In this document: one piece after another, positions 1-64,000 of the stretch
Layout: the number at the start of each line of letters is the position of its first letter
How positions within the stretch are numbered: position 1 is the stretch's first letter
Assembly: GCA_963924565.1 (NCBI GenBank)
Contig: OZ004612.1
Coordinates: 7,626,001-7,690,000 of the forward strand
Direction: 5' to 3'
Length of the DNA stretch: 64,000 nucleotides
DNA from: Ascidiella aspersa
Lineage: Eukaryota
Translations under genes and position numbers: made by a program
Notes under the pieces: generated by a model
Databases searched by the model: none
Told to the model about the DNA's origin: nothing
The model's input: the letters and a program-made list of their open reading frames with translations, nothing else

Positions 1-708
1 GGCCCGCTGATATAATTCATCCGGCCCGCCGCCTGTTTGACAAATTAGACACGAGTCCATTTAACATACTTTTTGACTATTTTACCTAAGGCTACCTATT
101 TGACTATTTAAGGCTACCTATTCTCGCGCTTTGCGCGTATGATCTTTTTACATCCGGTTTGTACCTTTTTATGCTGTCTTTTTAACTAAATCAGCGATTC
201 TTTATAGTTGCGCCGTGCAAGACTGCCTATAGTGCGTCGCGGAAAAGTGGAAAACGTATTTAAAAATATTGCACATATTTTTTAACCATTTTTTTTATTT
301 TTATTTTCGGCAATGTAATAAAACTTGCAAGAAAATGAAAAGAAATGCCGGTTTACCAAAAAATCGCGCTCGGTTCGCTCGCCAGGTGCGCTCGAACTTA
401 AAAATAGTTAACCAACAATTACTTCAATTAACTTTAAATGTTATCGCGTTCTCCTTAAAGTAGTCTTATTACACTTTTTATTAATAGTATGTATAACGTG
501 TGAACCTCGAATTTTGCGGCCACACTTTACTGCCTCTTTAAACGTTATTATACACGTCTGAAAGTGCAAAAAAGATCCGAGGCCCGCCTGATGCACTGCT
601 GTTTTAACATTTTAATACCACAATTCTTAGTTAACATTTTGTGCGGTCCACAGCACCCTTTCTGAGTTTGGTTTTGACCCACGACTAGAAAAAGGTTGCC
701 GACCCTTG
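1..708. mobile_element. hAT-like MITE family 1, left end cut by the window edge; variant without the internal hairpin insert
   Basis: Homologous to 10950-11793. Right TIR AGGTTGCCGACCCTTG ends at 708, followed by TSD-like TATTGAAC. Confidence 0.75.
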
Positions 709-1155
709 TATTGAACCTTACTGGGACAAACAAATGACAGACATATAGGTTTGCAGTTTTTAATTGCACCGTTTTGCCTGTACGGTTGAATGGTCAAACG
801 GTAAAACTTCCGGCTTATTAACCAATTAACGGAAGTAAGAAAAACCTTTAATGGCTAATAGCAACTTGACAGAAGAATTTAAATTAAACTAGCATCATGT
901 TTTAGTGAAACTCGGACAGAATTTCTTATGTTTTTTTTTAGGAAACAGAAGATAACTGGAAATAAGCCACGTCGACATGGCACCCAATCTGCATTTTTGC
1001 TTATATTCCAATGCAAACATCTTTCTCCCTCCGTCATCTAAAATAGTTTTTGCCAGCTTTAAACAATATAAAGGCGTTTCTTTGACTTTGTGTAAATCGA
1101 TAAAATCTTTGTGATATATCTTTTGTATTGAAAGTAACACATTTCCAACCTTACC

Positions 1156-1516
1156 ACCAGACATTCGCTCTGCGGTTGATTCTTCTACTAGAAATGCTAC
1201 AATGCAACGCAAGATCACTTTCCTTATTGCAACCGATATGTGCTGTTGGATGCCCATTTGCATTATGACTTTCCTAAGTATGGGCGGAGTGGTCATGCCC
1301 TCCTTCGCTTACGCCTTTTCCGCCGTTATCCTGTTGCCAATTAACAGCGCTTTAAATCCAATAATTTACTCCGATACCTTACCGATTGCTTTGGGTTTTT
1401 GCCGAGCACAATTATCCAAGTTTCGTATGAACACTAAACCCGTTGTTTCTGATGAGCGATCTCAATCGACAAAAGATGAAAATTTGCATTCCCATAAAAC
1501 GACTTCAGGAGTTTAG
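1156..1516 (+). pseudogene. Orphan 3' fragment (ICL3-TM6-TM7-C tail) of a type B LDLa-GPCR gene
   Basis: Nearly identical to 25325-25685 (offset 24169). The upstream sequence to 1155 instead matches the type A downstream spacer ending at 12237, so this is a deletion junction. No splice acceptor or upstream exons. Confidence 0.9.
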
Positions 1517-3434
1517 ATTATTGTTGCGCGTTGTGAACGGATTGTGTCGAATCTTTTGTTACCCTATAGATGTGTCGCACTAGCATCATTAATCGTAGCA
1601 TGTAAGTTTAAGCTGTCATATCTATATTTAGAAAACAAAAAAATTATTGCAACTAAATGTCTGTCTTTTGGTATAGAAGCCTTTCTAAGACTACATGTAC
1701 CTATATAGTTTCTTTGTGGTAATATTTATTTCCTATTTCTTTTCGAAAATAACTTTTATGATTCACGATTGTTTATAATGAGGGGTGAAAGTAAAATAAA
1801 TTTTTTGTCGTAACGATAATAAATTTTCTTACCGCAATAGGTACATGGAAATTTTCAGAGATGAAGTCAGAAAGTTACGTCGTAAAAGGACGTTCTAAAA
1901 AACGTAAACTTCTAACACCTGAGGTTTTTGTTCGATGTAGTGCACGAATATGCAAGGAAGGAACGGCGTCCGGATAGTTACGGCTTACTTTTACCAGTTG
2001 CTGTAATACACATTAAAATGTTTACTGCATATTGAGTTACTATTAAGTCACTATACGATGTGTAAACTTATCAGACAGTTTTAAACACAAGTGTAAAATG
2101 AGACGTTATAAACAGCCAAACTGAGGAAATTTCGACTAGTACATTTCAATATAGGAGTGTGGAAGATATGAAAGAATTTAACAATTACAAAGAACAAAAA
2201 GCAAATCAGTACTTATACACTGTACATAGAAAATGTTTAGTAATATTCACTCATAAACGAGCGCATTCGACTTGAAAATATACAGAACGTCGCCTGCTAT
2301 TTATAACGATTTTACTTGCCCTTATATAGCTTACATCGGCCAGATGTTGGTAGTTAAGCTTTTGTGACATACGATCAGTAAAGTGACTTGAAATCACGCA
2401 TCCAACACACGAAATAACAACACAGAAAATTCTGGACATTTATCAAAACGCGGCCAGGAGTGTTTGGCGTGACCGCTGCCTAATCCTAACAAAATTTCCC
2501 GCAACCACTACAACAGTGACAAATCCTGCGATGTCTCATTGCAAAGTATAACACATAAAGGATAATAATAAAACGCAAAGTGGCATCTGTTTCGGCTTTT
2601 ACAACATCATAATGTCTTACCTCCCAAGACGGGTGAATCTGAATGGCGATAATTATGTTTTTCATGTCAACGCCTAAAATATGTCATCTAACTTAATCAA
2701 GTGCACAGTGTTTATACTATAACGGCACAGTGCTTTATATTGGTTAATGGTTGTTTTGTTATAAAGTCTGTTTGAAATTATGTAATGTAGAACGACCATG
2801 GTCTTATACTCTAATAGGACGTTTATATCAATACGCCATAAGCTACAGTGGTGTTGATTTTTTACTTATATTTTTTTCCATCTGCTTCGCACGGGCGACC
2901 TTACAAGACTTTACTTCTTTTTACGTTTAGTTTGTTATAAGAAATTTGAATCAATTTTCGGACTATATTATATTACATGATACAGACTTAAGATGGCGCC
3001 AGTACAAGAAAATCTTGCGTCATGCCGTCCAAATTACGAAATGAAAAATAAGGCCGTTGAATGATCCACGCTTAACTTTCTGGTAAACACCCATAGATAC
3101 GTGCCATTGTGCTTGGTGCAGCTAACCACTAAAGTCACGTTTCTATGCGTCAACGAGCAACTCCAAACCACAAGTTTATGTTTCCAAAGTTGCCAGCTTA
3201 TATTCAAACTTAGCCATATAGTGAGTAGCTTTAAACAATTTAGTTTTTTATACCTTATGCCGCAGTAAATTACGAAGAATATGTTTTCGTTCATGAGTTT
3301 AGTTCAATTAAATATGGTTTCCTGTTTCAGGGTGACTAGTCTACCAAGGTTAAAATAAATAATAATAACACGAATCAAAGTACAAGAAAAAACGATCAAT
3401 ATTTTAGCTTTCAGCAACAGGCCTATTATATAAC

Positions 3435-6400
3435 ATGCTCGATTTTCTTTATCCAATTATCTGCTTCCTGGTAATCTCAACTAAATTCAAAACTGTTTTC
3501 GGTGAGTAGATTTTTGTTGGTCCATGATTGGCTTTTCAGCTACTAGTCTATTTAAGCCCAGCCAATATAGCAACATCATAATTGCTGTCGTGTATAATAA
3601 TTGGTTAATGTTAAAAATAAGTTTTAAAGTTTATACTTGTATATTACAAATTCCAGTTGAGGGCCACTACTTGGCGATCCGAAGGCGTGATTCCTCGTGT
3701 CGGGCGGAGGATGGATTTTTCCTCTGCGACAATTTGCAGTGCGTGCAAAGACAGCATGTCCTCGACTCCAGAATCGACTGCGCTGATGGGAGTGACCAGC
3801 GCTCACGTATGCCACATATTATTATCATAGCAAGACTTGATATACACTGAGCAGTGTAGACTATTGATTTTACCATGAATCCAACACAAGTCGAAAAGCT
3901 TTAAAAATTAATTATATATGTCCACCAGGAAAGAGCCCAGGATTTTCGTTTAGGGGAGCCGGGAAATTTTTCAGGAATGACATCACAAAGTTAAATTTTG
4001 TGAGGCCCGCGAATCGTTTTAAATTTTCGGCAAGAACTCAAATTATCTTCCACATTTCATCCTTTTTAACACCATTGTCTTGTGCTATTGCTAATTAACT
4101 GTCATTAAACCTAAATATCTTATTTAAAATTGGCCAGCTTGCCTGTTTAAAAATGAAAGATTTTGTCTAAGTAAGTTGTGTCATACATGCAACCTATACA
4201 CACGTTTTGCAGCTGAGGCGCATACAACGTTTGAATATTTAAAATTCTTGCTTAACTGGGTGGATATACTGATCTTTTGAACACTTTTTTATGGTTTTAA
4301 AATCAAGAAAAAAACAATGATTATTGGTGCCTTTGTCGCAAATTACAGTCGTAACATTTGCAACGTTTTCCGGATTCGTGGCACTTTCTGAGCTAGAAAA
4401 CATTTCTGTGGGCGCCCATACCACTCTATCACTATATATTTATAAATGCTGCTAAAAGTTAGTGTGTGTATCTACAAGTAAATCAGCGCAGGTGTGCCAC
4501 CAGCAAACGAAAAGAAATACTGTTAACAGCTTATTGCAGATACATTAAATAGGCCTATATTGATCATTTTAAAACGTTTTTGTTTCTTAGGTTTGTTGTT
4601 GCGGCTCACAGACGTAATCCAAATATGTCACAGGGTTCTCAGTAAGACTTGAGTTTGTCCCCCTGTAATAGTGCTAACCCCTGGGTGTACTAAGAAATGA
4701 GAAAACATAGCATTTAATTTTAATAATGTTTAATTTTCAAACTTCCTTTGGGAAACCGTAGATAAAAATGTGCCCTTAATGTGTTTGGATGCCTCAACTC
4801 AATTAATGAAGTTGTGCGCATAGAAACGCATGGTCCGCTTTAACTCAAGGCGACGAATTTACCTTCCAGCAATAAATTGCACGGACGACGAATTTCCTTG
4901 CCGATCGAGTTTCCGTTGCGTTCCGAGGCAGTTTGCGGTGGACGGATGTGTTCGTAAAAGAAACGTGATACTCGGGTGCAGAGAAGATAAAGGTTAGATA
5001 CGTCGCATACGACATAAGCTTTTAAACATATTTTTTTAACTGGAGGTTTGCAATATTAGTTGCTTTCTCATGTTTTCTTTAAGTCGTGAGGGCAAGGCGT
5101 AGTGAAATAAATGCTGAACTTCATTTTTACATATCCAAAAATCATAACTTTTGTGATATTGCCTTCATAAATTGGTGCCGCAGAATTCACTTGCCGCAAG
5201 ACTCGCCGCTGCATCCCGAGGTGGATGGTGATGGACGGAGAGAGGGATTGCGACACTTTGTCCCACAACGATTCAAGTGACGAGGAGCGCGGGTTCGAAT
5301 CCTGCACGAGCTCGGAGGTGCGCTGCCATCTTCCAGTCGGAAGTAGCTTAAAGAAGGCGCGCTGCATTCCGCGGGCGTGGGTCCGCGATAACATTACCGA
5401 TTGTCCGGGAACGGGAAGTGACGAAGTGGCGCCGTTGAGCTCCTGTAATAACGCAACCGAGTTTCGCTGCAAAGATAGCGGCGGATGCGTGCTGCGGTAT
5501 AGGGTAAGAGACGGATACTCGGATTGTGGCGACTCTTCCGACGAGCTTGAGCAAATTGCATGCAACAGAGACGAGTTTCATTGCCTCGATAGCGGAAGAT
5601 GCATTCCTGATACCTGGATTGGAAACAAAGTAAGCGACTGTCCAGACGGGAGCGATGAAAACGTGATTAGGCAACCAACAAACTGTTCGGCAAACCAGTA
5701 CTTATGCGCCTCATCGCGTCGATGTATTCCTCTTGAGTATTTATGCGACGGAATCGACAACTGTGGGGATTGTAGCGACGAAATCGAGAGTTGCAAAGAA
5801 CAAGGTTCGAAGATGTTTCGCTGCCCGAACCAACCAAGCACTTGTCTGTCTTGGCAGTATTCCTGTGACGCGTTAACTGACTGCCCGAATGGCGCCGACG
5901 ATATTACTTGGATGCCAGGCTTCAAGTGCCAAAAACTAGTTTTAAACTCGCCTACCGGCAAGAAATACTGCTCGGTGCCTCAATGGGCCTTACACGATCA
6001 GTTGCCTTGGTGCGACGACGGATCTGATATTTGCTTCGATGACAGAGGCGAGTTTCTGTGCTCAATGTGCTTGGACGGCAAGACCATCATAGCCAAGAGG
6101 CAGTTGTGTGATGGGATAATCGACTGTCCAGACCTTTCCGACGAGTGCCTATGCTCGAATGGTTTTAATACTATTGTCCTTACTGAAGTCTGCTCAAACG
6201 TGTGTTACAATACGGACCTACAGGGTGCTGCGTGTCGCAACTGCAGCGTTGGGCATTTCAAGTGCGATTCAAACTGCTTGGAAATAAATAAATTTTGCGA
6301 TGGCGTGGTAGATTGCCCAACATCCAAATCAGACGAGTTGTATTGCGCTGAAAATCAAAAACTTGTCAATGCAAAAAGTTCGAAGAACTTCGTTTGTGAC

Positions 6401-9400
6401 CTGATTACTCCCTTACATCGTACGTTGGCTGATATTCTTGGATTCACCTCATTCGCTGAAGGAGCGTTTGTGGAGAACGCCGTCGGGTAAATTAAATTTT
6501 CACATTGAGACACCTAAACTGAGAATATAGTTTAAATTGTACACAAACATCAAACTAAAGACAAAACTTTGTAGGCCTAAACCTACAGTCAGTTTGTTTC
6601 GATTTTATTATGATATATATGTTTCACTCCTATATTCCAGTCAAGCCATTTTGCCCTAATGAAACAGTAAATTAAGTTTTCTAAGTTAAGTCATTGGGTT
6701 AAGTCATAACAACACTGATGGAAACACAATAAAATAAAAAACAAGGGAAGATTGCGTTAGTTGAAAGAAAACTCTGAGTGCAAACGTAGCAGAAATGCGT
6801 CCACATTTTCGGCTTTTTAAGTATTTGATCTTTAGAAAGAATTTGTTTTTACCATCACTGTAGATGCGACGGAAAAGTGGAATGTCTTTATTTTGAAGAC
6901 GAATGCTCCCCTCGGGCAAATTGTAGCACAAGGCTCAAGGTTTGCGACAGCATTCCGATGAAAAAAGTTAGTATGTTACCAACCAAACTGTTCAACTTTG
7001 TTTTGTTAATTTACTGAGCATTATTTTTCCTAACAAGATACTGCATAGTAAACACACATTAAATACAAAGTGAAAGAACAGTATGTAATGAATATGCTGT
7101 TGCTGCCAGGCATACAATTGAACAAATGTATAGAAATGCGTTTAATAAATTAAAATTAAAAATTATTCTTAACGATAACTATCAGTTTTACATACTGCCA
7201 ACTATCACATCAACTTTAAGTGAAATATTAAATCAGGCGTTACAAATCCAACCCTGCTGCTACGCTTTCTTTACCGCCAGATAGTAATGCCCACTCTATG
7301 GACGAAGTTGTACAACGCGACAGGCAAGGAAATGAATCGTTTGTGCGGCGGTTTCCAGGAATACGTGATTGGATCTTCGATTTGCAACGGTGTTCAGGAA
7401 TGTAGCGAAAAGGAAGACGAGATTGATTGCGATCGTTTCTACTGCGACGCGGGAAAAGTGCCGTGGATCTCAGGTGAAAGCACATAAAAGCACACGACAC
7501 GAAAGGGAATTACGTTCCATTTTAGTTGGATTACAAAAGTTCCAGCTTCACTGTTGGCTGTTGATTAGCAATACCTGCCCCATGCAAGGTCATTAGGTTA
7601 CCCCGGGTCATTGTCCTCACCTGGTCTTCAGGTTACCCCAGGTCATTGACCTCATCTGTTCTTCAGGAAGTGCAAATCCACCGCGAGAAATCGCAAATGC
7701 CAATATATCCACATATTTCGAGTATTTCAAACCCAAAGGCGAAAACTCAGATTGTATTCAACTTAGGGTATTTGGGGTCACACTGAACAAACTCTTGGCA
7801 CAAAATGGATTGTAACAGACCGACATAAAATGAGAAACACAACACACACTAGACACAGATAAATAAATATTTATTTAGGACCAAGGCCAAAGATTAGTAT
7901 TCCTTGGTTGGAACGTTGCAATGGAGAGTTCGACTGCAAGGACAAAACGGACGAAATGAACTGCAACAAATCCACACATTTCTATTGCAAAAATAGAGAG
8001 CCTCTGTTTGTTGATCGCAAAAAGGTACGAGTATCACAACAAACGGCCATAGGTTGGTGGCATTGTGTTTATATTTCGCAAATTTATAGTTAATACTTTC
8101 AACAAACAATTTTTAACTAAAACCGTCATCGCCTTTTTATAAATAAAATAATTGAATTTATGAATTGCTGTTCATCAATATTTATAACTATACTAAATGC
8201 TGCGAGCCCTTTCGATAGGAAAGAACCACGTCGCAGAGATAGCGTCACGAAATTACGTCATAACCATAACACTACAAAGTTACATAAAAACGTAAAACGC
8301 CATAAAGATGTAACCTTAAGTGCTCCAGACAGTTCGTTTAAGTCTTAGGTTGGTGAGGTGTTACTTTCAAAGCCAAAGCTACATTATATATAAGCGCACA
8401 ACCTAAAAGACCTCAGAGTCGACTTTATTAAAAACAATTACACTATAACGCACCTTTGAGAGGATCGCCCTTTAACAAAACGTTACAAAAGATAAATGTG
8501 TTAACGCCGGACTTAATCGTGATTTTGGTTTCATGGCGCATCAAGCCTTTTAACATGTAGCTGAAACGCGAAATTTGGTCCGGGGCCAAAACTTATCCGG
8601 TCGGATCAATTTTGGCGTTGGAACAGCCGCTAAAACCGGTCCGGCTAGGCCTAAACTGGATCCCCTAACGCTAACCCTAACCTTAGCCAGACCTGTTTTA
8701 GCGGCTGTTCCAACGCCAAAATCGATCCGACCCGACCAGTTTGGCGCTTGATTACGACCAAAATCGATCCGACCGGACCAATTTCGGCGTGACAAAGCCA
8801 TATATCCCATAAAGAGATGCGATGCTACCCATGCTCTTGCGTGGATCCACGCATCAGCAAACCTGCGCCTATATGTGAATTGTTTGACCGAATATGTTCT
8901 ATCGCATTTTACTCTGTGCGTTTGCACATTTTTACCGTATATTCTTACTCTGACCTGATGATGCACTATTGTACAAAAGCTCATTAACACTAAATACAAA
9001 TTTTCAAAAGTGCCATTTGTTTTCAGTTTTAACATATATTTGTTATCAATTCCTGCAAAGCAATAAAGGCTATTATATCTTTCATCTTTCAGGTTGCCTA
9101 CAACTTCATTTACATCGGTGAAACAAACACCTTTAAGCTAAAACAATGACAAACCCAAACTCTGTTAGTTGATGTTTTTTTTAATTTTCTTAGGTTCTTG
9201 ACGGGAAGATCGATTGCACGGACTCATCCGACGAATGTCCGGAGGACTTTGCCGATAAGAGCGCCGTTTCCTCCAAGACCGAGATGATCAAGTCGCCCGT
9301 CCTCCGTGGCTTCGTTTGGCTCATGGCTATTTTAGCATTCTTCGGAAATGTCGCCGTGATCTTCAAGACGGTCAGGTTCATTTTCCATTCTCGAAAACGG

Positions 9401-10498
9401 AAGGCATCGTCTATTTCGATTATTAACAACATCTTTGTTCTTAACCTCGCCTTTGCCGATTTACTGATGGGCTGTTGCCTTTTCGGCTTGGGCGCCAAGT
9501 CGGCTGAATTTTCGGGAAACTATTGCTTGGAAGACTTGGTCTGGCGAGCGAGTTCTTCTTGCAGTGCGCTGGGAGTGAGCATAGTTTTGTCAAGCGAGGC
9601 ATCCGTCTTCACACTTATCCTTCTCACGTCTTATCGCCTCTACGGAGTCCTGTTGCCCTTCAAAAGTCGTCAGCTGAGAGTTAGGGTGGCTGTTGGGTAT
9701 CTTGCAGCTATTTGGGCAGTTGCTTTGTTCATTGCTCTCATGCCCTTGAGCGATATTTTATCAACGTATATGGTGACAGACATGCTGATTGCCAAAAGCC
9801 CATACTTTAAACGAGGAACGGTGAAACTTTACGAACTGGAGCAATTTGCATTGCGCTTAAACGCACTTCAGCCTGGAAATGAGACTTCTAATTTACCGCT
9901 GGACTGGGGCGGATTGGTTCAGTTCCTGTCGAAACACTTTCCTAATCAAACTACTGATGTTTTAGGCTTTCACGGTTATTACAGCGCTAACGGCGTCTGT
10001 ATACCTAAGATTTATCGCTTGTCAGGTGACGAGTCAGGTTTCAACATTTACTCCGCTGTGACAATCACGTTTAGCTTCGTTTCTTTGCTATATATTCTAG
10101 TAGCTTATGTCATGATATACCGAAGATCTGCACACAAACCAGACATTGGTTCAGCTTCGGCTTCTGCACCTAGAAATGCTAAAATACAACGCAAGATCAC
10201 TTTCCTTATTGCAACCGATATGTGCTGTTGGATGCCCATCTGTATTATGACTTTTCTAAGTATGGGCGGAATGGTCATGCCCTCCTTCGCTTACGCCTTT
10301 TCCGCCGTTATCCTGTTGCCAATTAACAGCGCTTTAAATCCAATAATTTACTCCGATACATTACCAATCGCTTTAGGTTTTTGTCGAACGCATCTTTCAA
10401 TGTTCCGCACCAAGACTAAACCCGTTTTTTCTGAGCAGCGATCTCAATCGACAAAAGAAGGCAACTTGCCTTCCCCTTACACGACTTCAGGACTATAG
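3435..10498 (+). CDS. LDLa-repeat GPCR copy A1 (RXFP/GRL101-like 7TM, no LRRs), 8 coding exons, 1129 aa, intact
   Basis: Exons 3435-3501 (signal peptide MLDFLYPIICFLVIST), 3657-3806, 4870-4992, 5184-6486, 6864-6966, 7281-7473, 7879-8024, 9194-10498. All introns are GT-AG with matching phases (1,1,1,2,0,1,0), total 3390 nt. LDLa motifs DCxDxSDE. 7TM motifs LRGFVW..GN, NLAFADLLMG, TDMCCWMP, LPINSALNPIIY. Confidence 0.9.
7587..7652 (+). promoter_or_regulatory. Cluster of nuclear-receptor half-sites (DR2, two DR4, two IR1) in intron 6 of A1, within a 35-bp tandem duplication
   Basis: AGGTCA-tt-AGGTTA-cccc-GGGTCA-t-TGTCCT ... AGGTTA-cccc-AGGTCA-t-TGACCT. Motif match only, function untested. Confidence 0.4.
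8562..8794. mobile_element. Palindromic MITE-like element with telomere-like TAACCC core in intron 7 of A1
   Basis: About 50-bp inverted arms 8599-8649 and 8681-8732 around CTAACGCTAACCCTAACC, with degenerate terminal inverted ends. Absent at the homologous site of B1 (about 24050). Confidence 0.7.
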
Positions 10499-10949
10499 AT
10501 TTTTATACTCGCTGTGCAGTATAGAAGTTTGTTCAAGTTTTGAACTTTTGACTACACGTTAAGGTTGTGATGCTGTAGCATCTTTTGTTTAATGCAAGTT
10601 CAAATGTTGTGTTTATTATTCCAGTAGAAAAAAACATTTTTGTTATTTTTTGTCTTATGTGAAATTCTGTTTGTAGACTGCACACTCATAGGGTTGTCTT
10701 GCGACTATTTATTTCATTTTTTTTTCTGTTGTTCTAAATTTAATTTATGAGATTATGAGGGTATAGGCTATAAACATTCCGAAACAGACAACGGACTGAG
10801 CGATCGTTTTATTGTTTGTAAATAGCACGGTTATGTATTCGATTTTAAAGCGTTTTTGTATTAAAATAATAAATTGTATATATGAAGTATTTAATGTGCA
10901 GCTAATGCAATAACATATAGCGAGCACACCATAACGTCATATGTTAAAC

Positions 10950-11793
10950 CAGGGTTCGGCAACCTTCGGCCCGCGGATATAATTCATCCGGCCCGCCGCC
11001 TGTTTGACAAATTAGCCACGAGTCCATTTCACATACTTTTTGACTATTTTAGCTACCTAAGTTCGAAAAATTTTCGTGCTTTGCGCGAATGATCTTTTTA
11101 CATCCGGTTTGTACGTTTTTATGCTGTCTTTTTAACTAAATCAGCGATACTTTATAGTTGCGCCGTGCAAGACTGCCTATAGTGCGTCGCGGAAAAGTGG
11201 AAAACGATATTGATCATATAATAGATAAAAGATTCATTCTTTTATTTGCAAACGTTTCGGCAATTTCTTTTGCTTACTGCACTTATGATGGCAAAAGAAA
11301 TTGCCGAAACGTTTGCAGATATTGATCATATTTTTTAACCATTTTTTTTATTTTTTACTTTCAGCAATGTGATAAAACTTGCAAGAAAATGAACAGAAAT
11401 GCCGGTTTACCAAAAAAAATCGCGCTTGGTTGGCTCGCCAGGTGCGCCCGAACTTAAAAAACGTTAACCAACTCTTACTTGGATTAACTCTAAATGTTAT
11501 CGCGTTCACCTTAAAGTAGTCTTATTACACTTTTCATTAATAATATGGATAACGTGTGAACTCGAATTTTATACCAAACAAACGCTTTTTTTCACGCTTT
11601 GCGGCAACACTTTACTGGCTCTTTAAACGTAATTATACACGTCTGAAAGTGCAAAAAAGATCCGAGGCCCGCCTGATTCACTGCTGTTCTAACATTTTAA
11701 TAATACAATTCTTAGTTAACATTTTGTGCGGTCCACAGAGCCCTTTCTGAGTTTGATTTTGACCCACGACTAGAAAAAGGTTGCCGACCCCTG
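10950..11793. mobile_element. hAT-like (Charlie-type) non-autonomous MITE family 1, 844 bp
   Basis: TIRs CAGGGTTCGGCAACCT / AGGTTGCCGACCCCTG (15 of 16 match). 8-bp flanks TGTTAAAC / TATTGAAC (TATTAAAC in the other copies). No transposase ORF. Confidence 0.85.
11247..11317. repeat. Perfect 27-bp inverted repeat with 17-nt loop nested in the MITE
   Basis: TGCAAACGTTTCGGCAATTTCTTTTGC (11247-11273) and its exact reverse complement (11291-11317), inside GATATTGATCATAT direct repeats. Also at 35470-35540 and 60257-60327. Confidence 0.9.
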
Positions 11794-13559
11794 TATTGAA
11801 CCTTACTGGGACAAACAAATGACAGACATAGGTTTGCAGTTTTTAATTGCACTGTTTTGCCTGTACGGTTGAATGGTCAAACGGTAAAGCTTCCGGCTTA
11901 CATCAAGCAATTAACGGAAGTAAGAAAAACCTTTAATGGCTAATAGCAACTTGACAGAAGAATTTAAATTAAACTAGCATCATGTTTTAGTGAAACTCGG
12001 ACAGAATTTCTATGTTTTTTTAGCAAACAGAAGATAACTGGAAATAAGCCACGTCGACATGGCACCCAATCTGCATTTTTGCTTATGTTCCAATGCAAAC
12101 ATCTTTCTCCCTCCGTCATCTAAAATATTTTTTGCCAGCTTTAAACAATATAAAGGCGTTTCTTTGACTTTGTGTAAATCGATAAAATCTTTGTGATGTA
12201 TCTTTTGTATTGAAAGTAACACATTTCCAACCTTACCCCTCAAGGAACAAACAAAAGTCGAACAAAATATTTTTTTACTTTATTTCAGCTGCATATTAGG
12301 AGTTCCACCGAAAACATTATATACATGCATGTTATCCCAGTTATTACTCCAGTATCCATCCGCGGTGTTTTTTTTACTTGTTACGATTGTTAGCACGAGT
12401 TGTGTAGGCCTGGATTAGGCCAACCTTTAGTCTATATGTGTATTTAGTTTGCCTTGGTTAAAATACTGTAAGTAAACTTATGTTTTTTAATATTTTAGTA
12501 AAAAAATCTTACCATGATTTACACCCAAATCAAAAATAGTGTTAAATACAAAGAATATTGCCATCCTTACCTCTTAATGACGTTTCGTAATATATTCGCA
12601 AATAACGTCAAAACTTATATCAACAAGCCACAGGGAACACACATAGCCTATATTAGGTATGTGCACAGTCGTCACAGGCAACTTTATGAGTATACACCAG
12701 ACCTGCACAGCATACGGCCCACGACGTAATAACACTTTTCGGTTTACTACTTCTATTCTAAATAAGTTCGGATTCTAAGTAAGTTCGGGCGCTCACACTT
12801 AATGGCTGAAAAAAGGCGAATAGTTTAATTACGCGTATAAAATTGCAGTGACTGTAAGTGTATAATAATTTAGTGATAGGCCAAATTCGAGGTGCGCAAA
12901 CTCTTCAGCTCACAGACGCATTACAGATTCTGTACTTTGACAAAAAGTAGCATAAGATGCATTAAATTGTCGAGAATTTTTGCCACGCCAAAGAGTTTGC
13001 ACAAAACACAATAGGCGGATCCTGGAGGCAATCAGACAATGTGGCTATTGCTATTTAAGCATTACTTTTTAAACCTCTGTTCGTTAGTAATATGTTTTTG
13101 TCTGTTTTAAGAAAATCTATTTAGCTGAAAAGCGCTATGCACAATATGTCATGTCGCATCGCGTGACTCATCAACTCTAAAAAACGCAATTCCTGTTGAA
13201 TTAGACTGCGAATGCCAGCAATATGCAAATATATTTTATGTGCCAAATACGCCACGTATCCCTTTAAATTAAAAGACAAAACGCCAAATTTTCACGGTTC
13301 GCCCGATTAGACTAGATTTTAGCCTCATATAATGGCGTGCGAGTTGCTGGACACGCTACGCACGTTATTTCAAAATTAACTAAGAATAAAACAATGCCTA
13401 ATACCTAAATGGTAAATAGTTGCATTCATTTAAATAATAAATAATGGCGTCTAACTTGACATAAAACAAAACCCGCCATTGCATATATTGGAGGAAATCA
13501 AAATTCTATCAAATGTAACGAAAAAGTAATTTAGCACAGCTTGCAACAATAATCTAAAC

Positions 13560-13958
13560 CAGTGCTCTTCAACCGGTGTGCACGGTGCACCCTATAAGGG
13601 TCCACCAAAATATGCATGTGGTGCACCACAACGAAAAGGTATACAAGGGGGCATCACAAACTTTTAATGAAGCATTAATATTTAAGATTTTTAATGACAA
13701 AACAGTCGTTAAACAGTCTCTTTGCTATTTTGTTAAGTTTGTTTGAATGGTGTTTTAAGACATGCAATATAATATTCGCAAGCAGCCTGCAGCCATAAAC
13801 TCTCACCGACAGTGTGTAAAACTTCGGCAGTTCCGCTCGGTTTAATTGACATGATGATATTTTTTTGACCTCAGTTTACCTTTTAAGTAAACAGGGTGCA
13901 TGACTTCTCTAGATCAACCTTAAGGGTTCACCAAACCAAAAAAGGTTAAAGAGCACTA
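13560..13958. mobile_element. hAT-like MITE family 2 (399 bp) inserted at the stop codon of pseudogene C1
   Basis: TIRs CAGTGCTCTTCAACC / GGTTAAAGAGCACTA. Perfect 8-bp TSD ATCTAAAC at 13552-13559 and 13959-13966. Confidence 0.9.
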
Positions 13959-13960
13959 AT

Positions 13961-16900
13961 CTAAACTGCCGAGGTCGTGTTAGGGGAAGGAAAGTTGCCT
14001 TCTTTTGTCGATTGAGATCGCTCATCAGAAACAACGGGTTTAATGTTCATTCAAAACTTGGATAATTGTTCTCGGCAAAAACCCAAAGCCGTCGGTAAGG
14101 TATCGGAGTAAATTATTGGATTCAAAGCGCTGTTAATTGGCAACAGGATAACGGCGGAAAAGGCGTAAGCGAAGGAGGGCATGACCACTCCGCCCAAACT
14201 TAGAAAAGTCATAATGCAGATAGGCATCCAACAGCACATATCGGTTGCAATAAGGAAAGTGATCTTGCCTTGTATTGTAGCATTTCTAGCAGCAGAATCA
14301 GCCGCAGAACGAATGTCTGGTGTCTGTGCAGATCTTCGGTATATAATTACATATGCTACTAAAATATATAGCAAAGAAACGAAGCTAAACGTGATTGTCA
14401 CAGCGGAGTAAATGTTGAAACCTGACTCGTCACCTGACAAGCGATAAATCTTAGGTATACAGACGCCGTTAGCGCTGTAATAACCGTGAAAGCCTAAAAC
14501 ATCAGTGGTTTGATTAGGAAAGTGTTTCGATAGAAACTGAACCAATCCGCCCCAGTCCAGCGGTAAATTAGAAGTCGCATTTCCTGGCTGAAGTGCGTTT
14601 AAGCGCAATGCAAATTGCTTCAGTTCGTAAAGTTTCACCGTTCCTTGTTTGAAGTAAGGGCTTTTGGCAATCAGCATGTCTGTCACCATATACGTTGATA
14701 AATTATCGTTTAAAGGCATGAGAGCAATGAACAAAGCAACTGCCCAAATAGCTGCAAGATACCCAACAGCCACCCTAACTCTCAACTGGCGACTTTTGAA
14801 GGGCCACAGGACTCCATAAAGGCGATTAGACGTTAGAAGGATAAGGCTGAAGACGGATGCCTCGCTTGACAAAACTATGCTCACTCCCAGCGCACTGCAA
14901 GAAGAAATCGCTCGCCAAACCAATAGTTTCCCGAAAACTCAGCCGGACTTGGCGCCCAAGCCGAAAAGGCAACAGCCCATCAGCAAATCGGCAAAGGCGA
15001 GGTTGAGAACAAGAATGTTGTTAGTAACCGAAATAGACGATGCCTCCCGTTTTCGAGAATGGCAAAACGATTTGGACATGTCAAATAACTTTTGCAACCA
15101 AACAAAAAAACATTGCTTCATCGCTTACAGAACTTGAGTTCAGCGCCCAATTTCTTAAATGGCGAACAATTGCGACAAAATGTCTTGGACAAGACAAGGT
15201 ATTGAAACATTTACCAGAAGTCCACGGAACCCTTCCGGCGTCGCAGTAAAAGTGATCGCATTCGATTTCGTCCTCGCTTTTGCTGCATTCCTGAACACCG
15301 TTGCAAATCGACGAACCCACCAATCGTCGAACGGTACTCCAGGAAACCCCGGAAATTTCGGTTCATTTCCAAGCCCGTAGCTTTGTATGACTTGGCCCAC
15401 ACAAGAGGCATTACTATCTGACGAAAAGAACTGTATTCTAAGGACAATGTCGATTGGCTGCCTGTGCATGAAATTGCAGTGTGTTCGCTTGATATTCCAA
15501 GACTTCACTTCGATTTCCTCTATACTTGTTGGGTCTGAGTAACCTAGTCACAAACTGACCAGCTTTATCCCGACTTTGCGCTACAACTTCTAACCGCCTG
15601 AGCGGTAGAAAACGCTCACAAGACATGTTGTGTTGTGCTGTGAGCATTCGCTGAAAAGCGCAGTTATTCTGGATTTGGGAATGCAAAATAAATCACGAAG
15701 TCTAACGACATACGCAGGTTGAAATATCGAGGCTATTTTGCCTAGTTTTGATGAAGTCCTGTCGGGCAGTCAATCTCCCTTGTAGAAACATACAGCATTA
15801 AGTATAATGGTAGAATCCGCTACGCTACGTAAATCTTTGGGTGACATTTAACATCAGCTAGTATGAACACTAAGTTTTCTCTAAAACTGGGCAATTTATT
15901 TATTAGAGTAAGTTAATTTTGTTATTGTTTGAATCCCATTAAAGGCTTATTAGATATTAACATATATTATTTTTTTGTGTATTCATAATTCAAAACAATT
16001 TGTTTAGGCGTACTTCAATGTTTTAGTCTTAATATTGGTTTTAGATGCATTTAAATATTTTTAATAAAAATAACCCGTTAGAAAACAAACCTTACTTTTT
16101 TCATTGGAATGCTGTCGCAAATGCTGAGCCTTGTGTTACAGTTTGCCCGCGGAGAGCATTCGTCATCAAAATAAAGACATTCCACTTTTCCCTCGCATCT
16201 ATAGATAAAAAAATATTTTCATAGTAAAAATGACAGTTAAAAAAACTTAAAATGTGTCTCAGTATTTGTGCGACTTAAACTGGTATCCCGCTATTAGGAA
16301 TTTTGTTTGTTAGGATTAAAATTACCCGACACCGTTGTCGACAAACGCTCCTTCAGTGAACGAAGCCAATTTGAGGATGTCGGCCAACGTACGATGTAAG
16401 GGAGTAATCGGGTCACAAACGAAGGTCTTCGGACTTTTTGCAACGACAAGTTTTTGATCTTTAGCGCAATACAACTCGTCTGATTTGGATGTCGGGCAAT
16501 CTACCACGCCATGGCAAAACTTATTTCTCGCCAAACAGTTTGAATCGCACTTGAAATGCCCGACGCTACAGTTACGACACACAGCACCCTGCAGGTCCGT
16601 ATTGGAACACAGGTTCGAGCAGACCTCAGTGACAGTTGTATTACAACCATTCGAGCATAGGCACTCGTCGGAAAGGTCTGGACAGTCAATTATCCCATCA
16701 CACAGCTGTCTCTTGGCTACGATGGTCTTACCGTCCAAGCACAGAGAGCACAGAAACTCGCCTCTGTCATCGAAGCAAATATCAGATCCGTCGTCGCACC
16801 AAGGCAACTGATCGTGTAAGGTCCATTGAGGCACTGAGCAGTATTTCTTGCCTGTGGGCGAGTTTAAAACTAGTTTTTGGCACTTGAAGCCTGGCATCCA

Positions 16901-17609
16901 AGTAATGTCGTCGGTGCCATTCGGGCAGTCAGATAACGCGTCACAGGAATACTGCCAAGACAGGCAAGTGCTTGGCTGGTTCGGGCAGCGAAACATCTTC
17001 GAACCTTGCTCTTTGCAACTCTCGATCTTGTCGCTACAATCTCCACAGTTGTCGATTCCGTCGCATAAATATTCAAGAGGAATACATCGACGCGACGAGG
17101 CGCATAAAAACTGGTTTGCCGAACAGGTTGTTGGTTGCATATTCACCTTTTCATCGCTCTCGTCTGGCCAATCGCTTACTTTGTTCCCCATCCAAGTATC
17201 AGGAATGCATCTTCCGCTATCGAGGCAATGAAACTCGTCTCTGTTGCATGCAAGTTGCTCAAGCTCGTCGGAAGAGTCGCAACAATCCGAGTATCCGTCT
17301 CTTACCCTATAACGCAGCACGCATCTGCCGCTATCTTTGTAGCGAAACTCACTTGCGGTATTACAGGAGCTCAACGGTGCCACTTCGTCACTTGCTGTTC
17401 CCAGACAATCAGTGATGTTATCGCAGACCCACGCCCGCGGGATGCAGCGCGCCTTCTTTAAGCTACCTCCGACTGGAAGATGGCAGCGCACTTCCGAGCT
17501 CGTGCAGGATTCGAACCCGCGCTCCTTGTCTCTCGGATCGCTGTGGGACAAAGTGTCGCAATCCCTCTCTCCGTCCATCACCATCCACCTCGGAATGCTG
17601 CGGCGAGTC
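13961..17609 (-). pseudogene. Inverted, 5'-truncated LDLa-GPCR pseudogene C1
   Basis: Retains exon 4 (16326-17609, truncated), exon 5 (16096-16198), exon 6 (15215-15417, 10-nt insertion) and part of exon 8 (13961 to about 15063). Exons 1-3, exon 7 and TM1 are missing. +1 and -13 indels in ECL1. CGA>TGA at 14051-14053. Several Cys codons lost. Confidence 0.92.
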
Positions 17610-17642
17610 ACTATACGATATGTAACACTATACGATATGTAA
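17609..17642. repeat. 17-bp tandem repeat (2 copies) at the inversion breakpoint
   Basis: CACTATACGATATGTAA x2. Three copies at 41778-41828 and a single copy in the unrearranged type A upstream region (about 2049). Confidence 0.85.
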
Positions 17643-19089
17643 ACTTATCAGACAGTTTTAAACACAAGTGTAAAATGAGACGTTATAAACAGCCAAACTA
17701 AGGAAGCTTTCGATAAGTGCATATCAATCTAGGAGTGTGGAAGATATGAAAGAATTTATCTATTAAAAGAACAAAGGCAATCAGTACTTACACTGCACAC
17801 AGAAAATATTTAGTAAATTCACTCATAAACGAGCGCATTCGACTCCGAAATATACAGAACGACGCTTGCTATTTTTAACGATTTTTACGTGGCCTTACAT
17901 AGCTTACATCGGCCAGATGTTGGTGGTTAATCTTTTGTGACATACGATAAGTAAATCGACTTGAAATCAGGCTTACAACACACGAAATAAGAACACAGAA
18001 AATTCTGGACATTTATCAAAACGCGGCCAAGAGTATGTTGGCAGCTTAAATGATGCACCCAGCCAGCCGCTGCATGTTTGGCGTGACCGCTGCCTAATCC
18101 TAACAAAACTTTCCGCAACCACTACAACAGTGACAAATCCTGCGATGTCTCATTGCAAAGTATAACACATAAAGGATAATAATAAAACGCAAAGTGGCAT
18201 CTGTTTCGACTTTTACAACATCATAATATCTTACCTCCCAAGACGGAGGAATCTGAATGACGATAATTATGTTTTTTATTTCAACTCCTAAAATAGGTCA
18301 TTTAACTTAATCAAGACCATTTATCATGATCATTTTTTAACTCAAATCGATAGTTGGGGCTGGTCCACACAAACTCAAATATAAGTGAACGGCACAGTGC
18401 TTTATATTGGTTAATTGTTGTTTTAATATAAAGTCTGTTTAAAATTGTGTATTGTAGAACGACCGCGGTCTAATAGGACGTTTATGTCAAAATGCCATAA
18501 GCTACAGTGGTGTTGATTTTTTACTTATATTTATTTCCTTCTGCTTTGCACGGGCGACTTCACAAGACTTTACTTTCTTTCACGTTCAGTTTATTAGAAG
18601 GACTTTGAATCAATTTTCGGACTATATTATATTTCATGATACAGACTTAAGATGACGCCAGTACAAGGAAGTCTTGCGTCGGGCCAATCAAAGTACGAGA
18701 TGAAAAAAAAGGCCGTTGAATGACCCTTCCTTAACATTTCGGTAAACACCCATAGATACGTGCAATTGCGCTTGGTGCAGCTAACCACTAACGTCACATT
18801 TTCTATGCTTCAACGTGCAAATCGAAACCACAAGTTTATGTTTCCAAAGTTGCCAGCTTATATTCAAACTTAGCCATATAGTGAGTAGCTTTAAACGATT
18901 TAGTTTTTTATACCTTATGCCGCAGCAAATTACGAAGAATAGGTTTTCGTTCATGAGTTTAGTTCAATTAAATATGGTTTCCTGTTTCAGGGTAAATACC
19001 AAGGTTAAAATAAATAATAATAACACCAATCAAAGTACAAGAAAAAACGATCAATATTTTAGCTTTCAGCAACAGGCCTATTATACAAC

Positions 19090-22000
19090 ATGCTCGATTT
19101 TCTTTATCCAATTATCTGCTTCTTGGTAATCTCAACTAAATTCAAAACTGTTTTCGGTAAGTAGATTTTTGTTGGCCCCTGATTTGCTTTTGAGCTACTT
19201 AGTCTATTTAAGCCCAGCCAATATAACAACACCATAATTGCTGTCGTGTATAATAATTGGTTAATGTTAAAAATAAGTTTTAAAGTTTATACTTGTATGT
19301 TACAAAGTTCCAGTTGAGAGCCACGACTTGGCGATACGAATACGTGATTCCTCGTGTCGGACGGAGGATGGATTTTTCCTGTGCGACAATTTGCAGTGCG
19401 TGCAAAGACAGGATGTCCTCGACACCACAATCGACTGCGCAGATGGGAGTGACCAGCGCTCAAGTATGCCACATATTATTATCTTCGCAAGACTTGATAT
19501 ACAATAAGCAGTTTAGACTTTTGATTTTACCATTCCAACACAAGCCGAAAAGCTTTAAAAATAAATTATATATGTCCACCAGAAAAGAGTCCAGGATTTC
19601 GTTTAGGGGAGCCGGGAAATTTTTCAGGAATGACGTCACAAAGTTACATTTTGTGAGGCCCGCGAAATGCTTTAAATTTCGGCAAGAACTCGAATTATCT
19701 TCCACATTCCATCCTTTTTAACACCATTGTCCTGCGCTATTGCTAATTAACTGTCATTAAACCAAAATATCTTATTTAAACTTGGCCAGCTTGCCTGTTT
19801 AAAACTGAAAGATTTTGTCTAAGTAAGTTGTGTCATACATGCAACCTACTCACGTTTTGCAGCTGAGGCACAAACAACGTTTGAATATTTAAAATTTTGT
19901 CTTAACTGGGTCGATACACTGATCCTTTGAACACTTTTTTATGGTTTTAAAATCAAGAAAAAAACAACGATTATTGATGCCTTTGTTGCAAATTACTTTC
20001 GTTACATTTGCAACGTTTTCAGCTTAGTGCAGATACATTAAATAGGCCTATATTGATCATGTTAAAACGATTTTGTTTCTTAAGTTTGTTGTTGCGGCTC
20101 ACAGACGTAATCCAAATATGTCACAGGGTTCTCAGTAAGACTTGAGTTTGTCACCCTGTAATAGTGCTAATCCCTGGGTGTACTAAGAAATGAGAAAACA
20201 TAGCATTAGTTTTTAATAATGTTTAATTTTCAAACTTCCTTTGGGAAACCGTAGAGTAAAATGTGCCCTTAATGGGTTTGGATGCCTCATTTCAAATCAT
20301 GAAGTTGTGCGCATAGAAACGCATGGTCCGCTTTAACTAAAGGCAACGAATTTACCTTCCAGCAATAAATTGCACGGACGACGAATTCCCTTGCCGATCG
20401 ACCTTCCGTTGCGTTCCGAGGCAGTTTGCGGTGGACGGATGTATCCATAAAAGAAACGTGATACTCGGGTGCAGAGAAGATAAAGGTTAGATATGTCGCA
20501 TACGACATGAGCTTTTAAACATATTTTCTTGATTGGAGGTTTGCAATATTAGTTGCTTTCTCATGTTTTCTTTAAGTCGTGAGGGCAAGGCGTAGTGAAG
20601 AAAATGTTGAACTACGTTTTTACATGTCCGAAAGTCATAACTTTTGTGATATTGCCTTCATAACTTGGTGCCGCAGAATTCACTTGCCGCAAGACTCGCC
20701 GCTGCATCCCGAGGTGGATGGTGATGGACGGAGAGAGGGATTGCGACACTTTGTCCCACAACGATTCAAGTGACGAGGAGCGCGGGTTCGAATCCTGTAC
20801 GAGCTCGGAGGTGCGCTGCCATCTTCCAGTCGAAAGTAGCTTAAAGAAGGCGCGCTGCATCCCGCGGGCGTGGGTCCGCGATAACATACCCGATTGTCCA
20901 GGAACGGGAAGTGACGAAGTGGCGCCGTTGAGCTCCTGTAATAATGTAACTGAGTTTCGCTGCAAATATAGCGGTAGATGCGTGCTGCGGTATAGGGTAA
21001 GAGACGGATATTCGGATTGTGGCGACTCTTCCGACGAGCTTGAACAACTTGCATGCAACAGAGACGAGTTTCATTGCCTCGATAGCGGAAGATGCATTCC
21101 CGATACCTGGATTGGGAACAAAGTAAGCGACTGTCCAGACGAGAGCGATGAAAAGGTGAATATGCAACCAACAACTTGTTCGGCAAACCAGTTTTTATGC
21201 GCCTCGTCGCGTCGATGTATTCCTCTTGAATATTTATGCGACGGAATCGACAACTGTGGAGATTGTAGCGACGAGATCGAGAGTTGCAAAGAGAAAGGTT
21301 CGAAAATGTTTCGCTGCCCGAACCAACCAAGCACTTGCCTGTCTTGGCAGTATTCCTGCGACGCGTTAACTGACTGCCCGAATGGCGCCGACGACATCAC
21401 GTGGATGCCAGGCTTTAAGTGTCAAAAACTAGTTTTAAACTCGCCCACCGGCAAGAAGTACTGCTCAGTGCCTCAATGGGCCTTACACGATCAGTTGCCT
21501 TGGTGCGACGACGGATCTGATATTTGCTTCGATGACAGGGGCGAGTTTCTGTGCTCAATGTGCTTGGACGGCAAGACCATCATAGCCAAGAGGCAGTTGT
21601 GTGATGGGATAATTGACTGTCCAGACCTTTCCGACGAGTGCCTCTGCTCGAATGGTTTTAATACGACTGTCCTTTCTGAGGTCTGCTCAAACGTGTGTTA
21701 CAATACTGACCTACAGGGTGCTGCGTGTCGCAACTGCAGCGTTGGGCATTTCAAGTGCGATTCAAACTGCTTGGAAATAAATAAATTTTGCGATGGCGTG
21801 GTAGATTGCCCGACATCCAAATCAGACGAGTTGTATTGCGCTGAAAATCAAAAACTTGTCAATGCAAAAAGTTTGAAGAACTTCGTTTGTGACCCGATTA
21901 CTCCTTTACATCGTACGTTGGCTGACATTTTTCGATTCGCCTCTTTCGCTGAAGAAGCGTTTGTGGAGAACGCTGTCGGGTAAATTAACTTTTCACATTA

Positions 22001-25000
22001 AGATACCTAAACTGAGAATATAGTTTAAATTGTACACATAGTATAGGATAAACATCAAACTAAAAACAAAACTTTGTAGCCTGAACCTAAAGTCAGTTTA
22101 TTTCGATTTTATTATGATATATATGTTTCATTTCTTGACTCCAGTCAAGCCATTTTGCCCTAATGAAACAGTAAATCAATTTACTTAAGTTAAGTCATTG
22201 ACTTAAGTCATAACAACACTGATGGAAACACACAAAAAAATGTAAAACAAGGGAAGATTGCGTTAGTTGAAAGAAAACAAACGTAGCAGAAATGCGTCCA
22301 CATTTTCGGCTTTTTAAGTATTTGATTTTAGAAAGAATTTGTTTTTACCATTACTGTAGATGCGACGGAAAAGTGGAATGTCTTTATTTTGAAGACGAAT
22401 GCTCCCCTCGGGCAAATTGTAGCACAAGGCTCAAGGTTTGCGACAGCATTCCAATGAAAAAAGTTAGTATGTGAATACCCAAGTGTTCAATTTTGTTTTG
22501 TTAATTTACTGAGAATTATTTTTCCTGACAAGATACTGCATAGTAAACATACATTAAATTCAAAGTGAAAGACCGGTATATAATGAATATGCTGTTGCTG
22601 CAAAAAATATTTCGGCAAAAATATTTCTTAAAAAAACATGTGTATATATATATATATAAATAAATTGTATTGGAATACGTTTAATAAATTAAAATGAAAA
22701 ATTATTCTCGACGATAACTATCAGTTTTACCTGCTGCCAACTATCACATCAACTTTAAGTGAAATGTTAAATCAGGCGTTACAAATCTAACCCTGCTGCT
22801 ACGCTTTCTTTACCGCCAGATAGTAATTCCCACTTTATGGACGAAGTTGTACAACGCGACAGGCAAGGAAATGAACCGCATGTGTGGCGGTTTTCTGGAA
22901 TACGTGCTGGGATCTTCAATTTGCAACGGTGTTCAGGAATGTAGCGAAAAGGAAGACGAGATCGATTGCGATCGTTTCTACTGCGACGCGGGAAAAGTAC
23001 TGTGGATCTCAGGTAAAAACGCACAAATGCACACGACTTGTTATTCCTACAATTTTGTACACCGAGCGAAAATTTCCACATTTTGAGTATTTCAAACTCA
23101 AAGGAGAGAACTCTAATTGATTGAACTAATTTATTTATTATATGACAATTAATTTGTCTCATTTCTAAACAGTTTATTTCAAAGTGCCAAATGACGTGGG
23201 GTGCCTTTTCGTTTTTATCAATATTAATTAACCTAAACTAATGTTGAAAGTATAGGCTATTTGAGGTAGGCTACACTGAACAAACTTTTGGGTTTGCACA
23301 AAACGGATTGTAACAGACCGACATAAAATGAGAAACACAACACACACTAGATACAGATATTTAAATATTTATTTAGGATCAAGACCAAAGATTAGTATTC
23401 CTTGGTTGGAACGTTGCAACGGAGAGTTCGATTGCAAGGACAAAACGGACGAAATGAACTGCAACAAATCCACCCATTTCTATTGCAAAAACGGAGAACC
23501 TTTGTTTGTTGACCGCGAAAAGGTACGAGCATTATAACGAACGGCCATGTATGTTGGTGGCATTGTGTTAACATTTTACAACGTTATAGATTATACCTTT
23601 AACTAGAACAAACAAATCTTAACTAGAACCGTCATCGCCTTTTTAACAATAAAATAATCTATTTTACAAATGGCTGTTCATCGATATTTATAACTATACT
23701 AAATGCTGTGAGCCCTTTCAATAGGAAAGAACCAAGTCGCAGAGATAGCGTCACGAAATTACGTCATAACCATAACACCACAAAGTTACATCAAAATATA
23801 ACGCAATAAAAATGTAACCTTAAGTGCTGCGCATAGTTCGTTTAAGTTTTAGGTTGGAGAGGTGTTAGAGCAAAAGCTACATTGCATATAGTTGCACAAC
23901 CTAAAAGACCTCAGAGTCGCCATAATTAAAAAAATATTTACACTCTTATGCATCATTAAACTCGCCCTTTAACAACACGTTATAAAAGATAAATGCATTT
24001 AACGCCAGACTTAATCGTGATTTTGGTTTCAAGGCGCATCAAGCTATTTAAATATATCCAACCAATAGATGCGCTGATACCTATGCTCCTGCTTGGTCAA
24101 ACCATATCAGCAAACCTGCGCCAATATGTGAATTGTTGGACCGTATAACTTTCATCGCCTTTTACCCTATGCGTTTGCGCCTTTAATTTGTTTGTTTTTC
24201 ACCGTTTTCTTCTTGCTCTGACCTGATAATGCACTGTTATGCAAAAGCTCGTTAACATTAAAATTCCAGTTTTTACATATAGATGTTATCAATATTTACA
24301 AGGGCGAAACAAACACCGTTATGCTAGAACAATGACAAACACAAACTCTGCTATAGTTGAAGTTTACATAATTTTATTAGGTCCTTGACGGGAAGATGGA
24401 TTGCACGGACTCATCCGACGAATGTCCGGAGGACTTTGCAGACAAGAGTGCTGTTTCCTCCAAAACCGAAATGATCAAGTCGCCTGTCCTCCGCGGATTC
24501 GTTTGGCTTATGGCTATTTTGGCTTTCTTCGGAAATGGCGCCGTAATCTTCAAGACAACCAGATTCATTCGCCAATCTCGAAAACGGGAGGCATCGTCTG
24601 TTTCGATTATTAACAACATCTTTGTTCTTAATCTCGCCTTTGCCGATTTGCTGATGGGCTGTTGCCTTTTCGGCTTGGGCGCCAAGTCGGCTGAGTTTTC
24701 GGGAAACTATTGCTTGGAAGACTTGGTCTGGCGAGCGAGTTCTTCCTGCAGTGCGCTGGGAGTGAGCATAGTTTTGTCAAGCGAGGCATCCGTCTTCACA
24801 CTTATCCTTCTCACGTCTTATCGCCTCTATGGAGTCCTGTGGCCCTTTAAAAGCCGTCAGTTGAGAGTTAGGGTGGCTGCTGGGTGTCTTGCAGCCATTT
24901 GGGCAGCTGCTTTGTTCATTGCTCTCATGCCCTTGAGCGATATTTTATCAACGTATATGGTGACAGACATGCTGATTGCCAAAAGCCCTTACTTCAAAAA

Positions 25001-25685
25001 AGGAACAGTGAAACTTTACGAACTGGAGCAGTTTGCATTGCGCTTAAACGCACTTCAGCCAGGAAATGAGACTTCTAATTTACCGCTGGACTGGGGCGGA
25101 TTAGTTCGGTTTCTATCGAAAAACTTTCCTAATCAAACCACTGATGTTTTAGGCTTTCACGGTTATTATAGCGCTAACGGCGTCTGTATACCTAAGATCT
25201 ATCGCTTGTCAGGCGACGAGTCAGGTTTCAACATTTTCTCAGCTGTGACAATCACGTTTAGCTTCGTTTCTTTGCTATATATTTTAGTAGCATATGTCAT
25301 TATATACCGAAGATCTACACAGACACCAGACATTCGCTCTGCGGCTGATTCTTCTACTAGAAATGCTACAATGCAACGCAAGATCACTTTCCTTATTGCA
25401 ACCGATATGTGCTGTTGGATGCCCATTTGCATTATGACTTTCCTAAGTATGGGCGGAGTGGTCATGCCCTCCTTCGCTTACGCCTTTTCCGCCGTTATCC
25501 TGTTGCCAATTAACAGCGCTTTAAATCCAATAATTTACTCCGATACCTTACCGATTGCTTTGGGTTTTTGCCGAGCACAATTATCCAAGTTTCGTATGAA
25601 CACTCAACCCGTTGTTTCTGATGAGCGATCTCAATCGACAAAAGATGAAAATTTGCATTCCCATAAAACGACTTCAGGAGTTTAG
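19090..25685 (+). CDS. LDLa-repeat GPCR copy B1, 8 coding exons, 1129 aa, intact
   Basis: Exons 19090-19156, 19314-19463, 20363-20485, 20677-21979, 22360-22462, 22820-23012, 23377-23522, 24381-25685. Same lengths, phases and GT-AG sites as A1. Distinct C tail (DENLHSHKTTSGV) and 3' flank. Confidence 0.9.
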
Positions 25686-27603
25686 ATTATTGTTGCGCGT
25701 TGTGAACGGATTGTGTCGAATCTTTTGTTACCCTATAGATGTGTCGCACTAGCATCATTAATCGTAGCATGTAAGTTTAAGCTGTCATATCTATATTTAG
25801 AAAACAAAAAAATTATTGCAACTAAATGTCTGTCTTTTGGTATAGAAGCCTTTCTAAGACTACATGTACCTATATAGTTTCTTTGTGGTAATATTTATTT
25901 CCTATTTCTTTTCGAAAATAACTTTTATGATTCACGATTGTTTATAATGAGGGGTGAAAGTAAAATAAATTTTTTGTCGTAACGATAATAAATTTTCTTA
26001 CCGCAATAGGTACATGGAAATTTTCAGAGATGAAGTCAGAAAGTTACGTCGTAAAAGGACGTTCTAAAAAACGTAAACTTCTAACACCTGAGGTTTTTGT
26101 TCGATGTAGTGCACGAATATGCAAGGAAGGAACGGCGTCCGGATAGTTACTGCTTACTTTTACCAGTTGCTGTAATACGCATTAAAATGTTTACTGCATA
26201 TTGAGTTACTATTAAGTCACTATACGATGTGTAAACTTGTCAGACAGTTTTAAACACAAGTGTAAAATGAGACGTTATAAACAGCCAAACTGAGGAAATT
26301 TCGACTAGTACATATCAATATAGGAGTGTGGAAGATATGAAAGAATTTAACAATTACAAAGAACAAAAAGCAAATCAGTACTTATACACTGTACATAGAA
26401 AATGTGTAGTAATATTCACTCATAAACGAGCGCATTCGACTCCGAAATATACAGAACGTCGACTGCTATTTATAACGATTTTACTTGCCCTTATATAGCT
26501 TACATCGGCCAGATGTTGGTAGTTAAGCTTTTGTGACATACGATCAGTAAAGTGACTTGAAATCACGCATCCAACACACGAAATAACAACACAGAAAATT
26601 CTGGACATTTATCAAAACGCGGCCAGGAGTGTTTGGCGTGACCGCTGCCTAATCCTAACAAAATTTCCCGCAACCACTACAACAGTGACAAATCCTGCGA
26701 TGTCTCATTGCAAAGTATAACACATAAAGGATAATAATAAAACGCAAAGTGGCATCTGTTTCGGCTTTTACAACATCATAATGTCTTACCTCCCAAGACG
26801 GGTGAATCTGAATGGCGATAATTATGTTTTTCATGTCAACGCCTAAAATATGTCATCTAACTTAATCAAGTGCACAGTGTTTATACTATAACGGCACAGT
26901 GCTTTATATTGGTTAATGGTTGTTTTGTTATAAAGTCTGTTTGAAATTATGTAATGTAGAACGACCATGGTCTTATACTCTAATAGGACGTTTATATCAA
27001 TACGCCATAAGCTACAGTGGTGTTGATTTTTTACTTATATTTTTTTCCATCTGCTTCGCACGGGCGACCTTACAAGACTTTACTTCTTTTTACGTTTAGT
27101 TTATTATAAGAAATTTGAATCAATTTTCGGACTATATTATATTACATGATACAGACTTAAGATGGCGCCAGTACAAGAAAGTCTTGCGTCATGCCGTCCA
27201 AATTACGAAATGAAAAATAAGGCCGTTGAATGATCCACGCTTAACTTTCTGGTAAACACCCATAGATACGTGCCATTGTGCTTGGTGCAGCTAACCACTA
27301 AAGTCACGTTTCTATGCGTCAACGAGCAACTCCAAACCACAAGTTTATGTTTCCAAAGTTGCCAGCCTATATTCAAACTTAGCCATATAGTGAGTAGCTT
27401 TAAACAATTTAGTTTTTTATACCTTATGCCGCAGTAAATTACGAAGAATATGTTTTCGTTCATGAGTTTAGTTCAATTAAATATGGTTTCCTGTTTCAGG
27501 GTGACTAGTCTACCAAGGTTAAAATAAATAATAATAACACGAATCAAAGTACAAGAAAAAACGATCAATATTTTAGCTTTCAGCAACAGGCCTATTATAT
27601 AAC

Positions 27604-30600
27604 ATGCTCGATTTTCTTTATCCAATTATCTGCTTCCTGGTAATCTCAACTAAATTCAAAACTGTTTTCGGTGAGTAGATTTTTGTTGGTCCATGATTGG
27701 CTTTTGAGCTACTAGTCTATTTAAGCCCAGCCAATATAGCAACATCATAATTGCTGTCGTGTATAATAATTGGTTAATGTTAAAAATAAGTTTTAAAGTT
27801 TATACTTGTATATTACAAATTCCAGTTGAGGGCCACTACTTGGCGATCCGAAGGCGTGATTCCTCGTGTCGGGCGGAGGATGGATTTTTCCTCTGCGACA
27901 ATTTGCAGTGCGTGCAAAGACAGCATGTCCTCGACTCCAGAATCGACTGCGCTGATGGGAGTGACCAGCGCTCACGTATGCCACATATTATTATCATAGC
28001 AAGACTTGATATACACTGAGCAGTGTAGACTATTGATTTTACCATGAATCCAACACAAGTCGAAAAGCTTTAAAAATTAATTATATATGTCCACCAGGAA
28101 AGAGCCCAGGATTTTCGTTTAGGGGAGCCGGGAAATTTTTCAGGAATGACATCACAAAGTTAAATTTTGTGAGGCCCGCGAATCGTTTTAAATTTTCGGC
28201 AAGAACTCAAATTATCTTCCACATTTCATCCTTTTTAACACCATTGTCTTGTGCTATTGCTAATTAACTGTCATTAAACCTAAATATCTTATTTAAAATT
28301 GGCCAGCTTGCCTGTTTAAAAATGAAAGATTTTGTCTAAGTAAGTTGTGTCATACATGCAACCTATACACACGTTTTGCAGCTGAGGCGCATACAACGTT
28401 TGAATATTTAAAATTCTTGCTTAACTGGGTGGATATACTGATCTTTTGAACACTTTTTTATGGTTTTAAAATCAAGAAAAAAACAATGATTATTGGTGCC
28501 TTTGTCGCAAATTACAGTCGTAACATTTGCAACGTTTTCCGGATTCGTGGCACTTTCTGAGCTAGAAAACATTTCTGTGGGCGCCCATACCACTCTATCA
28601 CTATATATTTATAAATGCTGCTAAAAGTTAGTGTGTGTATCTACAAGTAAATCAGCGCAGGTGTGCCACCAGCAAACGAAAAGAAATACTGTTAACAGCT
28701 TATTGCAGATACATTAAATAGGCCTATATTGATCATTTTAAAACGTTTTTGTTTCTTAGGTTTGTTGTTGCGGCTCACAGACGTAATCCAAATATGTCAC
28801 AGGGTTCTCAGTAAGACTTGAGTTTGTCCCCCTGTAATAGTGCTAACCCCTGGGTGTACTAAGAAATGAGAAAACATAGCATTTATTTTTAATAATGTTT
28901 AATTTTCAAACTTCCTTTGGGAAACCGTAGATAAAAATGTGCCCTTAATGTGTTTGGATGCCTCAACTCAATTAATGAAGTTGTGCGCATAGAAACGCAT
29001 GGTCCGCTTTAACTCAAGGCGACGAATTTACCTTCCAGCAATAAATTGCACGGACGACGAATTTCCTTGCCGATCGAGTTTCCGTTGCGTTCCGAGGCAG
29101 TTTGCGGTGGACGGATGTGTTCGTAAAAGAAACGTGATACTCGGGTGCAGAGAAGATAAAGGTTAGATACGTCGCATACGACATAAGCTTTTAAACATAT
29201 TTTTTTAACTGGAGGTTTGCAATATTAGTTGCTTTCTCATGTTTTCTTTAAGTCGTGAGGGCAAGGCGTAGTGAAATAAATGCTGAACTTCATTTTTACA
29301 TATCCAAAAATCATAACTTTTGTGATATTGCCTTCATAAATTGGTGCCGCAGAATTCACTTGCCGCAAGACTCGCCGCTGCATCCCGAGGTGGATGGTGA
29401 TGGACGGAGAGAGGGATTGCGACACTTTGTCCCACAACGATTTAAGTGACGAGGAGCGCGGGTTCGAATCCTGCACGAGCTCGGAGGTGCGCTGCCATCT
29501 TCCAGTCGGAAGTAGCTTAAAGAAGGCGCGCTGCATTCCGCGGGCGTGGGTCCGCGATAACATTACCGATTGTCCGGGAACGGGAAGTGACGAAGTGGCG
29601 CCGTTGAGCTCCTGTAATAATGTAACCGAGTTTCGCTGCAAAGATAGCGGCGGATGCGTGCTGCGGTATAGGGTAAGAGACGGATACTCGGATTGTGGCG
29701 ACTCTTCCGACGAGCTTGAGCAACTTGGATGCAACAGAGACGAGTTTCATTGCCTCGATAGCGGAAGATGCATTCCCGATACCTGGATTGGGAACAAAGT
29801 AAGCGACTGTCCAGACGGAAGCGATGAAAAGGTGATTAGGCAACCAACAAACTGTTCGGCAAACCAGTTCTTATGCGCCTCATCGCGTCGATGTATTCCT
29901 CTTGAGTATTTATGCGACGGAATCGACAACTGCGGGGATTGTAGCGACGAGATCGAGAGTTGCAAAGAACAAGGTCCGAAGATGTTTCGCTGCCCGAACC
30001 AGCCAAGCACTTGCCTGTCTTGGCAGTATTCCTGTGACGCGTTAACTGACTGCCCGAATGGCGCCGACGATATTACTTGGATGCCAGGCTTCAAGTGCCA
30101 AAAACTAGTTTTAAACTCGCCTACCGGCAAGAAATACTGCTCAGTGCCTCAATGGGCCTTACACGACCAGTTGCCTTGGTGCGACGACGGATCCGATATA
30201 TGCTTCGATGACAGAGGCGAGTTTCTGTGCTCAATGTGCTTGGACGGCAAGACCATCATAGCCAAGAGGCAGTTGTGTGATGGGATAATCGACTGTCCAG
30301 ACCTTTCCGACGAGTGCCTCTGCTCGAATGGTTTTAATACGACTGTCCTTACTGAAGTCTGCTCAAACGTGTGTTACAATACGGACCTACAGGGTGCTGC
30401 GTGTCGCAACTGCAGCGTTGGGCATTTCAGGTGCGATTCAAACTGCTTGGAAATAAATAAATTTTGCGATGGCGTGGTAGATTGCCCAACATCCAAATCA
30501 GACGAGTTGTATTGCGCTGAAAATCAAAAACTTGTCAATGCAAAAAGTTCGAAGAACTTCGTTTGTGACCTGATTACTCCCTTACATCGTACGTTGGCTG

Positions 30601-33600
30601 ATATTCTTGGATTCACCTCATTCGCTGAAGGAGCGTTTGTGGAGAACGCCTTCGGGTAAATTAAATTTTCACATTGAGACACCTAAACTGAGAATATAGT
30701 TTAAATTGTACACAAACATCAAACTAAAGACAAAATTTTGTAGGCCTAAACCTACAGTCAGTTTGTTTCGATTTTATTATGATATATATGTTTCACTCCT
30801 ATATTCCAGTCAAGCCATTTTGCCCTAATGAAACAGTAAATTAAGTTTTCTAAGTTAAGTCATTGGGTTAAGTCATAACAACACTGATGGAAACACAATA
30901 AAATAAAAAACAAGGGAAGATTGCGTTAGTTGAAAGAAAACTCTGAGTGCAAACGTAGCAGAAATGCGTCCACATTTTCGGCTTTTTAAGTATTTGATCT
31001 TTAGAAAGAATTTGTTTTTACCATCACTGTAGATGCGACGGAAAAGTGGAATGTCTTTATTTTGAAGACGAATGCTCCCCTCGGGCAAATTGTAGCACAA
31101 GGCTCAAGGTTTGCGACAGCATTCCGATGAAAAAAGTTAGTATGTTACCAACCAAACTGTTCAACTTTGTTTTGTTAATTTACTGAGCATTATTTTTCCT
31201 AACAAGATACTGCATAGTAAACACACATTAAATACAAAGTGAAAGAACAGTATGTAATGAATATGCTGTTGCTGCCAGGCATACAATTGAACAATTGTTC
31301 TTCTGCCAAAATATTTCCTAAAAAACGTACATATTTATATATATATTTAATGTATAGAAATGCGTTTAATAAATTAAAATTAAAAATTATTCTTAACGAT
31401 AACTATCAGTTTTACATACTGCCAACTATCACATCAACTTTAAGTGAAATATTAAATCAGGCGTTACAAATCCAACCCTGCTGCTACGCTTTCTTTACCG
31501 CCAGATAGTAATGCCCACTCTATGGACGAAGTTGTACAACGCGACAGGCAAGGAAATGAATCGTTTGTGCGGCGGTTTCCAGGAATACGTGATTGGATCT
31601 TCGATTTGCAACGGTGTTCAGGAATGTAGCGAAAAGGAAGACGAGATGGATTGCGATCGTTTCTACTGCGACGCGGGAAAAGTGCCGTGGATCTCAGGTG
31701 AAAGCACATAAAAGCACACGACTCGAAAGGGAATTACGTTCCATTTTAGTTGGATTACAAAAGTTCCAGCTTCACTGTTGGCTGTTGATTAGCAATACCT
31801 GCCCCATGCAAGGTCATTAGGTTACCCCGGGTCATTGTCCTCACCTGGTCTTCAGGTTACCCCAGGTCATTGACCTCATCTGTTCTTCAGGAAGTGCAAA
31901 TCCACCGCGAAAAATCGCAAATGCCAATATATCCACATATTTCGAGTATTTCAAACCCAAAGGCGAAAACTCAGATTGTATTCAACTTAGGGTATTTGGG
32001 GTCACACTGAACAAACTCTTGGCACAAAATGGATTGTAACAGACCGACATAAAATGAGAAACACAACACACACTAGATACAGATAAATAAATATTTATTT
32101 AGGACCAAGGCCAAAGATTAGTATTCCTTGGTTGGAACGTTGCAATGGAGAGTTCGACTGCAAGGACAAAACGGACGAAATGAAATGCAACAAATCCACA
32201 CATTTCTATTGCAAAAATAGAGAGCCTCTATTTGTTGATCGCAAAAAGGTACGAGTATCACAACAAACGGCCATAGGTTGGTGGCATTGTGTTTATATTT
32301 CGCAAATTTATAGTTAATACTTTCAACAAACAATTTTTAACTAAAACCGTCATTGCCTTTTTATCAATAAAATAATTGAATTTACGAATTGCTGTTCATC
32401 AATATTTATAACTATACTAAATGCTGCGAGCCCTTTCGATAGGAAAGAACCACGTCGCAGAGATAGCGTCACGAAATTACGTCATAACCATAACACTACA
32501 AAGTTACATAAAAACGTAAAACGCCATAAAGATGTAACCTTAAGTGCTCCAGACAGTTCGTTTAAGTCTTAGGTTGGTGAGGTGTTACTTTCAAAGCCAA
32601 AGCTACATCATATATAAGCGCACAACCTAAAAGACCTCAGAGTCGACTTAATTAAAAACAATTACACTATAACGCACCTTTGAAAGGATCGCCCTTTAAC
32701 AAAACGTTACAAAAGATAAATGTGTTAACGCCGGACTTAATCGTGATTTTGGTTTCATGGCGCATCAAGCCTTTTAACATGTAGCTGAAACGCGAAATTT
32801 GGTCCGGGGCCAAAACTTATCCGGTCGGATCAATTTTGGCGTTGGAACAGCCGCTAAAACCGGTCCGGCTAGGCCTAAACTGGATCCCCTAACGCTAACC
32901 CTAACCTTAGCCAGACCTGTTTTAGCGGCTGTTCCAACGCCAAAATCGATCCGACCCGACCAGTTTGGCGCTTGATTACGACCAAAATCGATCCGACCGG
33001 ACCAATTTCGGCGTGACAAAGCCATATATCCCATTAAGAGATGCGATGCTACCCATGCTCTTGCGTGGGTCCACGCATCAGCAAACCTGCGCCTATATGT
33101 GAATTGTTTGACCGAATATGTTCTATCGCATTTTACTCTGTGCGTTTGCACATTTTTACCGTATATTCTTACTCTGACCTGATGATGCACTATTGTACAA
33201 AAGCTCATTAACACTAAATACAAATTTTCAAAAGTGCCATTTGTTTTCAGTTTTAACATATATTTGTTATCAATTCCTGCAAAGCAATAAAGGCTATTAT
33301 ATCTTTCATCTTTCAGGTTGCCTACAACTTCATTTACATCGGTGAAACAAACACCTTTAAGCTAAAACAATGACAAACCCAAACTCTGTTAGTTGATGTT
33401 TTTTTTAATTTTCTTAGGTTCTTGACGGGAAGATCGATTGCACGGACTCATCCGACGAATGTCCGGAGGACTTTGCCGATAAGAGCGCCGTTTCCTCCAA
33501 GACCGAGATGATCAAGTCGCCCGTCCTCCGTGGCTTCGTTTGGCTCATGGCTATTTTAGCATTCTTCGGAAATGTCGCCGTGATCTTCAAGACGGTCAGG

Positions 33601-34722
33601 TTCATTTTCCATTCTCGAAAACGGAAGGCATCGTCTATTTCGATTATTAACAACATCTTTGTTCTTAACCTCGCCTTTGCCGATTTACTGATGGGCTGTT
33701 GCCTTTTCGGCTTGGGCGCCAAGTCGGCTGAATTTTCGGGAAACTATTGCTTGGAAGACTTGGTCTGGCGAGCGAGTTCTTCTTGCAGTGCGCTGGGAGT
33801 GAGCATAGTTTTGTCAAGCGAGGCATCCGTCTTCACACTTATCCTTCTCACGTCTTATCGCCTCTACGGAGTCATGTTGCCCTTCAAAAGTCGTCAGCTG
33901 AGAGTTAGGGTGGCTGTTGGGTATCTTGCAGCTATTTGGGCAGTTGCTTTGTTTATTGCTCTCATGCCCTTGAGCGATATTTTATCAACGTATATGGTGA
34001 CAGACATGCTGATTGCCAAAAGCCCATACTTTAAACGAGGAACGGTGAAACTTTACGAACTGGAGCAATTTGCCTTGCGCTTAAACGCACTACAACCTGG
34101 AAATGAGACTTCTAATTTACCGCTGGACTGGGGCGGATTGGTTCAGTTCCTGTCGAAACACTTTCCTAATCAAACCACTGATGTTTTAGGCTTTCACGGT
34201 TATTGCAGCGCTAACGGCGTCTGTATACCTAAGATTTATCGCTTGTCAGGTGACGAGTCAGGTTTCAACATTTACTCCGCTGTGACAATCACGTTTAGCT
34301 TCGTTTCTTTGCTATATATTCTAGTAGCTTATGTCATGATATACCGAAGATCTGCACACAAACCAGACATTGGTTCAGCTTCGGCTTCTGCACCTAGAAA
34401 TGCTAAAATACAACGCAAGATCACTTTCCTTATTGCAACCGATATGTGCTGTTGGATGCCCATCTGTATTATGACTTTTCTAAGTATGGGCGGAATGGTC
34501 ATGCCCTCCTTCGCTTACGCCTTTTCCGCCGTTATCCTGTTGTCAATTAACAGCGCTTTAAATCCAATAATTTACTCCGATACATTACCAATCGCTTTAG
34601 GTTTTTGTCGAGCGCATCTTTTAAAGTTCCGCACCAAGAATAAACCCGTTTTTTCTGAGCAGCGATCTCAATCGACAAAAGAAGGCAACTTGCCTTCCCC
34701 TTACACGACTTCAGGACTATAG
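27604..34722 (+). CDS. LDLa-repeat GPCR copy A2, 8 coding exons, open reading frame
   Basis: Exons 27604-27670, 27826-27975, 29039-29161, 29353-30655, 31033-31135, 31505-31697, 32103-32248, 33418-34722. Private substitutions Y>C in ECL2 (34204) and P>S in TM7 LPINS (34543). Confidence 0.88.
31811..31876 (+). promoter_or_regulatory. Nuclear-receptor half-site cluster in intron 6 of A2
   Basis: Same sequence as 7587-7652, including the perfect IR1 AGGTCATTGACCT. Confidence 0.4.
32786..33018. mobile_element. Palindromic TAACCC-core element in intron 7 of A2
   Basis: Copy of 8562-8794. Confidence 0.7.
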
Positions 34723-35172
34723 ATTTTTATACTCGCTGTGCAGTATAGAAGTTTGTTCAAGTTTTGAACTTTTGACTACATGTTAAGGTTGTGATGCTGT
34801 AGCGTCTTTTGTTTAATGCAAGTTCAAATGTTGTATTTATTATTCCAGTAGAAAAAAACATTTTTGTTATTTTTTGTCTTATGTGAAATTCTGTTTGTAG
34901 ACTGCACACTCATAGGGTTGTCTTGTGACTATTTATTTCATTTTTTTTCTGTTGTTCTAAATTTAATTTATGAGATTATGAGGGTATAGGCTATAAACAT
35001 TCCGAAACAGACAAAGGACTGAGCGATCGTTTTATTGTTTGTAAATAGCACGGTTATGTATTCGATTTTAAGGCGTTTTTGTATTAAAATAATAAATTGT
35101 ATATATGAAGTATTTAATGTGCAGCTAATGCAATAACATATAGCGAGCATGCCATAACGTCATATGTTAAAC

Positions 35173-36016
35173 CAGGGTTCGGCAACCTACGGCCCGCGGA
35201 TATAATTCATCCGGCCCGCCGCCTGTTTGACAAATTAGCCACGAGTCCATTTGACATACTTTTTGACTATTTTAGCTACCTAAGTTCGAAAAATTTTCGT
35301 GCTTTGCGCGAATGATCTTTTTACATCCGGTTTGTACGTTTTTATGCTGTCTTTTTAACTAAATCAGCGATACTTTATAGTTGCGCCGTGCAAGACTGCC
35401 TATAGTGCGTCGCGGAAAAGTGGAAAACGATATTGATCATATAATAGATAAAAGATTCATTCTTTTATTTGCAAACGTTTCGGCAATTTCTTTTGCTTAC
35501 TGCACTGATGATGGCAAAAGAAATTGCCGAAACGTTTGCAGATATTGATCATATTTTTTAACCATTTTTTTTATTTTTTACTTTCAGCAATGTGATAAAA
35601 CTTGCAAGAAAATGAACAGAAATGCCGGTTTACCAAAAAAAATCGCGCTTGGTTCGCTCGCCAGGTGCGCCCGAACTTAAAAAACGTTAACCAACTCTTA
35701 CTTGGATTAACTTTAAATGTTATCGCGTTCACCTTAAAGTAGTCTTATTACACTTTTCATTAATAATATGGATAACGTGTGAACTCGAATTTTATACCAA
35801 ACAAACGCTTTTTTTCACGCTTTGCGGCAACACTTTACTGCCTCTTTAAACGTAATTATACACGTCTGAAAGTGCAAAAAGGATCCGAGGCCCGCCTGAT
35901 TCACTGCTGCTCTAACATTTTAATAACACAATTCTTAGTTAACATTTTGTGCGGTCCACAGAAACCTTTCTGAGTTTGGTTTTGACCCGCGACTAGAAAA
36001 AGGTTGCCGACCCCTG
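35173..36016. mobile_element. hAT-like MITE family 1, 844 bp
   Basis: Same TIRs. TSD TGTTAAAC / TATTAAAC (7 of 8). Confidence 0.85.
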
Positions 36017-37784
36017 TATTAAACCTTACTGGGACAAACAAATGACAGACATATAGGTTTGCAGTTTTTAATTGCACCGTTTTGCCTGTACGGTTGAATG
36101 GTCAAACGGTAAAGCTTCCGGTTTACATCAACCAATTAACGGAAGTAAGAAAAACCTTTAATGGCTAATAGCAACTTGACAGAAGAATTTAAATTAAACT
36201 AGCATCATGTTTTAGTGAAACTCGGACAGAATTTCTATGTTTTTTTAGCAAACAGAAGATAACTGGAAATAAGCCACGTCGACATGGCACCCAATCTGCA
36301 TTTTTGCTTATATTCCAATGCAAACATCTTTCTCCCTCCGTCATCTAAAATAGTTTTTGCCAACTTTAAACAATATAAAGGCGTTTCTTTGACTTTGTGT
36401 AAATCGATAACATCTTTGTAATATATCTTTTGTATTGAAAGTAACACATTTCCAATCTTACCCCTCAAGGAACAAACAAAAGTCGAACAAAAGATTTTTT
36501 TACTTTATTTCAGCTGCATATTAGGAGTTCCACCGAAAACATTATATACATGCATGTTATCCCAGTTATTACTCCAGTATCCATCCGCGGTGTTTTTTTA
36601 CTTGTTACGATTGTTAGCACGAGTTGTATAGGCCTGGATTAGGCCAACCTTTAGTCTATATGTGTATTTAGTTTGCCTTGGTTAAAATACTGTAAGTAAA
36701 CTTATGTTTTTTAATATTTTAGTAAAAAAATCTTACCATGATTTACACCCAATTCAAAAATAGTGTTAAATACAAAGAATATTGCCATCCTTACCTCTTA
36801 ATGACGTTTCGTAATATATTCGCTCATAACGTCAAAAATTATATCAACAAGCCACAGGGAACACACATAGCCTATATTAGGTATGTGCACAGTCGTCACA
36901 GGCAACTTTATGAGTATACACCAGACCTGCACAGCATACGGCCCACGACGTAATAACACTTTTCGGTTTACTACTTCTATTCTAAGTAAGTTCGGATTCT
37001 AAGTAAGTTCGGGCGCTCACACATAATGGCTGAAAAAAGGCGAATAGTTTAATTACGCGTTTAAAAGTTGCAGTGACTGTAAGTGTATAATAATTTAGTG
37101 ATAGGCCAAATTCGAGGTGCGCAAACTCTTCAGCTCACAGACGCATTACAGATTCTGTACTTTGACAAAAAGTAGCATAAGATGCATTAAATTGTCGAGA
37201 ATTTTTGCCACGCCAAAGAGTTTGCACAAAACACAATAGGCGGATCCTGGAGGCAATCAGACAATGTGGCTATTGCTATTTAAGCATTACTTTTTAAACC
37301 TCTGTTCGTTAGTAATATGTTTTTGTCTGTTTCAAGAAAATCTATTTAGCTGAAAAGCGCTATGCACAATATGTCATGTCGCATCGCGTGACTCATCAAC
37401 TCTAAAAAACGCAATTCCTGTTGAATTAGACCGCGAATGCCAGCAATATGCAAATATATTTTATGTGCCAAATACGCCACGTATCCCTTTAAATTAAAAG
37501 ACAAAACGCCAAATTTTCACGGTTCGCCCGATTAGACTAGATTTTAGCCTCATATAATGGCGTGCGAGTTGCTGGACACGCTACGCACGTTATTTCAAAA
37601 TTAACTAAGAATAAAACAATGCCTAATACCTAAATGGTAAATAGTTGCATTCATTTAAATAATAAATAATGGCGTCTAACTTGACATAAAACAAAACACG
37701 CCATTGCATATATTGGAGGAAATCAAAATTCTATCAAATGTAACGAAAAAGTAATTTAGCACAGCTTGCAACAATAATCTAAAC

Positions 37785-38180
37785 CAGTGCTCTTCAACCG
37801 GTGTGCACGGTGCACCCTATAAGGGTCCAAAATATGCATGTGGTGCACCACAACGAAAAGGTATACAAGGGGGCATCACAAACTTTTAATGAAGCATTAA
37901 TATTTAAGATTTTTAATGACAAAACAGTCGTTAAACAGTCTCTTTGCTATTTTATTAAGTTTGTTTGAATGGTGTTTTAAGACATGCAATATAATATTCG
38001 CAAGCAGCCTGCAGCCATAAACTCTCACCGACAGTGTGTAAAACTTCGGCAGTTCCGCTCGGTTTAATTGACATGATGATATTTTTTTGACGTCAGTTTA
38101 CCTTTTAAGTAAACAGGGTGCATGACTTCTCTAGATCAACCTTAAGGGTTCACCAAACCAAAAAAGGTTAAAGAGCACTA
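37785..38180. mobile_element. hAT-like MITE family 2 at the stop codon of C2
   Basis: Same TIRs and ATCTAAAC TSD as 13560-13958. Confidence 0.9.
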
Positions 38181-38182
38181 AT

Positions 38183-41100
38183 CTAAACTGCCGAGGTCGT
38201 GTTAGGGGAAGGAAAGTTGCCTCCTTTTGTCGATTGAGATCGCTCATCAGAAACAACGGGTTTAGTGTTCATTCGAAACTTGGATAATTGTTCTCGGCAA
38301 AAAACCCAAAGCCGTCGGTAAGGTATCGGAGTAAATTATTGGATTCAAAGCGCTGTTAATTGGCAACAGGATAACGGCGGAAAAGGCGTAAGCGAAGGAG
38401 GGCATGACCACTCCGCCCATACTTAGAAAAGTCATAATACAGATGGGCATCCAACAGCACATATCGGTTGCAATAAGGAAAGTGATCTTGCCTTGTATTG
38501 TAGCATTTCTAGCAACAGAATCAGCCACAGAGCGAATGTCTGGTGTCTGTGCAGATCTTCGGTATATAATTACATATGCTACTAAAATATATAGCAAAGA
38601 AACGAAGCTAAACGTGATTGTCACAGCGGAGTAAATGTTGAAACCTGACTCGTCACCTGACAAGCGATAAATCTTAGGTATACAGACGCTATTAGCGCTA
38701 TAATACCGGTGAAAGCCTATATAACATCAGTGGTTTGATTAAGAAAGTTTTTCGACAGGAACTGAACCAATCCGCCCCAGTCCAGCGGTAAATTAGAAGT
38801 CGCATTTCCTGGCTGAAGCGCGTTTAAGCGCAAAATAAATTGCTCCATTTCGTAAAGTTTCACCGTTCCTTGTTTGAAGTAAGGGCTTTTGACAATCAGC
38901 ATATCGCTGACCATATACGTTGATAAAATATCGCTTAAAGGCATGAGAGCAATGAACAAAGCAGCTGCCCAAATAGCTGCAAGACACCCAACAGCCACCC
39001 TAACTCTCAACTGACGACTTTTAAAGGGCCACATGACTCCATAGAGGCGATAAGACGTTAGAAGGATAAGTGTGAAGACGGATGCCTCGCTCGACAAAAC
39101 TATGCTTACGCCCAGCGCACTGCAAGAAGAAATCGCTCGCCAAACCAATAGTTTCCCGAAAACTCAGCCGGACTTGGCGCCCAAGCCGAAAAGGCAACAG
39201 CCCATCAGCAAATCGGCAAAGGCGAGGTTGAGTACAAGAATGTTGTTGATAACCGAAATAGACGATGCCTCCCGTTTTCGAGAATGGCAAAACGATTTGG
39301 ACATGTCAAATAACTTTTGCAACCAAACAAAAAAACATTGCTTCATCGCTTACAGAACTTGAGTTCAGCGACCAATTTCTTAAATGGCGGACAATTGCGA
39401 CAAAATGTCTTGGACAGGGTAAGGTTTTTATAACATTTACCTGAAGGCCACGGAACCTTTCCGGCGTCGCAGTAAAAGCGATCGCATTCGATCTCGTCCT
39501 CGCTTTTGCAGCATTCCTGAACACCGTTGCAAATCGACGGACCCACCAGGTACTCCAGGAAACCCCGGCACTTTCGGTTTATTTCCAAGCCCGTAGCTTT
39601 GTATGACTTGGCCCACACAGGAGGCATTACTATCTGACGAAAAGAACTGTATTCTAAGGACAATGTCAATTGGCTGCCTGTGCATGAAATTGCAGTGTGT
39701 TCGCTTGATATTCCAAGACTTCACTTCGATTTCCTCCATACTTGTTGGGTCTGAGTAACCTAGTCACAAATTGACCAGCTTTATCCCGACTTTGCGCTAC
39801 AACTTCTAACCGACTGAGCGGTAGAAAACGCTCACAAGACATGTTGTGTTGTGCTGTGAGCATTCGCTGAAAAGCGCAGTTATTCTGGATTTGGGAATGC
39901 AAAATAAATCACGAAGTCTAACGACATACGCAGGTTGAAATATCGAGGCTATTTTGCCCAGTTTTGATGAAGTCCTGTCGGGCAGTCAATCTCCCTTGTA
40001 GAAACATACAGTATTAAGTATAATGGTAGAATCCGCTACGCTACGTAAATCTTTGGGTGACATTTAATGTCAGCTAGTATAAACACTAAGTTCGCTCTAA
40101 AACTGGGCAATTTGTTTATTAGAGTAAGTTAATTTTGTTATTGTTTGAATCCCATTAAAGGCTTATTAGATGTTAACATACATAAATTTTTGGGTATTTA
40201 TAATTCAAAACAATTTGTTTACTTAAATGTTTTAGCCTTAATAGTGGTTTTAGATGCATTTAAAAAATTATAATAATGATAACCCGTTAGAAAACAAACC
40301 TTACTTTTTTCAGTGGAATGCTGTCGCAAATGCTGAGCCTTGTGCTACAGTTTGCCCGCTGAGAGTATCCGTCATCAAAATAAAGACATTCCACTTTTCC
40401 GTCGCATCTATAGATAAAAAAATATTTTTATAGTAAAAAGGACAGTTAAAAAAACTGTGTCTCAGTATTTGTGCGACTTAAACTGGTATACCGCTATTAG
40501 GAATTTGTTTGTTAGGATTAAAATTACCCGACACCGTTGTCGACAAACGCTCCTTCAGCGAACGAAGCCAATTTGAGGATGTCGGCCAAAGTACGATGTA
40601 AGGGAGTAATCGGGTCATAAACGAAGTTCTTAGGACTTTTTGCAGTGACAAGTTTTTAATCTTTAGCGCAATGCAACCCGTCTGATTTGGATGTAGGACA
40701 ATCTACCGCGCCATCGCAACACTTATTTCTTGCCAAACAGTTTGAATCGCACTTGAAATGCCCAACGCTGCAGTTACAACACACAGCACCCTGCAGGTCC
40801 GTATTGTAACACAGGTTCGAGCAGACCTCAGTGAGGACAGTTGTATTAAAACCATTCGAGCAAAGGCACTCGTCGGAGAGGTCTTGACAATCGATTATCA
40901 CATCACACAACTGTCTCTTGGATACGATGGTCTTATCGTCCAAGCACATCGAGCACAGAAACTCGCCTCTGTCATCGAAGCAAATATCAGATCCGTCGTC
41001 GCACCAAGGCAACTGATCGTGTAAGGTCCACTGAGGCACTGAGCAGTATTTATTGCCGGTGGGCGAGTTTAAAACTAGTTTTTGGCACTTAAAGCCTGGC

Positions 41101-41778
41101 ATCCAAGTAATGACGTCGGCGCCATTCGGGCAGTGAGTTAACATGTCGCAGTAATACAAGACAGGCAAGTGCTTGGTTGGTTCGGGCAGCGAAACATCTT
41201 CGAACCTTGCTCTTTGCAACTCTCAATCTCGTCGCTACAATCTCCACAGTTGTCGATTCCGTCGCATAAATACTCAAGAGGAATACATCGACGCGATGAG
41301 GCGCATAAAAATCACCTTTTCATCACTCCCGTCTGGACAGTCGCTTACTTTGTTCCCAATCCAGGTATAAGGAATGCATCTTCCGCTATCGAGGCAATGA
41401 AACTCGTCTCTGTTGCATGCAAGTTGCTCAAGCTCGTCGGAAGAGTCGCCACAATCCGAGTATCCGTCTCTTACCCTATACCGCAGCACGCATCTGCCGC
41501 TATCTTTGCAGCGAAACTCAGTTGCGGTATTACAGGAGCTCAACGGCGCCACTTCGTCACTTGCTGTTCCCAGACAATCAGTAATGTTATCGCGGACCCA
41601 CGCCCGCGGGATGCAGCGCGCCTTCTTTAAGCTACTTCCGGCGGGAAGATGGTAGCGCACCTCCGAGCTTGTGCAGGATTCGAACCCGCGCTCCTCGTCA
41701 CTCGGATCGCTGTGGGACAAAGTGTCGCAATCCCTCTCTCCGTCCATCACCATCCACCTCGGAATGCTGCGGCGAGTC
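38183..41778 (-). pseudogene. Inverted, 5'-truncated LDLa-GPCR pseudogene C2
   Basis: Same truncation, exon 7/TM1 loss and ECL1 indels as C1, plus private frameshifts and stops that split exons 4 and 8 into several short ORFs (41274-41780, 40656-41219, 38717-39148, 38262-38663). Confidence 0.92.
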
Positions 41779-43276
41779 ACTATACGATATGTAAAACTAT
41801 ACGATATGTAACACTATACGATATGTAAACTTATCAGACAGTTTTAAACTCAAGTGTAAAATGAGAACGTTATAAACAGCCGAACTAAGGAAGCTTTCAA
41901 TAAGTACATATCAATCTAGGAGTGTGGAAGATATGAAAGAATTTATCTATTAAAAGAACAAAAGCAATCAGTACTTACACTGCACACAAAAAATATTTAG
42001 TAAATTCACTCATAAACGAGCGCATTCGACTCCGAAATATACAGAACGACGCTTGCTATTTTTAACGATTTTTACTTGGCCTTATATAGCTTACATCGGC
42101 CAGATGTTGGTGGTTAATTTTTTGTGACATATGATAAGTAAATCGACTTGAAATCAGGCTTACAACACACGAAATAAGAACACAGAAAATTCTGGACATT
42201 TATCAAAACGCGGCCAAGAGTATGTTGGCAGCTTAAATGATGCACCCAGCCAGCCGCTGCATGTTTGGCGTGACCGCTGCCTAATCCTAACAAAACTTTC
42301 CGCAACCACTACAACAGTGACAAATCCTGCGATGTCTCATTGCAAAGTATAACACATAAAGGATAATAATAAAACGCAAAGTGGCATCTGTTTCGACTTT
42401 TACAACATCATAATATCTTACCTCCCAAGACGGAGGAATCTGAATGACGATGATTTTGTTTTTTATTTCAACGCCTTAAATAGGTCATTTAACTTAATCA
42501 AGACCATTTATCATGATAATTTTTTAACTCAAATCGATAGTTGGGGCTGGTCCACACAAACTCAAATATAAGTGAACGGCACAGTGCTTTATATTGGTTA
42601 ATTGTTGTTTTAATATAAAGTCTGTTTAAAATTGTGTAATGTAGAACGACCGCGGTCTAATAGGACGTTTATGTCAAAATGCCATAAGCTACAGTGGTGT
42701 TGATTTTTTACTTATATTTATTTCCTTCTGCTTTGCACGGGCGACTTCACAAGACTTTGCTTTCTTTCACGTTCAGTTTATTAGAAGGACTTTGAATCAA
42801 TTTTCGGACTATATTATATTTCATGATACAGACTTAAGATGACGCCAGTACAAGGAAGTCTTGCGTCGGGCCAATCAAAGTACGAGATGAAAAAAAAGGC
42901 CGTTAAATGACCCTTCCTTAACATTTCGGTAAACACCCATAGATACGTGCAATTGCGCTTGGTGCAGCTAACCACTAACGTCACATTTTCTATGCTTCAA
43001 CGTGCAAATCGAAACCACAAGTTTATGTTTCCAAAGTTGCCAGCTTATATTCAAACTTAGCCATATAGTGAGTAGCTTTAAACGATTTAGTTTTTTATAC
43101 CTTATGCCGCAGCAAATTACGAAGAATAGGTTTTCGTTCATGAGTTTAGTTCAATTAAATATGGTTTCCTGTTTCTGGGTGAATACCAAGGTTAAAATAA
43201 ATAATAATAACACCAATCAAAGTACAAGAAAAAACGATCAATATTTTAGCTTTCAGCAACAGGCCTATTATACAAC

Positions 43277-46200
43277 ATGCTCGATTTTCTTTATCCAATT
43301 ATCTGCTTCTTGGTAATCTCAACTAAATTCAAAACTGTTTTCGGTAAGTAGATTTTTGTTGGCCCCTGATTTGCTTTTGAGCTACTTAGTCTATTTAAGC
43401 CCAGCCAATATAGCAACACCATAATTGCTGTCGTGTATAATAATTGGTTAATGTTAAAAATAAGTTTTAAAGTTTATACTTGTATGTTACAAAGTTCCAG
43501 TTGAGAGCCACGACTTGGCGATACGAATACGTGATTCCTCGTGTCGGACGGAGGATGGATTTTTCCTGTGCGACAATTTGCAGTGCGTGCAAAGACAGGA
43601 TGTCCTCGACACCACAATCGACTGCGCAGATGGGAGTGACCAGCGCTCAAGTATGCCACATATTATTATCTTCGCAAGACTTGATATACAATAAGCAGTT
43701 TAGACTTTTGATTTTACCATTCCAACACAAGCCGAAAAGCTTTAAAAATAAATTATATATGTCCACCAGAAAAGAGTCCAGGATTTCGTTTAGGGGAGCC
43801 GGGAAATTTTTCAGGAATGACGTCACAAAGTTACATTTTGTGAGGCCCGCGAAATGCTTTAAATTTCGGCAAGAACTCGAATTATCTTCCACATTCCATC
43901 CTTTTTAACACCATTGTCCTGCGCTATTGCTAATTAACTGTCATTAAACCAAAATATCTTATTTAAACTTGGCCAGCTTTCCTGTTTAAAACTGAAAGAT
44001 TTTGTCTAAGTAAGTTGTGTCATACATGCAACCTACTCACGTTTTGCAGCTGAGGCACAAACAACGTTTGAATATTTAAAATTTTGTCTTAACTGGGTCG
44101 ATACACTGATCCTTTGAACACTTTTTTATGGTTTTAAAATCAAGAAAAAAACAACGATTATTGATGCCTTTGTTGCAAATTACTTTCGTTACATTTGCAA
44201 CGTTTTCCAGATTCGTGGCACTTACCGCGCTAAAAAACATTTATGTTTATGTGGTCGCCCATACCACTCTATCACTATATATTTATGAATGCTGCTAAAA
44301 GTTAGTGTGTATATTTACAAGTAAATCAGCGAAGGTGTGCCACCAGCAAACGAAAATAAGAAATACTGTTAACAGCTTAGTGCAGATACATTAAATAGGC
44401 CTATATTGATCATGTTAAAACGATTTTGTTTCTTAAGTTTGTTGTTGCGGCTCACAGACGTAATCCAAATATGTCACAGGGTTCTCAGTAAGACTTGAGT
44501 TTGTCACCCTGTAATAGTGCTAATCCCTGGGTGTACTAAGAAATGAGAAAACATAGCATTAGTTTTTAATAATGTTTAATTTTCAAACTTCCTTTGGAAA
44601 ACCGTAGAGTAAAATGTGCCCTTAATGGGTTTGGATGCCTCATTTCAAATCATGAAGTTGTGCGCATAGAAACGCATGGTCCGCTTTAACTAAAGGCAAC
44701 GAATTTACCTTCCAGCAATAAATTGCACGGACGACGAATTCCCTTGCCGATCGACCTTCCGTTGCGTTCCGAGGCAGTTTGCGGTGGACGGATGTATCCA
44801 TAAAAGAAACGTGATACTCGGGTGCAGAGAAGATAAAGGTTAGAACGTCGCATACGACATAAGCTTTTAAACATATTTTTTTATTTGGAGGTTTGCAATA
44901 TTAGTTGCTTTCTCATGTTTTCTTTAAGTCGTGAGGGCAAGGCGTATAGTGAAGAAAATGTTGAACTACGTTTTTACATATCCGAAAGTCATAACTTTTG
45001 TGATATTGCCTTCATAAATTGGTGCCGCAGAATTCACTTGCCGCAAGACTCGCCGCTGCATCCCGAGGTGGATGGTGATGGACGGAGAGAGGGATTGCGA
45101 CACTTTGTCCCACAACGATTCAAGTGACGAGGAGCGCGGGTTCGAATCCTGCACGAGCTCGGAGGTGCGCTGCCATCTTCCCGTCAGAAGTAGCTTAAAG
45201 AAGGCGCGCTGCATTCCGCGGGCGTGGGTCCGCGATAACATACCCGATTGTACAGGAACGGGGAGTGACGAAGTGGCGCCGTTGAGCTCCTGTAATAATG
45301 TAACCGAGTTTCGCTGCAAATATAGCGGAAGATGCGTGCTGCGTTATAGGGTAAGAGACGGATACTCGGATTGTGGCGACTTTTCCGACGAGCTTGAGCA
45401 ACTTGCATGCAACAGAGACGAGTTTCATTTTGTCGATAGCGGAAGATGCATTCCAGATACCTGGATTGGGAACAAAGTAAGCGACTGTCCAGACGGAAGC
45501 GATGAAAAGGTGATTAGGCAACCAACAAACTGTTCGGCAAACCAGTACTTATGCGCCTCGTCGCGTCGATGTATTCCTCTTGAATATTTATGCGACGGAA
45601 TCGAGAGTTGCAAAGAGAAAAGGTTCGAAAATGTTTCGCTGCCCGAACCAGCCAAGCACTTGCCTGTCTTGGCAGTATTCCTGCGACGCGTTAACCGACT
45701 GCCCGAATGGCGCCGACGACATCACGTGGATGCCAGGCTTTAAGTGCCAAAAAATAGTTTTAAACTCGCCCACCGGCAAGAAGTACTGCTCAGTGCCTCA
45801 ATGGGCCTTACACGATCAGTTGCCTTGGTGCGACGACGGATCTGATATTTGCTTCGATGACAGAGGCGAGTTTCTGTGCTCAATGTGCTTGGACGGCAAG
45901 ACCATCATAGCCAAGAGGCAGTTGTGTGATGGGATAATTGACTGTCCAGACCTTTCCGACGAGTGCCTATGCTCGAATGGTTTTAATACTATTGTCCTTA
46001 CTGAAGTCTGCTCAAACGTGTGTTACAATACTGACCGGCATTGTGCTGCGTGTCGCAACTGCAGCGTTGGGCATTTCAAGTGCGATTCAAACTGCTTGGA
46101 AATAAATAAATTTTGCGATGGCGTGGTAGATTGCACGACATCCAAACCAGACGAGTTGTATTGCGCTGAAAATCAAAAACTTGTCAATGCAAAAAGTTCG

Positions 46201-49200
46201 AAGAACTTCGTTTGTGACCCGATTACTCCCTTACATCGTACGTTGGCTGACATTTTTCGATTCGCCTCTTTCGCTGAAGAAGCGTTTGTGGAGAACGCTG
46301 TCGGGTAAATTAATTTTTCACATTAAGATACCTAAACTGAGAATATAGTTTAAATTGTACACATAGTATAGGATAAACATCAAACTAAAAACAAAACTTT
46401 GTAGCCTGAACCTAAAGTCAGTTTATTTCGATTTTATTATGATATATATGTTTCATTTCTTGACTCCAGTCAAGCCATTTTGCCCTAATGAAACAGTAAA
46501 TCAATTTACTTAAGTTAAGTCATTGACTTAAGTCATAACAACACTGATGGAAACACACAAAAAAATGTAAAACAAGGGAAGATTGCGTTAGTTGAAAGAA
46601 AACAAACGTAGCAGAAATGCGTCCACATTTTCGGCTTTTTAAGTATTTGATTTTAGAAAGAATTTGTTTTTACCATCACTGTAGATGCGACGGAAAAGTG
46701 GAGTGTCTTTATTTTGAAGACGAATGCTCCCCTCGGGCAAATTGTAGCACAAGGCTCAAGGTTTGCGACAGCATTCCAATGAAAAAGTTAGTATGTGAAT
46801 ACCCAAGTGTTCAATTTTGTTTTGTTAATTTACTGAGAATTATTTTTCCTGACAAGATACTGCATAGTAAACATACATTAAATTCAAAGTGAAAGACCGG
46901 TATATAATGAATATGCTGTTGCTGCAAAAAATATTTCGGCAAAAATATTTCTTAAAAAAACATGTGTATATATATATATATATAAATAAATTGTATTGGA
47001 ATACGTTTAATAAATTAAAATGAAAAATTATTCTCGACGATAACTATCAGTTTTACCTGCTGCCAACTATCACATCAACTTTAAGTGAAATGTTAAATCA
47101 GGCGTTACAAATCTAACCCTGCTGCTACGCTTTCTTTACCGCCAGATAGTAATTCCCACTTTATGGACGAAGTTGTACAACGCGACAGGCAAGGAAATGA
47201 ACCGCATGTGTGGCGGTTTTCTGGAATACGTGCTGGGATCTTCAATTTGCAATGGTGTTCAGGAATGTAGCGAAAAGGAAGACGAGACCGAATGCGATCG
47301 TTTCTACTGCGACGCGGGAAAAGTACCGTGGATCACAGGTGAAAGCACATAAAAGCACACGACTTGTAATTCCTTAATACGACACGAAAGGCAATTACGT
47401 CACATGTTGGTGGGTTTACAAAAATTCCATCTCCACTGTTGGCTGTTGATTAGCAAAACCTGCATTTCTAAAGAGTGCCAAATGACGTGGGGTGCCTTTT
47501 TTTATCAAAATCAGTTGACTTAAAATATTGTTTAAAGATTTGCCTATTTGGGGGCACACTGAACAAACTTTTGGGTTTGCACAAAACGGATTGTAACAGA
47601 CCGACATAAAATAAGAAGCACAACACACACTAGATACAGATACATAAATATTTATTTAGGAGTAAGACCAAAGATTAGTATTCCTTAGTTGGAACATTGC
47701 AACGGAGAGTTCGATTGCAAGGACAAAACGGACGAAATGAACTGCAACAAATCCACACATTTCTATTGCAAAAACGAAGAGCCTCTGTTTGTTGACCGCG
47801 AAAAGGTAGTATTATAACGAACGGCCATAGTTGATGGCATTGTGTTTATATTTCTCAAAGATATAGTTAATAACTTCAACAAATAAATTTTTACTAGAAC
47901 CGTCATCGCCTTTTTATCAATAAAATAATTGAATTTACAAATGGCTGTTCATCAATATTTATAACAATACTAAATGCTGCGAGCCCTTTCGATAGGAAAA
48001 ACCACGACGAAGATATAGCGTCACGAAATTACGTCATAACCATAACACCACAAAGTTACATCAAAACGTAAAACGCCATAAAGATACAATAGGGTGAAAA
48101 AAAACTGGTCCGCCTTAACCCTAACCCTAACCCTAACCCTAGCCAGACCTGTTTTAGCGGCTGTTCCAACGCCAAAATCGATCCTACCGGGCCAGTTTTG
48201 GCGCTTGATTACGACCAAAATCGATCCGGCCGGACCGATTTTGGCCAGACCAATTTTGGCGTGACATATCTAGCCATATATCCCATTAAGAGATGCGATG
48301 CCACCCATGCTCTTGCGTGGGTCCACGCATCAGCAAACCTGCGCTTATAAGTGAATTGTTTGACCGAATATGTTTTATCGCATTTTACTCTGTGCGTTTG
48401 CACATTTTCACCGTTTTCTTATTCAAAAAAATAATTTAACCTATATTTGTTAACAATTCCTGCAAAGCAATAAAGGCTATTAAATCTTTCATCTTTCAGG
48501 TTGCCAACAACTTCATTTACATCGGTGAAACAAACACCTTTAAGCTAAAACAATGACAAACCCAAACTCTGCTAGTTGATGTTTTTTTTAATTTTCTTAG
48601 GTTCTTGACGGGAAGATCGATTGCACGGACTCATCCGACGAATGTCCGGAGGACTTTGCCGATACGAGCGCCGTTTCCTCCAAGACCGAGATGATAAAGT
48701 CGCCCGTCCTCCGCGGCTTCGTTTGGCTCATGGCTATTTTAGCATTCTTCGGAAATGTCGCCGTGATCTTCAAGACGGTCAGGTTCATTTTCCATTCTCG
48801 AAAACGGGAGGCATCGTCTATTTCGATTATTAACAACATCTTTGTTCTTAACCTCGCCTTTGCCGATTTACTGATGGGCTGTTGCCTTTTCGGCTTGGGC
48901 GCCAAGTCGGCTGAATTTTCGGGAAACTATTGCTTGGAAGACTTGGTCTGGCGAGCGAGTTCTTCTTGCAGTGCACTGGGAGTGAGCATAGTTTTGTCAA
49001 GCGAGGCATCCGTCTTCACACTTATCCTTCTAACATCTTATCGCCTCTACGGAGTCCTGTTGCCCTTCAAAAGTCGTCAGTTGAGAGTTAGGGTGGCTGT
49101 TGGGTATCTTGCAACTATTTGGGCAGTTGCTTTGTTCATTGCTCTCATGCCCTTGAGCGATATTTTATCAACGTATATGGTGACAGACATGCTGATATCC

Positions 49201-49905
49201 AAAAGTCCTTACTTTAAAGAAGGAACGGTGAAACTTTACGAACTGGAGCAATTTGCATTGCGCTTAAACGCACTTCAACCTGGAAATGCGACTTCTAATT
49301 TACCGCTGGACTGGGGCGGATTGGTTCAGTTCCTGTCGAAAAACTTTCCTAATCAAACCACTGAAGTTTTAGGCTATCACGGGTATTACAGCGCTAACGG
49401 CGTCTGTATACCTAAGATTTATCGCTTGTCAGGTGACGAGTCAGGTTTCAACATTTACTCCGCTGTGACAATCACGTTTAGCTTCGTTTCTTTGCTATAT
49501 ATTTTAGTAGCTTATGTCATTATATACCGAAGATCTTCACAGAAACCAAACATTCGTTCAGCTTCGGCTTCTGCAGCTAGAAATGCTGGAATGCAACGCA
49601 AGATCACTTTCCTTATTGCAACCGATATGTGCTGTTGGATGCCCATCTGTATTATGACTTTTCTAAGTATGGGCGGAGTGGTTTTGCCCTCCTTTGCTTA
49701 CGCCTTTTCCGCCGTTATCCTGTTGCCAATTAACAGCGCTTTAAATCCAATAATTTACTCCGATACCTTTCCGACCGCTTTAGGTTTTTGTCGAACGCAT
49801 CTTTTAAAGTTCCGCACCAAGACTAAACCCGTTTTTTCTGAGCAGCGATCTCAATCGACAAAAGAAGGCAACTTGCCTTCCCCTAAAACGACTTCAGGAC
49901 TATAG
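43277..49905 (+). pseudogene. Chimeric LDLa-GPCR copy B2 (type B 5' half, A-like 3' half); ectodomain disabled, 7TM exon open
   Basis: Exons 43277-43343, 43501-43650, 44716-44838, 45031-46304, 46685-46786, 47146-47338, 47660-47805, 48601-49905. Lesions: 30-bp deletion after 45604, +A at 45618-45621, -A at 46782-46786, TGG>TAG at 47686-47688. Confidence 0.88.
48090..48266. mobile_element. Partial palindromic element with (TAACCC)4 in intron 7 of B2
   Basis: Right half of the 8562-8794 element with four perfect TAACCC units at 48116-48139. The left arm and adjacent intron are deleted. Confidence 0.65.
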
Positions 49906-50324
49906 ATTTTTATACACGCTGTGCAGTGTAGAAGTTTGCTCAAGTTTTGAACTTTTGACTACAACTTTAAATGTTGTAGGCCTATTTGTTATTCTGATAG
50001 AAAAAAAAATAGTTTTGTTATGTTTTGTCTTATGTTAAAATATGTTTGTAGACTGCACACTCATAGGGTTGTCTTGTGACTATTTACTTCATTTTTGTTT
50101 CTGTTGTTCTAAATTTAAGTTATGAGATTATGAGGGTATAGGCTATAAACATTCCGAAACAGACAACAGACTGAGCTATCGTTTTATTGTTTGTAAATAG
50201 CACGGTTATATATTCGGTGTTAAGGCGTTTTTGTATTAAAATAATAAATTGTACAAATGACGTATTTAATGTGCAGCTAATGCAATACCATATAGCGAAC
50301 ACACCATAACGTCATATGTTAAAC

Positions 50325-50690
50325 CAGGGTTCGGCAACCTTCGGCCCGCGGATATAATTCATCCGGCCCGCCGCCTGTTTGACAAATTAGACACGAGTCC
50401 ATTTAACATACTTTTTGACTATTTTAGCTACTTAAGTTCGAAAAATTTTCGTACTTTGTGCGAATGATCTTTTTACATCCGGTTTGTACGTTTGTATGCT
50501 GTCTTTTTAACTAAATCAGCGATTATTTATAGTTGCGCCGTGCAAGACTGCCTAGTGCGTCGCGGAAAAGTTGAAAACGTATTTAAAAATATTGCGCATA
50601 TTTTTTAACCATTTTTTTATTTTTATTTTCGGCAATGTAATAAAACTTGCAAGAAAATGAAAAGAATAGCCGGTTTACCAAAAAATCGCG
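50325..50690. mobile_element. Truncated hAT-like MITE family 1 (left part only, no hairpin insert)
   Basis: Left TIR and TGTTAAAC flank present. Breaks at 50690 into type B 3'-flank sequence (matching 1696 and 25865). Confidence 0.85.
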
Positions 50691-53600
50691 TGTACCTATA
50701 TAGTTTCTTTGTGGTAATATTTATTTCCTATTTCTTTTCGAAAATAACTTTTATGATTCACGATTGTTTATAATGAGGGGTGAAAGTAAAATAATTTTTT
50801 TGTCGTAACAATAATAAATTTTCTTACCGCAATAGGTACATGGAAATTTTCAGAGATGAAGTCAGAAAGTTACGTCGTAAAAGGACGTTCTAAAAAACGT
50901 AAACTTCTAACACCTGAGGGTTTTGTTCGATGTAGTGCACGAATATGCAAGGAAGGAACGGCGTCCGGATAGTTACGGCTTACTTTTACCAGTTGATGTA
51001 ATACGCATTAAAATGTTTACTGCATATTGAGTTACTATTAAGTCACTATACGATGTGTAAACTTATCAGACAGTTTTAAACACAAGTGTAAAATGAGACG
51101 TTATAAACAGCCAAACTGAGGAAGCTTTCGACTAGTACATATCAACATAGGAGTGTGGAAGATATGAAAGAATTTAACAATTACAAAGAACAAAAAGCAA
51201 ATCAGTACTTATACACTGTACATAGAAAATGTTTAGTAATATTCACTCATAAACGAGCGCATTCGACTCCGAAATATACAGAACGACGCTTGCTATTTAA
51301 AACGATTTTTACTTGCCCTTATATAGGTTACATCGGCCAGATGTTGGTAGTTAAGCTTTTGTGACATACGATCAGTAAAGTGACTTGAAATCAGGCTTAC
51401 AACACACGAAATAACAACACAGAAAATTCTGGACATTTATCAAAACGCGGCCAGGAGTGTTTGGCGTGACCGCTGCCTAATCCTAACAAAATTTTCCGCA
51501 ACCAATACAACAGTGACAAATCCTGCGATGTCTCATTGCAAAGTATAACACATAAAGGATAATAATAAAACGCAAAGTGGCATCTGTTTCGGCTTTTACA
51601 ACATCATAATGTCTTACCTCCCAAGACGGGTGAATCTGAATGGCGATAATTATGTTTTTCATGTCAACGCCTAAAATATGTCATCTAACTTAATCAAGTG
51701 CACAGTGTTTATACTATAACGGCACAGTGCTTTATATTGGTTAATGGTTGTTTTGTTATAAAGTCTGTTTGAAATTATGTAATGTAGAACGACCATGGTC
51801 TAATACTCTAATAGGACGTTTATATCAATACGCCATAAGCTACAGTGGTGTTGATTTTTTACTTATATTTTTTTCCATCTGCTTCGCACGGGCGACCTTA
51901 CAAGACTTTACTTCTTTTTACGTTTAGTTTATTATAAGAAATTTGAATCAATTTTCGGACTATATTATATTACATGATACAGACTTAAGATGGCGCCAGT
52001 ACAAGAAAGTCTTGCGTCATGCCGTCCAAATTACGAAATGAAAAATAAGGCCGTTGAATGATCCACGCTTAACTTTCCGGTAAACACCCATAGATACGTG
52101 CCATTGTGCTTGGTGCAGCTAACCACTAAAGTCACGTTTCTATGCGTCAACGAGCAACTCCAAACCACAAGTTTATGTTTCCAAAGTTGCCAGCCTATAT
52201 TCAAACTTAGCCATATAGTGAGTAGCTTTAAACAATTTAGTTTTTTATACCTTATGCCGCAGTAAATTACGAAGAATATGTTTTCGTTCATGAGTTTAGT
52301 TCAATTAAATATGGTTTCCTGTTTCAGGGTGACTAGTCTACCAAGGTTAAAATAAATAATAATAACACGAATCAAAGTACAAGAAAAAACGATCAATATT
52401 TTAGCTTTCAGCAACAGGCCTATTATACAACATGCTCGATTTTCTTTATCCAATTATCTGCTTCCTGGTAATCTCAACTAAATTCAAAACTGTTTTCGGT
52501 GAGTAGATTTTTGTTGGTCCATGATTGGCTTTTGAGCTACTAGTCTATTTAAGCCCAGCCAATATAGCAACATCATAATTGCTGTCGTGTATAATAATTG
52601 GTTAATGTTAAAAATAAGTTTTAAAGTTTATACTTGTATATTACAAATTCCAGTTGAGGGCCACTAATTGGCGATCCGAAGGCGTGATTCCTCGTGTCGG
52701 GCGGAGGATGGATTTTTCCTCTGCGACAATTTGCAGTGCGTGCAAAGACAGCATGTCCTCGACTCCAGAATCGACTGCGCTGATGGGAGTGACCAGCGCT
52801 CACGTATGCCACATATTATTATCATAGCAAGACTTGATATACACTGAGCAGTGTAGACTATTGATTTTACCATGAATCCAACACAAGTCGAAAAGCTTTA
52901 AAAATTAATTATATATGTCCACCAGGAAAGAGCCCAGGATTTTCGTTTAGGGGAGCCGGGAAATTTTTCAGGAATGACATCACAAAGTTAAATTTTGTGA
53001 GGCCCGCGAATCGTTTTAAATTTTCGGCAAGAACTCAAATTATCTTCCACATTTCATCCTTTTTAACACCATTGTCTTGTGCTATTGCTAATTAACTGTC
53101 ATTAAACCTAAATATCTTATTTAAAATTGGCCAGCTTGCCTGTTTAAAAATGAAAGATTTTGTCTAAGTAAGTTGTGTCATACATGCAACCTATACACAC
53201 GTTTTGCAGCTGAGGCGCATACAACGTTTGAATATTTAAAATTCTTGCTTAACTGGGTGGATATACTGATCTTTTGAACACTTTTTTATGGTTTTAAAAT
53301 CAAGAAAAAAACAATGATTATTGGTGCCTTTGTCGCAAATTACAGTCGTAACATTTGCAACGTTTTCCGGATTCGTGGCACTTTCTGAGCTAGAAAACAT
53401 TTCTGTGGGCGCCCATACCACTCTATCACTATATATTTATAAATGCTGCTAAAAGTTAGCGTGTGTATCTACAAGTAAATCAGCGCAGGTGTGCCACCAG
53501 CAAACGAAAAGAAATACTGTTAACAGCTTATTGCAGATACATTAAATAGGCCTATATTGATCATTTTAAAACGTTTTTGTTTCTTAGGTTTGTTGTTGCG

Positions 53601-56600
53601 GCTCACAGACGTAATCCAAATATGTCACAGGGTTCTCAGTAAGACTTGAGTTTGTCCCCCTGTAATAGTGCTAACCCCTGGGTGTACTAAGAAATGAGAA
53701 AACATAGCATTTATTTTTAATAATGTTTAATTTTCAAACTTCCTTTGGGAAACCGTAGATAAAAATGTGCCCTTAATGTGTTTGGATGCCTCAACTCAAT
53801 TAATGAAGTTGTGCGCATAGAAACGCATGGTCCGCTTTAACTCAAGGCGACGAATTTACCTTCCAGCAATAAATTGCACGGACGACGAATTTCCTTGCCG
53901 ATCGAGTTTCCGTTGCGTTCCGAGGCAGTTTGCGGTGGACGGATGTGTTCGTAAAAGAAACGTGATACTCGGGTGCAGAGAAGATAAAGGTTAGATACGT
54001 CGCATACGACATAAGCTTTTAAACATATTTTTTTAACTGGAGGTTTGCAATATTAGTTGCTTTCTCATGTTTTCTTTAAGTCGTGAGGGCAAGGCGTAGT
54101 GAAATAAATGCTGAACTTCATTTTTACATATCCAAAAATCATAACTTTTGTGATATTGCCTTCATAAATTGGTGCCGCAGAATTCACTTGCCGCAAGACT
54201 CGCCGCTGCATCCCGAGGTGGATGGTGATGGACGGAGAGAGGGATTGCGACACTTTGTCCCACAACGATTCAAGTGACGAGGAGCGCGGGTTCGAATCCT
54301 GCACGAGCTCGGAGGTGCGCTGCCATCTTCCAGTCGGAAGTAGCTTAAAGAAGGCGCGCTGCATTCCGCGGGCGTGGGTCCGCGATAACATTACCGATTG
54401 TCCGGGAACGGGAAGTGACGAAGTGGCGCCGTTGAGTTCCTGTAATAATGTAACCGAGTTTCGCTGCAAAGATAGCGGCGGATGCGTGCTGCGGTATAGG
54501 GTAAGAGACGGATACTCGGATTGTGGCGACTCTTCCGACGAGCTTGAGCAACTTGCATGCAACAGAGACGAGTTTCATTGCCTCGATAGCGGAAGATGCA
54601 TTCCCGATACCTGGATTGGGAACAAAGTAAGCGACTGTCCAGACGGAAGCGATGAAAAGGTGATTAGGCAACCAACAAACTGTTCGGCAAACCAGTTCTT
54701 ATGCGCCTCATCGCGTCGATGTATTCCTCTTGAGTATTTATGCGACGGAATCGACAACTGCGGGGATTGTAGCGACGAGATCGAGAGTTGCAAAGAACAA
54801 GGTCCGAAGATGTTTCGCTGCCCGAACCAGCCAAGCACTTGCCTGTCTTGGCAGTATTCCTGTGACGCGTTAACTGACTGCCCGAATGGCGCCGACGATA
54901 TTACTTGGATGCCAGGCTTCAAGTGCCAAAAACTAGTTTTAAACTCGCCTACCGGCAAGAAATACTGCTCAGTGCCTCAATGGGCCTTACACGACCAGTT
55001 GCCTTGGTGCGACGACGGATCCGATATATGCTTCGATGACAGAGGCGAGTTTCTGTGCTCAATGTGCTTGGACGGCAAGACCATCATAGCCAAGAGGCAG
55101 TTGTGTGATGGGATAATCGACTGTCCAGACCTTTCCGACGAGTGCCTCTGCTCGAATGGTTTTAATACGACTGTCCTTACTGAAGTCTGCTCAAACGTGT
55201 GTTACAATACGGACCTACAGGGTGCTGCGTGTCGCAACTGCAGCGTTGGGCATTTCAGGTGCGATTCAAACTGCTTGGAAATAAATAAATTTTGCGATGG
55301 CGTGGTAGATTGCCCAACATCCAAATCAGACGAGTTGTATTGCGCTGAAAATCAAAAACTTGTCAATGCAAAAAGTTCGAAGAACTTCGTTTGTGACCTG
55401 ATTACTCCCTTACATCGTACGTTGGCTGATATTCTTGGATTCACCTCATTCGCTGAAGGAGCGTTTGTGGAGAACGCCTTCGGGTAAATTAAATTTTCAC
55501 ATTGAGACACCTAAACTGAGAATATAGTTTAAATTGTACACAAACATCAAACTAAAGACAAAATTTTGTAGGCCTAAACCTACAGTCAGTTTGTTTCGAT
55601 TTTATTATGATATATATGTTTCACTCCTATATTCCAGTCAAGCCATTTTGCCCTAATGAAACAGTAAATTAAGTTTTCTAAGTTAAGTCATTGGGTTAAG
55701 TCATAACAACACTGATGGAAACACAATAAAATAAAAAACAAGGGAAGATTGCGTTAGTTGAAAGAAAACTCTGAGTGCAAACGTAGCAGAAATGCGTCCA
55801 CATTTTCGGCTTTTTAAGTATTTGATCTTTAGAAAGAATTTGTTTTTACCATCACTGTAGATGCGACGGAAAAGTGGAATGTCTTTATTTTGAAGACGAA
55901 TGCTCCCCTCGGGCAAATTGTAGCACAAGGCTCAAGGTTTGCGACAGCATTCCGATGAAAAAAGTTAGTATGTTACCAACCAAACTGTTCAACTTTGTTT
56001 TGTTAATTTACTGAGCATTATTTTTCCTAACAAGATACTGCATAGTAAACACACATTAAATACAAAGTGAAAGAACAGTATGTAATGAATATGCTGTTGC
56101 TGCCAGGCATACAATTGAACAATTGTTCTTCTGCCAAAATATTTCCTAAAAAACGTACATATTTATATATATATTTAATGTATAGAAATGCGTTTAATAA
56201 ATTAAAATTAAAAATTATTCTTAACGATAACTATCAGTTTTACATACTGCCAACTATCACATCAACTTTAAGTGAAATATTAAATCAGGCGTTACAAATC
56301 CAACCCTGCTGCTACGCTTTCTTTACCGCCAGATAGTAATGCCCACTCTATGGACGAAGTTGTACAACGCGACAGGCAAGGAAATGAATCGTTTGTGCGG
56401 CGGTTTCCAGGAATACGTGATTGGATCTTCGATTTGCAACGGTGTTCAGGAATGTAGCGAAAAGGAAGACGAGATGGATTGCGATCGTTTCTACTGCGAC
56501 GCGGGAAAAGTGCCGTGGATCTCAGGTGAAAGCACATAAAAGCACACGACTCGAAAGGGAATTACGTTCCATTTTAGTTGGATTACAAAAGTTCCAGCTT

Positions 56601-56638
56601 CACTGTTGGCTGTTGATTAGCAATACCTGCCCCATGCA

Positions 56639-56704
56639 AGGTCATTAGGTTACCCCGGGTCATTGTCCTCACCTGGTCTTCAGGTTACCCCAGGTCATTG
56701 ACCT
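56639..56704 (+). promoter_or_regulatory. Nuclear-receptor half-site cluster in intron 6 of A3
   Basis: Same sequence as 7587-7652. Confidence 0.4.
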
Positions 56705-57613
56705 CATCTGTTCTTCAGGAAGTGCAAATCCACCGCGAAAAATCGCAAATGCCAATATATCCACATATTTCGAGTATTTCAAACCCAAAGGCGAAAACTC
56801 AGATTGTATTCAACTTAGGGTATTTGGGGTCACACTGAACAAACTCTTGGCACAAAATGGATTGTAACAGACCGACATAAAATGAGAAACACAACACACA
56901 CTAGATACAGATAAATAAATATTTATTTAGGACCAAGGCCAAAGATTAGTATTCCTTGGTTGGAACGTTGCAATGGAGAGTTCGACTGCAAGGACAAAAC
57001 GGACGAAATGAAATGCAACAAATCCACACATTTCTATTGCAAAAATAGAGAGCCTCTGTTTGTTGATCGCAAAAAGGTACGAGTATCACAACAAACGGCC
57101 ATAGGTTGGTGGCATTGTGTTTATATTTCGCAAATTTATAGTTAATACTTTCAACAAACAATTTTTAACTAAAACCGTCATCGCCTTTTTATCAATAAAA
57201 TAATTGAATTTACGAATTGCTGTTCATCAATATTTATAACTATACTAAATGCTGCGAGCCCTTTCGATAGGAAAGAACCACGTCGCAGAGATAGCGTCAC
57301 GAAATTACGTCATAACCATAACACTACAAAGTTACATAAAAACGTAAAACGCCATAAAGATGTAACCTTAAGTGCTCCAGACAGTTCGTTTAAGTCTTAG
57401 GTTGGTGAGGTGTTACTTTCAAAGCCAAAGCTACATTATATATAAGCGCACAACCTAAAAGACCTCAGAGTCGACTTAATTAAAAACAATTACACTATAA
57501 CGCACCTTTGAAAGGATCGCCCTTTAATAAAACGTTACAAAAGATAAATGTGTTAACGCCGGACTTAATCGTGATTTTGGTTTCATGGCGCATCAAGCCT
57601 TTTAACATGTAGC

Positions 57614-57804
57614 TGAAACGCGAAATTTGGTCCGGGGCCAGAACTTATCCGGTCGGATCAATTTTGGCGTTGGAACAGCCGCTAAAACAGGTCCGGCTAG
57701 GCCTAAACTGGATCCCCTAACGCTAACCCTAACCTTAGCCAGACCTGTTTTAGCGGCTGTTCCAACGCCAAAATCGATCCGACCGGAACAATTTCGGCGT
57801 GACA
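57614..57804. mobile_element. Palindromic TAACCC-core element in intron 7 of A3 (lacks one 42-bp subrepeat)
   Basis: Copy of 8562-8794 missing one AAAATCGATCCGACC-containing unit. Confidence 0.7.
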
Positions 57805-59959
57805 AAGCCATATATCCCGTTAAGAGATGCGATGCTACCCATGCTTTTGCGTGGGTCCACGCATCAGCAAACCTGCGCCTATATGTGAATTGTTTGACCG
57901 AATATGTTCTATCGCATTTTACTCTGTGCGTTTGCACATTTTTACCGTATATTATTACTCTGACCTGATGATGCACTATTGTACAAAAGCTCATTAACAC
58001 TAAATACAAATTTTCAAAAGTGCCATTTGTTTTCAGTTTTAACATATATTTGTTATCAATTCCTGCAAAGCAATAAAGGCTATTATATCTTTCATCTTTC
58101 AGGTTGCCTACAACTTCATTTACATCGGTGAAACAAACACCTTTAAGCTAAAACAATGACAAACCCAAACTCTGTTAGTTGATGTTTTTTTTAATTTTCT
58201 TAGGTTCTTGACGGGAAGATCGATTGCACGGACTCATCCGACGAATGTCCGGAGGACTTTGCCGATAAGAGCGCCGTTTCCTCCAAGACCGAGATGATCA
58301 AGTCGCCCGTCCTCCGTGGCTTCGTTTGGCTCATGGCTATTTTAGCATTCTTCGGAAATGTCGCCGTGATCTTCAAGACGGTCAGGTTCATTTTCCATTC
58401 TCGAAAACGGAAGGCATCGTCTATTTCGATTATTAACAACATCTTTGTTCTTAACCTCGCCTTTGCCGATTTACTGATGGGCTGTTGCCTTTTCGGCTTG
58501 GGCGCCAAGTCGGCTGAATTTTCGGGAAACTATTGCTTGGAAGACTTGGTCTGGCGAGCGAGTTCTTCTTGCAGTGCGCTGGGAGTGAGCATAGTTTTGT
58601 CAAGCGAGGCATCCGTCTTCACACTTATCCTTCTCACGTCTTATCGCCTCTACGGAGTCCTGTTGCCCTTCAAAAGTCGTCAGCTGAGAGTTAGGGTGGC
58701 TGTTGGGTATCTTGCAGCTATTTGGGCAGTTGCTTTGTTTATTGCTCTCATGCCCTTGAGCGATATTTTATCAACGTATATGGTGACAGACATGCTGATT
58801 GCCAAAAGCCCATACTTTAAACGAGGAACGGTGAAACTTTACGAACTGGAGCAATTTGCATTGCGCTTAAACGCACTTCAGCCTGGAAATGAGACTTCTA
58901 ATTTACCGCTGGACTGGGGCGGATTGGTTCAGTTCCTGTCGAAACACTTTCCTAATCAAACCACTGATGTTTTAGGCTTTCACGGTTATTACAGCGCTAA
59001 CGGCGTCTGTATACCTAAGATTTATCGCTTGTCAGGTGACGAGTCAGGTTTCAACATTTACTCCGCTGTGACAATCACGTTTAGCTTCGTTTCTTTGCTA
59101 TATATTCTAGTAGCTTATGTCATGATATACCGAAGATCTGCACACAAACCAGACATTGGTTCAGCTTCGGCTTCTGCACCTAGAAATGCTAAAATACAAC
59201 GCAAGATCACTTTCCTTATTGCAACCGATATGTGCTGTTGGATGCCCATCTGTATTATGACTTTTCTAAGTATGGGCGGAATGGTCATGCCCTCCTTCGC
59301 TTACGCCTTTTCCGCCGTTATCCTGTTGCCAATTAACAGCGCTTTAAATCCAATAATTTACTCCGATACATTACCAATCGCTTTAGGTTTTTGTCGAGCG
59401 CATCTTTTAAAGTTCCGCACCAAGAATAAACCCGTTTTTTCTGAGCAGCGATCTCAATCGACAAAAGAAGGCAACTTGCCTTCCCCTTACACGACTTCAG
59501 GACTATAGATTTTTATACTCGCTGTGCAGTATAGAAGTTTGTTCAAGTTTTGAACTTTTGACTACATGTTAAGGTTGTGATGCTGTAGCGTCTTTTGTTT
59601 AATGCAAGTTCAAATGTTGTATTTATTATTCCAGTAGAAAAAAACATTTTTGTTATTTTTTGTCTTATGTGAAATTCTGTTTGTAGACTGCACACTCATA
59701 GGGTTGTCTTGTGACTATTTATTTCATTTTTTTTTCTGTTGTTCTAAATTTAATTTATGAGATTATGAGGGTATAGGCTATAAACATTCCGAAACAGACA
59801 AAGGACTGAGCGATCGTTTTATTGTTTGTAAATAGCACGGTTATGTATTCGATTTTAAGGCGTTTTTGTATTAAAATAATAAATTGTATATATGAAGTAT
59901 TTAATGTGCAGCTAATGCAATAACATATAGCGAGCATGCCATAACGTCATATGTTAAAC

Positions 59960-60803
59960 CAGGGTTCGGCAACCTACGGCCCGCGGATATAATTCATCCG
60001 GCCCGCCGCCTGTTTGACAAATTAGCCACGAGTCCATTTGACATACGTTTTGACTATTTTAGCTACCTAAGTTCGAAAAATTTTCGTGCTTTGCGCGAAT
60101 GATCTTTTTACATCCGGTTTGTACGTTTTTATGCTGTCTTTTTAACTAAATCAGCGATACTTTATAGTTGCGCCGTGCAAGACTGCCTATAGTGCGTCGC
60201 GGAAAAGTGGAAAACGATATTGATCATATAATAGATAAAAGATTCATTCTTTTATTTGCAAACGTTTCGGCAATTTCTTTTGCTTACTGCACTGATGATG
60301 GCAAAAGAAATTGCCGAAACGTTTGCAGATATTGATCATATTTTTTAACCATTTTTTTTATTTTTTACTTTCAGCAATGTGATAAATCTTGCAAGAAAAT
60401 GAACAGAAATGCCGGTTTACCAAAAAAAATCGCGCTTGGTTCGCTCGCCAGGTGCGCCCGAACTTAAAAAACGTTAACCAACTCTTACTTGGATTAACTT
60501 TAAATGTTATCGCGTTCACCTTAAAGTAGTCTTATTACACTTTTCATTAATAATATGGATAACGTGTGAACTCGAATTTTATACCAAACAAACGCTTTTT
60601 TTCACGCTTTGCGGCAACACTTTACTGCCTCTTTAAACGTAATTATACACGTCTGAAAGTGCAAAAAGGATCCGAGGCCCGCCTGATTCACTGCTGCTCT
60701 AACATTTTAATAAAACAATTCTTAGTTAACATTTTGTGCGGTCCGCAGAAACCTTTCTGAGTTTGGTTTTGACCCGCGACTAGAAAAAGGTTGCCGACCC
60801 CTG
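59960..60803. mobile_element. hAT-like MITE family 1, 844 bp
   Basis: Same TIRs and TSD as 35173-36016. Confidence 0.85.
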
Positions 60804-62502
60804 TATTAAACCTTACTGGGACAAACAAATGACAGACATATAGGTTTGCAGTTTTTAATTGCACCGTTTTGCCTGTACGGTTGAATGGTCAAACGGTAAA
60901 GCTTCCGGTTTACATCAACCAATTAACGGAAGTAAGAAAAACCTTTAATGGCTAATAGCAACTTGACAGAAGAATTTAAATTAAACTAGCATCATGTTTT
61001 AGTGAAACTCGGACAGAATTTCTATGTTTTTTTAGCAAACAGAAGATAACTGGAAATAAGCCACGTCGACATGGCACCCAATCTGCATTTTTGCTTATAT
61101 TCCAATGCAAACATCTTTCTCCCTCCGTCATCTAAAATATTTTTTGCCAGCTTTAAACAATAGAAAGGCGTTTCTTTGACTTTGTGTAAATCGATAAAAT
61201 CTTTGTGATGTATCTTTTGTCTTGAAAGTAACACATTTCCAACCTTACCCCTCAAGGAACAAACAAAAGTCGAACAAAATATTTTTTTACTTTATTTCAG
61301 CTGCATATTAGGAGTTCCACCGAAAACATTATATACATGCATGTTATCCCAGTTATTACTCCAGTATCCATCCGCGGTGTTTTTTTACTTGTTACGATTG
61401 TTAGCACGAGTTGTGTAGGCCTCGATTAGGCCAACCTTTAGTCTATATGTGTATTTAGTTTGCCTTGGTTAAAATACTGTAAGTAAACTTATGTTTTTTA
61501 ATATTTTAGTAAAAAAATCTTACCATGATTTACACCCAATTCAAAAATAGTGTTAAATACAAAGAATATTGCCATCCTTACCTCTTAATGACGTTTCGTA
61601 ATATATTCGCTCATAACGTCAAAAATTATATCAACAAGCCACAGGGAACACACATAGCCTATATTAGGTATGTGCACAGTCGTCACAGGCAACTTTATGA
61701 GTATACACCACACCTGCACAGCATACGGCCCACGACGTAATAACACTTTTCGGTTTACTACTTCTATTCTAAGTAAGTTCGGATTCTAAGTAAGTTCGGG
61801 CGCTCACACATAATGGCTGAAAAAAGGCGAATAGTTTAATTACGCGTTTAAAAGTTGCAGTGACTGTAAGTGTATAATAATTTAGTGATAGGCCAAATTC
61901 GAGGTGCGCAAACTCTCAGCTCGCAGACGCATTACAGATTCAGTACTTTGACAAAAAGTAGCATAAAATGCATTAAATTGTCGAGAATTGTTGCCACGCC
62001 AAAGAGTTTGCACAAAACACAATAGGCGGATCCTGGAGGCAACCAGACAATGTCCACTGCAAACTGTTTTTGTACCTATCGCTATTTAAGTATTACTTTT
62101 TAAACCTATGTTCGTTAGTAATATGTTTTGTCCGTTTTAAAAAAAATCTATTTAGCTAAAAAGCGCTATGCATAATATGTCATGTCGCATCGCGTGACTC
62201 ATCAATTCTACAAAACTCAATTCCTGTTGAATTAGACCGCGAATGCCAGCAATATGCAAATATCTTTTATGTGCCAAATACGCCACGTATCCCTTTAAAT
62301 TAAAAGACAAAACGCCAAATTTTCACTGTTCGCCCGATTAGACAAGATTTTAGCTTCATATAATGGCGTACGAGTTTGCTGGACACGCTACGCACGTTAC
62401 TTCAAAGTTTTTCAAAACTAAGAATAGAACAATGCCTAATACCTAAATGGTAAATAGTTGCATTCATTTAAATAATAAATAATGGCGTCTAACTTGACAT
62501 AA

Positions 62503-62609
62503 GATAGATAGATAGATATCTTTATTGTTAGGGAAGTAGATTCCCAGGGAGCAGCGAAAGACCGTTAGGTCATCAAAGTCAGCCGCTCCCTGACCGCAAT
62601 ATAATCAGA
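62503..62609 (-). mobile_element. Short 3'-tail fragment of a probable LINE/SINE, between copies of an approximately 260-bp direct duplication
   Basis: The minus strand reads stem-loop (CAGGGAGCGGC...GCTGCTCCCTG), then AATAAA, then (TATC)4. 62241-62502 is repeated at 62610-62857. Absent from units 1 and 2. Confidence 0.55.
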
Positions 62610-62952
62610 GAATGCCAGCAATATGCAAATATCTTTTATGTGCCAAATACGCCACGTATCCCTTTAAATTAAAAGACAAAACGCCAAATTTTCGCCCGAT
62701 TAGACTAGATTTTAGCCTCATATAATGGCGTACGAGTTGCTGGACACGCTACGCACGTTATTTCGAAGTTAACTAAGAATAGATCAATGCCTAATACCTA
62801 AATGGTAAATAGTTGCATTCATTTAAATAATAAATAATGTCGTCTAACTTGACATAAAACAAAACACGCCATTGCATATGTTGAAGGAAATCAAAATTAT
62901 ACCAAATGTAACGAAAAAGTAATTTAGCACAGCTTGCAACAATAATCTAAAC

Positions 62953-63347
62953 CAGTGCTCTTCAACCGGTGTGCACGGTGCACCCTAGGGTGCACCAAAA
63001 TATGCATGTGGTGCAACACTACGAAAAGATATACAAGGGGGCATCACAAACGTTTAATGAAGCATTAATATTCAAGATTTTTAATGACAAAACAGTCGTT
63101 AAATAGTCTCTTTGCTATTTTATTAAGTTTGTTTGAATGGTGTTTTAAGACATGCAATATAATATTCGCAAGCAGCCTGCAGCCATAAACTTTCACCGAC
63201 AGTGTGTAAAACTTCGGCAGTTCCGCTCGGTTTAATTGATATGATGATATTTTTTGACCTCAGTTTACCTTTTAAGTAAACAGGGTGCATGACTTCTCTA
63301 GATCAACCTTAAGGGTTCACCAAACCAAAAAAGGGTAAAGAGCACTG
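62953..63347. mobile_element. hAT-like MITE family 2 at the end of C3
   Basis: TIRs CAGTGCTCTTCAACC / GGGTAAAGAGCACTG. TSD ATCTAAAC / ATATAAAC. Confidence 0.88.
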
Positions 63348-64000
63348 ATATAAACTGCCGAGGTCGTGTTAGGGGAAGGAAAGTTGCCTTCTTTTGTCGA
63401 TTGAGATCGCTCATCAGAAACAACGGGTTTAATGTTCATTCGAAACTTGGATAATTGTTCTCGGCAAAAACCCAAAGCCGTCGGTAAGGTATCGGAGTAA
63501 ATTATTGGATTCAAAGCGCTGTTAATTGGCAACAGGATAACGGCGGAAAAGGCGTAAGCGAAGGAGGGCATGACCACTCCGCCCATACTTAGAAAAGTCA
63601 TAATGCAGATGGGCATCCAGCAGCACATATCGGTTGCAACAAGGAAAGTAATCTTGCCTTGCATTGTAGCATTTCTAGCAACAGAATCAGCCACAGAGCG
63701 AATGTCTGGTGTCTGTGCAGATCTTCGGTATATAATTACATATGCTACTAAAATATATAGCAAAGAAACGAAGCTAAACGTGATTGTCACAGCGGAGTAA
63801 ATGTTGAAACCTGACTCGTCGCCTGACAAGCGATAAATCTCAGGTATACAGACGCCATTAGCGCTGTAATAACCGTGATAGCCTATAACATCAGTGGTTT
63901 GATTAGGAAAGTTTTTCGACAGGAACTGAACCAATCCGCTCCAGTCCAGCGGTAAATTAGAAGTCGCATTTCCTGGCTGAAGCGCGTTTAAGCGCAAAAT
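63317..64000 (-). pseudogene. 3' part of inverted copy C3 (ECL2 to C tail), open in the visible part, with stop-loss read-through into the MITE
   Basis: ORF 63317-63997 ends TTSAV-YISALYPFLVW. Positional homolog of C1 and C2. The 5' part lies outside the window, so pseudogene status is inferred. Confidence 0.7.

What the first reader, a model, noticed from the sequence alone, without database searches (positions are those of the whole stretch)
3435..59508. Expanding tandem family of LRR-less GPCRs with about 15 LDLa modules fused directly to an RXFP/GRL101-type 7TM
Seen: splicing the fragmentary ORFs gives one 1129-aa receptor. The last LDLa module (split over exons 7 and 8, VLDGKIDCTDSSDEC) runs straight into AVSSKTEMIKSPVLRGFVW and TM1, leaving no room for leucine-rich repeats. 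Known: RXFP1/2 have one LDLa plus LRRs, and GRL101 has many LDLa plus LRRs. In RXFPs the LRRs are the main peptide-binding site. LRR-less LDLa GPCRs (LDLRR-GPCRs) are described from Ciona as orphans. Inference: ligand capture must rely on the LDLa array, and at least nine full or partial copies in 64 kb with rapid birth and death look like a recognition repertoire (immune, allorecognition, lipoprotein or chemosensing) rather than a hormone receptor.
Basis: partly seen in the sequence, partly recalled or inferred. Interest (0 to 1): 0.8.

Follow-up and report, generated by a model that had tools for sequence, protein, structure and literature searches.

The report
Sea-squirt LDLa receptor gene cluster
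This is a cluster of recently duplicated sea-squirt genes for a cell-surface receptor that joins about 15 LDL-receptor-type modules directly to a relaxin-receptor-like membrane domain, a family already described from Ciona in 2008, so it is a sound annotation and not a new kind of receptor.

Summary
It encodes a signal peptide, 15 LDLa-like modules, an RXFP1-like hinge and a 7TM domain closest to RXFP1. No leucine-rich repeats (LRRs) were found by Pfam, by tblastn or by a motif scan. Paralogues in the same genome carry the last-LDLa-to-TM1 junction inside one uninterrupted ORF.

The window holds nine full or partial copies:
- Intact: A1, A2, C1.
- Broken: A3 (nonsense) and C2 (frameshift).
- Truncated inverted pseudogenes: three B copies.
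- One fragment of exon 8.

They sit in a ~24-kb higher-order repeat. The cluster spans about 143 kb and has 9 intact genes out of 18 loci.

The genome is a tunicate's. In a 7TM tree the genes fall inside the tunicate clade with the Ciona members. That makes them the LDLRR-GPCR family of Kamesh et al. 2008, a new member of a known kind.

The "recognition repertoire" idea is not supported. dN/dS is 0.17-0.28 between copies and never reaches 1 in any sliding window.

RNA evidence was uninformative. The true copy number could not be checked by read depth.

The scan had already noted this family elsewhere in this genome (s1-791258, s1-805317).

The parts
3435..3501 (+). Copy A1 exon 1: start codon and hydrophobic signal-peptide-like N-terminus (MLDFLYPIICFLVIS...), ends in phase 1 with donor GTGAGT
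   Evidence: Read directly; model check
3657..3806 (+). A1 exon 2: LDLa module 1, which lacks Cys4
   Evidence: Pfam Ldl_recept_a 22.9 bits; local HMM iE 1.9e-7
4870..4992 (+). A1 exon 3: LDLa module 2 (N-terminal half plus degenerate rest) and Cys1 of module 3. The donor is at 4993; the upstream GT at 4954 is lost in C-type copies
   Evidence: the extension ...GCREDxG is conserved in paralogues L005 and L006
5184..6486 (+). A1 exon 4: nine LDLa-like modules plus a 30-aa tail, ending in phase 2 at donor GTAAAT
   Evidence: Pfam 134.9 bits, 8 stretches; HMM; the phase-2 GTAAGT-type donor is conserved in L005-L008
6864..6966 (+). A1 exon 5: C-terminal half of module 12 (CDGKVECLYFEDEC) and N-terminal half of module 13
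   Evidence: the acceptor before TGYGAYGG is conserved in all paralogues
7281..7473 (+). A1 exon 6: C-terminal half of module 13 and N-terminal half of module 14
7879..8024 (+). A1 exon 7: C-terminal half of module 14 (CNGEFDCKDKTDEMNC) and N-terminal half of module 15
   Evidence: Pfam 26.9 bits; aligns to residues 423-460 of the single-ORF paralogue L004
9194..10498 (+). A1 exon 8: C-terminal half of module 15 (VLDGKIDCTDSSDEC), hinge AVSSKTEMI, 7TM with a ~70-aa structured ECL2 insert, NPIIY, a 47-aa tail and the stop
   Evidence: 7tm_1; RXFP1 7tmw E 9e-28; AF2 model pLDDT 83.9; Foldseek best matches TSHR, RXFP1, LHCGR
19090..25685 (+). Copy C1: intact 8-exon paralogue, 1129 aa, about 93% aa identity to A1
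27604..34722 (+). Copy A2: intact, 1129 aa, about 98% aa identity to A1
43277..49905 (+). Copy C2: pseudogene with a 29-nt net deletion in exon 4 (frameshift) and the exon 5 donor changed from GT to TT
52432..59508 (+). Copy A3: all splice sites intact, but codon 27 (exon 2) is TAA where A1 has TAC
13971..17609 (-). Copy B1: inverted truncated pseudogene holding only e4, e5, e6 and e8 from nt 188, with in-frame TGA stops
38193..41778 (-). Copy B2: inverted truncated pseudogene, heavily broken
63360..64000 (-). Copy B3: inverted truncated pseudogene that runs off the window end
1156..1516 (+). Fragment: the last 361 nt of a C-type exon 8, at a duplication junction

Best explanation
The window is the middle of a ~143-kb cluster of paralogous genes in a tunicate genome. 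The genes belong to the tunicate LDLRR-GPCR family, meaning LGR type-C/RXFP-like receptors that have lost their leucine-rich repeats.

Shown. Each intact gene has 8 exons and encodes 1129 aa: a signal peptide, 15 LDLa-like modules and then the RXFP-type hinge motif (V-S-S...M-I), directly followed by a rhodopsin-class 7TM. Ten of the 15 modules keep the acidic cluster after Cys5, and several have lost the Cys4-Cys6 pair. The second extracellular loop (ECL2) carries a ~70-residue insert that folds in the model, followed by the motif C-I-P-K. The cluster grew by segmental duplication of a ~24-kb unit (gene A, inverted dead gene B, gene C) and of shorter ~16-kb units. Sequence has been exchanged between copies, and about half the copies are now dead. 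The surviving copies are under purifying selection.

Inferred. The N-terminal LDLa array captures a ligand in the calcium-dependent way of LDL-receptor modules. The conserved membrane-proximal modules, together with the hinge and ECL2, pass this on to the 7TM by the ECL2/hinge switch known from RXFP1. In this reading the LDLa stalk and the ECL2 cap take over the braking role that the LRRs have in RXFP1.
For: Gene model: the 1129-aa ORF with all GT-AG sites is the same in 9 intact copies of the cluster.

Coding constraint: dN/dS is 0.17-0.28 at dS up to 0.28.

No LRR:
- Pfam exon by exon at E<=1 finds none.
- tblastn with LRR-bearing RXFP1 and GRL101 proteins hits only the LDLa and 7TM exons.
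- The window has no tandem LRR motif on either strand.
- The last four modules are each split across an intron into complementary halves.
- Single-ORF paralogues L001-L004 (861-1811 aa) have 4-28 Ldl_recept_a plus 7tm_1 and no LRR.
- L004 residues 423-460 and 460-852 align to e7 and e8 without a gap.
- Paralogue L007 has e7 and e8 fused in one ORF.

Family:
- The best PDB sequence match is RXFP1 at 9e-28, against LHCGR at 7e-15.
- Foldseek places LGRs at the top.
- The nearest proteins are from Ciona, Phallusia, Clavelina and Styela, with PF00057 plus PF00001 only.
- The tunicate clade has SH-aLRT 99, and the window genes group with Ciona members.
- The family is described in PMC2396169.

Mechanism leads:
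- The hinge residues that control RXFP1 (I396/S397, L402/L403) and the ECL2 CxPx motif are aligned and conserved.
- Their role in RXFP1 comes from bioRxiv 10.1101/2022.01.22.477343.
- The ECL2 insert is predicted folded at pLDDT 80-92.
Against: There is no transcript evidence. RNA run X4, sampled at 6%, gave no read at 99% identity or above and no splice joint, so expression and the exon joins rest on comparative evidence only.

The ligand, the G-protein coupling and the proposed braking role of the LDLa stalk are all untested.

The second hydrophobic residue of the LGR ECL2 motif is Lys or Arg in nearly all tunicate members. In RXFP1, a charged residue introduced at that position (L566D) almost abolished signalling, so the switch may work differently here.

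Copies that are 97-99.5% identical in a highly polymorphic animal could partly be assembly duplications.
Confidence: 0.8

Rival explanations
1. One reading: the array is a fast-evolving recognition repertoire (immune, allorecognition, lipoprotein or chemosensory) whose LDLa arrays diversify to bind many targets.
For: The family is very large in this genome: at least 103 scored loci and 322 first-look candidates. The number of LDLa modules ranges from 4 to 28 among paralogues. Local birth and death is evident. The 2008 paper reports Ciona ESTs of the family mostly from blood cells and haemocytes.
Against: Within the cluster the ectodomain is more constrained than the 7TM (dN/dS 0.13-0.25 against 0.19-0.62). 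No sliding window reaches 1 (maximum 0.42). The central modules have dN/dS 0.02-0.06. All intact copies keep exactly 1129 codons, with no gain or loss of modules. No expression data exist for this species.
Confidence: 0.2
2. Part of the array is an assembly over-expansion: allelic haplotypes or collapsed-repeat errors laid out in tandem, so the true copy number is lower.
For: The 24-kb units are 97-99.45% identical, which is within the heterozygosity typical of ascidians (general knowledge). A2 and A3 differ at only 6 of the 1103 residues of the provisional model. Read depth could not be used as a copy number (caveats).
Against: At least 4 A-type copies exist, more than two haplotypes can give. 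They carry private lesions (A3 nonsense, C2 deletion while its counterpart g10 is intact) and unit lengths differ (24.2, 24.8 and about 16 kb). A-type and C-type variants, for example at 4952 and 4954, occur in contigs of DNA runs X1, X2 and X3.
Confidence: 0.15
3. The genes are transcriptionally silent relics, or the LDLa exons and the 7TM exon belong to separate transcripts.
For: No RNA read supports any junction.
Against: Purifying selection acts on both parts. All 14 splice sites are conserved in 9 copies. Half-modules are complementary across every one of the last four introns. Single-ORF paralogues have the same order of parts.
Confidence: 0.07

Closest known systems
Ciona LDLRR-GPCRs (Kamesh et al. 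2008, BMC Evol Biol 8:129, PMC2396169)
   Same: N-terminal LDLa repeats, a 7TM most like INSL3/relaxin receptors, no LRRs, and lineage-specific expansion in a tunicate. In the 7TM tree the window genes sit in the same clade as Ciona intestinalis and C. savignyi members.
   Different: There are 15 modules here against 1-10 reported for Ciona. The family is far larger in this genome (at least 103 loci against 14 confirmed plus 14 unclassified). This subfamily has 7 introns and forms a higher-order tandem/inverted array. Best identity to any database protein is only 48%.
RXFP1/RXFP2 (LGR7/8, type C1 LGR)
   Same: Closest solved 7TM (E 9e-28). An LDLa module lies N-terminal of the 7TM. The hinge motif I-S-S...L-L is conserved as V-S-S...M-I, and the ECL2 sequence YYxxxGVC-hydrophobic-P is conserved.
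   Different: There are no LRRs, which are the relaxin-binding and autoinhibitory domain of RXFP1. There are 15 LDLa modules instead of 1. ECL2 has a ~70-aa insert, and Lys or Arg replaces the second hydrophobic residue of its motif.
GRL101 (Lymnaea) and GRL101-like type C2 LGRs
   Same: Many LDLa modules ahead of an RXFP-like 7TM. NCBI names the tunicate relatives 'GRL101-like'.
   Different: GRL101 proteins keep LRRs between the LDLa array and the 7TM (P0042, P0045, P0051 and P0057 carry PF13855/PF12799). They fall outside the tunicate clade.
LDL receptor / LRP family
   Same: Arrays of calcium-binding LDLa modules used to capture ligands.
   Different: Those proteins are single-pass endocytic receptors with EGF and YWTD propeller domains. 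None of these domains was found here.

Membership tests
Tunicate LDLRR-GPCR (Kamesh 2008) | One or more LDLa modules N-terminal of the 7TM | tested here: met
   Pfam Ldl_recept_a in e2-e7; 15 modules by the local HMM
Tunicate LDLRR-GPCR (Kamesh 2008) | Rhodopsin-class 7TM most similar to INSL3/relaxin receptors | tested here: met
   7tm_1; RXFP1 is the best PDB sequence hit at 9e-28; LGRs are the top Foldseek hits
Tunicate LDLRR-GPCR (Kamesh 2008) | No leucine-rich repeats | tested here: met
Tunicate LDLRR-GPCR (Kamesh 2008) | 7TM groups with Ciona family members, apart from LRR-bearing type C LGRs | tested here: met
   Quick ML tree: tunicate clade SH-aLRT 99, and the sub-clade holds Ciona P0005, P0012 and P0040. 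There was no glycoprotein-hormone-receptor outgroup, and the RXFP1 row was short (220 aa).
Tunicate LDLRR-GPCR (Kamesh 2008) | LDLa array and 7TM on one transcript and protein | tested here: inconclusive
   RNA run X4 gave no junction reads. Indirect support comes from single-ORF paralogues and split modules.
Type C LGR (RXFP1/2, GRL101) | Leucine-rich-repeat ectodomain between LDLa and hinge | tested here: not met
   uninterrupted paralogue ORFs
Type C LGR (RXFP1/2, GRL101) | Hinge residues and the ECL2 motif C-hydrophobic-P-hydrophobic | tested here: inconclusive
   The hinge V-S-S..M-I is conserved. ECL2 reads C-I-P-K, and the tunicate clade has Lys or Arg at the fourth position in nearly all members.
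Type C LGR (RXFP1/2, GRL101) | Activated by a relaxin or insulin-like peptide | not testable with these tools
   Needs a ligand assay
LDL receptor family | EGF-precursor region with YWTD propeller and a single-pass membrane anchor | tested here: not met
   No such Pfam families in the exons or in the paralogue ORFs

The most novel reading that the evidence does not exclude
This tunicate carries an exceptionally large family of LRR-less LDLa-GPCRs: over 100 loci, with 4 to 28 LDLa modules. A clade-specific folded ECL2 cap and a C-x-P-K/R switch would replace the LRR brake of relaxin receptors. The number of N-terminal LDLa modules, and not point substitution, would tune what each receptor binds. 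That would make it a module-number-based recognition or lipoprotein-sensing repertoire, expressed in blood cells.
Probability: 0.2. Interest if true: 0.65.

Novelty: new member of a known kind. Interest (0 to 1): 0.4.

Why it matters
The work gives a precise, comparatively validated gene model for an unannotated tunicate receptor family, and it shows that the LRR-less design is a property of the family and not a modelling gap.

It also offers a natural experiment for relaxin-receptor mechanics. In RXFP1, removing the LRRs makes the 7TM constitutively active through ECL2. These receptors have done exactly that in evolution while keeping the hinge and changing ECL2. Testing them could show what else can restrain or trigger that switch.

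The ligand of the family has been unknown since 2008. Otherwise this is a lineage-specific GPCR expansion of an ordinary kind.

Tried and rejected
1. My first splice model (1103 aa; e3 ending at 4953, e4 at 6419, e5 starting at 6836) was open and GT-AG, but I rejected it. C-type copies lack the 4954 donor. Paralogues at 45-66% identity conserve the longer ORF extensions, the phase-2 GTAAGT donor and the acceptor before TGYGAYGG.

2. RNA support. The one read-laying run on 3400-9399 with RNA run X4 and three other runs gave no splice evidence. X1 and X2 cover the introns evenly and are therefore DNA.

3. Read depth as a copy number is not usable, following the tool's own caveats.

4. LRR search by tblastn with five LRR-bearing relatives and by regex found nothing. 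There were five scattered loose motif hits in introns, none in tandem.

7. The literature search found no paper on this family beyond Kamesh 2008.

8. The joined (spliced) protein was never given to any search or fold tool. Searches were run exon by exon. The joined CDS was used only inside scripts for length, stops and dN/dS, and it was not printed.
Full report
**What is in the window**

A self-comparison shows a higher-order repeat of about 24.2 kb present about 2.6 times at 97-99.45% identity. Shorter matches at 87-96.7% link the genes inside a unit. ORF listing and Pfam show two recurring large ORFs. One is a ~421-aa Cys-rich ORF with Ldl_recept_a (E 4e-35). The other is a 404-434-aa ORF with 7tm_1. 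Mapping the exons of one copy back onto the window gives nine full or partial copies:
- A1 3435-10498 (+)
- B1 13971-17609 (-)
- C1 19090-25685 (+)
- A2 27604-34722 (+)
- B2 38193-41778 (-)
- C2 43277-49905 (+)
- A3 52432-59508 (+)
- B3 from 63360 (-)
- an exon-8 fragment at 1156-1516

**Gene model**

I read the splice sites directly and first built an open, all-GT-AG model of 1103 aa. It failed a comparative test. C-type copies have lost the GT at 4954. More distant paralogues fetched from the same genome (L005 at 66%, L006 at 53% and L007 at 45% identity in the 7TM) conserve three things: the longer reading frame at the ends of exons 3 and 4, a phase-2 GTAAGT donor, and an acceptor immediately before TGYGAYGG.

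The corrected model is e1 3435-3501, e2 3657-3806, e3 4870-4992, e4 5184-6486, e5 6864-6966, e6 7281-7473, e7 7879-8024, e8 9194-10498. It is 3390 nt and 1129 aa, has no internal stop and has GT-AG at every intron.

The same model is intact in A1, A2 and C1. A3 has TAC changed to TAA at codon 27. C2 has a 29-nt net deletion in exon 4 and a TT in place of the exon 5 donor. The B copies lack e1-e3, e7 and the first 187 nt of e8, and they carry in-frame TGA stops.

The joined protein was never handed to a search or fold tool. All searches were exon by exon.

**Modules**

Pfam exon by exon finds Ldl_recept_a in e2, e3, e4 (8 stretches), e5 (faint), e6 and e7, and 7tm_1 in e8. No LRR family appears at E<=1. 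A local HMM built from 40 canonical modules of two paralogues counts 15 modules:
- one in e2
- one in e3
- nine in e4
- four that are each split by an intron into an N-terminal and a C-terminal half (e4|e5, e5|e6, e6|e7, e7|e8)

Ten modules keep the acidic cluster after Cys5. Read directly, modules 3-6 lack both Cys4 and Cys6.

**No leucine-rich repeats**

Five lines of evidence agree.
1. Pfam finds none.
2. tblastn of five LRR-bearing relatives (hamster RXFP1, scallop GRL101, sea urchin and coral GRL101-like, and one unnamed) hits only the LDLa and 7TM exons at E<=10.
3. A motif scan finds five scattered loose LRR-core matches in introns, none strict. No tandem pair occurs anywhere in the window on either strand.
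4. The complementary half-modules across the last four introns leave no place for inserted exons.
5. The junction is seen inside uninterrupted ORFs in paralogues.
   - L001-L004 are single ORFs of 861-1811 aa with a signal peptide, 4-28 Ldl_recept_a and 7tm_1, and no LRR hit at E<=1.
   - L004 residues 423-460 align to e7 and residues 460-852 to e8 with no gap.
   - L007 has e7 and e8 fused in one ORF (...THFYCQSGSPLYVAKERVLDGKTDCSDFSDEC...).

**What family it is**

The 7TM exon's best solved relative is RXFP1 (7tmw, E 9e-28), ahead of LHCGR (7e-15) and TSHR. An AlphaFold2 model of exon 8 built on 52 aligned sequences (mean pLDDT 83.9, pTM 0.82) has TSHR, RXFP1, LHCGR, FSHR and LGR4 as its top Foldseek matches.

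The nearest database proteins are 42-48% identical. They carry PF00057 plus PF00001 only, and where named they come from Ciona intestinalis, C. savignyi, Phallusia, Clavelina and Styela ('GRL101-like', 'relaxin receptor 1-like'). The genome is therefore a tunicate's.

In a quick ML tree of 56 7TM domains, all tunicate sequences form one clade (SH-aLRT 99) apart from the LRR-bearing RXFP1/GRL101 set. The window genes group with Ciona, Clavelina and Phallusia members. The single-ORF paralogues sit in another tunicate sub-clade with a C. savignyi protein.

This is the LDLRR-GPCR family of Kamesh et al. 2008. That paper describes:
- 14 Ciona members with 1-10 LDLa modules
- no LRRs
- 7TM domains like those of INSL3/relaxin receptors
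- ESTs mostly from blood cells
- no known ligand

I found no later paper on the family.

**The cluster and the family in this genome**

The window is C6:7,626,001-7,690,000 of a 308.6-Mb assembly. I fetched 30 kb to the left and 70 kb to the right. The cluster runs from 7,609,286 to 7,752,032 and holds:
- 12 full-length copies, 9 intact and 3 broken
- 5 truncated inverted B pseudogenes
- 1 fragment

Genome-wide, the 7TM exon has 322 first-look candidates. All 103 that were scored have E<1e-59. Seventy of them lie in open frames of 731-1811 aa, which means apparently intronless genes with ectodomain plus 7TM. Two such proteins are not in the public protein collection.

**Selection**

Pairwise Nei-Gojobori dN/dS among eight intact copies is 0.17-0.28 for the whole gene, apart from one near-identical pair (A2-g08) at 0.43 on dS 0.017. 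dS ranges up to 0.28. The ectodomain (0.13-0.25 where dS is informative) is more constrained than the 7TM (0.19-0.62). Sliding windows of 75 codons range from 0.02 to 0.42, and the minimum is at codons 324-448. That stretch is also the one best conserved in the distant single-ORF paralogues. All intact full-length copies with e1 keep exactly 1129 codons.

dS is mosaic. A1 against g09, for example, gives 0.158 in the ectodomain and 0.018 in the 7TM, which points to conversion or unequal exchange between copies. These data show working genes under purifying selection, and they give no sign of a diversifying recognition surface.

**How it probably works (inference)**

Aligned to RXFP1, the residues just before TM1 (AVSSKTEMI) match the hinge positions I396/S397 and L402/L403. 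The ECL2 sequence YYSANGVCIPK matches YYGANGVCFPL.

In RXFP1, ECL2 F564 and L566 occupy the orthosteric pocket and activate the receptor, and the hinge leucines stabilise this. I396/S397 and the LRRs restrain it, and the 7TM without LRRs is constitutively active (bioRxiv 10.1101/2022.01.22.477343).

The tunicate receptors keep the hinge and the C-hydrophobic-P part of the motif. Nearly all of them have Lys or Arg at the fourth position. They also carry a ~70-residue insert in ECL2 that the model predicts to be folded, with two short strand pairs and two helices at pLDDT 80-92.

My best reading is that the variable N-terminal LDLa array binds a ligand, while the conserved proximal modules plus the ECL2 cap take the braking and releasing role of the LRRs. 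None of this was tested.

**Limits**

RNA run X4 (6% read) laid 26 reads, none at 99% identity or above and most only partly aligned, with no splice joints. This neither supports nor refutes expression.

X1 and X2 cover exons and introns alike and are DNA. Together with X3 they carry both A-type and C-type variants (for example at 4952 and 4954), so at least those two paralogue types are real outside the assembly. Depth cannot be read as copy number.

**Verdict**

The architectural interpretation is supported. The functional interpretation as a repertoire is not supported. The family is known from Ciona, so this is a new member of a known kind: a larger and unannotated expansion in another tunicate. 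Earlier first-stage notes of this scan had flagged the same family on other pieces of this genome.

Noticed in passing
G000 genome-wide; loci L001-L004: The family is very large in this genome: at least 103 scored 7TM matches and 322 candidates. About 70 lie in single open frames of 731-1811 aa, which look like intronless genes. Several dense clusters exist, for example C2:35.3-36.7 Mb with about 20 copies of 861-892 aa. One member (L003) has 28 Pfam LDLa stretches.
   Followed up: partly
window 9749-9979 (exon 8 residues ~186-262): There is a ~70-residue insert in ECL2 relative to RXFP1. It is conserved across the tunicate family (FPNQ motif) and is predicted by AlphaFold2 as a small folded alpha/beta unit at pLDDT 80-92.
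   Followed up: partly
window 10001-10012 (C-I-P-K in ECL2): The LGR-wide ECL2 motif C-hydrophobic-P-hydrophobic reads C-[IMLV]-P-[KR] in nearly all LRR-less tunicate receptors, but C-[LFI]-P-[LM] in most of the non-tunicate relatives, two of which have Ala in place of Pro. The change coincides with loss of the LRRs.
   Followed up: partly
window 5184-5700 (modules 3-6): Several N-terminal LDLa modules have only four cysteines, having lost Cys4 and Cys6 together, yet they keep the acidic D-x-S-D-E cluster.
   Followed up: no
window 8400-8800 and ORF 8550-9035 (-), intron 7: A high-copy repeat lies here: DNA-contig depth is 5-20 times that of its surroundings. It overlaps a 161-aa antisense ORF that recurs in every A-type unit and in L008. 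The ORF has no Pfam match. It is probably a transposable-element remnant.
   Followed up: partly
window 6304->6861, 6972->7277, 7992->9189 (run X1): Three contig joints of near-equal depth (55-61, about a tenth of neighbouring depth) start or end within a few to 32 bases of exon ends, but not at the splice sites. They could come from a paralogue with shortened introns, from a processed copy, or from an alignment artefact at 90% likeness.
   Followed up: no
L007 291-1745 (-) = G000:C9:4117290-4118744: A 45%-identical paralogue lacks intron 7: exons 7 and 8 form one ORF. Other subfamilies lack all introns. The family therefore shows intron loss or gain, or expansion by retroposition.
   Followed up: no
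cluster C6:7,609,286-7,752,032: dS between copies is mosaic. A1 against g09, for example, gives 0.158 in the ectodomain and 0.018 in the 7TM. This indicates gene conversion or unequal crossing-over. Beyond the window the repeat unit shortens from about 24 kb (A-B-C) to about 16 kb.
   Followed up: partly
L006 2863-3567 (+) = G000:C1:24952862-24953566: An ORF with weak retroelement integrase and SH3 (Tf2-1-like) matches lies upstream of a paralogue's exons.
   Followed up: no

What the first reader, a model, noticed from the sequence alone, without database searches (positions are those of the whole stretch)
9385..21979. Each repeat unit carries an inverted pseudogene forming kb-scale inverted repeats with both neighbours (possible built-in hairpin-RNA regulator or conversion donor)
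Seen: C lies tail-to-tail with A (about 1.1-kb 7TM arms, 9385-10498 vs 13961-15063, 3.5-kb spacer). It also lies head-to-head with B (about 1.28-kb LDLa arms, 16326-17609 vs 20693-21979, 3.1-kb spacer). The A-C part recurs in all three units. Known: inverted pseudogenes can produce endo-siRNAs and A-to-I edited dsRNA that act on parent genes. Inference: plus-strand read-through from A would be antisense to C and so complementary to every family mRNA, which could buffer dosage as the array expands. C may also serve as a sequence donor.
Basis: partly seen in the sequence, partly recalled or inferred. Interest (0 to 1): 0.7.

Follow-up and report, generated by a model that had tools for sequence, protein, structure and literature searches.

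The report
Inverted receptor pseudogene swapping exon patches
The backward-facing copies in this cluster of sea-squirt-type receptor genes are broken pieces of one intact backward-facing gene at the end of the cluster, likely carried along by tandem duplication and likely kept similar to their neighbours by gene conversion in the two long exons; a small RNA sample showed no read of the antisense RNA that a regulator would need.

Summary
The inverted repeats are real (91-92% identical, 1.1 and 1.3 kb, spacers 3.5 and 3.1 kb). C is a truncated copy of gene D, an intact minus-strand LDLa-7TM receptor gene at the far end of the array, 56 kb beyond the window. C matches D through introns 4-6 and the 3' flank. 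All five C copies share one 5' breakpoint (4-nt microhomology) and one 1-kb deletion, so C's orientation is inherited from D through a head-to-tail duplication. The arms are only the two 1.3-kb exons. There D differs from gene A at 89 of 569 synonymous sites, against 68 of 141 in short exons (p=5e-15), and no intron aligns: gene conversion across orientation, confined to long exons. C decays near-neutrally, receives tracts, and likely gave one to intact gene P9. In one shallow RNA run, 17 reads fell on the C stretch; none was 99% identical to C1 and none over C lay in the antisense direction. This is a weak test, and no small-RNA data were available. Verdict: a duplication by-product inside a converting gene family. 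The donor idea is partly supported, the hairpin regulator is not.

The parts
3435..10498 (+). Gene A1 (P3): 8 exons, 1129 aa, signal-peptide-like start, many LDLa repeats, class A 7TM, no LRR
   Evidence: Exons 3435-3501, 3657-3806, 4870-4992, 5184-6486, 6864-6966, 7281-7473, 7879-8024, 9194-10498, all GT-AG, open frame; Pfam per exon
9381..10501 (+). Left arm of the tail-to-tail repeat: part of A1 exon 8
   Evidence: 91.2% to 15066-13958
10868..10873 (+). AATAAA 370 nt after A1's stop; candidate polyadenylation signal (use inferred). Further plus-strand AATAAA at 13385, 13436, 15687, 16063, 16170
10499..13960 (.). A-C spacer, 95-98% alike in all five units, homologous in patches (67-85%) to the spacer between P11 and D; holds high-copy repeats
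   Evidence: depth peaks
13560..13957 (.). About 390-nt high-copy insertion just behind C's stop codon, absent from D; D's 3' flank resumes after it
13961..15066 (-). C1 remnant of exon 8 (7TM): first 187 nt missing, +1 insertion and 13-nt deletion shared by all five C copies, one stop near the end
14363..14530 (-). Tract in C1 identical to plus genes P7/P8/P9 over 168 nt (C as recipient, inferred)
   Evidence: window places computed from exon positions 736-903
15060..15073 (-). Junction of the 1-kb internal deletion (intron 6 joined to mid exon 8; exon 7 lost), the same in 5 of 5 C copies
15067..16325 (-). C1 middle: intron 6 stub, exon 6 (15215-15417, +10 nt), intron 5, exon 5 (16096-16198), intron 4; D-type, its introns unlike any plus gene
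   Evidence: 89% to D; intron 5 has long matches only to 5 C copies and D in the genome
16326..17609 (-). C1 remnant of exon 4 (LDLa repeats), first 16 nt and splice acceptor missing, frame open but several cysteines lost
16671..16821 (-). 151-nt tract of C1 identical to intact gene P9 (C as donor, inferred)
   Evidence: window places computed from exon positions 805-955
17606..17642 (.). Duplication breakpoint: 4-nt microhomology between D exon 4 and plus-gene upstream DNA, followed by a 17-nt unit present twice (three times in C2-C4)
19090..25685 (+). Gene B1 (P4), intact; its upstream DNA (17626-19089) begins at C's breakpoint; exon 4 (20677-21979) is the right arm of the head-to-head repeat
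38183..41778 (-). C2, same two junctions, further frameshifts
63350..64000 (-). C3, exon 8 end; continues beyond the window (L005)
1156..1516 (+). Fragment F: 3' end of a B1-type exon 8 joined directly to A-C-type spacer; likely the scar of a deletion of about 13 kb that removed one C and most of a B gene

Best explanation
C is a truncated pseudogene copy of the intact inverted array-end gene D, likely made once by a head-to-tail duplication that ended inside D's exon 4 and then likely multiplied passively with the repeat unit, and its arms likely stay 91-92% like the plus-strand genes because short-tract gene conversion acts on the two 1.3-kb exons. Steps. Shown: C is colinear with D, introns included; all five C copies share both breakpoints; long exons are far more alike across orientation than short exons and introns; C accumulates disabling changes. 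Inferred: the duplication ran from upstream of a plus gene to D exon 4 and was joined at a 4-nt microhomology; unequal crossing-over multiplied the unit; long exons are the only stretches with enough unbroken identity for ectopic repair once introns have diverged; C takes part in this exchange as recipient and now and then as donor; it has no selected RNA function.
For: C1 aligns with D over 2567 nt at 87% (exon 4 to intron 6) and 1126 nt at 92% (exon 8), and the spacer matches D's 3' flank. D has an open 1106-codon frame over exons 2-8 with canonical splice sites. C's intron 5 has long matches only to 5 C copies and D in the genome search. Same 5' junction and same deletion junction in 5 of 5 C. 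Synonymous differences D vs A1: 68/141 in five short exons, 89/569 in two long exons, Fisher p=5e-15; controls A1-B1 24/139 vs 102/566 (p=0.90) and A1-P11 21/137 vs 82/567 (p=0.79). 0 of 6 A1-D intron pairs align. In the dispersed old paralog on C7 the long exons are no more conserved (64, 66% aa) than the short ones (52-76%). Trees: D+C one clade in exons 5+6 (100/100), unresolved in exon 4 (50/46), rejected in exon 8 (AU p=0.004). Alleles found only in C: 39 synonymous, 104 non-synonymous, ratio 0.76, neutrality not rejected (p=0.13), 10 cysteine codons hit; plus-gene alleles 0.27. RNA: 17 reads laid at >=86% identity, none 99% like C1, none in the plus-strand direction over C, none in C's middle; 14 of 14 RNA alleles checked are carried by other family copies, 5 of them by no C.
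Against: The RNA test is very weak: about 6 in 100 of one run from an unknown tissue, about 8 fragments; the upper 95% bound for an antisense share is about 0.3, and strandedness is inferred from a few reads. One search shows a trace of plus-direction RNA depth (0.56) at 12200-12538, past A's first AATAAA, compatible with read-through. C-type sequence is present in 3 of 3 DNA runs laid. C-only alleles in exon 8 give a ratio of 0.52, below 1. No rise of GC3 in the converted exons (0.57 and 0.50 vs 0.55). The run test flagged only 5 cross-orientation pairs at p<=0.002 (2 in exon 4, 3 in exon 8, of 72 each), and the D-P8 and C4-P8 tracts are not significant by it (p=0.19, 0.47). Directions of transfer rest on parsimony in one haplotype.
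Confidence: 0.8

Rival explanations
1. C is a functional hairpin or antisense RNA source: read-through from A folds back on A's exon 8 or runs on into B's exon 4, is diced or edited, and damps the whole family as the array grows.
For: The arms would pair over 1028 of 1118 and 1216 of 1284 nt (about -1870 and -2360 kcal/mol), with 13 and 17 paired runs of at least 21 nt; 12-37% of C1's 21-mers match a given family member perfectly. C scales with the array and is present in 3 of 3 DNA runs. One trace of plus-direction RNA in the spacer. Precedents exist in soybean and Drosophila.
Against: Loops of 3.1-3.5 kb with three AATAAA between A and C and three more inside C; arms 91-92% rather than near-perfect; no constraint on arms relative to intron; no plus-strand read over C; the intact pair P11-D forms an equally stable inverted repeat, so the geometry needs no selection; one unit likely lost its C.
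Confidence: 0.06
2. C is kept by selection as a store of old alleles that diversifies the ligand-binding LDLa repeats and the loops of the active receptors by conversion.
For: P9 carries C1-type alleles over 151 nt, giving two amino-acid changes; C shares a run of exon 8 alleles (positions 944-989) with P1/B1 where D has the other type; exons 4 and 8 are mosaics.
Against: One likely donor event among 12 plus-class copies, not significant after correction; D and plus genes donate too; C's own changes destroy cysteines and frames, and its shared exon 8 frameshifts are in 0 of 12 plus copies.
Confidence: 0.08
3. No conversion: long exons are alike through strong purifying selection or recent common origin.
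For: No GC3 rise; few pairs pass the run test.
Against: The contrast is at synonymous sites, is absent in plus-plus controls and in the C7 paralog, and exon trees conflict.
Confidence: 0.03
4. Part of the repetition is an assembly artefact (two haplotypes laid in tandem), so C is less multiplied than it seems.
For: P5, P7 and P8 are about 98-99.8% alike in the long exons. Raw DNA run X8 gives depth of about 50-60 on the long exons and about 12 on the C/D intron, against about 6 expected per copy: roughly half the assembly's 18 and a third of its 6 copies.
Against: Five C copies with distinct indels cannot come from two haplotypes of one copy; X8 shows alleles fixed differently from the window, so it is likely another individual; the share of reads with C's +1 insertion (8 of 44) does not differ from 5 of 18 (p=0.18).
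Confidence: 0.03

Closest known systems
Ascidian LDLRR-GPCRs (Kamesh et al. 2008, PMC2396169; passages read)
   Same: LDL-A repeats joined to a relaxin-receptor-like 7TM, no LRR; lineage-specific expansion. Best hits are Clavelina, Ciona, Styela and Phallusia proteins with the same two Pfam families, 43-44% identity at best.
   Different: Here a young tandem array of 11 plus genes, one intact inverted gene and five inverted pseudogenes; the passages read describe no such array or conversion.
SIGLEC16P to SIGLEC11 conversion (PMC5701461; passages read)
   Same: Inverted neighbours exchanging sequence repeatedly; a non-functional copy as donor to a working gene.
   Different: There one pair 9 kb apart and a roughly 3-kb genomic region spanning several exons; here many copies and short tracts confined to two long exons.
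Regional conversion in protocadherin variable exons (PMC1852091; passages read) and BMP8A/B (PMC2720389; passages read)
   Same: Part of a gene homogenised at synonymous sites while the rest diverges; BMP8A/B are inverted.
   Different: Those show raised GC in converted parts (not significant at third positions for BMP8); no rise seen here.
Soybean GmIRCHS (PMC3406792; passages read)
   Same: Tail-to-tail inverted repeat of a pseudogene inside a gene family that it could silence.
   Different: GmIRCHS is a perfect repeat with a 78-bp gap, an upstream promoter, and detected dsRNA and siRNAs; here 91-92% arms, loops over 3 kb, no RNA evidence.
Drosophila hpRNAs Nmy, Tmy, mTmy-C (10.1101/2021.08.05.454923; passages read)
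   Same: Inverted repeats derived from an expanding family; mTmy-C is itself a locally multiplied unit.
   Different: Those are near-perfect repeats within one transcript with abundant siRNAs; here both arms are not known to share a transcript.

Membership tests
LDLRR-GPCR (ascidian) | Tandem LDL-A repeats at the N-terminus | tested here: met
   PF00057 in 5 of the 6 N-terminal exons scanned, 8 stretches in exon 4
LDLRR-GPCR (ascidian) | 7TM region like relaxin/INSL3 receptors | tested here: met
   PF00001; best solved structure by sequence is relaxin receptor 1, E=4e-28
LDLRR-GPCR (ascidian) | No leucine-rich repeats | tested here: met
   No LRR family at E<=0.1 in 7 of 7 exons scanned, exons 2-8; exon 1 is 22 codons and was not scanned
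Duplicated (unprocessed) pseudogene | Keeps the parent's introns and flank | tested here: met
Duplicated (unprocessed) pseudogene | Disabling lesions and relaxed selection | tested here: met
Concerted evolution by interlocus gene conversion | Regional homogenisation at synonymous sites and conflicting trees | tested here: met
Concerted evolution by interlocus gene conversion | Identifiable tracts | tested here: inconclusive
   5 cross-orientation pairs at p<=0.002 of 144 pair-exon tests; the best is borderline after correction
Concerted evolution by interlocus gene conversion | Raised GC at third positions (common, not required) | tested here: not met
Concerted evolution by interlocus gene conversion | Paralogs group by species across related species | not testable with these tools
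   No relatives of this genome are held
hpRNA / pseudogene endo-siRNA locus | Long inverted repeat able to pair | tested here: met
hpRNA / pseudogene endo-siRNA locus | One transcript covering both arms, or antisense transcription | tested here: inconclusive
   No plus-strand read over C among 17 laid; too shallow
hpRNA / pseudogene endo-siRNA locus | 21-23-nt small RNAs or A-to-I editing from the arms | not testable with these tools
   No small-RNA run listed; no DNA run known to be of the same individual as the RNA
hpRNA / pseudogene endo-siRNA locus | Targets de-repressed on loss | not testable with these tools
   Needs an experiment

The most novel reading that the evidence does not exclude
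A duplication accident placed an antisense-oriented pseudogene inside the amplifying unit of a receptor array; gene conversion keeps its arms matched to the family, and read-through turns it into a self-scaling RNAi or editing brake on family dosage in an ascidian.
Probability: 0.06. Interest if true: 0.65.

Novelty: new member of a known kind. Interest (0 to 1): 0.3.

Why it matters
As best explained, it is a clean natural case of gene conversion limited by exon length between oppositely oriented paralogs, with a pseudogene acting as recipient and likely as donor, in a little-studied ascidian orphan receptor family. It also warns that exon-4 and exon-8 trees misdate these genes. If the hairpin reading were true, it would be a self-scaling dosage control and a pseudogene-siRNA system in a tunicate; my three searches on this family or on ascidian endo-siRNA listed no such report, but the library is partial.

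Tried and rejected
Processed (retro) origin of C: rejected, it keeps D's introns. Origin by local inversion of A or B: rejected, C's introns and exon 6 are D-type. Independent origins of the C copies: rejected, shared junctions. Editing: RNA differences show no A>G excess (A>G 5, T>C 5, G>A 7, C>T 2 places) and match paralog alleles; without DNA of the same individual this is no test. Copy number from contig depths (C-type about 136 vs D-type 190-220 in X1; about 208 vs 64-74 in X2): the tool says such depths are no copy number, kept as a lead only. GC3 test: flat. Earlier findings of the scan: nothing by place or by sequence. My first exon coordinates for P10 exon 7 and P2 exon 4 were 7 and 9 nt too long, which gave false stops; one search shows P10 intact and P2's exon 4 ending 9 nt earlier (its whole frame was not re-translated). 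The slip adds a few wrong columns to the P2 and P10 rows and does not touch the D, C, A1, B1 or P11 counts.
Full report
Setting. The window is G000:C6:7626001-7690000 in a 308-Mb genome. I fetched 40 kb before and 90 kb after it and three other loci and mapped gene A's exons and introns on them. Places outside the window are given in window numbering (add 7626000 for C6). Gene A has 8 exons and 1129 codons: a hydrophobic start, LDLa repeats and a class A 7TM, with no LRR hit. The nearest solved sequence is relaxin receptor 1; the named homologs at the top of 48 hits are ascidian proteins with the same two domains. This fits the LDLRR-GPCRs of Ciona (PMC2396169, passages). That the organism is an ascidian is inferred from these hits.

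The observation. Both inverted repeats are there: 91.2% over 1122 nt and 92.0% over 1294 nt, with spacers of 3462 and 3083 nt. The array runs from about -17.4 kb to +126 kb and holds 11 plus-strand genes (P1-P11; A1=P3, B1=P4), one fragment F, five C copies and one further minus-strand gene D at 120207 to about 126400 (L010-L011); a close copy lies on C8 and an older paralog on C7. Five of the 11 plus genes are followed by a C.

What C is. D is complete: canonical splice sites, an open frame over exons 2-8, and a 67-nt candidate exon 1 visible in the printed upstream sequence. C1 aligns with D from exon 4 into intron 6 (87% over 2567 nt) and over exon 8 (92%), and the distal spacer matches D's 3' flank. 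C's intron 5 has long matches only to the five C copies (95-100%) and D (83-90%), plus two short 70% repeats elsewhere. All five C copies begin 16 nt into exon 4 at a 4-nt microhomology with plus-gene upstream DNA, and all five share a 1-kb deletion from intron 6 into exon 8, a +1 insertion and a 13-nt deletion. The simplest history (inferred) is one head-to-tail duplication from upstream of a plus gene to D's exon 4, then expansion by unequal crossing-over. No inversion is needed. The tail-to-tail geometry copies the convergent pair P11-D; the head-to-head geometry is the duplication junction.

Why the arms are so alike. D and A1 share no alignable intron (0 of 6) and differ by 11-29% in the five short exons but 6.0 and 6.6% in exons 4 and 8. 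At synonymous sites the contrast is 68/141 against 89/569 (p=5e-15); two plus-plus controls show none, and the C7 paralog is no more conserved in long exons than in short. D and C form a 100/100 clade in exons 5+6, are unresolved in exon 4, and are rejected as a clade in exon 8 (AU p=0.004; 18 rows, fragment F and the C7 paralog left out). This is gene conversion across orientation, restricted to the long exons and continuing after C split from D. The reason for the restriction (a need for long unbroken identity) is inferred from general knowledge, not tested. GC3 is not raised.

C as recipient and donor. C1 exon 8 positions 736-903 are identical to P7, P8 and P9 and lack alleles of C2-C5 (p=0.0004-0.002): recipient. 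P9, an intact gene at 84-92 kb, is identical to C1 over exon 4 positions 805-955 and again from 1053, with alleles otherwise typical of the C clade (906, 917, 1055), giving Met to Leu and Ile to Val: likely donor, p=0.005 before correction for 72 pairs, so not established. P8 carries 12 D-type alleles at exon 8 positions 1197-1223 where its near-twin P7 differs, one found only in D and P8; the run test does not flag it (p=0.19). C's shared exon 8 frameshifts are in none of the 12 plus-class copies.

Selection on C. Alleles found only in C: 39 synonymous, 104 non-synonymous, ratio 0.76 (exon 4 0.99, exon 8 0.52), not different from neutral (p=0.13); plus-gene alleles give 0.27. Among C copies the arms differ as much as or more than intron 5 in 10 of 10 pairs for exon 4 and 9 of 10 for exon 8. 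Incoming tracts inflate the arm figures, so this shows no constraint rather than proving its absence.

RNA. One raw RNA run (X9; 7.8 million records, about 6 in 100 of the run) was laid twice. At 95% identity on 10505-20670, 144 reads were laid, 91% running on into unlike sequence (repeats); the bins 14912-16606 were empty. At 86% on 13960-17960, 17 reads were laid, none 99% alike; over C all had the first mate on +, the family-sense direction if the library is stranded as the few reads at B's exon 1 and A's 3' end suggest; the only opposite-direction depth lay upstream of B. All 14 RNA alleles checked occur in other copies, 5 in no C. Against my reading: a trace of plus-direction depth at 12200-12538, beyond A's first AATAAA, and with about 8 fragments an antisense share up to 0.3 is not excluded. 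If transcribed, the arms would pair very stably, but so would P11 with D.

Other individuals. C-type intron sequence (4 differences in 388 and 490 nt) is in contigs of X1 and X2, and 8 of 44 raw DNA reads of X8 keep C's +1 insertion. Depths hint at fewer copies in these samples than in the assembly, a lead only. Within the window, fragment F likely marks a deletion that removed one C.

Comparison. The case works like SIGLEC16P-SIGLEC11 and regional conversion in protocadherins and BMP8A/B. Demonstrated hairpin loci such as GmIRCHS and Nmy/Tmy have perfect or near-perfect arms, and GmIRCHS a 78-bp gap, with RNA evidence; this locus meets only the pairing criterion. All six papers were read as passages found by term, not whole; some searches were search listings. 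Mouse oocyte pseudogene siRNAs are recalled, not read.

Verdict. Real feature; a by-product pseudogene in a converting receptor array (0.8). Hairpin regulator 0.06. New member of a known kind; interest 0.3.

Noticed in passing
window 52654-52803 (gene A3/P7 exon 2): A single-base change makes a stop codon early in exon 2 of an otherwise intact copy.
   Followed up: yes
window 45031-46304 (gene B2/P6 exon 4): A 29-nt deletion shifts the frame; this plus-strand copy is likely a pseudogene.
   Followed up: yes
window 19090-25685 (B1) and L003 (P1): B1 is a chimera: exons 2-5 of the common type, exons 6-8 and 3' flank close to the array's first gene P1 (1.1% apart in exon 8). P1's exons 2-3 are a third old type.
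   Followed up: partly
window 8560-8760, 32810-32970, 48115-48420, 57640-57800: Imperfect palindromic element with a few TAACCC units in intron 7 of A-type genes, variable in length among copies.
   Followed up: no
window 7588-7667, 31812-31891, 56640-56719: 35-nt minisatellite in intron 6 of A-type genes.
   Followed up: no
window 10844-11860 and 13556-13957: High-copy elements in the A-C spacer; they take most RNA and DNA reads laid there.
   Followed up: no
L015 (G000:C8, about 7100800-7108100, minus): Intact dispersed copy of the plus-gene type on another large contig, 96% in exon 8.
   Followed up: partly
L017-L018 (C7) and L019-L020 (C9): Older paralogs with the same exon layout, about 65% and 46% aa; C9 seems to hold at least two in tandem.
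   Followed up: partly
window 15607-15806: A 198-nt deletion in the C/D-type intron 5 is seen in X1 and X8 but was not noticed in the assembly's copies.
   Followed up: no
window 16326-17609: C1 lacks the 32-nt deletion that C2-C5 share in exon 4 and keeps an open frame; it may have branched earlier or been overwritten by conversion.
   Followed up: no
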